A stretch of 64,000 nt of DNA from Octopus vulgaris (lineage: Eukaryota), in NCBI GenBank assembly GCA_951406725.2, contig OX597818.1:108748001-108812000 (forward strand). Direction: 5' to 3'. The translations under genes and the position numbers were made by a program. The notes beneath the pieces are model-generated. The model searched no databases. It was not told the origin of the DNA and worked only from the letters and a program-made list of their open reading frames with translations. Every line of letters begins with the position of its first letter. Position 1 is the stretch's first letter. Of the stretch, positions 1-64,000 are shown in pieces.

Positions 1-429
1 CTAGCACCAGATTGAAATACTGGGACTGAGACGGTTGATTAAAACTCTTTTATGGTGGGACCCAGTGTGGTCGCAGTCAAAGGACTGAGATCAGTGACAA
101 AATAAAACAATATAGATTCCCTTTTGTGGGATCTCCTTCAAGAATTTTAGTTGGACATATTGACTACAATGCTTATTTCTGTCTAATCCTTAATTTGTCA
201 ATCTCTATTTGCCCCATTGCTAAGTTTACAAGCTATAAAGAGACACAACATAAACACAAATATATAAATACCAGGCAGCAGGATTAAACCCAATACCACA
301 TGGTCATGAAGCCAATGTTTTGACCACTGAACTTGTGACCAGCATAGAAAAAATGTGATATTCAATGCCTATGATTTTTTATATGTGTGTGTGTGTGTAC
401 ATCTCAATGTGACTTCAGGCTAGGGATAT

Positions 430-1810
430 CAACCATAGATATGATCTTCACACAGTAACAGTTACAGGAAAAAGCAGTGGACCAACACTGACCTCTCTTC
501 ATGATGATTTTGGACTTCTCTAAGGCATTTGACACGGTGGTCTGAGAATCTCTTTGGAAAGTGCTGGAGGCTTATGGATGTCCTGAAAAGCTTCTTAACA
601 TCAATGAGCAGTTCCATATAGGAATGAAGAGAAGTTTAGTGAACCGTTTGCAGTCAACCACAATGTGGAGCCAGGGCATCCAGCAACAGGACCTCCGTAA
701 TGCCATGATGGACCGTGAAGTCTGGCGTAGCATGGTAAATTCCATTGTCTCGACCACGGTCGAACAATGATGATGATGATGTGTGCTTGCTCTCATACTC
801 TATTTACCTTGCAGCTGTGCTTGATGCCATGAGGGTCAGTCTGCACAAGGGGGTTTTAATCTACACTAAAACAGATGGGAAGCTCTTCAACTTAGCCTAT
901 CTTGATGCCACCACTAGAGTCAGGGAAATGCGTGTCAGGGATTTACTCTATGCAGACAACTCAGCTCTTGTGGCCAGTAGTGTTGAGGACAAGTAACATG
1001 TTGTGGATCAGTTTTCTTATTCAGCAGGCATGTTTGGTCTTAATCAACACTTCAAAGACTAAACTGCTCCACCAGCTTCCACCAAGATGTCCTAGTAGAC
1101 TGAGAGAGCCCAAGTCAGTGACAGTACATGGAGAGGCCTCAATGTATACTGAAACCTTTACCTATCTGGGTAGCAGAGAGACTTGTACTCACTCTTCTGA
1201 CCTTGAAGCTGAGAGGCAAATACAGTCTGCCACTAAGGGCTCTGGTTCTCTTGCAAAGCATCTATGGAGCTCCCATGATGTTGCCTGCAACACAGTGCTC
1301 CCTTACTTCCTTTATGCCACAGAATGCATGGCCCTCTACTACAGCAACATCAAGGCCCTGATACAAATCCAACTTCATCATCTGCACTCCAGCTTCATAT
1401 CAGGTGGTGGGATCACATTTTTGATGTAAAGGTTCTGTGCCACACTAACTCTGTTAGTGTGGAAGTACTCATTACCTCATTGCAGCAGGGCAGGGCTTGT
1501 TTGCAAGATGGAGGGTGGTAGGTTACCAAAGGCAGTTTTCTATGTTGTGCTATTTTGGGGCAGGAATAACTATGGTGGCCAGAGGTTGTGATGCAGAGAT
1601 GTGCTGAAGAGACACATGAAGAACTCTGACATCTCCCCAGACTCTTGGGAAGAGAAGGCCCTGTGGCATGAGGATTGGCACCAACTGCTGAAGCTCGTGA
1701 TTCCATCCATTGAGGAGAAGCAACAGAGAAAATATGAAAGAGCACATGAAAGGGTCACTTCTCTGTTGCATCAAGTAGCTTCACCTGATGCAGATCAAGA
1801 GCAGGCCTTG
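430..1810 (+). mobile_element. Decayed RTE-clade LINE (reverse transcriptase and C-terminal region), frameshifted
   Basis: Fragments read DFSKAFDTV, LWKVLEAYGCPEK, DGKLFNL...RDLLYADNSALVA (YADD-like), INTSKTK and FTYLGS; several stops and frameshifts. Confidence 0.9.
628..780 (+). mobile_element. 3' end of a second RTE-type LINE nested in the first
   Basis: GIQQQDLRNAMMDREVWRSMVNSIVSTTVEQ* followed by a (TGA)n tail interrupts the host RT frame. Confidence 0.7.
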
Positions 1811-1999
1811 TAGCCCTCATGTGAGCCTGCCGCAGATAATTTCTGAACAAGAATAGCCAACATTGACCTACCAATGAGAGTATAAACAAAACACATACAG
1901 CAAATATGTGACATCAATAATGTTTATATATATATACACGAAGGCGTGTATCAGCTGGGACTCTTGTCGATGAAACTGACGGAGTTCTCCTCCTTTATA

Positions 2000-2217
2000 T
2001 CATCATCATCATCATCGTTTAACATCCGTTTTCCATGCTACCATGGGTTGGACGGCTTGACTGGGGACTGGCAAGCCAGGAGGCTGCGCCAGGCTCCAAT
2101 CTGATCTGGCAGTGTTTCTACAGCTGGATGCCGTTCCTAACACCAACCACTCAGTGAGTGTAGTGGGTGCTTTTTACGTGCCACCGGCACAGGTATCACC
2201 ACTGCAATTTCCATTTG
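2000..2217 (-). mobile_element. SINE family C (ggtggcacgtaaaaagcacc core; gttaggaagggcatccagctgtagaaac; (GAT)n tail)
   Basis: The same sequence recurs near 7255, 10775, 14300, 20390, 33270, 41280, 51440, 53228, 55635 and 60195. Confidence 0.85.
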
Positions 2218-2769
2218 ATATATATATATACATACTCTGTTTTTTATATGGTTGTATTTGTATTTAGTGTAATGACTGTCCCAAGACAACAAATAAATTG
2301 TAAATTATAAAAATATATTTTTGCATGAATAACTCAAAAGTCCCTGTGAACTAACACATTAACTGCAACTAAATAAAACAGTCATATTTTTTCTTTTGTT
2401 TTGTCCAATGTTTAAGGAGGGGGGGGGGGGCTACAGACAAATTAATAAAAGCTGGTGGATTTGTGTTAATTATTTTTATAAACTGATTTCAAATTAGTTT
2501 TGACAGAATTTGTGCACAGTATTACATGGTAAATGAAACAAGGTGTTAATGATTACTTGTCATTTTGCCCCATCATCAACACCTCAAAATCATATTATCT
2601 AAAGGGAAACAAAATCAGGATTCCTTTTGATTACACATAAAAAAACTCTTGTATATTATTATTATCATTATTAAACTTTATTAACATTTTATGGATGAAT
2701 ATAAAAAGTTGTAGCAATAAATTAAGTTATAAACTAGACTGGAACACATCTAGGTAGGCTTTTTACAAA

Positions 2770-3210
2770 AATACTTATTTCTTTATTGCCCACAGGGATC
2801 TAAACATTGAGGGGAAAAACGAGGACAAAGGGATTAAGTTGATTACATCGACCCCAGTGCATAACTGATACTTATTTTATTGACCCCGAAAGGATGAAAG
2901 GCAAAGTCGACTTCAGTGGAATTTGAACTCTGAATGTAACGGCTAAGCATTTTGCCCGCCGTTCTAAAGATTCTGTCAGCTCACTGCCCTTATGCAGTGA
3001 GAATATTCTTTTCTACTCTTGGCACAAAGCCCAAAATTTTTGGGGAGAGGGCCAGTTGGTCAGATCAACCCAGTACGCAACTGGTACTTAATTTATTGAC
3101 CCCAAAAGGATGAAAGGCAAAGTTGACCTTGGCGGAATTTGAACTCAGAATGTAATGGCAGATGAAATACCACTAAGCATTTCGCCCACCGTGCTAATGA
3201 TTCTGCCCTA
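2770..3210 (-). mobile_element. Two tandem copies of SINE family B (tRNA-derived; gcctttcatcctttcggggtc central domain, Meta/MESC-like)
   Basis: B-box-like gagttcaaattcc and a conserved central block; other copies at 4915, 18450, 19100, 44228, 52130 and 63535. Confidence 0.85.
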
Positions 3211-4728
3211 AGGCTGATTACAAAAATATTGACAATAGAAAGTTGTCAATATAACTAAGTACCAGAGATTAATCAGGGGCTCTACCATGCATTTGAAGAA
3301 ACATTACTAACTACATTTACAATAATATTTAGTTTGTTTTTCTGCTGCATTTTTAAGAACATTTTTAGTCCATTGTTCACATTTTCTTATTGACAATAAC
3401 AGCATTTACTCTGCTGTTCCACTAGATTTCTCTCACATTATTACTTCGACTAACAACAAACAAAATCATAATGTTAGTTGGATTCTTAATTGATATTATT
3501 AAAAACACAACATGGTGTCTGCAAAAGAGAAAAAAGACAAAAACAAATTTTGTTGTCAACAAAAATTAGGAATGATGTACCTCACTTGAAATGTTTTTAA
3601 ATCAATACATTCTATATTATAAACCTCCCTCAACATGAGTAGTAGAAATGACCACTAAGTCCTCAAGTGCACACTCTCCTTGCAACAGTCGAATACAAAC
3701 AATCATAATAATAATAATGATGATGATAATGATAAATAAAATACAATAAACAATAACAAAGAAACACTATTTGCAAAAGAGAGTAAAGCAACAGCCTTAA
3801 TGTCGAAATGCAAGAAATTGTCTCTTATCCACAAATACTGCCAGAGTAAATTGCAGAACTATTTAAAGAAATCCATATATGGCCTGAGTAGGGATGGAAC
3901 TAGGAAAGAAACTTCTAAAACATTGTGCAGGAAAAAAAAAAAGAATTAGATTGAGAAGTCAAACTTAATGCATTTTCTTGGATGAATAGGAGTGAGTTAA
4001 AGGAAAACAAATGCTAGATCTTCTTTGATTAGCAATTTCAGATTAGTCCTAAATTGGAGGGGTGGGGAACACACAACAAAAAGAAAAACAAGATGTAAAA
4101 TAAAATAGAAAGCATTTAAATTCAATGCTTTAAACAGAAATCATTTAAAGTAAAAATGAAAGAGATGTTATATCGGAGAAGACAGATAAATATAAGCAAA
4201 GCTAAATGAATTAGTTTATGAATATAAACTTGAACACAAGATGCTTGCCCTCACTTCTAATCTACTCGCAAAGCATTAAACTTGCTGCAAATTCTCCCTG
4301 GCAGCATAAAATCACCTTGTATTACTGGGTTTTTTTCTAATAAGTATTTTTGTATAATATGCTAATTATTGAATTGAATTGATATTAATATAACTTGCTT
4401 ATGTATGTATGAATCTATGTATCTATACAACATGCACATACATACAATAGCCTGCTTATATAAACAAAAGTTAGTTGACTACATTTATGAAGCAGTTCCT
4501 TACACATAAATGTGCCCTGGTTCCATATTTGTCAGAATTACAGAATTATAAAAATCAAACCTATCACAGACAGAAAATTTTCTGAAAAGAAGAAGAATCA
4601 ATTTTCAATGTTCTTTCATTTTACAAAAATTAATTTTAAAGAATATTATGAAAAACACTACCCAAAGAAGGATATTTTAGCAAAATACAGTCCACCATTA
4701 GGCATTTCTTCTGTTCTTGTTTTGTAGA

Positions 4729-4734
4729 TTTATT
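4729..4734 (-). promoter_or_regulatory. Candidate proximal poly(A) signal (AATAAA) of MASTL
   Basis: AATAAA ~65 nt downstream of the stop codon; common by chance in AT-rich DNA. Confidence 0.25.
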
Positions 4735-4799
4735 TTACACAGGATTTTACCAAAAATATTCCTGAACAGATTACTTGTGTTGGTGCCAGTTCAAGGATT

Positions 4800-4846
4800 T
4801 CAAAGGTCCACCGATGATACAACCAAATTCTGTAAGTTGTTTCTCA
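4800..4846 (-). CDS. MASTL: Greatwall/MASTL kinase, terminal coding exon: (V)RNNLQNLVVSSVDL*
   Basis: Strong polypyrimidine tract and ttttttag acceptor. Phase 1 joins the upstream exon (GAA G|TG AGA). Matches the Greatwall tail (human ...YFEARNTAQHLTVSGFSL), including the tail serine. Confidence 0.9.
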
Positions 4847-4914
4847 CTAAAAAAAATTGGTAGGAAAAAAAAGAGAAAAACGATAAATAATAGCACCCAC
4901 AACAACAACAATCT

Positions 4915-5275
4915 TTTCTTCTATAGGCACAAGGCCTGAAATTTTGTGGGGGGGGGGGGGGGAGTTGCTTATATCGACCCAATTATTTCATTGGCACTTA
5001 ATTTATTGACCCTAAAAGGATGAAAGGCAAAGTCAAACTCAGTGGAATTTGAACTCTGAATGCAAAGATGGACAAAGCATTTTGTTTGGCGTGCTAACAA
5101 TTCTGCCAACTTGCTGCCTTAAATAATAATAATAAGAATAATAGTAGTAAAGTTGATTTTTGCCTGTTATCCTTTTAGGGTTGATAAAATAAGGACCGGG
5201 CAAACACTGGGGTTTGATGTAATCAACTATCCTGAACCCTACAACATTTCAGGCCATGTGTCTATAATAGAAAGG
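4915..5275. mobile_element. Inverted pair of SINE family B copies (minus 4915-5120, partial plus 5145-5275)
   Basis: ctataggcacaaggcctgaaa...gaccctaaaaggatgaaaggcaaagtc is mirrored by ttgcctgttatccttttagggttgataaa...tttcaggccatgtgtctata. Confidence 0.75.
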
Positions 5276-7254
5276 GACAAGCATGAAACCCTGTACTGAA
5301 GTCAATTAAATACTACAACAGAGAGATAGAAGAAAAAAGAACAAAAAAAATATGAAGTCTATTTGTTGAGAATGTTTTACTGGCCTCCTTTCATGAATGC
5401 AAAGTAAATTTGGTTCTGGGCCCCTGCTCTTCTATTTCTAGCCAATTCTTTGATCCCACTTCAGTACTAATTACAACAATAACAACAATATGGCATTTAA
5501 TTTTAATTGGACAGCTAACTGTAATCTTTGTTTTAAAGAGCATCTAATGATTTTCTGGAAAGGCATAAACATCACAACACATGACTATCTTGTGGCTATA
5601 CATTTAAGAATGGCAACTACAAGCAGAAAGAGAGGCCGACCTTTGCAACCATCAGGGCATTATAAATCCATGACTGGATGCATGGTTTTAGTAAGCTATT
5701 TCCTCTTTACTCTGTCCCAAACTACTATTGCCAGTCTTTCTTACAAAAAATCTCTGCACCTAATTAAGAAATCACCACCACCACCACTACTACTACTACT
5801 ACCACACTGCCACCATTGAACAAATTGAAATTATGTGAAAATGACTCATTCTTCAAGCATTAGTAGATTACTACAAACATTATTTCTTGTAGAAATTATG
5901 TAAATTGTATTTTCAAATGATACTGTTAACTATATTTTGTTGCGTTACAATATAGTTTTTTTTTTCTTTGACACTCTTGACACTTAAAAAACCCCAACAA
6001 AAACAAGCAACAATAAGAAAACAAACAAAGCAGCCTGTTTGTGTTTCAATAGAATGAAAAATGACTATTAACATTTCAAATCTGATTTATTCTGTACAGA
6101 AGCAAAATTAATAAATAAAGTAAAGACAAGTCGGTAGGGTGGGGGTGACATGAGAAAAAAAAAAAAACTACAAAAGAAAACAGCATACAATCAACAGCAA
6201 AAGTAACACACACACACACAATCCTGATATATTAAATATGTGCGTCTTGCTTGTTTATTTCTTCTTATAAAAGATTTCATTGAAAATTTTTAGAATAGTT
6301 TGAAGAAGATTGATGAAATATCATTGAATGTGTTTCCGTTGTAGACTCATTGCAGAATTTGCAGCCTAATCGACAGGAAATTGAGCTTTTGTCACACCCT
6401 GCTCAAATGGAGATGTTGCTTTTGGAAGACTCATTGTTTAAACAGTACTATGAGTCTTGGTGGTTAGTACATCAGAAAATATGGGGCTTACTGTTGGTTG
6501 CTATGCAACGTAGCATTTAATTTTGTCTAACAACAGGATAAGACTAATTGTAGCAGTTGTGGGTTGTTTTTTAGCCCCAGGCTCAGCCTCAGGAGTAAAT
6601 CTATTATCAAAGTGTACCAGCAATAGCATCCAAGGGTTCTGCATATCATGGACTACACTGTCCAGTGTAACACTTTTTTTTACCTTCATTATGATTATAC
6701 ACGGCTGCTACCAATCTCCAGAATATTTTGTTAAATCAGGATTAGATTGAAAATAATTGAAGTGAAAGGGTCTGAGTCATTTCTAAAATCTCCCTTTTAT
6801 GCTTGAATTCTTCTTTGATCTCAGTTCAAAATTTGAGGGGTGGGGTGTGCTTTGTTGAATATCTGGTTAAAGAAACTATTTTCTTTATTCCTGTTTCAAT
6901 GATTACATTGTAAGCGGCCAAAGAAGGATGTTTTGTTGCTATTTCTAGCAGGTTACATTAAGATTCCCTCATTAGCTCATTTCTAGCTGTCAGTATGTAA
7001 GATAGACAGACCGACACGATAATGACTGTTGCATGAGATAATCCTCTTGACTGCTTGGAGATGAGATTCAGGGTATGTTCTTGTTTAGTCAGCTTTCTGC
7101 AGATAATTCGTAGAACATTGTTAAGCAGAAGCTTACACATTAATGTCACTAATGCTTCTTAGTTTAAGGTAAGCATATACTAGTCCCTTGTATATCAGAC
7201 AGAGCCTCACACTAAGGTGAGCTCCAGTGTATAGACAAGCCCTTCATACATCAG

Positions 7255-7410
7255 ATCATTATCATCATCGTTTAACATCTGCTTTTCATGCTGGCATGGG
7301 TTGCACGGTTTGACTGAAGACTGGCAAGCCAGGAGGCTGCACCAGGCTCCAATCTGACCTGGCAAGGTTTCTACAGCTGGAAGCCCTTCCTAATGCCAAC
7401 CACTTTGAGA
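7255..7410 (-). mobile_element. SINE family C, 3' part
   Basis: (CAT)n tail plus catgctggcatgggttg...gcccttcctaatgccaaccac. Confidence 0.8.
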
Positions 7411-7530
7411 TATTTATAAATGTGGTGGGCAAAGAGGCTCCTTTTATATGTGATTTGTTACATATAAAACATTCACTCTCAACATAAGCTTCTACCAGTA
7501 AGTTGCAGAAAACAAGGATACAGGTAATCA

Positions 7531-7760
7531 TACAAGGTGACAGTGCTAAGCAGTGATGTGTATAAATACAAATTTGTTACCAGCTCAAATATGCTTCAGG
7601 CATATTCAAACCTGTAAGAAAGTCATTTGCTGTGTTTTGTCAAGAAGAAAATTTCTCACTGGAGACTGAAATTTTCTTCGTGACAAAATACAGAAAATGG
7701 TTTTCTAATGGGTCTGAATATGCCCTGAGCATATTTGAGCTGGTCACAAGTTTGTATAGT
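7531..7760. mobile_element. Palindromic MITE-like element
   Basis: Arms ~7566-7656 and 7668-7757 are imperfect reverse complements; preceded by tacaaggtgacagtgctaagcagtgatg; related to 10373 and 22405. Confidence 0.7.
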
Positions 7761-9319
7761 TAATCATATACTACTAGGCTATTCAACAAAAACCATTTAA
7801 AAAACAAACCAATGTACCATCAGTATCATAACTTTATATAATATTGTTTTGTTTTACTCCTAGTGTTAAAACAAATTGGTTCTAAAACTTAAATATTAAA
7901 TCAAAGTAGCAATATATCTGAGTTCTTCCAATAAAAATACTATTTTAAAAATTTGATTTGCTTATATTTCCCATTAGCAGTAAGTTTTGTGGCTTTAAAT
8001 TCCAGTATTTCAAAGTTTTTAATAATTTTCCCCAATGAATGAAAATCTCCAGACAATCCAGAGGAAAAGTTCCAACTAGCTTAGGATGAAAGGGCAACAA
8101 ATACTGTCACTAAACTATCAAAAACACGGAACTGGTAAATCTAGCCAATAGGCAATGTCTGAATATACAGCTTCTACAAAGAAATATGATTAATTTGCAA
8201 TGATTTGTGGGAATTTTTAGAAAGAGGCTATTTTCCTATTCTCTTGTCAAGCAACAGTCATTTATATAATGTCTGCCTCATATATATATAGCAAGTTCAC
8301 TAAGACCTTATGAAATTCTCTTTCATCCACCAAATTCTCCAGTTGCCATTGCTGTTTTGGGTAATATTATCAGTCACTTAGAAACTTTCCAACATATTGT
8401 CTCTAATCTGGTTTCCTCTACTGAAATTACCCAGGAACCAAATGCTATCACAGTATGTAATTTTATTCCAATATATTACTGAAATATGTCTCCCTGCTGT
8501 CAATTTCCAACTTGCTCTATGTCATTAGATTTAGTAGAGGAATCAGGAAAATATTGTTGCCACTGTCACATACTCAATCTTCTCTTAATGACTCTTAAAG
8601 CTCTTTAATGTATAGCATGCAGTGCACTAATGGCAGCAGCAGCAAGCATAAGCTAATACATCTGGGGGTGTGATCATTGTATATATAACTGCATATATTT
8701 GTCTGTTTTAGTGTTAGTACAGGAGAACTGTCTAGTGTTAGGACAGTGAAGTTCTTAGGCATACTAGAGTGTCAAATATAGTTACCCTAAACGTTAGTGT
8801 ATCTTGTGGGGCTATAGAATTTAGTAATAAATGAGTGAGTAAGAGAGAAAGGGGCAACTTTTGTATTCCCTCATAAAATGTTTTAATTCTTGGTCTTATA
8901 AACAAACCATGAAATAACAGTTTCTAGCTACCTTAGCATTCCAGAATTCTTCTTAAGATTGCGTGTTCTGTTGCAAAGTGGATGGAATGAGATGTAAGTT
9001 TAACCAGAATACAGCCTGGCATCATAATCTAATATACGACTTTACTATAAATATATACAGACATTTAATCAGATAACTGGAGGTTCGATATTTTTTAGAG
9101 CAGAGTCAAGCCAGAGGTTCCATGACAACATTAATGCATCTAAGAGACAAGCTGCATATCTTTTCCTTGGGCCACGGTGACTTGTCAAGATATGAGGTGA
9201 GGTGGATGGGTGAGTGGGAGATACGTTAAATGAAATGCTGAGAGGAAATATTGATTGGAGTCATAGACCTGCAAGAAGTGTTGAATACAAAATCTACAAA
9301 GGACGTATTCTGTATAATT

Positions 9320-9520
9320 GTAGTTTAGCCCCAGGCTAACCCTGGCCAAGCAGATCGATGATCCAAGGTACTCCATCCATGACCGTTTTGTCTTTTATTT
9401 AAATACAGTGTATCTAGGACCATACTAACTTATGTATGCTTTGTGAAGTCACCCTATAATTTGAGAAATATCTGCTTGCTATTTCTAGCAGGGTAAATAA
9501 CCATATAGAGACCTCCTTCT
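9320..9520 (+). repeat. Ancient dispersed repeat (gtttagccccagg ... gctatttctagcagg)
   Basis: Similar degenerate segments near 6570-6960, 27565-27700 (-), 30280-30460 (-) and 44480-44640. Confidence 0.5.
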
Positions 9521-10372
9521 TGACTTGTGTTTAATACAGTAATTAAATGTGGAAGAAATGTTGCAGTTTGGTGGTTAGATGTGTGGTCGAGTCAGACACG
9601 CAGCAAATGGGGCACAGCAAGAGGGGGGGAGGTAGGAAGTACAAGTTAGCAAGAGTCAAGAGTTCAAATCTAACTTCAAGCACTGGACTGAGCACCAAGG
9701 CAGTGTTCTTTAGTATCAATATCACAGAAGAGGACTAAGAAAGCAAGAAATTTCCTACATTAAAGAACATAAGTTTCAATATAAAACACACATCTATAAC
9801 CGTATTACTATATCACAGAGTGTATGTTCTAACATGTCACAGAAATTATTAAGTTTCTAAAATTGTATGATCTGTTAACAACATGATTTAAAAAAGAGTG
9901 GGTTTTTTGTAAATAATTTTGAATAATATTTTTTAAATGCAGTTTTTAATGGTTCTCACTAAAAATTACAAATTATTAGGAGAAACCATAAAAATAAAAC
10001 TTTTATATTACATAATTTTAGTTCATTAAGATCAAAAGATATCAGTGGTTTCTCTCTTTCATTTACTCTCTTCATAAACATCTACACAAAAGCTAACATG
10101 CTTTTAGAAGCAAGTATATATTCACTGAAAAAACACATACATTAATGGTCTGTGAAATAGCATGTGACTAAACAGTGTGTGCTGTTTCCTGGATAGAATA
10201 AATAAATTCTGTTGCCTAAATGTCATAATTATTTCAAGAAGAAGAAAAACAAAAACAAAAAAAGACTTGATCAGCTGCTGTGTCTACTTTCTACTGATCA
10301 TATGGTTATGAGTTCAAACATGCTTACGGCTACTATCTTATGCTAAGTGAGATGTGACATTCTTTGATTCAA

Positions 10373-10597
10373 TACAGGGTGACAGTGCCCAGCAGTGATG
10401 CACATAAATATAAACTTGTTGCCAGTTTAAACTTACTTGAGACACATTTGAATTCACAAGAAGGCCATTCACTATGTTTTGTGAGGGGGAAAATTTCTTG
10501 CTGTAGACAGAAATTTTCTCCATGACAAAACAGAGAATGGCCTTCTGACAGGTTTGAATGTGCCTTGAGCATTTTTAAACAGGTAACAAGTTTGTCT
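10373..10597. mobile_element. Palindromic MITE-like element starting TA-CAGGGTG (Tc1/mariner-like end)
   Basis: tacagggtgacagtgcccagcagtgatg followed by inverted arms ~10412-10497 and 10510-10594. Confidence 0.7.
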
Positions 10598-10988
10598 TTG
10601 ATTCAATATTTTAATTAGTTTAGCTTGAAAATTTGCTTAATGACCAGCCCTAATAGTACTAGAATTAAAAGCTAAACTGTTCAGGCTATGGCTGGCCTGA
10701 AACAGTAGGTGAAAGCAATAAAATTGTAAGAAATAAATGAAGAAAATATATATAAAAAGTAAATAAAGTCATAGTTGTGGCCGATGCCAGTGTCACATAA
10801 ATGGCACCTGTGCTAGTGGCATGTAAAAGCATCCATTACACTCTTGGAGTGGTTGATGTTAGGAAGGGCATCCAGCCATAGGAACCATACCAAATCAGAC
10901 TGAACTTGATTAGGCTTAATAATCCTAATTTAATCCTGGGCAAAGCTGGGCTATACTGCTAGCTTCATATAAAATAAAATATTTTAAA

Positions 10989-11275
10989 CAATTACAGCTT
11001 GGAAGGTGTTTATAAGCCATTTAAAAACACACAAAAACTGTTAGATTCACTTCAACATTTAAATTTAATTTGCCAAAATATTTTTGTCACTTTGAGACCA
11101 CGACCTGTTCACTGACAAAATTCTTAGCTGCATTTCAGAATTTTGTCAGTGAATTTGGTTGTGGTGTCAAAGCGACAAAAATATTTTGACACAAATGAAA
11201 TTTAAATGTTGAAGTGAATCTAACGGGTTTTGTGTGTTTTTGAATGGCTTATAAGCACCTTCCACGCTGCAATTG
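10989..11275. repeat. Fold-back inverted repeat (~135 bp arms) carrying a hammerhead-like motif
   Basis: caattacagcttggaaggtg...actgacaaaattc is mirrored by gaattttgtcagt...caccttccacgctgcaattg. Confidence 0.9.
11069..11120 (-). ncRNA. Degenerate minimal type-I hammerhead, G3-C8 core variant
   Basis: UUUUGUCA GUGAACA G GUCGU ggucucaaa GUGAC AAAA AUA UUU UGGCAAA: stems I and II pair, stem III is palindromic, and GAAA has become AAAA. Confidence 0.55.
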
Positions 11276-12650
11276 TCTTCCTTCCAGCACACGATCTCAG
11301 ATCAGGTCACTTGCTATGCAAGTACATCTCCGTAAAAATATTTTAATATTTTGAAATTTAATCTGCACATCATCTCCATTGCATGTTTGTCTGCTTTCTT
11401 AATATTTACACACAGACATGAATTTAGCCCCTATTTAATGCGTTCAAATTGATTTAACCTTTGAATAATGGTCCAGAATGTCGTGCTATCAGTTGAACTG
11501 AAGTCTAATTACAATAATGCTTCAAAACTGATGGTGGAAACGGTGAAGAACAGAGATTTATCGAACATGGAGTAAAGCTATGATTTCACTTCACAAATGA
11601 CAATGAATAAGAGAAAATAGAATGCCCCCTCCCCCAGCTGATATAAAATCTAACAATTAACTAAAGATTGAATTTACCAGAGAAGTGTTGCCAAAGTCAT
11701 TGCTGTCTCTAATTGGAAGAAGCTGTAGAAATTTCCTCAGGGCAGAGACTCATACACCAGCAGAAAAAAGATCAAACCCATGAATAATGCATAATGAATC
11801 AACAAGCAAAAGATTGCATTGATAACTTCCCCCACTTTCTAATAGCACATATTAACAATTATTTAAAGTATAATCACTTGACAAGAAATGTGTCTTGTAT
11901 CTAGAAACCCATCGGTTTTATTTTTATCACAAAATCAAACTGTGTAAAGGATAGGGAAGCTATTCCATGACTAAATATTTGACTTGTTCTGCCAGAACTG
12001 TCGCCATACTGTCTGAATGATTTCTTCTCTATCTGTTGTGGATTTATGGAAGAAAAGCATGTAAACGTTTGTAAGCTTCATTAAATTGTTTCTGTCTCAC
12101 AATGAAGGCCTTTCTCTTGCACTAAGTCTCCAGCTGATAGAAGACATCAGAGAAAGGGTATTGATGAAGGAAAGGAGAGTAGAGGAAGAATTCAAAATGA
12201 GTGGAACATTAAATATTAAAGCAGAGAAAGCAACTTGTCGAATATAGGAAGGTTTGTTTAAAAAAACAGGAAAAGAATTGAAAATAAAAAAAAAAGACTG
12301 ATAAAACAGTTAATTATTCAAAGAATGGAAATATTAAGCCTCTAAAAATGTTAATTTCTTCAAGACCAGTGATAAGCGAGTTGATTATAGTTATTTGATA
12401 TGATTCTAGTACACACTGGTACTTCTCTCGACACCTCTTTCCTTTGGCAATGACCAGGCCAAGCAGAGCCGGAAGGGATGGATGAGCCAGCTGATATAGA
12501 CCTATGGTTTTGAGAGAATCTTTTCTTACCAGTTGGAAACAAAAGAAGAATCTTTAATAGAAAATTACCATTTTCAGAAATAGTTCTAATTCTTTAATTA
12601 TGTTTCATCAAAGTACACCATATATATATGTATATATGCAGAAGTATATA

Positions 12651-12792
12651 TTCAGGGTGTTGTGAATAAACTGTCATCTAAATTACGCAAAAGTGAAAAT
12701 AACACTGACATCTCATTTTAACAGATATATAACCAAAATTACATAAAGATATCTTGAAATACTAAAGAGTAAATTTTTTCAATAAAATCGCT
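12651..12792 (+). mobile_element. Possible Tc1/mariner terminal fragment
   Basis: Begins cagggtg directly after a TA-rich run; no partner TIR identified. Confidence 0.3.
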
Positions 12793-12813
12793 GTGTGTGT
12801 GTGCATGCAGAGG

Positions 12814-13130
12814 TATATTATTACAAATTTGGGATTTTACCAATAGAACAACAACACCTGTTTCAGGATAACCTTATTGTATGGAACACACATAGAAAGT
12901 TATATCCAATAAAATAATATAAGCAGTTAAAAAAACCTACAATAAAACTATTTGAAAATAATGTTATATATATTTTCAAATAATTTTACTGTATGTTATA
13001 GTAGGTTTTTTTTTTAACTGCTTATATTATTTTATTGGATATAACTTTCTATGTGTATTCCATACAATAAGGTTATCCTGAAATAGGAGTTGTGGTTCTA
13101 TTGGTAAAATCCCAAATTTGTAATAATATT
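12814..13130. repeat. Long inverted repeat (~145 bp arms, short spacer)
   Basis: atattattacaaatttgggattttaccaatagaac...tttgaaaata is mirrored by tattttcaaa...gttctattggtaaaatcccaaatttgtaataatat. Confidence 0.92.
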
Positions 13131-13342
13131 ATAAATGATACTGTTTACATTGCATTAGCAAAGTGTAAAATAGTAAATGTCCTGATAACCTGGAATACTT
13201 ATAATTCCCTAAGATTTTAAAAATATGTAGAGGTATATATATATGCTTAAATCCTTAAAAGTGTTTTAGCCCGAATATATATGTATGTGTATGTGTGCGA
13301 GTAGAGGTATATAACACATTTTATGAAATGGTACCTATAGGT

Positions 13343-13590
13343 ACAGGGGTGGTTGTGTGGTAAGAAGTTTGCTTCTCAACCACATGGTGTGTGAGTGCTT
13401 GAGAACCGGTGTTGGTGTGTTTATGTCCCCATAACTCAGCAGTTCAACAAAAGAGCCTGATAGAATAAGTACCAGTCATAAAAATAAAACAAAAATTAGC
13501 ACTGGGTGTCAATTCATTCAATAAAACATTTCACAAGTCAGTGCTCCAGCATGCCCACAATCTAATGATTGAAACATGTCAAAGATATAA
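13343..13590 (+). mobile_element. SINE family A (tRNA-derived head ggcgtggctgtgtggtaagaagcttgcttcccaaccacatggtt), internally deleted
   Basis: More than 15 related copies in the window, with A-box/B-box-like heads. Confidence 0.8.
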
Positions 13591-13814
13591 AAAAAAGTAC
13601 GCTAGAAATAATGGAAGTGTTTTTCTTTTATTTTGATATATATCTGAAAGTTTAATATATATATATATATTTTTTTTAAAAATATAATTGTATATACCTC
13701 TACACACACACGTCTCATTTGTGTTTGTCTTAGAAGAAAAGTATAACTGAACAGATTTCTATTGCAGCATGCATTGTTGTACGAGATATTTAATTAAAAC
13801 TGTTTTATTACCAG

Positions 13815-14492
13815 CCAGGACCACCTGACTGGCTTCCATGCTGGTGGCACATAAAAAGCACTATCCAAACATGACCAATGCCAGTGCCCCCTAACTGGCT
13901 CCATGCTGGTGGCACATAAAAAGCACTATCCAAACATGACCAATGCCAGTGCCCCCTAACTGACTCCATGCTGGTGGCACATAAAAAGCACTATCCAAAC
14001 GTGACCAATGCCAGTGCCCCCTAACTGGCTCCCATGCTGGTGGCACATAAAAAGCACTATCCAAAGTGACCAATGCCAGTGCCCCCTAACTGGCTCCCAT
14101 GCTGGTGGCACGTAAAAAAGCACTATCTGAACAAGATCAATGCCAGCGCCCCACTGACTGACTCCTATGCTGGTGGTATGGTAAGAAGTACTATCCAAAT
14201 GTGATCAATGCCAGCACCCACGCTGACTAGCTCCCATGCTGGAGACACGTAAAAAAGCACTACACAAACGTGATCAATGCCAGGCCTACCTGACTGACAC
14301 CCATGATGGTGGCACATAAAAAGCACCCACTACACTCTTGGAGCGGTTGGTGTTAGGAAGGACATCCAACTGTAGAAACATTGCCAGATCAGATTGGAGC
14401 CTGGTGCAGCCGCTGGCTCTCCGGACCTCAGTCAAACCATCCAACCCATGCCAGCATTGAAAACGGACGTTAAATGATGATGATGGTGATGA
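13815..14492 (+). repeat. SINE family C with an internal ~65 bp unit amplified about 8 times
   Basis: Units start at ~13831, 13897, 13962, 14027, 14092, 14160, 14229 and 14296, followed by a normal family C 3' end and (GAT)n tail. Confidence 0.9.
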
Positions 14493-15039
14493 TAAACTTA
14501 TCATTTAAGTAGCAGACATATGTTTTACCTAAGATGCAAAAAACAGTAAGCTCTGAGCATGCGTGTATGAATGTATGTGTGTGTGTGTGTATACTTGCCT
14601 GCATACATACAGAGACGAATGCACACTAAACGTGGATACATAAAAAGTAGTGAATAATAGAATGGCAAGTAGGTGTAGCACAACTAGTGTTGTGACAAAG
14701 GAAATGTAATTTAAAGAACAAAATAAATTTATGTTTCAATGATTCCTAAAAATTGACTTTTGAACAATTTTTTTTTACATCATATTTCAAGCAGAAATAC
14801 AATTTTCTTTTTGTGAATCATTAAGCCAAATAAATCTAAATAACTTAATTGATAAAGATAAAATTAAGAGAGATAACAGGAAAACCTGATCTAGATAATT
14901 TGTGGAAAAAATCCAATTTTCGTTTTTTTTTAATATCTTCAGTGATAAATGATGAGATCTGTGTGACATACTGAGTAAGTGGAGTCATCCTTGTACACTT
15001 TGAATAATCAATTATATATGTGTGGTGGTGGTGGTGGTG

Positions 15040-15530
15040 CAATGGTGTGGTAAGACCTTTGTTTCCCAACCACATAGTTCCTGGTTCAGTCTCCTACAGT
15101 GTAGCATCTTCGGCAAGTGTTTCCTACTATAGCCCAGGGCTGACTAAACCCATAAGGGTGCATTTGGCAGATAGAAATACAAACCTGTCATAGGTGCAGG
15201 AGTGGCTGTGTGGTAAGAAGCTTGCTTCCCAACCACATTGTCCTGAGTTCAGTCCCACTGCATGGCACCTTGGGTTGACCAAAGCCTTGTGTGTGGATTT
15301 GGTAGACAGAAACTGAAAGAAGCCCATTGAATATGTGTCTGTGTTTGTCCCTACCACCGTCACTTCATGATCAATGTTGGTGTGTTTACCTCTCTGTAAC
15401 TTAGTTCGGCAAAAGAAACTGATAGAATAAGTACTAGGCTTACAAAGTATAAGTCCTGGGGTCAATTTGTTCGACTAAAGGCGGTGTTCCAGCATGGCCG
15501 CAGTCAAACGACTGAAACACGTAAAAGAAT
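15040..15530 (+). mobile_element. Two adjacent SINE family A copies
   Basis: Heads at ~15043 and ~15198; tail ...cagcatggccgcagtcaaacgactgaaacacgtaaaaga. Confidence 0.85.
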
Positions 15531-15812
15531 ATATATATCCATATCCATGTATATCAATGTGTGTGTGTGTGTACATGCATGTTACTATGTCTGTACCTGA
15601 CATTGCATGATACCTGGAAATGGATGTCACCATCATGCAATAATCTGTGGAAAGATGCTTAGTGATGGGACAATATTACCTTAGATGGAAACAGGAGACG
15701 GTTGGCAACAGGAAGGCCACCCTCCCTTACAAAATCTACTCAAATAATAAATTGTCTCAGCCATGCAAGCATAGAGAAGGGGATGTTATGACACTGATGA
15801 TGATGATGATTG

Positions 15813-16440
15813 TTTTTTGTACTTTCTGCTTTTTCCTATTGTCATTTCTCTCAATCTGCACTTATTTCTGTGTTCCTTTCTGTCGAAGAGCATAGGCTCA
15901 AAATGTAAAAGACTTTCTCACTTCCCTAGCGTTAAACTTTTACATCTGTTTGTTGTTTACACACCCACTTTTGTCTTTTGTTTTTTTTTTGTAAATTCTC
16001 ACTATATATTACACACTCACATGGTCAGTTTTATTCTGTCTCCACCACATAACACTTCGGACTTTTCTTGGACTTTTCTACTAGGATTCTCTACCTGGAC
16101 TTTCTTCTACTCACCTACACTCGGACTCCTACACTTTGGCTGCACCTCTCCTACCCATGGAAAACACTTGAACTCTACCTTTGATGAGAAATCTCTCCAT
16201 TACACCACGATGTTCAAACCTTTTGAACTTTTCTAAACTTTTTTGTATTTCTGCTTTTTCCTATTGTCGTTTCTGTCAATCCGCACTTATTTCTGTTTTC
16301 CTTTCTGTTGAAGAGCATAGGCTCAAAACATAAAGGACTTTCTCACTTCCTGAGCGTTAAACTAATACATCTGTTTGTTGTTTACACACCCGTCTTTGTC
16401 TTTTGTTTTTTTTTTTTTTTTTGCAAATTCTCACTATGTA
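15813..16440 (+). mobile_element. Two ~195 bp direct repeats (425 bp period), each with a decayed hammerhead-like motif; Penelope pLTR- or retrozyme-like
   Basis: 15813-16005 matches 16240-16437; motif ctttctgt(c/t)gaagagcataggctc at 15876 and 16301. Confidence 0.75.
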
Positions 16441-16694
16441 TGTGTATGTAATGTAAAATTGAGAAATTGTAGTGATGAGTGGAGAAAAAAAGAGAACATT
16501 TTGGATATTGCCCTTCTTATGAAAAGCTGAAAGGAGAGAAATTAACGAGAGCTCTCCTTTCATGGTGGCACTCTCTCCAAAACATAATCCACTCCTCATG
16601 CCATGTTCACTTTACTCTTTTTATCAATTTCACCACATACTATAAAGTCTTACTGATGTAAACCAACACCAGCCTCTTAGGATTATGTTTAATC

Positions 16695-16695
16695 A

Positions 16696-16760
<65 letters not shown>
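16695..16760. repeat. (TA)n microsatellite
   Basis: Visible directly. Confidence 0.95.
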
Positions 16761-16761
16761 T

Positions 16762-17410
16762 GTATAGGGTGTTTGGGCTAAATTCCATGAATTTTTGTGT
16801 CTCCTTTTTTCAGGAGCAGCTTTGTGCATTGCTGAAGAGTCAATGGCATTAAATATGATAAAGATTAAAGCTGCAGTTAAAAAAAAAGTTAGCTGACATG
16901 GAGGATAGGAAGGGATCTGAACACTGGGAAAGTGTTACTTGTATCATGATGGTTCATGCTGGGTATCAAAATACCAACATTGTGTCTTCTGATGCTCAAT
17001 GCTCTGTAAACACTGGAAAGGCAGTAAGACTTGATATGGAAGCTGCAATGGAGGCTATGAAGCTCTGGTCAGCAGGAAGGGACACAGCAGGCATTTTGAC
17101 TGTGTCCACTCACTGGAATTCATTCCATCCCCACATTTTTGATGACTAATGTAAATCTGCTGGAGACTATGGTTAAATCCTGGTTGGAGCAGGTTGCTGC
17201 TGGAAGGCCATATGTGTGGCAGCAGGATTCGGCTTCTTGCCATAATTCCGGAAAGAATCAGAAGTGGCTGTTGGATTATTTCTATGACTTCACCAGACCC
17301 AGTTTCTAGCTTCCCAGTTCCCCTCGATTCTAATGCCAAAGATGTGTGGGTTTTAATGGCAGCAAAAATACCTAACTGCAAACCAAGGCTTCAACAATAT
17401 GTATTTGTCT
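16762..17410 (+). mobile_element. Tc1/mariner-superfamily (maT/DD37D-like) transposase remnant
   Basis: From 17151: VNLLETMVKSWLEQVAAGRPYVWQQDSASCHNSGKNQKWLLDYFYDFTRPSF*LPSSP (QQD.A..H and WPP.SPD motifs); N-terminal fragment at 16898; internally deleted. Confidence 0.85.
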
Positions 17411-17499
17411 AACCTTTGACAACATGATAAAAAAAATAAACAAACAGAAGAAACAAATATGAATGACTGTGCATGCATAATATATTAAACAACAATAAC

Positions 17500-18450
17500 A
17501 ACGACCAGAAATGGGGGCTCTGATCTGTGCTGCCCAAGAACATGCATTAAAAACTAATTACATCAATTACAGAACAGAAAACACATCAGAAAGAGATAAG
17601 TGCAGAATTTGTGGACAAAATGGTGAAACTGTATGGCATATTACCAGTCAATGTATGCCACTAGCCCAGAAGGAATATAAGAGATGTCATGACAATATAG
17701 CAAGGATTGTCCATTGGACACTTTGCAACAAGTATGGACTTGACAGAGCAAAAAAGTGGTACGAACATAAGCCTGAAAGCATCATTGAAAATGATAATGC
17801 AAAGATCCTATGGGATTTTGTGATTGAATGCGACCATGAGATAGAGAATATGAAACCAGACATAGTGTTAATTGAGAAAGAAAACGAATGATGCTAGATC
17901 ATAGATATAGCATGCCCAGCTGACGACAAGGTATGCGATAAGGAAGAAAGTCAAGAGTTATGACAAGTTAGCTTGGAAAGTTAAGCAGTTATGGTCGATG
18001 AAAAAGGTGGTAGTAGTACCAATAATTGTTGGAGCCCTGGGAACAGCGAGTAAAAATCTTGAGAAGTACATGGAACAAATACAGGCTGCAATAAGGGTGG
18101 AGCACTTGCAAAACACAGCACTGCTTGGAACCAATCAAATACACGAAAAATAAGGGGTGTTACCCTAATTCACTGACACCATAACACAGCTGACACCATA
18201 ACACATCTCCAGCATTAGAATCTGTGCAAAAACAAAATAATAATTATAACAATAATAATAATAGGGGCTGCAATAAAGGTGGAGCACTTTCAGAAAACAG
18301 TACTGCTTAGAACTGCTTGAATACACCAGATGGTGCTTGGAAAATAAGGGGTGTTACCCTAATTCACTGGTAGTGAACAGCTGACACCGTAGTACATCCC
18401 CAGCATTAGAAGCTGTGCAAAGACAATAAAATAATAATAATAATAATAAT
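17500..18450 (+). mobile_element. 5'-truncated R4/Dong-clade non-LTR retrotransposon (CCHC knuckle plus RLE endonuclease) with a duplicated 3' end
   Basis: CRICGQNGETVWHITSQC, KRCHDNIARIVHW, ILWDF..CDHEIENMKPDIV, IIDIACP; ends in (TAA)n at ~18237 and ~18430. Confidence 0.92.
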
Positions 18451-18665
18451 CCTTTCTACTATAGTCACAAGGCCTGAAACTTTGGGAGAGAGGGCTAAAT
18501 AGATTGCATTGACCCCAATATTCAGCTGGTACTCATTTCATCAACCCTGCAAGGATGAAGGCAAAATTGATCTTGGTAGGATTTGAACTCAGAATGTAAA
18601 GACAGATGAAATGCTGCAAAGCATTTTGCCTGGCATGCTAACGATTCTGGCAGCTCACTGCAGCC
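18450..18665 (-). mobile_element. SINE family B
   Basis: Family B sequence flanked by (TAA)n. Confidence 0.8.
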
Positions 18666-18669
18666 GTAA

Positions 18670-19064
18670 TAATAATAATTAATTCTTTTCATTGGCCACA
18701 AAGACTGACACACATGATTAGAAAACATAAAGGGACAAAACCGGACGAAAGGGTTTTGTCTGTTTGTGAAAAAATCGTGTAAAAACAGTGTAACAATCAA
18801 ATAATATAACAACGAAAAACTCCCAACAGGGGGAGGCATTATGAAAGGTTCCTGGTGGAAAAAACCCATAAAAGCCAACGGGAGCCTGGTCAAACGGGAG
18901 GGGGGGTAGAGAGCCCCTTTCTCCTTTTATAATACCTTTTTCAATTACAGGCAAAACCTGAGAATTGGTCCATTTATACTGGCCATTCTTGCACAATTCA
19001 CCCTACTTTCAGAAAACTTGCTATCAGATAGCACTCTCCTTTCTAACCTCATCTTCCTTTTCAA
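18670..19064 (-). mobile_element. Tx1/L1-like LINE, ORF2 C-terminus and 3' UTR
   Basis: LKRKMRLERRVLSDSKFSESRVNCARMASINGPILRFCL* then a UTR ending ccaatgaaaagaa-(TTA)n; recognised from resemblance only. Confidence 0.6.
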
Positions 19065-19217
19065 TAATAATAATAATAATAATAACAACAACAACAATCC
19101 TTTCTACTAAAGGCACAAGGCCCGGATTTTGTGGGAGGGACTAGTCGATTACGTTGAGCTCAGTATTTGACTGGTACTTAATTTATTGACCCCAAAAGGA
19201 TGAAAGGCACAGGTGAC

Positions 19218-19990
19218 ACTTGTGGAAAGGGCATTCCTCAAATATCACCGGATACCTGTTACCAGCCATAGTGAAAAAATCTGGGAAGACCAGATTTCTT
19301 GTGGTTGATTGGGTCCACAGGGTCAAAACAGCTTTTAGCCCAACCCAATCATTCAGCAGCAACATTTTCACATTTAGCAGCTTGGATCTGCTGCCAAGGG
19401 CTGGCTCGCAAACCTGCAAGCCTCCTTATGGGTGTCAAACAGCAGCCACACCATTGCATATTTAGCACCCCTAGAAATAAATCTTATGGTTGGCAGATAC
19501 TCTGCCAACTCTTCTATTTCTATTTTTTTGAAGATGGCGATGGTGTTGAGTGACTTCAAATATGTCCCCAACACCACTGTCCTCTCCCCAAAGTCTTTCA
19601 CCCTCTCTTTGGATGGGACAATCTCCCACTCCAAAACAGTGCCCACTTTCTTCGCCATGTTTAGAAGAAAAGTTCAACAAGTCCAAAAAAGGGAAGAAGG
19701 AAAGAAGACAGTTCAAAAACACAGTGAACATGATTCCGGCTAACTGGTTCTCCACTTGTAATCCAGGGACACAGCAACACAGCTCCACAAATTTCACCAA
19801 AAATTGGTGAAGAAAAATTCCACAAATTTTTGGAGGTTGGATATGCCTCCAAAACAACACTCTTCTCTCAGCTAAGTGAGACACTTGGTGCAACTACGGG
19901 CAGAGAAATGCCTGGAATCCAGTAGGGATTTCTCATTCGAAACAACAAAGCCCACTAGATCCCTAAAAACAAATGCCTTATAGTTGCACT
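19218..19990 (-). mobile_element. Tx1/L1-like LINE ORF1 remnant
   Basis: Frameshifted ERTVVLGTYLKSLNTIAIF..LAEYLPTIRFISRGAKYAMV and FPDFFTMAGNRYPVIFEECPFHKC; same strand as the ORF2 tail. Confidence 0.55.
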
Positions 19991-20389
19991 TCAACAATTT
20001 ACGACGCTGCACACCAATGTTGTGACATCATTCAGTGAAAGGAAAACACTGATACACACATGCGAAGTAAGCAAGCTACTTACCACAGAGCCACCCCTGT
20101 GCTTAAGTATAAACTAAGTATGTATAAAAATTATTTGCAAAAATAGCCTTAAAATAGAGAATATAAAGAACACAATGTATTATAGGATATGGTCTCTTTT
20201 TATATGTTACAGACTATTCTTGTAAATGAGTTTATATCTATACACACACACACACACACACACAAATATAGTCAGTGAAGGAGTCTAGAAAGAATATGTA
20301 ACAATTATGTGAAGGGGCTAAAATGGTGGTATGTGAAAGTAGAGTATATTATGGTACAAGGAAAAACTATATCTGACATCAAAATAAAT

Positions 20390-20710
20390 ATCAAATGGAA
20401 ACTGTAGTTGCGTTACCTGTGCCGGTGGCACGTAAAAAGCACCATCCGAACATGGCCGATGCCAGCGCCGCCTTGACTGGCTTCTATGCCGGTGGCATGT
20501 AAAAAGCATCAACCAATCGTGGCTGCTGCCAGCCTCCCCTGGCACGTAAAAAGCACCCACTACGTGACGTTAGGAAGGGCATCCAGCTGTAGAAACACTG
20601 CCAGATTAGACTGGAGCCTGGTGCAGCCACCTGGCTTCCCAAACCCTGGTCAAACTGTCCAACTCGTGCTTGCACAGAAAACGGACGTTAAACGATGATG
20701 ATGATGATGA
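20390..20710 (+). mobile_element. SINE family C with three internal ggcacgtaaaaagcac units
   Basis: Family sequence plus (GAT)n tail. Confidence 0.85.
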
Positions 20711-22167
20711 TTGACTCTATTCCAGCTATACCACTGCAACTAATTGAACTGGCCATGGCAAGTTGGAAGGTAAAACTGGTTCTGATGAGGAATTGAACTT
20801 AGGAACATGAGATAACATAAATTCAAAGAAGTAAAACTTTGCTTAGTTCTACTCTGCAACATGGGATAATGTCTAAATATTATTGTTAATAAATGTTGAA
20901 ATGATAGCACAGTTGAATTTGGTTTAATTAGCAGTGTGGAGAAGAGAGCTTTCTGGTAACAAAAACTAACCAGTATATATGACTCCACTGACTGTAAGTG
21001 AGTAGCGCCGACTATTGAGCAAAGCCGACTTGTTCTGGCAGCCAGGCAGTTGATGAAATGGACAATGGCTGAGAAATATTCTCCATAAACAATATTTCAA
21101 TTATATAGAATTCTATAGTATTATTTAATTGCTTTGGTAATTACAGGCATCTTCAAGATTGAAAGGAAGATGCCACATAAATAAAGCGGTCAAACTGATG
21201 TGGTAAAGTACCACCACCGCCACCACTGCCGCTAATGTTCTTCCTATTATTACCAACACCTACCTACCACCATAACTACATATTAATAGCACTATATCAA
21301 CTCCTACCACAGCTACCCCATCACCATAATGCATCCCACTCCCACTAACACTACTATTAAATATTCTGCCACATACCTAAAACATTCAATAATACAACCA
21401 CCACCACCACCACCGTCTGCTGCCACTGCCACCACCACCAACAGTAAACATCTGTGCAGTATTACTGTCTTCTGACTTTTAGCCATAACGAGATGAGGAA
21501 AGAGAAATGATTTGCATTGCAAGAAGACACAGCAGTGCAACAACACGGTTGCCAATGGTGGTTTTATGAATTGTAGTTGGGCAAGCGAATGATGGGTTTG
21601 CGACACGAAGCGTCGATGCTGACACAGTATATCAACAGAGAACACACTCAGATATCGGCTTCTAAGAAGACATACAAACAGATTTGAAATGCTTGATTCT
21701 AGTGGTGATAATGGTAGTAGTAGTAGTAGTAGTAGTTCGGGTGATAGTATTAATAAATGCTGTGATGGTAATGTTGTTGTTGTTGTTGTTCCTTTTGTTG
21801 TGGATTGGTCTAATAAATGTTTGATATCAACTGAACTTTACTTGATAGCTGAACTAGCTGCAACAATGACATCTTTGTTGAAGTCAGTGCTTTACTGTGC
21901 AGGTCAAATGAAAATGTAGAAGTTCACTATATCGTTGCTTGTGGAGTGTATGTGCTGTTTCTGTCGGTCGTTCATTTGCTGTCAAAGCAGTTTTGATGTT
22001 GGCACTCTTGAAGTGGCTTTGATGACATAGGTACAAATATTTTTGCACTCCCAAATTTTGCTGTGTAGTGGTGGCCGTGAGCAATACAATCGTGTTGTTC
22101 ATGATTATACTTTGGCTTGCCCTCAGAACAATTGCATAGTTTGAAAACCAATAAATATTATTCTCAC

Positions 22168-22278
22168 CTTCAAAATATGTTGTGTCTGTCTCGTCACTTG
22201 GTTGTGGTTGGAAGGGAGCAGGTTGTTCAAGGAGTTTCTCCCAAGCCACATTCTCAAAAATCTTCATGTTTTTAACAC
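22168..22278 (-). CDS. MASTL: Greatwall/MASTL kinase, penultimate coding exon (AGC C-terminal region): VKNMKIFENVAWEKLLEQPAPFQPQPSDETDTTYFE
   Basis: ttgcag acceptor and AAG|gtgag donor; 111 nt, phase 1-1; closely matches human [31 protein letters not shown]. Confidence 0.93.
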
Positions 22279-22404
22279 CTGCAATGTGAAAATGAAAATA
22301 TATAAACAAAAATCAAAAGAAAATCTAATTTCACTCTTTATAATTTCACTCTAAAATAGAGTGATGAAGGCTTGGGATAAAATTAATAGATATTAACGCA
22401 AGTT

Positions 22405-22865
22405 ATTTACAGAGAGGAATTGCTAAGCAGTGATAAGTAAAACTGCAATGTTGTTATCAGTCCGAGGATGCTTGAGGTACATTCAAACTGGGGTACAAGC
22501 TACTCATTATGTTTCGTCACAGAAAATATAACCTGTTTGTTGACAAATGGTGTGTATACACCTAGACCAGCTCACAGCGCCACTGATACAGGTTGTGACA
22601 TGCTTAGCAATTGAGAGTCATCTTCTCTTTGGTCACAGGCACTTGGCAGCTGGCGCTATGAGTTGGCTAGTCTGTGACTGAGAGCAGATAACTACCCAAA
22701 ATGCTAGCATCTCACAGCCTAGGTAGGTGGCACTGCAAGCTGCTCTAGGTGTATACACAGAATTTGTTAACAAGTGAGACATAGTCTCCATGACAAAACA
22801 CAGTGAGTAGCTTGTTCCCCAGTTTGAATGAGCCTCAAGCATATTTGGACTGGGAATAACATTTA
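22405..22865. mobile_element. Longer member of the palindromic MITE family
   Basis: Arms ~22448-22571 and 22738-22864 (cttgaggtacattcaaactgggg...gtgtatacacctaga mirrored). Confidence 0.65.
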
Positions 22866-22894
22866 CAATAACACAAGTTAATCCAAATATGAGG

Positions 22895-23220
22895 CACAGG
22901 CGTGGTTGTGTGGTAAGAAGCTTGCTTCCCACCCACATGGTTCTGGGTTCTCTCTCACTGCATGGCACCTTGGGTAAGCGTCTCCTGCCATAGCCTCAGG
23001 CAGGCCAAAGCCTTGCAAATGGATTTGGTAGACGGAAACTGAAAGAAGCCCCCAACGTGTGTGTGTGTGTGTGTGTTTGTCCACCACCACTTGACAACTG
23101 GTGTTAGAATCTTGAAAAAACAACAAAAAAAAGTCCTGGGGGTTAATTTGTTTGACTAAAAATTCTTCAAGGTGGTGCCCCAGCATGGCCAGTCGAATGA
23201 CTGAAACAAGTAAAAGACGG
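22895..23220 (+). mobile_element. SINE family A
   Basis: tRNA-like head, internal (TG)n and family tail. Confidence 0.85.
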
Positions 23221-24722
23221 AAGACACCCAGCATTAAGTAATACAATAATGCTTAAAATGAAACTACAAACTTTCCTCCATTCTACCCGGGAGATCTAAA
23301 CCTTACCTCACCTTTTGCTGAGCATTGGAAACGAAACTCCATTATGTATTTGAGGAGAAGATTTACAAAATGCTGAAGAAAACGACAGCAAAATAACAAG
23401 CAGCATCTCAACTTTGATCATTCATTTACAAACCCAAACAAAACAAAGTTTTGAGAAAATCTCAACAGAAAAGTAATGAAACACAGAACAGGTGTTTTTT
23501 TATACACTAACAATACAGAAATGCATAATCAGTGGTGGATAATTAGTAAAAATCGCACACCTTTCATAAATAGGACCAAACTTACAGCCCTTAATTAGAA
23601 GATTGCCTATTTGAGCTTTACTTACAAAAGATGTTATACACACACACACACACACACACACACTTACACTTCCCAGTCATAAAAGCTGATGGTTAATATT
23701 GATTAGTTACATACAAGTTAATAAGTATGTGTGTGTACATGTATGTGCACACACACAAATGTGTATCAATAAACACAATTTTATCAATATTCTTATAAAA
23801 ATTATACATCATATAGAAAGTTAAAGTATATGCTCCAACGTAAGTGGGTGTTGCTATACACACAAATATAACACATAAAAGCATGCATACATTCGTATAC
23901 ACACTTGTACAAGCGAATACATACACACAAACACATAGATAATCATGATACATATTTATGGCAAGCTCCGAATCAATTAGCATCTCAGGGATAAAAGTAT
24001 CTAAGCAAGTAAAATAAGTAGAATAAATACTTGATGGAAAAGGAAAAAAAAAAAAAAAATCAATGTATGAGTGTGTGTGGAGAGAGGGAGGAGGGGGTGG
24101 GGAGATGGGGACACCTTGCTGAAGGTGAACCCTTTGATCTTTGATTACCTGGGTTTGATTTTACAACTAGGAACAAAGTGGAAAGATAAAACACTGACAG
24201 TTTTATATTGAATGAGATATGATGGGGGAGGTGATCAATGAGAGGGAGGAAACGAGAGAGAGAGAGAGGGGGGGGAAATAATGGATAAGAACACACGTAA
24301 ACGTACACATATACTTGACCTCGTACACAAATACACACATGAACATACAAGCGCACACGCTGTAATATATGTGTGTATATTTATAAAGTTGGAGACTACA
24401 ATGAGTAGGTTATGAGATCTACTCACAGACATTTGCATACATAGATATAGTGATAAAACATACTCACACACACACACACACACCAAGTGATATACTGAAT
24501 AAACATACAATTTATGACATACACAATGACAACACATTTACACACGTAAGGAGACAGTTCAAGAGTTTCTTCAAACACACACACATTATTATAAAATGAT
24601 GAACATTCACATATAAAAACACAAACATATACCATAATATTATAAACTAGTATATAATAAAAGTATGGAAAAACATACTAATATTAAAAAGTACAGTATA
24701 TATATTCTATATATATTTGGTA

Positions 24723-25097
24723 CAGGAGATGCGATGGCCCAGTGGTTAGGGCAGTGGACTTGCAGTCATAAGATCGCGGTTTCAATTCTCAGAACGAGAA
24801 TTGAGCGAAAACACTTAAAGCTCCACAAGACTCCAGCAGGGGCTGGTGACAAACCCTGCTGTATTCTTTCATCTCAACTTTCTCTCACTCTTTCTTCCTG
24901 TTTCTGTTGTACCTGTATTTCAAAGGGCCAGCCTTGCCACACATTGTGTCATGCTGAATCTCCCCCAAGAACTATGTTAAAGGTACACAGGTCTGTGGAG
25001 TGCTCAGCCACTTGCACACTAATTTCCCGAGCAGGCTGTTCCATTGATCGGATCAACTGGAACCCTCCTCATTGTAACTGACAGAGTGTCACAACGA
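24723..25097 (+). mobile_element. SINE family D (tRNA-like head gatggcccagtggttagggcagtggacttgcagtc)
   Basis: Body shared with 48550-48760 (+) and 27835-28150 (-). Confidence 0.8.
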
Positions 25098-25239
25098 CTA
25101 TATTTGGTACAATGACACATCTCTCATATAGAACATTACATATTCTAAATAATACCGATATTATGGTTTGCAAATTCTATACAAGAGTAAGCAACGTGAA
25201 ATGGAAACGTGCAAGATGTAATGTAGTTTGTCTGTGGTT

Positions 25240-25520
25240 GACGGGAGATGGTGTGTCCGGTTGTGGCTGATCAGTCTCATGTGTACTCGGAGGGCTTTGC
25301 TACAGGTCAGGCACAGGGAAGTCTCCTGGGGCTGAGGGCAGGCAGTTGGCTCTGGACCTGTGCAGTTTGTGTTTTTTCTTTGTGACCATGACCCTGCAAT
25401 GCTGTTCTGTTCAATGAAGGTGGCCCCTCTGTTGCTGCAGCTTTGCCAGGTAGGGTGGTATTGTGCTTGTAGAGTATGAATAAAAACAATATCAATGAGA
25501 GTTGCTGCAGTGGGCAACCA
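25240..25520 (-). mobile_element. RTE (BovB-like) LINE C-terminal fragment with C2H2 finger
   Basis: CLTCSKALRVHMRLISHNRTH. Confidence 0.65.
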
Positions 25521-26484
25521 TTATCAAACATCAACTCTAACAGGTAACAACATACAAAATGACATACACCTCTACATACAATACAACATGACATACATTT
25601 GTGTACTCACCTTGAGATACAATAACACTTTTCACATGACACCTAATTAATTCAATCATTTATGAATGTAATAACAAATTCTTAATCACCTCCCAAATAC
25701 TATAAAACATTTCACAATGACTATTACTTATATCATATTTCTACAAGCCCAGCATTCTTACATTCGAAATGGCATCAAAAAGATGCGAATTTCACTTTAG
25801 AAATTACAATGAGTTTATCCTACAACATTTGTGGACTCTCTGCAAACTCTAAATAATTCTCGAAAGATGTATTATTCTCTCGATGCACAACCTTCAGGAA
25901 GTTCATTCAATAAGTACTCTTTATTGCACATCTTCCAAGTGCAGGCCATTATTCAGGTGTTACTGCAATTCTCTATTTTACTGACATTGTTTCTCTTTAC
26001 AAACCAAACCTTGACTACAGTCATTTCTCAACACACACACACACACACTCAAACCGATACTTGGTTAGTGGTTATTTAAATATCATCTAAATCATCCCAA
26101 GATTACATTGGATAATGTCCTAGGCAGAGGCAGGATGGTCACAATTGAAGTTCTTAGATCAATGGGGGAAGTTCAACAAAGGCCCAGAGTTTGTATATAC
26201 CCTTGTCTCGATATCACACAAGGGTTGTAAATGTGCACTGTTGCTATACAGACGAGTGTTTTCATTTCCAGTCTTCAGTGAAAAACAGGTCTAAGCATTA
26301 GTTAGTTCTCCTCCGTGTCATGAGGCACATAAGACTGCAACACAATCTCTCCAGTGTCCATGTTTAGTGAAGCATTACCTTGCTGAGTGTTGGTGACAGG
26401 AATGGCATCCAGTTGGAGGAAATTTGCTTCAACAAATTCTGCTTGACCCATGCACGCATGCGGATGTGAAATGATGAGCTGATA

Positions 26485-26848
26485 TCTCTCTCTATAAATA
26501 TAAACGGCAAAATGTGTGTGTGTCCTTTATACAAATCCACAATTTTTCAGGTAGAGGGCTCACACTTTCTATGGTCATTCAAAACCGTCCAAGGGTGGTT
26601 GTGCACATATTTACATTTCCCCAGTCACCCCGCAAAGCCATTAAAAAATCAATAGAAGTGACTTTTTTGTGAATTTTCTATCAAAAACCCAATCAAAATG
26701 CCCGAAACTTGATACGCCAATTGAATGCTAGCTAGCTGTATGTGATTGGTCGGAGATTTCGACAGTACTCGCATGTATGTGCGCACGCACGCAGCTGTAT
26801 ATGCATGCACTAGCACTATGACCCGGTGTTGCCGGGTCACAGTGCTAG
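26485..26848 (+). mobile_element. Non-autonomous Helitron
   Basis: 5' A|TC start, subterminal hairpin gacccgg-tgttg-ccgggtc, 3' CTAG|T end, no TSD, CpGs retained. Confidence 0.8.
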
Positions 26849-26854
26849 TATGCT

Positions 26855-27220
26855 TTAACATTTACTTGTTTCAGGCATAAAACTGCGATCATGCTGGAGC
26901 ACTGCCTTAAAGCATTTTAGTTGAACACACAGAACTCAGTACTTATTGCATTGGTCTCTTTTGCTGAAATGCTAAGTCACAGGAATGTAAACTCCTCAAG
27001 ACTGGTTGTCAAGTGGCACACAAACACATATACATGCATATATATATATATATGGCAGAATTCTTTCAGTTTCCCTCTACAAATCTGTTCACAAGGATTT
27101 GGTTGGTCCAAGGCTGTAATAGAAGACACTTGCCCATGGTTCCACACAAGGGAATGTGGAATTAACCGAGATCCATGTGGTTGGAAAACAAACTTTTTAC
27201 CACACAACCACACCACATGC
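26855..27220 (-). mobile_element. SINE family A
   Basis: Reverse-complement family sequence. Confidence 0.75.
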
Positions 27221-27834
27221 ATAGACACACACACACACACAGCATGAAGGCAGGAAAGCATTAAACTTCACACTCAGCTGTGAACTTAATGCCAATTTCT
27301 CTTTTCTTCTAAATATTCATTGTCCTCAAAGGATTGTTTTAGTTGATTATGCATATTAAATGCAAACTGCCTCACCTGGATTTATTGCAATGTAATAATT
27401 ACCTGTTGGAGTTTAACGACCTCTTATTAACTAAGTTTTTAATCACTGTGGATATACATTTTTTCAATGTTTTCTGTATCATCATCCCCTTTCATAAGAA
27501 CACACACACTATAGAGTGCAGGAATACAAACCAGTGCATAAACCAACATAAAAAGGTGTCTCTATGAGGTTGCTCGCTTTACAAGAAATAGCAGCTTAAC
27601 CCTATTGTCTTAAAACAAGAAGGACTAATTATATAGTGAAGTCCTGCCATTGACCATTGGGTATGCTTAATCAGGGTTGTCCTGTGGCTAAACAACAAAC
27701 AGGCACTGCATAGTACCGCATGTACACACATACTAATACAAAATAAAACCTACTAACACACAAAGAAACATTCATTAACAGTAGACAAACAACATTATGA
27801 TTGATAAGAACACATGCTCACATACACTAAAACT

Positions 27835-28150
27835 GGTGCTCCGTCGGTTATGATGATGAGAGTTCCAGTTGATGCAATCAACAGAAAAACCTGCTAGTGA
27901 AAATAGCATGCAAGTGGCTGAGTACTCCATAGACACACATACCCTTAACATTGTGTTCAAGGTGATTTGGTGTGACACAGAATGTGACAAGGCTGTCCCT
28001 GGGAAATAAAGGTGCGACTCATTTTTGCCAGCTGAGGGGATTGAAGTACTGTGAAATAAAGTGTCTTGCTCAAGGACACAATGTGTGGCTGGGAATTGAA
28101 CTCATGACCATGAGCTGAATACACTAATCAGTCAACCACTTGCCTTCCCT
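27835..28150 (-). mobile_element. SINE family D-related
   Basis: Reverse complement of the 24930-25090 body plus a tRNA-like head near 28090-28145. Confidence 0.65.
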
Positions 28151-28739
28151 GCACACACACACACACATATATATGAAAAACATGCATACATACAGAAATG
28201 AACTTATAATAATCACCCAGTAATATCTCCTCACAAGCCATAGATGAACACACACAGCAAAGTAAAAATAGCCATCAAAATACCAAGACCGTTTTAGAGG
28301 CAGTTTATGTTTTGTAAAGAAATGTTACAGCAGCTGTAAACTAAACCACACACACACAGAATACATGCAGAATGCGGCAGCATTTTAGAGGGTGCAACAT
28401 CGGCAATAAATGCAAGATGGGTGCACAAGAGGCAAGATATTTTACTTCCTTCATGCAACTTAGTCAATATTCTACAAAATAATTGCTGCCGATAATGGCA
28501 GTGCCAAGTTTGAAGCAAAGACGGAAAAAAATTTAAGCATGAGAAAAAGAAAAAAAAAAACAAACAACAACCACAATAAAACGATACAAACAAAAACAAC
28601 AACAAAAAAAAATACAAATGGAAAATAAGGTGACATTTAATATTATAATGGATGAGTAAGAGATAGAAGAAGAATGAGTGACGTTAGATATGTGTGAGAG
28701 AGAGAGGGGGGGGATAGATGTGCAATGGTAGGTGACAGC

Positions 28740-29730
28740 ACTCAGATACTGCAGTGGCGGATGGTGGTGGTGGGGGGGGGGCGATCTTGCTGATTGTTTT
28801 CATGGGCAATGTCAAGAGTGGTGTCTGTTGGTAATGGCTGCAGTAAAGGTTGGGATTTCGGTGGTGCCGCTGGTCTTAATGAATCAGTGGTAACGATGAC
28901 GATTGGCGATTAGGGTTTCTATTGTCGTAGTCAAAGATGAGAAGGAAGATAGCCATGGTTGGTGGTGATGATGATGATGATGATCCTGTAGGCAATGTTA
29001 TTCGTGGTGGTGGTGGTGAAAATAGAGGACTGATGGTGTTAATGATAGTCATGGTGATGGTGGTGGTTGTGATGGTATCAGAGATGGCGAGGGTGGGGTG
29101 GTTAGAATAAAGGTGTTGATGACGGTGTTGGTGATGATGTTGATAGGGGGTAGTGGTAGTGATGTTGATAGTAGGGGGTAAGGTGGTGTTGATGATGATA
29201 ATGGTGAGGAAGGCAATATGTGGTGATGATTGCCATGAGGATGGTATCAAAGATAGGAGTGTTGATTGAGTCAGTAATAGCAGTGGATGGTGATAGCAGT
29301 GATGGTTGCAATGATATTAGTGATGATGATGGTGATGGTTGCAGTTGTAATGCGTGGGTGGTGGTGGTGGTGATGGTTGCTGCAGTTTCTAGCAGGTCAA
29401 GTAAATGTCTTGTAGGTCCCTCACTTGTGTCAATGATATGCTGGCAATGGTGGGGGGGTTGGGGGTGGGGTTGGGGAGGCTGGTTATTGTTACTAAAGTT
29501 AATTGCAGTTCATTACGGTGGTAATGACAATACATATGGAGACTTTCAATTAGAAGAAATTAATTGTCAGTATCAACACTGCCATCGACCACTCAACCAC
29601 CACCACCACCACAACTACTGCCAACACACACACAGCACCTTCTCCATCCTCAACAATGCTACAAAGATCAATACCAACAACAACAACAACAACAACAGAA
29701 CCAACATTGCAAAATTCCACCCACCGACAC
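28740..29730. repeat. Degenerate trinucleotide low-complexity tract: (GGT/GAT)n then (CAC/CAA)n
   Basis: Visible directly; source of spurious poly-H/T/N ORFs. Confidence 0.85.
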
Positions 29731-30489
29731 CCAAAACAATCACGAAATAAGCTTTAGTTACCAATTAACTAATCCACCATCTTAACCGGAAGCTGGGTTT
29801 TTTTTTTCATATTTTTTATATATATTTTAAATGCAATTGAACATTATTTCCATTTATTTCATTTTATTCATATTTTCTTTTCTACATTTTCTTGGTAACA
29901 TATTTTCCAGTTATGATTTTCACAAAATTGTGTATATTTATATGTTTATTTATTTATTTATTTATTTATTAGACTGCTTTTAGTGTAGATAAAATAATTA
30001 AAATATAAAAATGAATCAAAAGTCAGGGAGGTGAATAAAAGATTAACAAGATTTTTAATTGTTTTAAATGAGTTACAAAACAGTGACATATTAATTGGAG
30101 AGGAAGCTTACAACAATGAACACAATTGAAAATTCTATTAACTGCAGTAATACTGATTTCTCCTGACAAAGCAGCTACAAAGCAGATTTTATACGGAGAA
30201 CAACCACAAAAACAAAAGACAAAAAAAAATTGCGTGAAAACCACCCAATAATGTTATTCATAATATGAGTCAATGAAAGAACCCCTACTTGGTCATTTGT
30301 TATACTAGAAATGGCAGCTTAGTCACCAGCAAACCTGGTTCTATGGTCTTAAATAAAGGAATGGCACACTGAGTAATGTAATCCTAGATATCCTTAAAAA
30401 AAGATCAACCAAGTTATCATGGCTGGATTGTCTTTGATCAGAGGCTTCCTTAATCAAGGACCACAGTAGTTATGGTTTTTTTTGTTTTT

Positions 30490-30780
30490 AAAGCCTGTTA
30501 TTTATTCTATTAGTCTCTTCTTGCTGAACTGCTAGGTTATGGGGATGTAAACAAACCAACAGCGGTTGTCACATACTGCTGGGGTAAGCACAGACTGAAA
30601 GACACATGCACACAAACATATATGGCAGGTTTCTTTCAGTTTCTGCCTACCAAATCCAAGTCACTGGTCGACCCAAAGCCATAGTAGAAGACACTTGCCC
30701 AAGGTGCCATCCACTGGGATTGAACATGGAGCCATGAGATTGGGAAGCAAGCTACTTACCACACAGCCACACCTGCACCA
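30490..30780 (-). mobile_element. SINE family A
   Basis: Reverse-complement family sequence. Confidence 0.8.
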
Positions 30781-30989
30781 TATATGTGTATATATATATA
30801 ATTGTTAAAGAGGACAACAATTATCGGCTGCATTGGAAACCAGCAATGGCTCCATAACTATTGTCTTGGCTATAGCCTTGGAGCCCTAGTAATCTGTTAC
30901 AGCACTTACCTAGCGTACCTAATTTAGTTTAGATCACCTGTGAACCAAACCCCCATAATTTGTATGTACATACATATATGTATATATTG

Positions 30990-32470
30990 ATAGAAATGGT
31001 AAGACAACAAAAGAATGAAAGAGACCTTGATATTATGTAAATAGAGGAATTTATCTGTAAATATACTATGTGACAATTATTCGGTAGCCATAAAGAGAAT
31101 GGCACATTAAGTAATGTATTCCTAGATAGCCCTAAAAAAAGATCAACCAAGGCCAGGTTCAACAATCACACCTTGAGCTTCAGGCACTGGGATAAAAGGA
31201 AAACGACCAAATTATCCAGTCATATATGGTCCCTAAAAGAAAAGGGTGTCAACTATAACATCCTTTGGAAGATCTTAGTCAAGTGTAAGCCCTACACCAA
31301 CAGCAGTGGAAAGTGCGGTCTTTGTGATATGGAAAGATGGCTCATCTAGAAAAACAGCTTAGACCGCACTACATGTCTGAATTCAAGAACTGAACTTTTC
31401 GGGTCATGACCATACGTGGCTAAATTTTTGTTACGTTTTTGGTCCCGCTAAGATTACAGATAGGACTTGCTTTCTATACTGTGTCCACGTACAAGCTTTT
31501 CATCTCTATATACTTTTTACTTAGATTTCTTATATATTTTTTATATATATTTATAGAGATATTGTTTTATAGGTTTATTGCTCATATATTTTTTACACAT
31601 TTTTTTCTGTATTCTACCTTCCACCCTGCATTTTCCCTGTGCATATATAGATGTGTATATGGAATCCTTTGTGCGTGCATGTAGATGTGTGCATATATGT
31701 GCATATATAGACATGTGTGTGTGCGTGCATGTGAGTATGTGCGTATATAGACGTATTTTACTATTATTGCTTATTTTTACACATTTTTCTGTATTTTGCC
31801 TTAAGCTTTGTTTTTTTTTCTTGTGCATGTGTGTCTATAGACGTGCATATGAATCTTTTTTTGTGCACGTGTGTGTGAGTATATAGATATGTGTGTGTGT
31901 GTGTATGCATACGGGTATGTGTGTATATGGGTGTGTTTTATTCTTATTGCTTATTTTTTTATACATGTTTACACATTTTTCTGTATTTTGCCTTTAGCCC
32001 TGTTTTTTCTTGTGCATGTGTGTATATAGACGTCTGCATGGACCTTTTTTGAGCATGTGTGTGTGTGTGTGCAAACATGTATGCGGGTATGTATATTTTT
32101 TGGCGAATGTGTGGATGAGCATGTGTGTTTCAAGTGAGGGTGGATGAGAATATACATATAGGTGCATGTATGTGGGCGTGCGGGTGTGCATGTATAGCTA
32201 TGGACATGCACGCTTACGCGAATACTATGAACATTTATACTCTCTTACCTTTACGCCCACCCTTCACTTAGCGATGATTCTAATAGCTCTTTTGTCTTAA
32301 TAACGGTCAATCACACAGTAATTTCCCTTTGTTTAACAGTCATTTTCATAGCATTTTTTCGATGGCCGGATAACTGAAGAGATGGCGGTGTGGGTTTCCG
32401 CCCCGACATCCGAAACTCGGAGTTTTATCATGGCTACCGAATAATTGTCACATATTATATTTACAAATAT
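30990..32470 (+). mobile_element. Truncated Penelope-like element: inverted terminal piece, GIY-YIG endonuclease C-terminal half (31149-31451), repeat-rich 3' UTR and hammerhead
   Basis: KARFNNHTLSFRHWDKRKTTKLSSHIWSLKEKGVNYNILWKILVKCKPYTNSSGKCGLCDMERWLI*...LNSRTELFGS*PYVAKFLL; ~31056-31091 is the reverse complement of ~32430-32465. Confidence 0.88.
32363..32436 (+). ncRNA. Type-I hammerhead ribozyme motif in the Penelope terminal repeat
   Basis: UGGCCG-GAUAA CUGAAGA GAUG-GCGG..CCGC..CAUC C GAAAC UCGGA GUU UUAUC-A-UGGCUA. Confidence 0.8.
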
Positions 32471-32700
32471 ATATATATATAAGTATATGAAAGAATGCGT
32501 TCAACTCCATTCTTTCATATACTTATAATTTTAAATTAAACATACAAATTTCTGCACGAAGACACATAGTCTATGCCCTAGGGACGTAGCTTCAACCGTG
32601 TTCTTTCTGATGTGAATTTGCTAGCCAGGTATTGGTTATCTTTCGAATTATCCTTAATAAGATAATTCATTCAACTACTCAAATATATCTATATATATAT

Positions 32701-32821
32701 CATTGAAAACACTTGGAGTGAACAAGAAGGAGTATGGCTGGACATTTATTTTTCAATTACTATACAAATTGAAAAATAAATGTCTGACCGTTCTCCTTGT
32801 TGACTCCAAATGCTTTCAATT
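32701..32821. repeat. Fold-back inverted repeat (~57 bp arms)
   Basis: attgaaaacacttggagt...gacatttatttttcaatt / aattgaaaaataaatgtc...actccaaatgctttcaat. Confidence 0.8.
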
Positions 32822-32954
32822 ATCTATTCACACATGACAGAAACCTAAACACAAACCTGGAAGAACGTATAATACTACTGCTGGATAGGCCAGGGTAAAC
32901 CTGAAGGTGGATGAGCTTTATACTGTTCTCTACTGTGTTCTTTATAGAATATAA

Positions 32955-33105
32955 CATCTCTCTATTTCCACATGTTCCTTTCTGTCGAAGAGTGTAGGCT
33001 CAAAACATAAAAGACTTTCTCACTTTACCGAACGTCAAACTAATACACCTGCTTGTTGTTTATACACCTGTCTTTGTCTTTTTTTTTCCTGCAAATTTCA
33101 ACTAT
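32955..33105 (+). mobile_element. Copy of the CUGUCGA hammerhead-like repeat family
   Basis: Matches the 15876, 16301 and 48383 copies; core decayed. Confidence 0.7.
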
Positions 33106-33107
33106 AA

Positions 33108-33812
33108 GGGTAGGAGTGGCTGTGTGGTAAGTTGCATGCTTACAAACCACATGGTTCCGGGTTCAATCCCACTGCATGGCACTTTGGGCAGGTGCCTTCT
33201 ACCATAGCCTCAGCCAACCAAAGCCTTGTGAGTGGATTTGGTAGACGGAAACTGATAGAAGCCTGTCATATCATCATCATCGTTTAATGTCCGCTTTCCA
33301 TGCTAGCATGGGTTGGACAAATGACTGAGCACTGGTGAACCAGATGGCTGCACCAGGCTCCAATCTTGATCTGGCAGAGTTTCTACAGCTGGATGCCCTT
33401 CCTAATGCCAACCACTTCGAGAGTGTAGTAGGTGCTTTTATGTGCCACCGGCACAAGGGCCAGTTAGGTGGTACTGGCAACGGCCATGCTCAAATGGTGC
33501 TTCTTATGTGCCACCTGCACTGGCAACAACCTCGCTCGAATGTTTTCTTTCACGTGCCACCAGCACAAGTGCTAGTAAGGCGATGCAGGTAACGATCATG
33601 CTCGAATGGTGTTTTTAACAGACAAACAAACATATGTATGTACAACAGGCTTCTTTTCAGTTTCCACTTACCAAATTTACCAATAAAGCGTTGGTTTGTT
33701 GCTTCAGGGCTATCGTAGAAAACACTTGCCCAAAATGCAAAATCCAGTGAGACTGAACCTAAGACTACATGGTTGGCAAGCCAGCTGCTTAACCACACAG
33801 CCACGCCTGTGC
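33108..33812. mobile_element. SINE cluster: A (+) 33108-33270, C (-) 33270-33615, A (-) 33640-33812
   Basis: Family sequences; the two A copies are inverted relative to each other. Confidence 0.8.
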
Positions 33813-33987
33813 CTGTCGGACCATTTGACCACTTGTTACACATCCACATATTGCATGACACCTTCAAAATTGTATGGCACTTCAAGAGAGCTGGAGAGTT
33901 TGAGTTGTGACAGCTAACTATCCTTGGCATAAATAATAAAATAATAATCTTGAGCAAGTCTCTTCGTGTCCTTCACTCAACAAAAGA

Positions 33988-34265
33988 TCATCATCATCAT
34001 CATCATTGTTGTCGTTGTCGTCTGGTCAAGCTTGCTCAGACATTTTGAACGCACACACAACATCCATCTCAGTCCTGCATTAGTTGAGGGAGGTCTTTGG
34101 GGGAGGCAGCCAATGTCTCTGGTGAGTTGATCTCATGTGTGGTGTTCGCTTGAGTACGGCCATGCTTTAGCATCCCTAGCTGTAAGTCACTTGCCAGCTC
34201 CTTTTTGGCTCACCAGTAATGTCCCACAAAGTGCAGCCATCTTTCTCTTGTAATGACGGAAACAG
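33988..34265 (-). mobile_element. RTE-clade LINE 3' end with (GAT)n tail
   Basis: RERWLHFVGHYW*AKKELASDL...QLTRDIGC..DLPQLMQD. Confidence 0.75.
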
Positions 34266-34399
34266 AAAATAAACCTTACAAAACAATTGCTCTCTGCAAC
34301 ACCTTAATTTTGTTGCTCATCTCTTTGGCCACAAAGCTCGATTACCAGGGAAATTATTTCCTCAATACTGTTTCTCTACCCTTGTATGGTTTGGTGAAA

Positions 34400-34830
34400 G
34401 CAATGACATTATGGAACCCTTCGACTGTTTCAGGCATCGGAACCACCAAACTGAGTCGACTGCCAATGGGCTTTATTTGTTGGGACTGGAAACTTCTTCC
34501 ATCCTATCAGACCACCACAGCAAGTCATTAACACACATTCTATCAAAATTAGTTGTGTCTCTTTGTTTGGTTATATGAGACACACTTGAGCCCTGGTACA
34601 TTAAACAAGCTGTTTGGTGTCCCCTTTCACAGTATCACTCTTATGCAGCAGTCTTCAGCACACACGGGTCAATGTAGACACCAACTAGTTGCATACCATC
34701 ACACCCCAGGCCTGACTACTGCAACAATCTCCTGTTATCATCCTTTTTACAGCTTACTCTATCTACTTCATAAATCCATTCCTTGCAGAATGTCAGCCTC
34801 CTTGAATTATCTTCATTTCTAAGGTTTTAT
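34400..34830 (+). mobile_element. Highly decayed L2/CR1-like RT C-terminal remnant
   Basis: PDYCNNLLL (resembles RLDYCNSLL), followed by LQN. Confidence 0.4.
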
Positions 34831-35699
34831 TGCAGATATCGACTTACAGACGTTTAAGCTGAAGATGAACTTCATTGATCTCACAACAACTGAATGGGAC
34901 AGAGAGAGCAAAGATCAAGGGCAATAAACCTTACTCCAGGCTAAAACATGCTACCTTACTGTCTACCAGTAGTTATAAACTACCTCATTTCTATGAATGA
35001 TTTTAAACTATATATAAGGAATAACACTCAGATGGAGAATCTAAAAGAAACTGTTTAGGAAATCTAAGATGTCAAAATGAATACAGCATTGAATAGATAT
35101 ACTATTAAGTGAGATTTAAACACTGAAACCCATCAAAACTACTCATACAAGTTCTTTGGAAACGGATGGAAATGAGTGGATGTAACATGCAGAAATTAAA
35201 GAGAAAATTCAGACTAATATATATATAATGCCAGAAGTAAGATAATCTGTATGATGTTGTAGTTGGCATTTAGTTGTTTTTAAAAACTAACCATCCTAGA
35301 CATAACTACAGCTTTAGTACAACTCTAACGGTTAGCGAAAATATTTAGAAGCCAAAGAAATAATGTTGTTAATAAAATTAAAGACAGGGTTGGGGGAAAA
35401 AGAAAAGATGAAAACATAAAAAGTTTTCTGTACATAGAAGAAATCAATAAATAACTAATTAGAAGCTAATTACACACAGGAAAGACTTAGATAAGGATTA
35501 AGCAACATTGAAGATTGAGAAATAATATATGCATTCAAAATGGAACTTCAAAATATATTACACAAAAAAATATTAAAACCTAAAAATGGTTCAAAAGCTC
35601 CGAACCCAAGAAGAAATGGAATGAGTGATTTTGGCAATAGAGGATCAATCCGTAGCCACGTGATACAGTCAAAATAAAATGATAAATGAATTAATGTTA

Positions 35700-36027
35700 A
35701 CTAGGTGAGATAAACATCAGAGATGCTTTGCCCCATGCAGAAAGGGCAGGAGCAACTCAGAGCTTTTGCTGGCTTTCCATCAAAATCCGTTGCAATGCTG
35801 GAAATCCTTCCATAATGTCAACAGGTTCACAAGCGTTTTTCCCCTTAACCTGTATGCTCCACATGAGTGGGGCAGTGAGTACTAATCTAGTCTTCACCTA
35901 TGGAAGGGTTCCATTTGCAGTCTCTTATCAACCATAGCTATCTTGAGCTAGTTTCAGCTGCTGTGCCTATTTCCTTAACGGCTTTCTTTGGTCGTCTGGG
36001 TTCTAGTCCTAGCTTCTGCAAGAAATT
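35700..36027 (-). mobile_element. Hero/NeSL-type RLE non-LTR retrotransposon 3' end
   Basis: NFLQKLGLEPRRPKKAVKEIGTAAETSSR*LWLIRDCKW resembles the AAExSSxWLWLxR terminus. Confidence 0.7.
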
Positions 36028-36574
36028 TCAGCTTATGTAATCAGCATTGAGAAACATTTGACCACTTTTCTGGTTACACAGCACAAAGACAAAACATATT
36101 GTCAGACATGATCAAACATTATATACAGACACTTCTAGATTATTGTTTACACCACAGCAGTGTTTTCTCTATATAAATCTAATCCTGTTAAAAACTACAA
36201 CCATTTTTATAAAATGAAGTTAGTCCAATATAAAAGTGATAAAAATATAACTATTGCATAAATTTGGAGGAAACTGGCTAAATATGATATAATGATTGTT
36301 GGTGTACGTCAGTGACACCCAACTATTTTTAACCTATGGACTCACTTGATTCCTTTTTTTCTCTACTGGACCCCTAGAGCCATTTGATGTTTAAATAAAA
36401 TTCTCATTTGATTTTTATAATTAAATATTATTAGCCAGAACCGTCGGACTGGCCCTTGTGCCAGCATGGAAAGCAGATGTTAAACGATGATGATGATATT
36501 AGGGATTGTAGAAACCACTCCGAAAGTGTAGTGGGTGCTTTTTTATGTGCCACCAGCACATACACCATTGCCAT

Positions 36575-37300
36575 TGCTGTCATCATCATCATCATCCTTA
36601 GATTTCCATTTTCCCACACTTGGTTGGATGGCTTTAGCCAGCACAATACCTTTCTGCTTGGGTTTTTTTCTGTCATTATTTATGTGGGGGTCAGCTTCCT
36701 CATTACTTCTTTTCTGTGCCTTGCTTGTTATTCCTCTTCCACAGGTTCCTTCCACTTTGATTGCTAAACACTTCTTTAGCCAATTGTCATTGTTTATATG
36801 CATCATATGTCCACACCAGTGTGGTCCTGTTTCTTACACACTAAATCTGATTGTACAGACCTCGTAGTTGAGAGAGGGAACGGAACTAGGGAAAGTGGCT
36901 GTGTGCCAGGCAAGAGGTTACAGTATGATAAAAGACACATCATTTGTGCCACACAACTTTATAAGCTTTGATCCTTTTTTATTCTGTCATAACAACAGCC
37001 AACATGTGCATCAGAATAATGTTACCCAACATGTCTACTAACATCATCCTCTCTAATAACAAAGTCCTAGCCATCTGTTGTAGAGGTAATCTGTAAAAGG
37101 GACTCGTTAAAAGGGTCCACTTTGTTCATCAGTCAGTCCTGATTGTAATGTAGAGTTCACTGTTGCTGTCTTATACCCTCTGACTAGTCTGTATCCCAAT
37201 TATCTTATCCCTCTACAACAATATGCCAACACTACCAATTCCATTACTGTTACCTACCCAGGATTTCTACCCAGTATTTGTTTATCATAATTCTCAAAAC
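36575..37300 (-). mobile_element. RTE LINE remnants (3' end and APE-endonuclease fragment)
   Basis: NWLKKCLAIKVEGTCGRG plus (GAT)n tail; WVGNSNGIGSVGILL. Confidence 0.6.
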
Positions 37301-37319
37301 TGGCTGATTGTTAGAGATT

Positions 37320-38270
37320 CTGTTTGACAATGACCAAGTTCTCAGAGCTGAATCTGCTGAAGAAATTGATAAATTCCAAAAGTGAAAGAAAAGCCTAAAG
37401 TAAACTTAGCAAAACCAAGTGTTTTAGTTTACAGAAAAGAAGACAGGACTCTGCTGCCATCTGGGAAATGGCTGTAATTGATATGCAAGAAAGAGCAGGT
37501 TAGAATTCTATATGATGCACTCATTGTAAATTATGGATATACAAGAGTGTAGTGAATTCAGCAGGATGGCAAAGCACTTTGTATATAACAGATGCAGGGA
37601 AGTGTTTGGCAGTGGATAAAGTACCCAAGAGCTGAATTCTTTTAGATGCCATAAAGGCTCCCTAAAGGTAACTGATAGCATCTATTAATGAGGTAATCTA
37701 ATTAGTAGTGGTGGTGATGGTGGTGCTCCAAAAGCATGGAGGAAGAAAGAGGTGCATGAAGTTTGGGGAGCCATTAATTCTGCTGGTAATAAAAAGTTCC
37801 TCCCTCCTCAAAATGAAGAGAAGAATGTATGATGTTTGTGTATGAAGTGCAATGTTGCAAGCTAATGAAACATGGATATTTAATGCAGAGAATGTGCAAT
37901 AGCTAGAAAGGAAAGGAAGAAGGCAAGCACACACCATTGGACACATGTAATATTAGTGAATGTACATGAGGGAACATAAATGAGCTGAGATAATCTAGCT
38001 ATAAGAAGGATCAGCAATAGCATGCTAGAGCTTGTATGGTCATGTGGTGCGTATGAAGGCTGAGAGCTGGGTAAAGAAGTGCTAAGCAATTGAAGTAGAA
38101 GAAATCTGCGGAAGAGAAAGACTGAGCAGGACATACAAAGAAGTGATAAAAGCTGATTTCAATGGGCAGGAGATGATAAACAACCAGAATAAATGGTGAG
38201 ATTCTGTGTAGGACAAAATCTGTCTAACCCATACAAGCATGGACAGAATGGGATCTAAATTGGTAATGGA
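37320..38270 (+). mobile_element. Decayed RTE LINE (post-RT region with Cys/His insert)
   Basis: LKVNLAKP, LLPSGKW, CTHCKLWI, RMYDVCV*SAMLQANETW, GHVVRMKAESWVKKC. Confidence 0.75.
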
Positions 38271-38579
38271 GATGGTGGCAGCAAAGACAGGTGCTAAGTA
38301 GTGTGGAAAAGTACACTAAAAAATGCCAAGTAGTATGAAGAGAAAAAGAAAGCAATCTACAAGGAACGGTTCATATGAAATAGAAATGTTCCTCAGCACA
38401 CATATGGCTACTGTTTTGTCTCAACTGACTCACACGCACAAGAAAATGATATGAACTTGTGATGATGACTTCCTTAGGCAAACATGAAAAAGATAAACAG
38501 ATTATGCCTTTCCAAAAACATTGAATGAAGCACATTATTTACATTTGAGGGATATTTGTCCTCATCTTGTTTGTTATTA

Positions 38580-38623
38580 ACACAACATTTCAGCTGACAA
38601 ACCCTCCAGCCTTCATCAGGTGT
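38580..38623 (-). ncRNA. Minimal hammerhead motif (same family as 60895/61221), within repeat 38530-38660
   Basis: ACAC CUGAUGA A GGCUG gaggguuugu CAGCU GAAAU GUU GUGU. Confidence 0.7.
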
Positions 38624-38659
38624 CTTGGGGAAATTTCAAACCTGGGTTCTCCTTCCTAA

Positions 38660-38787
38660 GCTTTATTTTGAAAACACCTGCATCCACCCCATGCAGGTCT
38701 CTCAGGTCCTTTGGAAGGATATTGAAGAGCTGTGGACCTCTGAAGCCCAGGCTATTGCAGTATCTTGTCCTACATCTTGATGGCAAC
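38660..38787 (-). mobile_element. CR1-group LINE ORF2 C-terminal fragment
   Basis: RTRYCNSLGFRGPQLFNILPKDLRDLHGVDAGVFKIK. Confidence 0.75.
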
Positions 38788-41256
38788 TAAATATTTTTAA
38801 AGCTTCAAAATTTCCCTAGGTGTTCTTGACTTAATCATCCTGACTACATTGATAAAAAAGAAAAAAAACCTCCACTGAGGCTATGTATTAAAGACATATA
38901 AACAGTTGAAAACATTCATGCCGTATTGAAGCATCTCCCCTAATTTATGCTTTGCAACTGTTTCATATTCCTATTTTCACTGTAGTTTTTATACATTATA
39001 GCAATTTTTATACTGTATTATAGTTCAATTTAGTTATGAATTCTCTCCATAAGGTACTTTTATAGTATTAGTTTGTTTAGTTTGCTAAAACACTATTTTA
39101 ACACACCTGAAAAGCTGGTGGACATTTTCATACAAAGTTGTTAGGTTTTTTTTTTATTATTATTTTTCATGGTGCATTATCGATCTGTTGCTATATTTTC
39201 TCTGGTTTTCATGTTTATAGTCTAATTTTAACACATTCAAAATTAGTGTTTTCTTTGTTTTTAACTTTTCTCCTTCACTTTATTTTTCATTTTTTAAAAA
39301 AATTTTGCTGCTTCTTTACAGATTTTTTTTTCAGCTCTTACCACCTTCAGTCCTTATAGTTTTCAAAAAAAAAACATTTATTTTATAGTGAGATATCCAC
39401 ACAATTATATGGGTAAACTATTTCATATTTCAACACCAGTTATATAATTTTTTTTTATTAATATTTATATATTATAATTCAGTGTAGTAATTATATTAAA
39501 TTTCTTCTTTATGTTTTTGTGATATCAATTTGCATTATTAGTTTATTCATACTGTATTTTAACACACACATAAATCTGTTGGGCATTTTTATTACATTTT
39601 GATCTTTACTTCCTCTATCTTCTTACTTTTAAACATTTTCAAAATTAGTATGGTACATTTTATTTATTCCTTTGTGCTAAATTTTTTTCGTCATCTCTGA
39701 AGCTCTGTGGTATCCTACCATGTCTGTTTTCAAATCCTTTTGTTCCCATTAAGTGATTATATACACATATGGTAATGTGTATGTATAGAAGGGGGTGCAA
39801 AGGCAAGTGGAATGCTCCAAACTAAATAGTACATCCCTTTCAAAATACATATGGCAGGACAAGGACAAAGAAGTGGACAACATAATTTCATTGGGGATCC
39901 CCCCCCCCCCGATGCAGCAACATCTTTTAAGAAGAGGGAAATGAAATATAATATCAGTTTTTTTAATATAATTGATGATATTGCTTATAGAGAAAGCTTA
40001 CATTAATGACTGCTTTAATATTTTATTTCATTCAAAATGTACCCATGAACATTGTAAATATCTCTCTGTAATCATAAATTCAATCTGTGGGAAGAGTCTA
40101 TTTTTTTTTTTAAAGGGGAACAAGAAGAAAATATATTATAATCACTTGTGTATGTTTCAAATATTCATTAAAGCAAGCAATTATGTGGATACACTACCAA
40201 CACAAATCAGAAAATATAAAAAAAGTGAAAGATGAAATAAACAGCAAGAGACAGCAGCAGTAAGCAACCAGCAGAGAAGTGGAAGACATGAGGATCCCCT
40301 ATAATCATGGGTATACTGAGTGACCTAACCAATAAATATCAACAGAAACTTAGAATTCTCAAGATGGTAAACGAGGCCAACAATTGCAGCTGTACAATTT
40401 CAATCCATAATATTGCAAATATATATTCCAGATTTTCTTAATTCCTCAAATTCAACATCAAACTCCATTGGTGGAATCGGTTAAATGTTATCTCGGTTTC
40501 AACAAACAACAAACTTTCTACTTAGGAAAATGTCTTCTTTATAACAAAATTTTAAACAAATATAAAAACTACATCAAGTTCACATGATATTTATGATTTT
40601 GAGTACATTAATGTGTATGTGTATATAATATATGTGTGTGTGTGTGTATAGCTTGATACACTACCATTTTATATGGCTTATTCTTGTATACACATTAATA
40701 TTGGCCTTGCATAAGACATGTATGCTGAAGCTGGAATGAATATATGCAAGCTTGACATATAAACAGACATTTCAAAAAAAACCTAGAGTTTCTATCGTTT
40801 TGAATTATAGAAGATAACAAAATGACTAAAACTGAAAGAGAGACATAAACGAAAGAAGGAGAGGAAGAGAGACGTAAGCAGAACCAGTCAAAGCAAAAGA
40901 GTCGATATTGTTACAAAATGCATTCTTTTCTCTATTTTCTTTTTGTTGGTTTTAATAGATATCTTAGTGTAGATAACTGCAGAGCAGCATGCCTAGAGAA
41001 CAACATCAGCCTCCACCCTAGACAACACAGAATACCAACAGATCTACCAGCATGATCACCTCATAGGCTAGAAAATGAAGCTGGATGTTTGACCAGTTAC
41101 CAATGATATTAATAAGAACTGAACAGTGGGCTGGCATAATAACAATGCCAACAGTGAACTATATAGGATTGCAGAGATGCACACATGTCTGTAGGCACTC
41201 AGACACAGAGCTACAACTAAGATCAAATGCAGAATGGTGCATAATGTATGAAAAAC

Positions 41257-41530
41257 TGGCAAAGGTAATTTATATCATACAACACCCACTACACTCACGG
41301 AGTGGTTGGCGTTAGGAAGGGCATCCAGCTGTAGAAATTTTGGCAAAGGTATTTTTATATCATACAACACCCACTACACTCACGGAGTGGTTGGCGTTAG
41401 GAAGGGCATCCAGTTGTAGAAATTTTGCCAGATAAGACCGGAGCCTGGTGCAGCCTTCTGGCTTCCCAGATCCCCGGTCGAACCGTCCAACCCATGCTAG
41501 CATGGAGAACGGACGTTAAATGATAATGAT
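41257..41530 (+). mobile_element. SINE family C with an 84 bp tandem duplication spanning its 5' junction
   Basis: 41257-41340 is nearly identical to 41341-41424. Confidence 0.85.
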
Positions 41531-42179
41531 GAACAAATGAAAATAATAAAAGATAAAATGATAAAAGCAGTGGGAAGGGCTTCTCCTGACACACATTACC
41601 CTAACAATGGTATTTCAAAATGTCAACTTTGCCACATGTTTCCAGAATTAGTTCAGTGGTATTTCTGTCCAGGTTTTAAAGTCACAAAACTGTAAACATG
41701 AAGTATTTTGGGGTGAATTATACCATCTGTGAAGAGAGGCATATCTTAAAGTTCATGTTCTACCAATATCGATCAAACATTGATAGGAGATAGTGGATGT
41801 TTTGATTGCTTAAGGCCAATCTGCCAACAGTGTGAACATGTTGTGTCCCTGGGAACATGAGGTTGAGTTAAGACCAAGGGGGTGATGGGTGAAGTTGGAG
41901 GGAAATGAATCAAGTTGCCAGTTACATTTATCACAAGCAGTATTTACTTAGTTAATTTGCTGTTAATATGTGTCAAAGGACCAGAATATCAAAAGTCAAA
42001 CTAATATACGTCTCATTTATTCAGATTTTTAAGATCACAATGACTGAAATAACAAGCTGATTAGCTGACATTGCGTAAAAGACATAATATGGCCCCAGAG
42101 GATAATACTAAGTTCTAGACATCTATTCTGATGAGATCAACTGAAGTTTAACAAGTGTGTGCCTGCTTCTGTGTGTATA

Positions 42180-42590
42180 GGTGCAAGCGTGGCTGTGTGG
42201 TAAGAAGCTTGCTTCCCAACCACATGGTTCCAGGTTCAGACCCACTGCATGGCACCTTGGGCAAGTGTCTTCTACTTATAGCCTCAGACTGAGCAAAGCC
42301 TTGTGAGTGGATTTGGTAGACGGAAACTGGAAGAAGCCCATCGTATACATGTATATATTTGTGTGCGTGCATTTGTGCTTGTCCCCCCTCCCCTGCCATC
42401 ACTTCACAACCAGTGCTGGTGTGTTTATGTCCCCATAATATAGCAGTTCAGCAAAATAACCAATAGAATAAGTACTAGGCTTACAAGGGAATAAGTCCTG
42501 GGGTCGATTTATTTGACTAACACCCTTTAAGGTGTTGCTCCAGCATGGTCCCAGTCAAATGACTGAAACAAGTAAAAGAATAAAAGTATA
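42180..42590 (+). mobile_element. SINE family A, near full length
   Basis: Head with ggttcagaccc B-box-like motif, body and tail present. Confidence 0.9.
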
Positions 42591-43324
42591 GTAGATGTGT
42601 GAATCTAAAAAAGAAAAACAAATTGACCCTTTAGCATTTAAACTGGACGTATCCAGCCCAAATATTCTACCTATTTTCTGCTCAAACTGACCAGATCCAG
42701 CCTCTCACACCTACCCTACAATGTCATTCTAAAAATAAACAATCACAACATCAAAATCTTAAAGCTACAAGTTAATTCAAACCATTGTGAGTAAACAAAC
42801 ATTACATTCACCCAAATAATCTGAATTGTATCAAGCAACTAGCAACAGAAATAAAAGACATTTCTTCATTTACTTATTATGGTTAAAATAACAGGTCTGC
42901 TGCTGTAAATGTTTGTCATCTTTTAAGTGTAGACCAGTTCGGTTAGAGTAAACCTAGGATTAAAGTGTTTGTCAGAGACAATCCATCCTTTTCCAGATAT
43001 AATGAACCTCAGATTACATCATCAAAAGCCCTTTGTAAGAAGACAGGGTGTGTTTAAGGAGGATTGGGTTTTGGTTACTTGGGGGTTAGATGGTTTTAAA
43101 AAACGAAAGACTGAGAGCACCCTAATTTACTAATTACTTAAACAGACTTTTGTTAAGGGGCCAAGCAGCCAAATGTTTGTTCACAACCGAAGAATTAGTA
43201 TTTGGTATATTCTTTTATCTATAATTCATATTCTATACCAGTGTTTTCTTTAAGTGGAGCACGGGACTTTGGAATGGGGTAAGCAACAATTGAATAAAAC
43301 TTGCAATACAGTTTTGATTCAAAC

Positions 43325-43705
43325 TCAGGCATGGCTGTGTGGTAAGGAGCTTGCTTACCAACCACATGGTCCCACTGCGTGGCACCTTGGGCAAGTGTCT
43401 TCTACTATACCCTCGGGCCAACCAAAGCCTTGTGAGTGGATTTGGTAGACGGAAACTGAAAGAAGCCCATCATATATATATACATATGTATATGTTTGTG
43501 CGTCTGTGTTTGTCTCCCCCACCATCACTTGACAACTGATGCTGGTGTGTTTACATCCCCGTAACTTAGCAATTCAGTAACAGAGACTGATAGAATAAGT
43601 ACTAGGCTTACAGAGAATAAGTCCTGGAGTTGATTTGCTCCACTAAAGGCAGTGCTCCAGCATGGCTGGAGTCAAAATGACTGCAACATGTAAAAGAATA
43701 AAAGA
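43325..43705 (+). mobile_element. SINE family A
   Basis: Family sequence. Confidence 0.85.
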
Positions 43706-43720
43706 ATATATATTTTCAAA

Positions 43721-43877
43721 GCACCGGTGATGGTGCCACGTAAAAGGCACTGGTGATGGTGCCATGTAAAAAGCACTGGTGATTGTGCCACGTAAAAGGC
43801 ACTGGTGATGGTGCCACATAAAAAGCACTGGCGATTGTGCCATGTAAAAGGCACTGGTGATGGTGCCACATAAAAAA
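43721..43877 (+). repeat. 26 bp x6 minisatellite inside a family C-related SINE
   Basis: gcactggtgatggtgccacgtaaaag at 43721, 43747, 43773, 43799, 43825 and 43851. Confidence 0.92.
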
Positions 43878-44227
43878 CCCCCCAATACACTCTGTGGTGT
43901 GGTTGGTATTAGAAAGGGCATCCAGCCATAGAAACAGACAATAGAACCAGGTACGGCTCCTGACCTTGCTAGCAGGGAAAACAGATATTAAATGAAGATG
44001 ATGTGTTCTTTACAAACTTTGTCCTTAGTGAGGGTGTGCATGGTTTGTTTCTCTTAAAGTAAATGTAGAGCATTGGGACAAACATGGTTGAGAAATACTG
44101 TTCTAGATACTCTTCAACCAATTCATATAAAGTGAAGACAGATAACATTTACTTGGTAAAGCAACAACCCTGAATAATCAGGGTTATTAGAGGGGGTTTT
44201 GATAACAGAGCATATATTTGGGACTAA

Positions 44228-44445
44228 TTGAGCTGGCAGACACGTTAGTGCACCAGGTGAAATGCTTAGCGGTATTTTGACTGTCATTACGTTCTGAGTT
44301 CAAATTCTGCCAAGGTCGACTTTGCCTTTCATCCTTTCGGGTTCAATAAATAAAGTACCAGTTTCGCACTGGGGTCGATGTAATCGACTTAATCCCTTTG
44401 TTTTTCCCCTCTGTGTTTAGCCCCTTGTGGGCAATAAAGAAATAG
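44228..44445 (+). mobile_element. SINE family B, near full length
   Basis: gagctggcagacacgttag...gagttcaaattctgcc...gcctttcatcctttcggg...gggcaataaagaaat. Confidence 0.9.
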
Positions 44446-46802
44446 TTATTGTTTTTAAGTGTTAATGCGTTTTAGTCGAAAGGTGTAGTTGTTGATCAAA
44501 AGTACTCCAGTGATTTTGTCTTTCTACTGGGCATTATTTATTTAGGGCTACATTATTCAATGTATTCTCCTGTTTCAGAGTATATAATTTGAGAGAGCTT
44601 TGGCTGCTACTTCTAGCTTGTCAGGTGACAATACAGAGAAAGCATTAGGGTCCACACACTGAGGTGTTGTCATATCAAGCTACCAGAAATCAGAATATTT
44701 TTCGACACAATCTTTCAACTGAAAATTTTGAAAAACTGAGTTTTTCTAAATTTATTTGTAAGATTACTTATAAGGTTATAGTGAACCAATTAAAATGTCA
44801 ATTTATAAAACAGACACAGAGATTGCAAACTACTGGTGTAATATTTTCAGATACTTTCTGGAACTGTGTAGATTGAAGAAGACCACAACAATTAACAATG
44901 CTATTTGTATGGCTGTTGTCTTTCTTACTACTTTATTTCTTTCTGTAGTTGCTATATGGAAGTGGTGACTGTGTAGAGAGCATTCGTTTGAATAGATTCT
45001 AATTTATTGGTGTTCTGATATTCTATCTTATATGTCACTAGCTTATCACATCTCTTTGTGGTCGCATATCCTTTGCCTGAAAGCTTGTCTTCTTCACTGT
45101 CTCAGTCTTCGAATATTTCTTCATATTCATAGCTAGACAATCTTATGATTTCACTATTCTTTCAACATTCAGTGGAGTTTTAGTAAAATAATTATTGTTA
45201 TTTATCATGATTAACCATGCAAGCCAAAAGCACACTGTCTAGACAAGTAATCCAAGTGTGTGCAGTATGCAAGCTTGTATGATAGCAATATTGGAGAGAC
45301 ACCAAAATCTCTTCTTCATATGTGGCTCCGAGATGGAGCCAGATTGGCTTAGATACAAACAAATTCATATTAGTTTTAATTTTTAAGAATTGCATGATAT
45401 TTTTTCCCCCTATCAAGTACATCATCAATATGTGATCTGTTTGGCTTATGTAAATGCAAAAGCATAATTCATCTTATATAATTTAATGTTTCCAAGTCTC
45501 AGGAGCCAAAAAAAGGGGAAAAATTGCAGATGGGTCGACAATTCTGAACGAGGCTATTAGCACAATTCAGAACAATGAAAAAATGTGAGATATGCTTAGA
45601 TAATGCAACATGCATGGACAAATCTTTATGCTTATAAGACTAGAAATACACTCACATACGCACACACACACAATGATTTTCCTTGGCTACTTCAGTGAAT
45701 GTTATATAAAAATTACATTGTTTCGAGTGAATCATTCCAGTGTCATATTTTTATAAAACAGTCACATATATATATTTTGTTTTCTATCGTAAAATCACTA
45801 AATAAGAAACAGCACCTAAGATAATACTGTGCTGAATGGCTAAAGTATCCTGCAATCAATTTAAATGTGATTACCAAGAAAAATATGATTGAATAGGAAT
45901 CTTATAATTTAACAGCAAAATTCTAAAATGGTTTGTGTTTGTTTGTGGGTGTGCATGTGTTTGCACACGTGCATAGTCGCTGGTTGCTATGAGTCATATG
46001 TGTATTAAAATGCTGCTGTGTGTTGAAGTTTTAAAATGTGTATGTGCAGTCATTCTCTAGCTATATGTGTTATATATTTTCTGTGTGTGTGTGTGCCATT
46101 TCTAAAACTGATATGCATTGTGTGTGTGATGACAGACAGGGATTTTACATTTTTGAGGGTAGTTTCTGCAACAACATATCTGATATTAATTTTAAAATTT
46201 AAACTTTCTTTTTTTTAATAAACTGACAGTGGTGACTTCATTTGTTATGGAATATATATTAAATACCTACTAATAACCAACAGGAACTTATATATTTAAA
46301 ATAATATAAGATATGTCAGTTTCTGCATATTTTGGGGTTGGCAACTGTCATCCAAAAACTGAAAACTTTATATCCATACTAATTATATTTATATCAAGTC
46401 AGTATTTCATTGGAACCGATATTATCATATGTAAGGATAATATTATTATTTTTTTGTTTCAATAGTAAGTAAAAACATTAGGTTTGTTGGTAACTTGGTG
46501 ACAGTTTATTCTACCATTTTCCTGTCAATTTTTTTATTCTAAGTATAATGTGTCTCTGGAATAAATTATAAATTTTAGGAGTTGCTGTTGGTTCCAAATG
46601 CCATTGTTAAGAGAATTAACTCATATGATGATAGGCGTAAAAATAGATTATCTGAATAATATCTGACCAGTGAGTCTTAAAACTGGTCTCATATTATTCA
46701 AATACAGGTAATATTTCATAGAAAATACTAAAATCCCCTAGACTGTTCACCCGCTTTATTTGAAAGGTTAAAAACATGTTGAAAGGGAAATATGTGGATG
46801 TG

Positions 46803-47008
46803 TTCTGTTGTGTCTGGGGAGAGGCATTTTCTTTTTGTGCCTTATAATATAAAACACTCACCGGTAAAATTTCCACTTTTTTCTTATTTTTATTTTCCTA
46901 AAATTTTCGTTGAGTCTTGCAACCTTTTCAATAGTGGAAATTTTACTGGTGAGTATGTTATATTATAAGGCACAAAAAGAAAATGACTCTCCCCAGACAC
47001 AACAGAAT
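46803..47008. repeat. Fold-back repeat (75 bp arms) with a hammerhead-like motif in the loop
   Basis: 46803-46877 is the reverse complement of 46933-47007. Confidence 0.88.
46898..46934 (-). ncRNA. Minimal hammerhead motif, U3-A8 core variant
   Basis: CUA UUGAAAA G GUUG caagacu CAAC GAAA A UUU UAG. Confidence 0.55.
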
Positions 47009-47084
47009 AGGCTTCAACACACGAACTCATCTAAAGAATCTTGCAAACCAAATCCAAAAACGAAATGTGGATGTGTGTTTTTTA

Positions 47085-47445
47085 TTTTTACGTGTTTCAA
47101 TCATTTGACCATGGCCAAGCTGGGGCATCACCTGGAAAAATTATCTGTCGACTGAGTCAACCCCAGTACTTATTTTTTTAAAGTTTGGTGCTTATTCTAT
47201 CAGCCTCTTTTACTGCGCTGCTAAGTTATAGGTAGATAGATACAACAATACCAGTTGTCAAGCAGTGGTAGGGGACAAACACAGGTACAAAAACAGACAC
47301 AGACATGTATTATATGACAGGATTCTTTTCAGTTTCTGCCAATCAAATCCGCCGCTAAGGCCTATGGCCATAGTAGGAGACACTTGCCCAAGGTACCATG
47401 CAGTGAGACTGAACAAACTTCTTACCACACAGCTAAGCCTGTACC
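47085..47445 (-). mobile_element. SINE family A
   Basis: Reverse-complement family sequence. Confidence 0.75.
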
Positions 47446-47449
47446 GACC

Positions 47450-47519
<70 letters not shown>

Positions 47520-47529
47520 AATATATATA

Positions 47530-47913
47530 TATTAGACAAAAACAGATAACTAAGCCAAGGCTGTGAGGAGTTTCCAGGACATTTATAAAGAAAGAAATAT
47601 AGTCTTACAGCTGTTTCTGGGATATTGTGGATATCCTTTCATCAGAGATAATATGAGTGAGGTAAATGATTGAGTTCAAAATAAGGAATTATTATGGAAA
47701 AGGAGGAGATAGGGAAAATAGAGAAAAATAAGAGAATGAAAATAGAAATAACATATAAAATATTGTAGATGCAGTTCCATTCTTCATGTAAAGTGGTGTA
47801 AAAAAGTGGTAAAATGGTTTCCCGTACATGGTAAGTTCCAATAGTAGTTTGTGTTTAGTCATTTCAAAGTATAGAACCATGGATTTAACTTCCATACTGC
47901 CTAATATTGTCCA

Positions 47914-47915
<2 letters not shown>
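47530..47915 (-). mobile_element. Penelope-like 3' remnant
   Basis: Degenerate [16 protein letters not shown] peptide followed by a hammerhead; inserted between TA runs. Confidence 0.55.
47603..47648 (-). ncRNA. Type-I hammerhead motif, canonical core
   Basis: UCU CUGAUGA AA GGAUAU ccaca AUAUCC CA GAAAC AGCU GUA AGA; palindromic ACAGCUGU stem III. Confidence 0.75.
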
Positions 47916-47960
<45 letters not shown>

Positions 47961-47973
47961 TATATATACATAT

Positions 47974-48028
<55 letters not shown>

Positions 48029-48065
48029 TATATATACATATACACACATATATATATATACATAT

Positions 48066-48114
<49 letters not shown>

Positions 48115-48175
48115 TATATATACATATACACACACATATATATATATATATATACACATATATATATATATATAC
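47916..48175. repeat. Compound (TA)n/(CA)n microsatellite; also (TA)n at 47455-47530
   Basis: Visible directly. Confidence 0.95.
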
Positions 48176-48382
48176 ACGTCAAAGTCACCAGCCCCTATCC
48201 ACACGCACATACACGCTGTCACATACACATGCACGCTCACCTTCATTTTGGAGTCACCACTACTGTATTATCTCCCCTTCTTCCTAGCTCTCCTGTGTGA
48301 CCCCTCTGTCCAGTATTCGCCATGATTTGTCGCTAGCCACTAAACCTTTTTCTATTATCTCTCCCTGTTTATTTCCGTGTTC

Positions 48383-48418
48383 CTTTCTGTCGAAGAGCAT
48401 AGGTTCGAAACGTAAAAG
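48383..48418 (+). ncRNA. Minimal hammerhead-like motif with A6U core (CUGUCGA), best copy of the family; element spans ~48175-48510
   Basis: CUUU CUGUCGA A GAGC auag GUUC GAAAC GUA AAAG. Confidence 0.6.
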
Positions 48419-48549
48419 ACTTTCTCACTTTCCGAGCATTAAACCAATAAACCTGTTTGTTGTTTACACACCTGTCTTTGTCTTTTGTTTTTTTGTAAAT
48501 TCTCACTATATATATATATATATATGTATAGAGAGAGAGAGAGAGAGAG

Positions 48550-48760
48550 AAACCTAAAGCTCCACGAGGCTCCGGCAGGGGGTGGTGGTAAATCATGCTG
48601 TACTCTTTCATCACAACTTTCTCTCACTCTTTCTCCCTGTTTCTGTTGTACTTGTATTTCAAAGGGCCAGCCTTGTCACACTCTGTGTCACGATGAATCT
48701 CCCTGAGAACTACATTAAGGGTACACATGTCTGTGGAGTGCTCAGCCACTTACACGTTAA
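48550..48760 (+). mobile_element. SINE family D body
   Basis: Matches 24810-25020. Confidence 0.8.
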
Positions 48761-48761
48761 T

Positions 48762-48958
48762 AAATGAGCTGCGACGTCACTGGTGCCAAGCTGTATCGGC
48801 CCCTTTGCTTTTCCCTTGGATAACATCGGTGGCATGGAGAGGGGATGCTGCTATGCATGGGCGACTGCTGATCTTCCATAAACAACCTTGCCCGGACTTG
48901 TGCCCGGGAGGGTAACTTTGTAGGTGCGATCCCATGGTCATTCATGACTGAAGGGGGT
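48762..48958 (-). mobile_element. Probable RTE-type 5' UTR-derived fragment
   Basis: GC-rich, CpG-retaining block interrupting a SINE; recognised by resemblance only. Confidence 0.45.
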
Positions 48959-50159
48959 AACAACAACACATCAAGAGGGAGGGAGGGAGAGAGAGCTACT
49001 GTGGACAATAGCAGGCAGTATGAAAGTTGAATTGTTCAATAAGAGAAGTGTTCCAAATTCTTTGACCATTTATTTTAAGATAGGTGATTTATATTTGTTT
49101 TACAAGAAAGTATTGCATTCCTCCTACACACCTACAAATACATTAATAAAGTAACTGCATAACTTTATCAAGAAACATATTCATTCAGCAGAAATAAGGA
49201 AAGAGTATTCACCATAGGTTAAAAATAAATATATAAATTTTTAAAAAAATATACAAATAAAATCAATAAATGAAAATGTAAAAACTTTCTTTCTGATAGT
49301 AACACCATTCAGTGTGAATTAATGTTTTGTTTCCTCCATGCAGATTTCCCCTCTAACGAGTTTACTTTGGTCAAATACATTGTTTTGTACGAATGGTGTT
49401 TATAGTATGGCAATATGGCTACGATGCGAAGAACTGAGAATGAAAGAAGCAAATAGAAATAATGTGATGCTGTAAATATGTCCAATCCAAGCCAAGTGAA
49501 CAGGAGAGTGATGATGATGATGGTGATGATATGATGATGCTACTACTGCTGCTGCTGATGATGGTGTGATGATGGTGGTGAGAGATGTTTGGCACTTCAG
49601 TTCAATTTCGTTTCAAGTGTAAAGTACAGGCATGGCTGTGTGGCTAAGAAGTTTCCTTTCCAACCACATAGATTGGGGTTCAGTCCCACAGCATGCCACC
49701 TTGGGTGAGTGTCTTCTACCACAGTCCTGTGATGGGATTTGGCAGATGGAAACTGAAAGAAGCCTATTGTGTGTGTGTGTGTGTGTGTGCACATATGTAC
49801 TGCAGATTGAAAGAATGGAGAGGTAAACAATTGGTATCAGTTCAAAGCCTGGAATTTATATATTTAAACATGAATTGCCAAGCAGTTACACCTGAGGGCA
49901 TCATAGAAATAATGGCATAAGGTGTACAGATTGTCTGTTACAATTGTTTCCTGAAAAGGTGCACAGATGGGGCTTTTGCCAGCAAATAAAATATAAGCTT
50001 TGCATGTGGCAGTGGGCCATTCCATCTTCAGAGAGGTGGAGCCTTAGTACAAGATTTAATCTGTTAGCAGCTCCGTCTTCAAAGAGAAAATGAGGTAGGT
50101 TATTAGCGAAAGAGATGTGAGATATAAACAAATGAAAGGGGCAGCATGAATGTGTGAGG

Positions 50160-50196
<37 letters not shown>

Positions 50197-50249
50197 AACT
50201 CTTGTAGCAAATGACAGACGTATACAGATTATGAGTTTATATATATATT

Positions 50250-50605
50250 CTTTTACTTATTTCAGTCATTTGACTGTGGCCATGCTGGAGCATCACTTTT
50301 AGTTGAGCAAATTCTTTGTAAGCCTAGTGCTTATTCTATTGGTCTCTTTTGCTGATCTACTACGTTACGGGGACGTAAATACACCAACATTGATTGTCAA
50401 GTGATGTTGCGATGACAAATACAGATACAAACATATATGTATACTACGGACTTCTTTTCAGTTTCCATCTACCAAATCCGCTCACAAGGCTTTGGTTGGC
50501 CTGAGGCTATAGTAGAAGATACTAATTCAAGGTGCCATGCAGTGGGACTGAACCCCAAACCATGTGGTTGGGAAGTCAGCTTCTTACCACACACCCACTC
50601 CTGTG
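50250..50605 (-). mobile_element. SINE family A (inverted relative to the plus copy at 49628-49770)
   Basis: Family sequence. Confidence 0.8.
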
Positions 50606-50740
50606 TCTCTCTCTCTCTCTCTATATATATAAAGTTAATCCAAACAAGAAAACACAAAAAAACAAAAAAACACAACAACGCGAGGACGTGGAACAAATAA
50701 AGTATTATTGGACGCTCAAGGAAAGAAGGGAAGAAGGAGG

Positions 50741-50775
50741 GTTTAACGTTTCGAGCGGAGCTCTTCGTCGGAAAC
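50741..50775 (-). ncRNA. Minimal type-I hammerhead, U4C core (CCGACGA), all stems intact; element spans ~50630-50830
   Basis: GUUU CCGACGA A GAGC ucc GCUC GAAAC GUU AAAC. Confidence 0.75.
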
Positions 50776-53227
50776 ATAGGAGAAGGAAAGATCCCGAGAA
50801 GGGAAGACAGAGGAAAAAAAATCGCCATATATATATATATATATATGTGTGTGTGTATGTGTGTATAGAAGTAATAGGAAATGCTAAAATGAGTAAGGAA
50901 GAGAAAGATGGAGAATAAAGTAGGCAGAAGACCATATGTATAATGGCAAAGTTCATATCTATTATGGTAACACCCTGTGTGGTGAGTTAGAACTATCAGA
51001 TAGCCAATGGGGTGGGCTATGTATATATATGTATGTGTGCATGAGTTTGTGTTCCCCCTTGTTTTCACATGTGCCTGCTGGCTGTAAGCAATGGTCTCGC
51101 TGACAGTGTCACTTGCAGTCCATTGTGAATGCATGATCAGGCTCTCAACATCTTTTAACATGTTGTATGGTTTTTGTAAAGAAAAAGGCTCATCCAACCA
51201 GTGTTGAGTTGTTTTCAGTTTTCTGTGTAACCATGCTCAGGTTGTTTGTAGTTGGATAGGCCAGGAGATTTTTACCTCATTTGGAAACAGTGACAGGTTG
51301 GTATCAAGAAGGGCAATGGACTGGGCAAAGCTCTGCTCCAACTAAATCTCATCTGACCCATGCAAGCATGTAAAAGTAGATATGATGATGATGATGATGT
51401 AAGGAAATGTAATTTAGATTATGTGGTTAGATTATAAAGTACCTGTGCTGGTGCCACATAAAACATCACCCATGCTGGTACCACGTATAAAGCACCCTTG
51501 TGGGTGTCATATATAAAGCACTGGTGCTTGTGTCACATGAAAAGCACCCAGTACATCCTGTAAAGTGGTTGGTGTTAAGAAGGGCATTCAGCCATAGAAA
51601 CCATGCAAAAACAGAGGAAAGGAACTTGCCAGCTCCTGTATAGCTGTCCAACCCATGCCAGCATGGAAAATGGACATTAAATGATGGTCATGATGACATA
51701 TATATCATGTATGTCTAAGAATCCATGAGTCAAGAAAAAACAGGCATTCATGTATTTATCAGTAATGTGGTTACACTAATAATTATACTATATATTATAG
51801 ATTCATTTCAGTTTGTTTAAAAATTGGTTTTGTACACAACAGTTCAGAAAACCAATCTTGACAGCCTTCACAGAAGAGCTGGTAAGAAAAGTAAAGTGAC
51901 AAATTTTTGCCCATTATGGATCAATGACTTCCAAGGGTAAAGAGCTACCCCCAAACTCATATGTATGGAACCAATTGGAAAATCAACTAAAATGGATAGA
52001 TAATACAATATCATCATCATCAACGTCAGCTTTCCATGCTGGCATGGGTTGGACGGGTTGACAAAGGATGCCAGTACTGCCTGACTGGCCTCTTTGCCGG
52101 AGGCATATAAAAGCACCCACTACACTCTCAGATGAAATAAGTACCAGTTACATACTGGGGTCAATGTAATCGACTTAATCCCTTTGTCTGTCCTTGTTCG
52201 TCCCCAATGTGTTTGGCCCCTTGTGGGCAATAAAGAAATAAATATTTGCTTTGTATTCTCATGTGGATAGGTGAACTGATGCAATGTAGAATAAAAGTGT
52301 TTTTTGAACAGAAAAACAATGAAACACTTGTAGTGGATTTGAACTCCTGACTCCTAATCAGATAAATCCAGTCAATCATCTCACCATTATTATATTCCTG
52401 TAGTCTTCCAGGAAAATCAATTAACAGTTAATCAATCCCTCACCCCCCAAGAACCTCTCTCCCCCACTACTATCAGCATGAACTGAAGGTGTAGGTGAGT
52501 AATGTAGTTTACAAAGCCTTGATGGTCTGTATTGGGAGAGGGGGAGGGGAGTAATTCATAAAAGCTGTATCGTTTATACCACCACAGGAAAAGCAAAGGC
52601 CTACATACTAAGAAAAAAACAAAAACAAAATCAAAAAGAATCATTTAGCATGACTTGCAGATAACCTGCATGTTTGGGGTTTGTTTTATGGAGAAATTGT
52701 GTGTGAAGACTTGTGGGGATTTATTAGCAGGGGGGAAATACAGTAGGTGGCTCCATCAAACTGTTGCAAGAGTAAACACAGGCAGGTGGCAGAACAGAAG
52801 CAACAGTTAATGGAAATCAATGGATTATCTTTATAATTTTCCGTTTTATCAAAATTTTGTTGCTGTTTAAAAAGAAAACAAAAACAATTTCATACACTTT
52901 TTTTTCCTCTCTCTCTATTATAGCTGGAGTTAAATCATTCTAGAAAGTAACAAATTTAATATATGAATTTCATGGGCAGGTGTTTTACAGTCGAATGCAC
53001 TTTCTAATATTGGTTGCTCAACCATGAAGAGTGTTGTGATGACTGACACAGTAAAACCCCTGAGCTTTAAAACATTTAGTTCAATATGTTAGCCCAGTGG
53101 GTTCAAATCCTTTCAACATTCACAAAGTTGATAAAATAAGCAACAGTTGGCTCAATTCATTTCACAAGGACTCTATTTCTCTACAAAAGATGGCTTCTGC
53201 TAACAACAACCAAAACCAGCTGTTTTA

Positions 53228-53820
53228 ATCATCGTCATCGTTTAACGTCCGTTTTCCATGCTGGCATGGGTTGGATAGCTCGACAGGGGTCTGGGAAAGC
53301 AGGAGGCTGCACCAGGCTCCAGTCTGATCTTACAGTGTTTCTACAACTGGATGCCCTTCCTAATGCCAACCACGCCAAGAGTGTAGTGGGTGCTTTTTAT
53401 GTGCCATTGGCACAGGAACCAGAGGAGGCTGGCAACGACCACAATCGGTTGGTGCTTTTTACGTGCCACCAGCATGGAAGCCAGTCAAGGCGGCGCTGGC
53501 ATCAGCCACATTCGAACAGTGCTTTCCTGGCACAGGGATCACAACTACAATTTTCCATTTGATTTTGATGCCGGTGGCACGTAAAAAGCACCATCCGATC
53601 GTGGCCGTTTACCAGCCTCGTCTGGCACCTGTGCCGGTGGCACGTAAAAAGCACCCACTACACTCATGGAGTGTTTGGCATTAGGAAGGGCATCCAGTCG
53701 TAGAAACATTGCCAGATCAGACTGGGCCTGGTGCAGCCTTCTGGCTTCCCAGACCCCAGTTGCACCGTCCAACCCATGCCAGCATGGAAACCAGATGCTA
53801 AACGATGATGATGATGATGT
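53228..53820. mobile_element. Divergently oriented pair of SINE family C copies
   Basis: Minus copy 53228-53565 and plus copy 53565-53820, with tails pointing outward. Confidence 0.88.
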
Positions 53821-55139
53821 ACTTGACTCAATAGGTCTCCTCAAGCATGGCATGTCACCCTACTTTTGAGTGGGTTGGTTATGCAGCATTGGAGTAGGTT
53901 ACTGCTGTGAACTCACTTTATTTGCCAGGTCTTCTCAGTCACAGCATATCTCCAGAGGCCTTGGTCTCTTATGATATTCAAATATGTGTGTGTATGTGTG
54001 TTGGTGTGGATTAACATTTTTATGTCTGAATTTTGACTTCATTAATGCTTGTCTCACATTAACAAAATTAATCTCATAAAGTTAAATAATTCTACAATAA
54101 CCAAACTAAACACTACAAAACACTCTCGTGAGTTTTCATAAGTAACAACTTTTCAAAAAAAAAAAAGCAATAATTTATATGATGGTTAGTTTAATTAAAG
54201 CACTAGAATAAAAATGAATTGCTTAGAGGCACAACAAAATTTGAATTATGGAAACTGATCAAAAATATGAAAAAGAAGGAGGAATATATTATGAAGCTTC
54301 CTCAGATATCTTATCTAGAAAGATATATAAAATTTCCAAATGAAATTTTGAGATTTTAATTTTGAATTAAAAGTATATAAATTTAGAACTGTTTAAAAAT
54401 GTTGCTGAAATTTTCTTATAAGTCTGAAAGAGAAACTTAAATGGTAAACGTAAGAACTTGATATGAAAATTATCAAGTGAATCAGTTTACAAGTTTGCAA
54501 TTCCATGATGGGACAATAACTGTAAATTCGAACAGGATTAGTTGTGTGATATCTGCATTGCTTTTGTGAGATTCTTTTATCAGAGGTGTTAACTAAAGAT
54601 GTCAACGAATGCAGCATGCACAGAAAAACACACGATTTAAGTTATAAAATAAATTATTATGATTTACTCAATCTTTTCCTTTCTTTGCTGTCTTTTTCAC
54701 CACATTTTAAATAACTATAAAAGAAGCGTGTGTGTGTGTGTGTCTGTATATTGCACGCCCACGAATCAAAGTAAAATTAGAGACACAGACCAATAGAAAT
54801 GTAATGTGTTGGTAGGATTAACAAAGATATTTATATAATACAATAGTGATTTCTTACATAACTCTCTTTCTAAAAGAATGTAAAATTTGAGTCAACAACA
54901 TGATTTGTCACATAAAAAGCAGAGGGATCAGACCCAGTTGTGTGGTGGTGAAGCAAGCGTCATAACCACAGAACCATGCTTATATCTGTTATTTAATGGT
55001 TAGCATTCTTTTAAGGACATTTTGTAAGGCTGATGGTCATTTAATATTTAACACATGCACTGAATGTGGAGGGATTAAAAATAAAGGGAAAATAGCAACA
55101 CTTGAAGAATTATGAAACGCGTGATAAAAAATTAAACAA

Positions 55140-55950
55140 GGTGTTTGTGTGGCTTTGTGGTAAAAAGCTTGCTTCCCAACCACATGGTTCTGGGTTCAGA
55201 CACACTGTGTGGCACCTTGGGCATTTGTCTTCAACAATAACTTCAGGCCAACCAAAGCTTTGTGAGTATATTTGGCAGATGGAAACTGAAAGAAGCCTGT
55301 CGTATGTGTGTCTGTGTTTGTCCTCCACTACTGCTTGACGACCGGTGTTAGTGTGTTTATGCCCCCATAACTTAGCAGTTTGGCAAAGGAGACTAAAAGA
55401 ATCAGGCTTAAAAAAAGTGCTGGGAATATATACCTGAGATGTATATTGTAAGGAGTCAGAAGCCTTCCACACTCACGGCTACTCTGTAGTTTTCTAAGAA
55501 ACCCTAAGAGTAAGAACAGAGTGCAAAACTGAATCAAAAGTGTGCTCCAGGTTAATAGAAGAAGTTAGGTGGAGTGGCTCAGCCCTAGCTAAGTACTTTT
55601 TCAGGGCCTCACTAAGAAGAGGGTATCAGCGGTATCATCATCATCGTTTAACGTCCGCTTTCCATGCTAGCATGGGCTGGACGATTTTGACTGAATGCTG
55701 GCAAACCAGATGGCTGCACCAGGCTCCAATCTTGATCTGGCAGAGGTTCTACAGCTGGATGCCCTTCCTAAAGCCAATCACTCTGAGAGTGTAGTGGGTG
55801 CTTTTTACGTGCCACCGGCACGGGGGCCAGTCAGGCGGTACTGGCAATGACCTCGCCCAAATCTTTTTACACATGCCACCGGCACAGGTGCCAGTAAGGT
55901 GGCGCTGGTAACAATCACACTTGAATGGTGCTCTTTAATGTGCCACTGGC
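55140..55950. mobile_element. SINE A (+) 55140-55430 and SINE C (-) 55635-55950
   Basis: Family sequences. Confidence 0.8.
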
Positions 55951-56555
55951 ACGTCTGGAATAAACTCAAACTTCATCTCATTTCGGTTAATTCTCCCTCT
56001 AATCAGTTGTGCTATTACTCCTTCAGAAACTATAACCATTGATATAAATCTGAGTAGAAGTGTGTGTGTGTGTGTGTGTGTGTGTGTCAGTGACTATTGA
56101 CTGAGAGAGTGTCATGGTTGAAGGAAGGGTTTCTCAGTGTGGCTGTCAGCATTAAGTTTAAGTAAACAGCTCGTTATTGTAAGAAAGAAAAAAATGTTGA
56201 CCAAGATGTATTGAAAGTAAGCAAAATAACAAACAAGATGCACCTTCAGAAAGAGCCAGCATTCTATTGTGAATGGATTAGAAGCATTACTAAATGAATT
56301 ACAATCTCCTATTGTTCACAGCATGTTTCTATAGTTTTTCGCAGTATCGTACGGCAAAGCTGCACAATGGAACTGAGTGCAACAAAAAGCAGGAAGGATT
56401 GATCAAGATGCAAAATGCTTGTTACTTGATAGGGTAAAAACATTGAAGGGTTATCGAATCTGTTCATTTCACAGGCTCTAATAATGAAAACAGGAATCAC
56501 ACAGCAAGAAAACAAGAAAACAAAGTGCTAAACAATATTGAAAATAAAACAATTT

Positions 56556-56559
<4 letters not shown>

Positions 56560-56594
<35 letters not shown>

Positions 56595-56621
56595 CATATT
56601 TACATATGTTCATATTAAATT

Positions 56622-56690
<69 letters not shown>
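56560..56690. repeat. (CA)n, (TG)n and (GA)n microsatellites
   Basis: Visible directly. Confidence 0.95.
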
Positions 56691-56695
<5 letters not shown>

Positions 56696-58103
56696 CATTA
56701 AATACAACACCTTGTGGGGATTTATTGTCACTATATTGTGAGTTCAAATCCTACTCTGATTCATTGTGCACTTTGTCTTTTCAACAGAATATGAACTGGA
56801 ACAGTGCCCCAGCATGACCACAATCCAATTACTGAGACTACCAAAAGAAAAAAAAAAGAGAGAAACCCCTCTTGTTCTCACACATAACCATACATATGCA
56901 CACAAATATTTAAATATACTTGTATGTATGTATATAAATATCTACAGCTCAGGTGAATTGCACTTTTCCTCATACAGTTTCTTATATCATCATAGTGCAC
57001 AGAGGCATATACTGCCGTCCTTAAAGTTAAAATGTGTAATTAATTTCATAGATATCTGTCAGCATTTTCTGAATATTACAGAATGTCTTATAAGGCTTCT
57101 CTGAAATACTATGACAAGTACAGATTGATACAGTGAAAGTTTAAAGATTTCAATCATAACTTTCAGTGTCATTACCATGCTTTCTTTCATTGATTTAGGT
57201 TTCAAACAAATACAATTTCCATACAACAAAGTGGGGCTTCATTCACTTAATACTCACAACAAATGAATAAATACCTAACGACATATGTATGAGTTGGCAT
57301 ATGTTAAATCTATCTAAATGCAGACCTCCACCACATACAGAATCTTAGCTTGGTAATGATCCCCAATTACAACATTATTATATACGGCTCTACATCTTAG
57401 AGTGTACTTCTTTTGGATTTATGCATTCTACAAATTATATCTATCTATCTATCTACAACAACAACCACCAGCACCAGCACCAGCACCACCACCATCATCA
57501 TCATCCCTAAGCATCTCAACTATCTCTCCATACATACCTTTAATAGTGCCATCAGTGATTGTGCCAGCTCTGAGGTTGTAGAACTGGGAAGAAGGTTGGG
57601 GGAACTTTTCAGCTTCTGGAAAGGTAAAGATCTTTGGGGCTGCATGCTTGGAGGCTGTGAGTCCTTCTGCTTAGGTAGAGAACTATTACAATCACATTTT
57701 CAATTTCCTATGTCTAGGGGCTGTACATATTTGTTTTTATGTTCACTTACAATAAAACAATTTTATATAAATCTGGAGTTGTTCTACACTTTTGTAGCAT
57801 ATAAATTTATAAGTCTTAAAGAAGGATAGTATTGATAGTGACACTGAAAGGATTAAATCCAATAAAACTGAAAATATCTAAAACAACTGACACATCTTGT
57901 ACCTACCGAATACAAAAGGACACACCTCAATAAGCACACTTGTTTACAAAGTTCTATATACAGGGGGAAATTCTAATTTAATAAAACTTTCTCCAAAGCA
58001 TTTCTCCATAACAACCAACCCTGAAACCTAATTACCACTCTACTCAAACCCACACACCTGAGCAACAGGGACTGTAGAAAGCCAAGATTAACTTCAATAC
58101 ATT

Positions 58104-58148
58104 GCAGTCCGATGATGGCTTAGCCAGCCGAAACTTTGAAGTCACTGT
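58104..58148 (+). ncRNA. Type-I hammerhead motif, U4C core, GUC site
   Basis: GCAGU CCGAUGA U GGCU uagcc AGCC GAAAC UUUGAA GUC ACUGU. Confidence 0.75.
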
Positions 58149-58171
58149 CAAGAATATTTTAGTTTAAGAAT

Positions 58172-58452
58172 AATGTATGTATGTATGCAAGTATGTATCT
58201 ATGTATGTATGTATGCATGAATGTATGCAAGTATGTATGTATGTATGTATGTGTACATGAGAATCATTCCTGGATCTTATATGTGTATATATATATATGT
58301 TTAAGAATAATGTATGTATGTATGCAAGTATGTATGTATGTATGTATGTATGTATGTATGTATGTATGCATGCATGCATGCATGCATGTATGTATGTATG
58401 TATGTATGTATGTATGTATGTATGTATGTATGTATGTATGTATGTATGTGTG
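58172..58452. repeat. (ATGT)n tetranucleotide microsatellite
   Basis: Visible directly; gtttaagaataatgtatg is duplicated at ~58162 and ~58299. Confidence 0.95.
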
Positions 58453-60841
58453 TGTGCATTTATAGCTATTTATAGGCATTTATGCATAGACACAGAAGAG
58501 CATTGATGTTTGTTCATTGATTATTTTCAAAGAAAACTATTTAATATTGAAGATGAAACTAAGATGGTTAATCTATACATGTGTATTTTTGCAAGTAGGC
58601 TGTCCATGTGGTGATACAGTCGGTTACATACATTCACAATGTGTGATACAGATGTGATACAATCAGTTACATATATTTACATATTCTTGGGATTTGGTCA
58701 TCTGAAATAGTTAACATCATTTATCTGTAATATCTTCATCATTTTCTGGCATGAACTAGAATGTAGGTAATGAAGTGGAGGCAACAGATGGTATTTCCGG
58801 GAATTTGGCACAAATGAAGGAAAAGGACTCAGTGATGCAACAGTGCCAATATTAAATATTGGCAGTGACAACCAATGTTGCAAATTAAGAAATGATGCTA
58901 ACAGTATTTCTTATTCCACTAACAACATTAGAAGACTTATAAAGAAGCCAGCTACTGGCCCCTTTCTTCTTAATTATTGCAAATAAATTTTCATTTCATT
59001 TTAGAGTTGGGAGTAGGCAATATCCAGCAAAGAGCTACCACTAAGATTAGACTTTCCAAATCATAAGTCTTTTATATAAAGGCATGGCTATGCATAAAGA
59101 AACTTGCTTCTCAATCATGTAGTCTTGGGTTCAGTCCCACTGTGTGGTACCTTGGGCAAGTATCTTCAATTATAGCTCAGAGTCAATTAAAGCCTTGTAA
59201 GTGGATTTGGGAGATGGAAACTTAAAGAAGCCTACCACACACACATCTTTGTTTTTGTCTTTGGTTTGCAAGATCCTTTATGTGAATTAAAGTGTTGAAA
59301 GGGATTTCACTGTTTTTTGGGAGGGTCATTACACCAATGAAAATGACTGCATGTTTATTATTATTTGCATAATGACTCCCCCAAGACACACCAAATTATG
59401 AATGTATATACGTGCATGTATGTATATGTGTGTATGAATGTCATTTGTTTGCAGTCCACTAAGAAAGTATGTTCAGGATGTTTGTTGTTTAACAGTGTGG
59501 GAAATGATCTCACTTGGAAACAAGTTGGGGCTGGCGCCAGAAAGGGCATCTAGCCATAGAAAACTCTGCCCCAGCATTCTTTCCTTGATCGGACAGTATC
59601 ATCATCATCATCATCTTAATGCTTACTTTTCTATGCTCTCATGGCCAGAATATTTCACTTGCTTTCTCCTAAATGAGCTTCATGAGTGAAGTCCTGCTTT
59701 TCATTACAGAGCAGCAAAACAAACTGTATTGTTATTGGAATCTTTGATGGGTTCACAGAAGGTCTTCTAGGGTTTTTTTTTTCTATTGATGATGACCTTT
59801 TTTGTTTTTAATTTCTTCCTTCAGAAAGAAGTTATATATTCCAATAGTTACGTTTAATTCTTTATTTGCATGAGACTCACTTGAGATAAAATATTATTCT
59901 TTTCATAAGTATTGTTGATATTTAACCACATAGAAGCTCAGATCAAGCAAGCTGATAACTGAAAACGTTCTATGACAATATTTTCCCCTGGGCACTAGAT
60001 ATAAGCATAGGTGTGTAGTTGGGAAGTTTGCTTCACAATCACATGGTTCTGAGATTAATACCACTTTGTGCCATTTAGTGTGAGCGCCTTGCAATATAAC
60101 CTCTAGCTGACCACTACCTTGTGAGTTGAATTTGTTAAGAGAATTGTCTATGGTGGTGGGTGTAATAATTGGCAAGGTGGCAGCCAACAAATCAGTATCA
60201 TCAACATTTGACATCTGTTTTCCATGCTGGCATGGATCGAACAGTTTGACAGGAGTGGGCAAGCCAGAGGGCTACACCAGACTCCAGTTGTTCATTTTGG
60301 CATGGATTCTATGGCTGGATGCCTTTCCTCATGCCACCCACTTTACAGAGTGTACAGGGTGCCTTTTATGTGGCACCAGCACTGGTGATTTTCACAAATT
60401 TAGCTTGTAATATTTAGTCTGCCAAATTACTTCCTTCATGTAGACTTAGCTATTGGATAAGTAGAGATTGATAAAATAAGTACCAGACAACAAAGTGGGG
60501 TCAATAATGTAGACTAAAACCATTTCTGAAGGCTTCTTGAGAAGATTACAGTGAACAGCAACCACTATACAGTTGCTCAGGTAGCAAGACACAACATCCA
60601 GGTAAAAATGGGAAGGCTAGCTGTATTATATCTTTCTTTAATGGATCGTGGTCAGAATTTCCATTCAATAATTTTCATTTGTTTATTGACCTGAACTACC
60701 TTCTTTACTGAATATACAGGTACATGTACCCTTAATGTAAATTCTTAGGTAGAGGTAGAGAGAGCATGACACAGAGAGATTACAAGTAGAGGGTAATCAT
60801 TGGGTTCCTGCACACCAATCAATATTTAAGAGATGAGGAAT

Positions 60842-60991
60842 TATTTACATTATTTACATTTGACTGATATTTGCCCTCATCTTGTTTATTGTTAACATAA
60901 CGTTTCGGCTGATATACCCTCCAGCCTTCATCAGGTGTCTTGGGGAAATTTCGAACCTGTGTTCTCATTCCTCAGGTATTTTTCTATGTTG

Positions 60992-61039
<48 letters not shown>

Positions 61040-61316
61040 TCACTGCCTGGAATTGAACTCAGACAAATAGTGTGATTATGGTGGTTAAGAGCACAGGCTA
61101 CTAACCCCAAGATTCCGAGTTTGATTCCAGGCAGTGACCTGAATAATAATAATAATAATTATTATTATAACATAGAAAAATACCGTAGGAATGAGAACCC
61201 AGGTTCAAAATTTCCCCAAGACACCTGATGAATGCTGGAGGGTATATCAGCCGAAATGTTGTGTTAACAACAAACAAGATGAGGACAAATATCTGTCAAA
61301 TGTAAACGATGTACAA
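60842..61316. mobile_element. Fold-back element (~205 bp arms): tRNA-like head, (AAT)n and hammerhead tail, with an inverted partial copy
   Basis: Arms 60842-61051 and 61112-61316; hammerheads at 60895-60938 (-) and 61221-61264 (+); tRNA-like segment 61070-61140. Confidence 0.85.
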
Positions 61317-62989
61317 TCAATTTTATTCCCAATGCATGGGTTTGTCCAAGGAGTGACACAGTGGATTGAACCAGGGACCTTGTAATTGCTTGTGATCAAT
61401 TCAGTAATACTTTCTGTGTCATGCACTGTTATAATGTAGTGCTAAATGCTTAGAGTCTGAGAAAAGGTTGGATGGTCACAGCTGGAATAGCTTTGACCAT
61501 GAGCAAACTTGACTGGGGTTAAACAAAAATAGAGAACAAGGCTTTGTACACACATATTCTTGTATACACACCATTGAAATGCATACACAATATACAGCAT
61601 CCTCCTACTAAAAAATACAAAAAAAATGGGAGGGAAGGTGGGTGGGAGAAATGCTGTGTGAAGCAAGCATGCAAATCAGTAGATATTAAAATATGTAAAA
61701 ACGTGTAAAAACAGGAAGTACACAACAAATGATATGAACTGCAAAACAAAAAGAAAAAAAAGGCTTGTGACTAAACGACAAAAGCTAAAATATAAGATCT
61801 TTGCTTTCTATTTTGAAGGAAAATGGCAACAATATATACAGTTTATCTCTTCCATATTTCCTATTTTTTTCTCTCTGAGTTTTGTTTATTGTTGTTGTTG
61901 TTGTTGTAGGAAAGTTATTGTCACTTTGTCATGCCTTTCACTCTTTTTGTTTTTTAATCAAATTTCATTTTGCGACTGCATCTGCATGTGTTACATTGAG
62001 GTCTTCTATGTAAATTTATTATAAATAACACCCCTCACACACACACACACACACACACATGCACACACAAGAGTTCATGCTTATATGATCATATAGCTAT
62101 CTATTTACACACACACACATACACACACACACACACATATTTAGAAAAACAGGCAGATTGAAGGAGAAAATAGAGATTAACAATATTTTGAATATTAAGC
62201 ATATATTCATGTGTGTATTGTGAGATGTAAATCACCATAGCAACACCACATGATGTTTGACTTCAACTACACAAACAGCTTTCTATATGTGACACTGCTG
62301 AAGTCATCAGCTCCACCACCACCACCACCACAACTAATTTAACATCTCTACAACAAGGCATTCCCTATGCATCTCTATCAAGTGTTATCTCATCTCGGAA
62401 AGCCAGAACTTCAAGGTTCTGCTTTAATTACCTGACACTGAATGGATTAAAAGCCTAACTCCATCCCATGATCCTGTATTGTACCCTCTCATGATAATTT
62501 TTCTTCTAGAATTCATTTATTCATATTACATGGCCTTATCAACACAGTCCCTTCACTTGCATATATCAGCTGGTGCTTTTCATAACCCAAACGTTATGTC
62601 AATTCACTTGGGCTCAACCTATCACTGCCAAGTTCACACTGCACATCTAATGGACCAGACAGAACTTATTCTTTCCCAATCATTAAATGACCCCAAATGT
62701 CACCACCAAACAGTAGTATCGAAAAACATATCACACAAACACAATAAACACCCATTAATGTCTGCTACAGACACAAAAGCAACAAACCCCAATGGTTTCT
62801 CTCTTCTATAATATGCCTGGTGCCACTTGCTCCATGTTGCTCCCATTACACCACCACCACCCCAAGAAGAAAAAAACAAAAAAAGAGAAAACCAACAGGA
62901 CAAAGGTCTTTTCACCTGTTTAATTAATCTGTTTAATTAATCCAAGTCTGTCCTTACACTGATCACCCAATCTGCTTTATATCTTTTAA

Positions 62990-63390
62990 CTTTTCCTTCA
63001 GTCATGAGACTACGGCCATGTTGGGGCATCATTTTGAAGAATTTTTAGTCAAATGAATCAAATCCAGTGCTTATTTCTCTTTTAGAAGTCTGGTACTTAT
63101 TCTATCGCTCTCTGTTGCTGAACTGTTAAGTTACAGAAATGTAAACATACCAACACCAGCTATCAAGAGGTGGTGGCGGTAGTGAAAGGCAAATACAGTC
63201 AACAAGACACACACACACATACATATATATATGACAGGCTTCTTTTAGTTTTCATCAACCAAATCCACTCACAAGGTTTTCATCAGCCTATGGGTATAGT
63301 AGAAAACACTTGTCCAATGCGCCACACAGTGGGACTGAACTCAGAACCATGTGGTTGGGAAGCAAATTTCCTATCACACAGTTACACCAG
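62990..63390 (-). mobile_element. SINE family A
   Basis: Family sequence. Confidence 0.75.
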
Positions 63391-63534
63391 TAACAGTATA
63401 AATTACTATTCTTTTTAAGTTGAATCTTCATCAACTATTTTGATTAAGATAAGAAATTAAATTCTAGGGGAGGGTTAAAGCCTATTAAATCTTGTCAACT
63501 TGGAAGGACAAAAAAAAAAAAAGAAAGTCAACCA

Positions 63535-63755
63535 TTATTCTTTTCTACTCTAGGCACAAGACCCGAAATTTTTGGGGACGCAGGGCCAGTCGATTAGATC
63601 AACCCCATTATGCAACTGGTACTTAATTTATCAACCCTGAAAGGATGAAAGGCAAAGTTAACCTTGGCAGAATTTGAACTCAGAACATAAAGACAGATGA
63701 AATACCACTAAGCATTTTGCCCAGCATGTGAACGTTTCTGCCAGGTCGCTGCCTT
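63535..63755 (-). mobile_element. SINE family B
   Basis: Family sequence, nearly identical to 3005-3208. Confidence 0.85.
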
Positions 63756-64000
63756 CAACCATTATTAGAATGCAATGGGATGTAATATAGTCTGGTCCTC
63801 TACCAATTCTACCAATCTGTTGCTAGCCATACTAATTCTGTACTTACCAACTGACCAGAGCTTTTTTACTATACATATTGTACACATTTTCAAAATGACA
63901 CATAGAATTACACATACATGAGCATATGTATATTGAATAGTTCTGCAGCAATTAGCCAATCAGATTTCAAACTTCAAATATAGTTGAATGCCTTCTTTAT

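Follow-up and report, generated by a model that had tools for sequence, protein, structure and literature searches.

The 64-kb stretch of octopus DNA analysed here (the window) carries minimal type-I hammerhead motifs from eight families, all of them high-copy. Every one of the 13 heptamer cores in a preliminary description of this DNA, which spoke of about eight repeat families, was found at its listed position and strand, and these copies plus a 14th, more decayed one are the whole yield of the family profiles. Family H is represented by a fold-back (about 11005-11300): one arm is a hammerhead at 11069..11119 (-; core at 11112, of the G3-C8 type, GUGAACA, with G12 lost to give AAAA) whose young parent element is L350, and the second, new to the list, is the 14th copy at 11142..11194 (+; end approximate; core at 11149, decayed to GUGAAUU, again with AAAA). 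Family B supplies four copies on the forward strand: a partial tandem, 425 bases apart, at 15876..15911 (core 15880, CUGUCGA, the A6U type) and 16301..16336 (core 16305, CUGUUGA), a third at 32978..33013 (core 32982, CUGUCGA), these three having lost G12, and an intact one at 48383..48418 (core 48387, the A6U core CUGUCGA). Family A has a copy at 38580..38623 (-; core 38619, canonical, with the stem III palindrome decayed to ATGT) and two more that form a head-to-head pair, the left arm at 60895..60938 (-; core 60934, intact, with one stem I change) and the right arm at 61221..61264 (+; core 61225, with changes in stems II and III); between them, at 61037..61141 (+), lies a tRNA-like head with A-box- and B-box-like stretches and a partial inverted copy, at the fold-back centre and followed by (AAT)n. 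The remaining families have one copy each. Those of C at 50741..50775 (-; core 50771, U4C type, CCGACGA), D at 58105..58147 (+; core 58109, U4C type, CCGAUGA, with a 10-nt stem III palindrome), E at 32369..32429 (+; core 32374, canonical CUGAAGA, with a long stem II and an imperfect stem III palindrome) and F at 47603..47648 (-; core 47645, canonical, palindrome ACAGCUGU) are intact, and that of G at 46898..46934 (-; core 46931), inside a fold-back insertion (about 46803-47060), has an intact U3-A8 core, UUGAAAA, and one stem II mismatch. The layout said to be common to the 13 copies is complete in only 7 of them under a lenient rule and in 5 under strict descriptors. AAAA replaces GAAA in four (11112, 15880, 16305 and 32982), which is CpG decay of G12, and ATGT replaces the palindrome ACGT in 38619 and 61225.

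At the level of families the layout does stand. The majority sequences of all eight restore the minimal type-I fold, with stems I and II closed, a U16.1-H17 junction, and G5, A9, GAAA and U16.1 retained. With the stems set by the analyst on those sequences, 72 of 72 stem pairs hold across the eight families, against a mean of 41.5 and a maximum of 55 in 20,000 permutations; the cores do covary, as had been proposed, the covariation being one between families. G10.1-C11.1 is present in every family, and both a perfect stem III palindrome and an extra base after A9 in seven, the exception in each case being E. The Watson-Crick pair expected between core positions 3 and 8 is likewise found in 8/8 majority sequences. 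H copies carry it as G3-C8 (63 of 65) and G copies as U3-A8 (55 of 57), the pair having been exchanged, not lost, between these sister elements, and the same exchange separates the sister tandem repeats L260 and L039. Canonical U4 and A6 are kept in A, E, F, G and H; C and D have C4, and B has U6, seen in 74 of its 75 copies and in one outside record. Across those 75 copies N7 is C in 34, U in 24, G in 10 and A in 7, and position 17 is A in 55, U in 17, C in 2 and G in 1. Decay was ruled out as the origin of the CCGA cores, the CCG, CCA and CTG forms of family D fitting a CpG master. Family C is young (top matches 95-99% identical) and shares 82% identity with B across 34 bases around the motif, and D is old (matches 74-86% identical). 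A stem-loop preceding the G core was considered as stem I of a type III hammerhead and rejected, since no UH precedes it. Self-duplexes of AAUU (+2.2 kcal/mol) and AAUAUU (-0.2 kcal/mol) are predicted to be weak for a dimer.

Mobilisation by Penelope-like elements, which the preliminary description had extended to the whole set, can be upheld for B, G and H, with link counts that include loci chosen through targeted searches. For family B the element is L222, in which 1,200-bp direct repeats, 99.75% identical and each with CUGUUGA, surround a 930-aa frame with RVT_1 above the cut-off and GIY-YIG below it. Between RT and nuclease this frame has the CX2-5CxxC linker motif that marks the Neptune clade (PMC8557442); such a linker is present in Nematis too. 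For family H it is L350, with an inverted truncated copy and 1,118-bp repeats 98.4% identical, GUGAACA being present in all three. The L350 frame has RT (YVDD) and GIY-YIG motifs, drew no Pfam match, and gives a 447-aa alignment with the protein of L222 (21% identity, E 6e-8). B and H sit, in short, in both end repeats of young Penelope-like elements with RT and GIY-YIG. Family G lies downstream of a GIY-YIG frame that is sister to that of H: in 5 of 30 long G copies the same strand holds a frame, seen in its C-terminal part, that shares 40-55% identity with the frame of H, and in L368 GIY-YIG scores above the Pfam cut-off. Inverted truncated copies and tails are known from Penelope-like elements (PMC8557442), and the hallmarks of EN+ elements, namely end repeats with the motif, inverted truncated copies and microsatellite flanks, are found across L222, L350 and the G fold-backs, with end repeats seen for B and H and fold-backs for G. 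L201 proved to be a 2.4-kb local duplication and was discarded as an element. Just before H and G runs a branch-like CTAAC followed by pyrimidines and AG, a stretch resembling a 3′ splice site. Such a site could explain clustered 5′ ends, and microhomology fold-back could explain the palindromes too.

For the other five families no tied frame was found in small samples of 33-59 copies each, a same-strand upstream Penelope frame being present in 1 of 59 copies of A, 1 of 50 of C, 0 of 38 of D, 1 of 40 of E and 0 of 33 of F. The upstream frame of C, like two cases that lie downstream, is part of another element; the Penelope frames beside C, D and E copies (L384-L386) are those of other, neighbouring elements. 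These five families probably derive from Penelope elements, as short or non-autonomous forms. In family A the hammerhead body follows 35 of 38 tRNA-like heads (27/29 targeted, 8/9 untargeted), and relaxed ARAGORN calls tRNAs in 7 of 25 loci of this family; at default it makes no call in the window. Both orientations are present in 16 of 24 family A loci, dispersed and head-to-head, and no element that might supply RT was found as a partner in 59 copies. Schistosoma SINE-like hammerhead repeats and non-LTR retrozymes are non-coding type I carriers (PMC6765202, PMC7229834, bioRxiv 10.64898/2026.07.22.740005) that share with family A a promoter followed by a hammerhead, and family A differs from them in its dispersed head-to-head rather than tandem copies and in a motif of the minimal kind. 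The eight families do not show the head-to-tail tandem arrangement of a non-LTR retrozyme: of 40 copies found in genome samples taken at even spacing and 600 kb in total, 2 lie within 1.5 kb of a partner on the same strand; L260, a separate family, does have head-to-tail tandem hammerhead units, as the Schistosoma repeats and retrozymes do.

Minimal hammerheads in metazoan Penelope-like elements, with low dimer activity and several families per genome, are already in print (Cervera and de la Pena 2014, PMC4209133). The octopus families have in common with those motifs the type I topology, a stem I of 3-7 bp, G10.1-C11.1, a palindromic stem III and, in seven of eight, the extra base after A9, together with a position in both end repeats, a predominance of solo copies, the occurrence of opposite-strand pairs and many families per genome. 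The U3-A8 variant of family G has a counterpart there in Schistosoma; the 56 motifs aligned in Fig. S3 of that paper, whose descriptor fixed the core, include none from a cephalopod and none with a C4, U6 or G3-C8 core. Natural U3-A8 covariation, A6C in a phage (<0.1 per min) and U4C in a viroid were described by Perreault et al. 2011 (PMC3088659) as rare single examples outside Penelope elements, and the accessible part of that paper makes no mention of A6U or of natural G3-C8. Another related system is PAc Poseidon of Anolis (PMC11167929), where RT starts internally on an uncut template and cleavage is protein-assisted; as here, the end-repeat hammerhead lies near the frame start, and insertion ends stem, probably in the octopus too, from internal RT starts. 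Engineered C3G/G8C is partly active in PAc Poseidon (PMC11167929), and octopus family H, as read from sequence, has G3-C8 naturally. The kind of motif is thus already known, and it is the variant cores that are the apparently new part. Leaving aside Lunse, Weinberg and Breaker 2017, which to go by its title reportedly deals with small Penelope hammerhead variants cleaving as dimers, the literature searched holds no report of family-fixed A6U, G3-C8 or U4C for Penelope elements, and that on octopus, on SINEs with hammerheads and on core mutagenesis no report of the octopus families. Because the variant cores occur in young elements whose end repeats are nearly identical, they make it possible to test both whether cutting is required and whether the element protein rescues weak cores.

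The preferred explanation, which we hold with considerable but not full confidence, is that the window motifs are partly decayed copies of eight min-HHR families, of which B, G and H are linked to Penelope elements and the others are likely derivatives, with the following scheme of copying and cutting. The element protein likely reverse-transcribes uncut RNA, starting downstream of the motif; reverse transcription would usually halt early and often fold back, leaving solo or head-to-head stubs, which would then decay, mostly at CpG. Selection on a few active master elements likely keeps the fold, which in such elements would be a weak cutter, acting as a dimer held together by the stem III palindrome or assisted by the element protein. 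On this account the variant cores (U3-A8, G3-C8, U4C and A6U) are master states of families, not copy damage. Against it, in vitro activity falls with A6C and with U4C (PMC3088659, in the part available), so families B, C and D may have next to no cleavage. A bolder and decidedly tentative extension is a relaxed, protein-assisted core, in which young elements would cut with A6U, U4C or G3-C8 cores that fail or work slowly as free RNA, and family A would be a tRNA-headed SINE riding the Penelope machinery. If the relaxed core were real, the sister elements would make up a series of naturally occurring catalytic-core mutants.

The most serious alternative, though one we doubt, is that the fold of the variant families is a protein-binding, promoter or RT signal and no longer a catalyst, A6U and U4C being tolerated for that reason. 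Catalytic mutants leave insertion in vitro unimpaired and RNA-seq reads ending at the cut site are absent (PMC11167929), Naiad elements do well despite lacking canonical hammerheads (PMC8557442), and changes at positions 4 and 6 reduce activity, as the available part of PMC3088659 has it. Copies beginning at the cut site are absent from our data as well: in 430 copies, none of the 21 5′ ends that fall inside or after the motif lies within 3 bases of the cut site, a result that also favours the copying of uncut RNA. However, a mere signal does not account for a 3-8 pair that is swapped and not lost (G against H, L260 against L039), for the retention of G5, A9, GAAA and U16.1 in all majority sequences, or for G17 in a single B copy of 75; together these point to catalytic, and not merely stem, constraints.

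Much less probable is a working host repertoire, in which the scattered copies would cleave transcripts of the host, either in cis or through trans-dimers formed between abundant copies. The sheer number of copies (about 190,000, with 28 of 73 untargeted ones intact) and an exon-like stretch at 22168-22278 (-), which suggests that the window may be intronic, speak for it, as does a slight deficit of core and stem changes relative to flanks in untargeted copies (24 vs 36.4, p=0.03; 46 vs 63.5, p=0.02), which pure neutral decay does not predict. But that deficit is missing from the best-hit set (23 vs 31.7, p=0.13; 58 vs 60.5, p=0.85), and both profile detection and subfamily divergence are confounding factors. 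Moreover, half of the copies in the window are damaged, with CpG sites accounting for most of it; 28 of the 40 sampled copies are solo and 10 have an opposite-strand partner only, which implies long hairpin pairing; and published activity is low even for dimers (PMC4209133). Most genomic copies are likely inert, and a working ribozyme repertoire at the window loci is not supported by these counts, the original observation being in all partly confirmed and its interpretation partly supported.

The strict descriptor finds 5 motifs in the window, compared with an average of 0.05 (maximum 2) over 60 dinucleotide shuffles and none in the reversed window, and a second descriptor finds 16 in the 600 kb of samples against 0-1 per shuffle (n=10) and none in the reversed samples, so the motif frequency is not reproduced by shuffling. 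Chance matches in AT-rich repeats, later amplified by a carrier element, are therefore hardly credible and largely refuted by these controls and the 72/72 pairs, and the end-repeat position shared with published motifs and the existence of further families outside the window argue the same way, even granting that a pattern-seeking reader chose the families, that copies within a family are not independent, and that in G stem I spans just 3 bp and the core is rich in A.

The density of one motif per 5 kb given in the preliminary description is local. The profiles find 14 copies in the 64-kb window and 40 in the 600 kb sampled (P=0.005 for at least 13 copies in six random 10-kb pieces), or 1 per 15 kb, which extrapolates to a profile-based estimate of about 190,000 copies (117,000-271,000), decayed ones included and so not directly comparable with the thousands per genome of PMC4209133. 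Rfam gave no hammerhead among 72 matches in the window (E up to 10) or 142 in L350, L222 and L260 (E up to 1), only microsatellites and hairpins fitting miRNA models. That searches confined to CUGANGA would miss much is borne out, 28 of the 40 sampled copies belonging to families with other cores. With about 70% of sampled copies invisible to CUGANGA descriptors, and every scanned one to Rfam, published hammerhead counts are likely low, and additional families with the identical layout exist beyond the window.

All 13 hammerhead cores claimed in the preliminary description were found where it had placed them, in eight repeat families: A (38619-, 60934- and 61225+), B (15880, 16305, 32982 and 48387), C (50771-), D (58109), E (32374), F (47645-), G (46931-) and H (11112-). 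An additional, decayed copy, the 14th in the window, lies at 11149+. A strict descriptor matched 5 of the 13, with a mean of 0.05 over 60 shuffles and 0 in the reversed sequence. Intactness had been overstated: compared with family majority sequences, which were built from 24 copies outside the window, only 7 of 13 retain the full hammerhead layout, the damage lying at CpG sites (G12, the G of GAAA in the conventional hammerhead numbering, lost in four; the stem III palindrome in two). Genome-wide searches (2.8 Gb, 227 contigs) returned between 724 and 5,111 initial candidates for each family, of which 40 were scored and 25 fetched. All eight majority sequences, including those of the doubtful G and H, restore the full minimal type-I hammerhead, and the count of about eight families stands. 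The claimed covariation is borne out between families, where all 72 counted pairs are standard (partner shuffling: mean 41.5, maximum 55, 20,000 rounds); since the stems in this count were set by eye, the argument against chance rests on the raw-DNA shuffle controls. Within families clear selection was not seen, the best-hit set showing no deficit of changes and the untargeted copies a weak, confounded one.

The core variants are family-wide. Positions 3 and 8 pair as C-G in six families, as U-A in G (55/57 copies) and as G-C in H (63/65), and C4 is found in 37 of 43 family C and 18 of 24 family D copies. Family B has U6 in 74 of 75 copies, with positions 7 and 17 variable; some of the U7 is due to CpG decay. 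At the core of L222, the B parent, contigs carrying two organism labels show the same letters and no others. An outside record (L387:301-329, minus strand, contig MDSQ01015757.1) holds an A6U minimal hammerhead that differs in loop II and in stem I, which is nonetheless paired; upstream it has a TTTGACCTCT stretch in common with the B repeat. Going by this one record (n=1), A6U probably occurs beyond this genome.

The window itself lacks both a long coding frame and any match to Penelope protein. Upstream of B copies, a GIY-YIG fragment led to L222, whose 1,200-bp repeats are 99.75% identical, each with a CUGUUGA motif, and whose frame of 930 aa has RT, a cysteine linker and GIY-YIG. Similarly, a pattern upstream of H (398 matching places, control 0) led to its parent L350, in which an inverted truncated copy accompanies a repeat-frame-repeat unit; all three repeats hold GUGAACA, and the frames are broken by frameshifts. 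For G, the upstream pattern matched 494 places, and 5 of 30 fetched carry a same-strand frame 40-55% identical to that of H; the U-A and G-C 3-8 pairs have therefore been swapped between sister elements. The proposed Penelope link is thus supported for B, H and, through those frames, G; for A, C, D, E and F no such frame could be assigned. The nearest protein relative of one element bears an Octopus vulgaris label in its source, pointing to an octopus as host. Most H stubs begin at an AG-ATG that directly follows a branch-point-like CTAAC with a pyrimidine tract (L350:4696-4725; window about 11120-11135), and G has a similar stretch. The site may represent a 3' splice site, the start of transcription or a point of fold-back.

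Family A (window 60846-61313; L002-L025) is SINE-like, running from a tRNA-like head through (AAT)n and the hammerhead body to an optional tail like that of Penelope insertions. The body follows the head in 35 of 38 heads, and both orientations are present in 16 of 24 loci; the insertions take the form of head-to-head fold-backs whose centre is where the head begins. No partner element was found for this family.

Sixty evenly spaced 10-kb genome pieces yielded 40 copies that cover the core and belong to the eight families (none in reversed sequence), or 1 per 15 kb rather than the 1 per 5 kb first claimed. This extrapolates to about 187,000 copies (bootstrap 117,000-271,000), and the true hammerhead total is higher because other families occur outside the window. 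That CUGANGA-only searches miss much was confirmed, 28 of the 40 belonging to non-CUGANGA families. By arrangement, 28 stand alone; the other 12 have a partner within 1.5 kb, on the opposite strand only in 10 cases and on the same strand in 2. Among untargeted copies, 8 of 11 in G start at most 25 bases, and 12 of 14 in H at most 30 bases, upstream of the core; those of other families start farther upstream. Of 21 ends located in or past the motif, not one fell 3 bases or less from the cut site, a count that short post-cut fragments may escape.

The motif sits in the end repeats, copies are truncated, inverted and decayed, and the variants are states of the master, the active parent element. 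For an Anolis element, an internal RT start, an uncut RNA template and protein-assisted cleavage are described (PMC11167929), and low dimer activity is reported in another paper (PMC4209133). The octopus elements probably work likewise; selection would act on active masters and the stubs would be by-products. We lean modestly towards the view that masters with variant cores are genuine, if weak, ribozymes.

Octopus hammerheads are of an already known kind. Published figures include 235 hits to Rfam hammerheads for the giant squid (PMC6962438), more than 6,000 motifs from 16 families for a coral and as many as 120,000 copies of retrozymes for the axolotl (both PMC7229834). Literature searches gave no report of these octopus families, of A6U or of a natural G3-C8, which are likewise absent from the accessible portions of these and related works (PMC4209133, PMC3088659, bioRxiv 10.64898/2026.07.22.740005, PMC8557442, PMC6765202, PMC3884650, PMC11014351), and subscription papers, Repbase and supplements may contain them. 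The present addition consists of core variants, fixed by family, in young Penelope elements, together with a carrier that has a tRNA-like head.

Two B repeats spaced 425 bases apart (15813-16441) form a partial tandem, the window's sole same-strand pair; both lack G12, and by eye the spacer is like the sequence after the repeat in L222. Several abundant short repeat families (D6-D20) lack hammerheads (e.g., 15190-15348, 22890-23074, 13835-14098 and 43692-43899) and include 26- and 65-base tandem units. An exon-like 111-base stretch with AG/GT borders (22168-22278, minus strand) encodes a 36-aa peptide that resembles a MAST-like AGC-kinase C-terminus and has no Pfam match; the window may thus be intronic.

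Outside the window, ~359-base tandem units, each with a minimal hammerhead, form two head-to-head, retrozyme-like arrays (L260:2200-4600 and L039:827-1187); the L260 units are CUGACGA and the sister L039 units UUGAUAA, the 3-8 pair being swapped between these close relatives. A UUGAUAA hammerhead lacking the extra base is carried by a very young Penelope-like family absent from the window (L236-L259), which has many 781-aa open frames. Further families contribute single minimal hammerheads with canonical cores at L241:3015 (minus strand), L233:2377, L070:1176, L170:2168 and L300:913 (minus strand).
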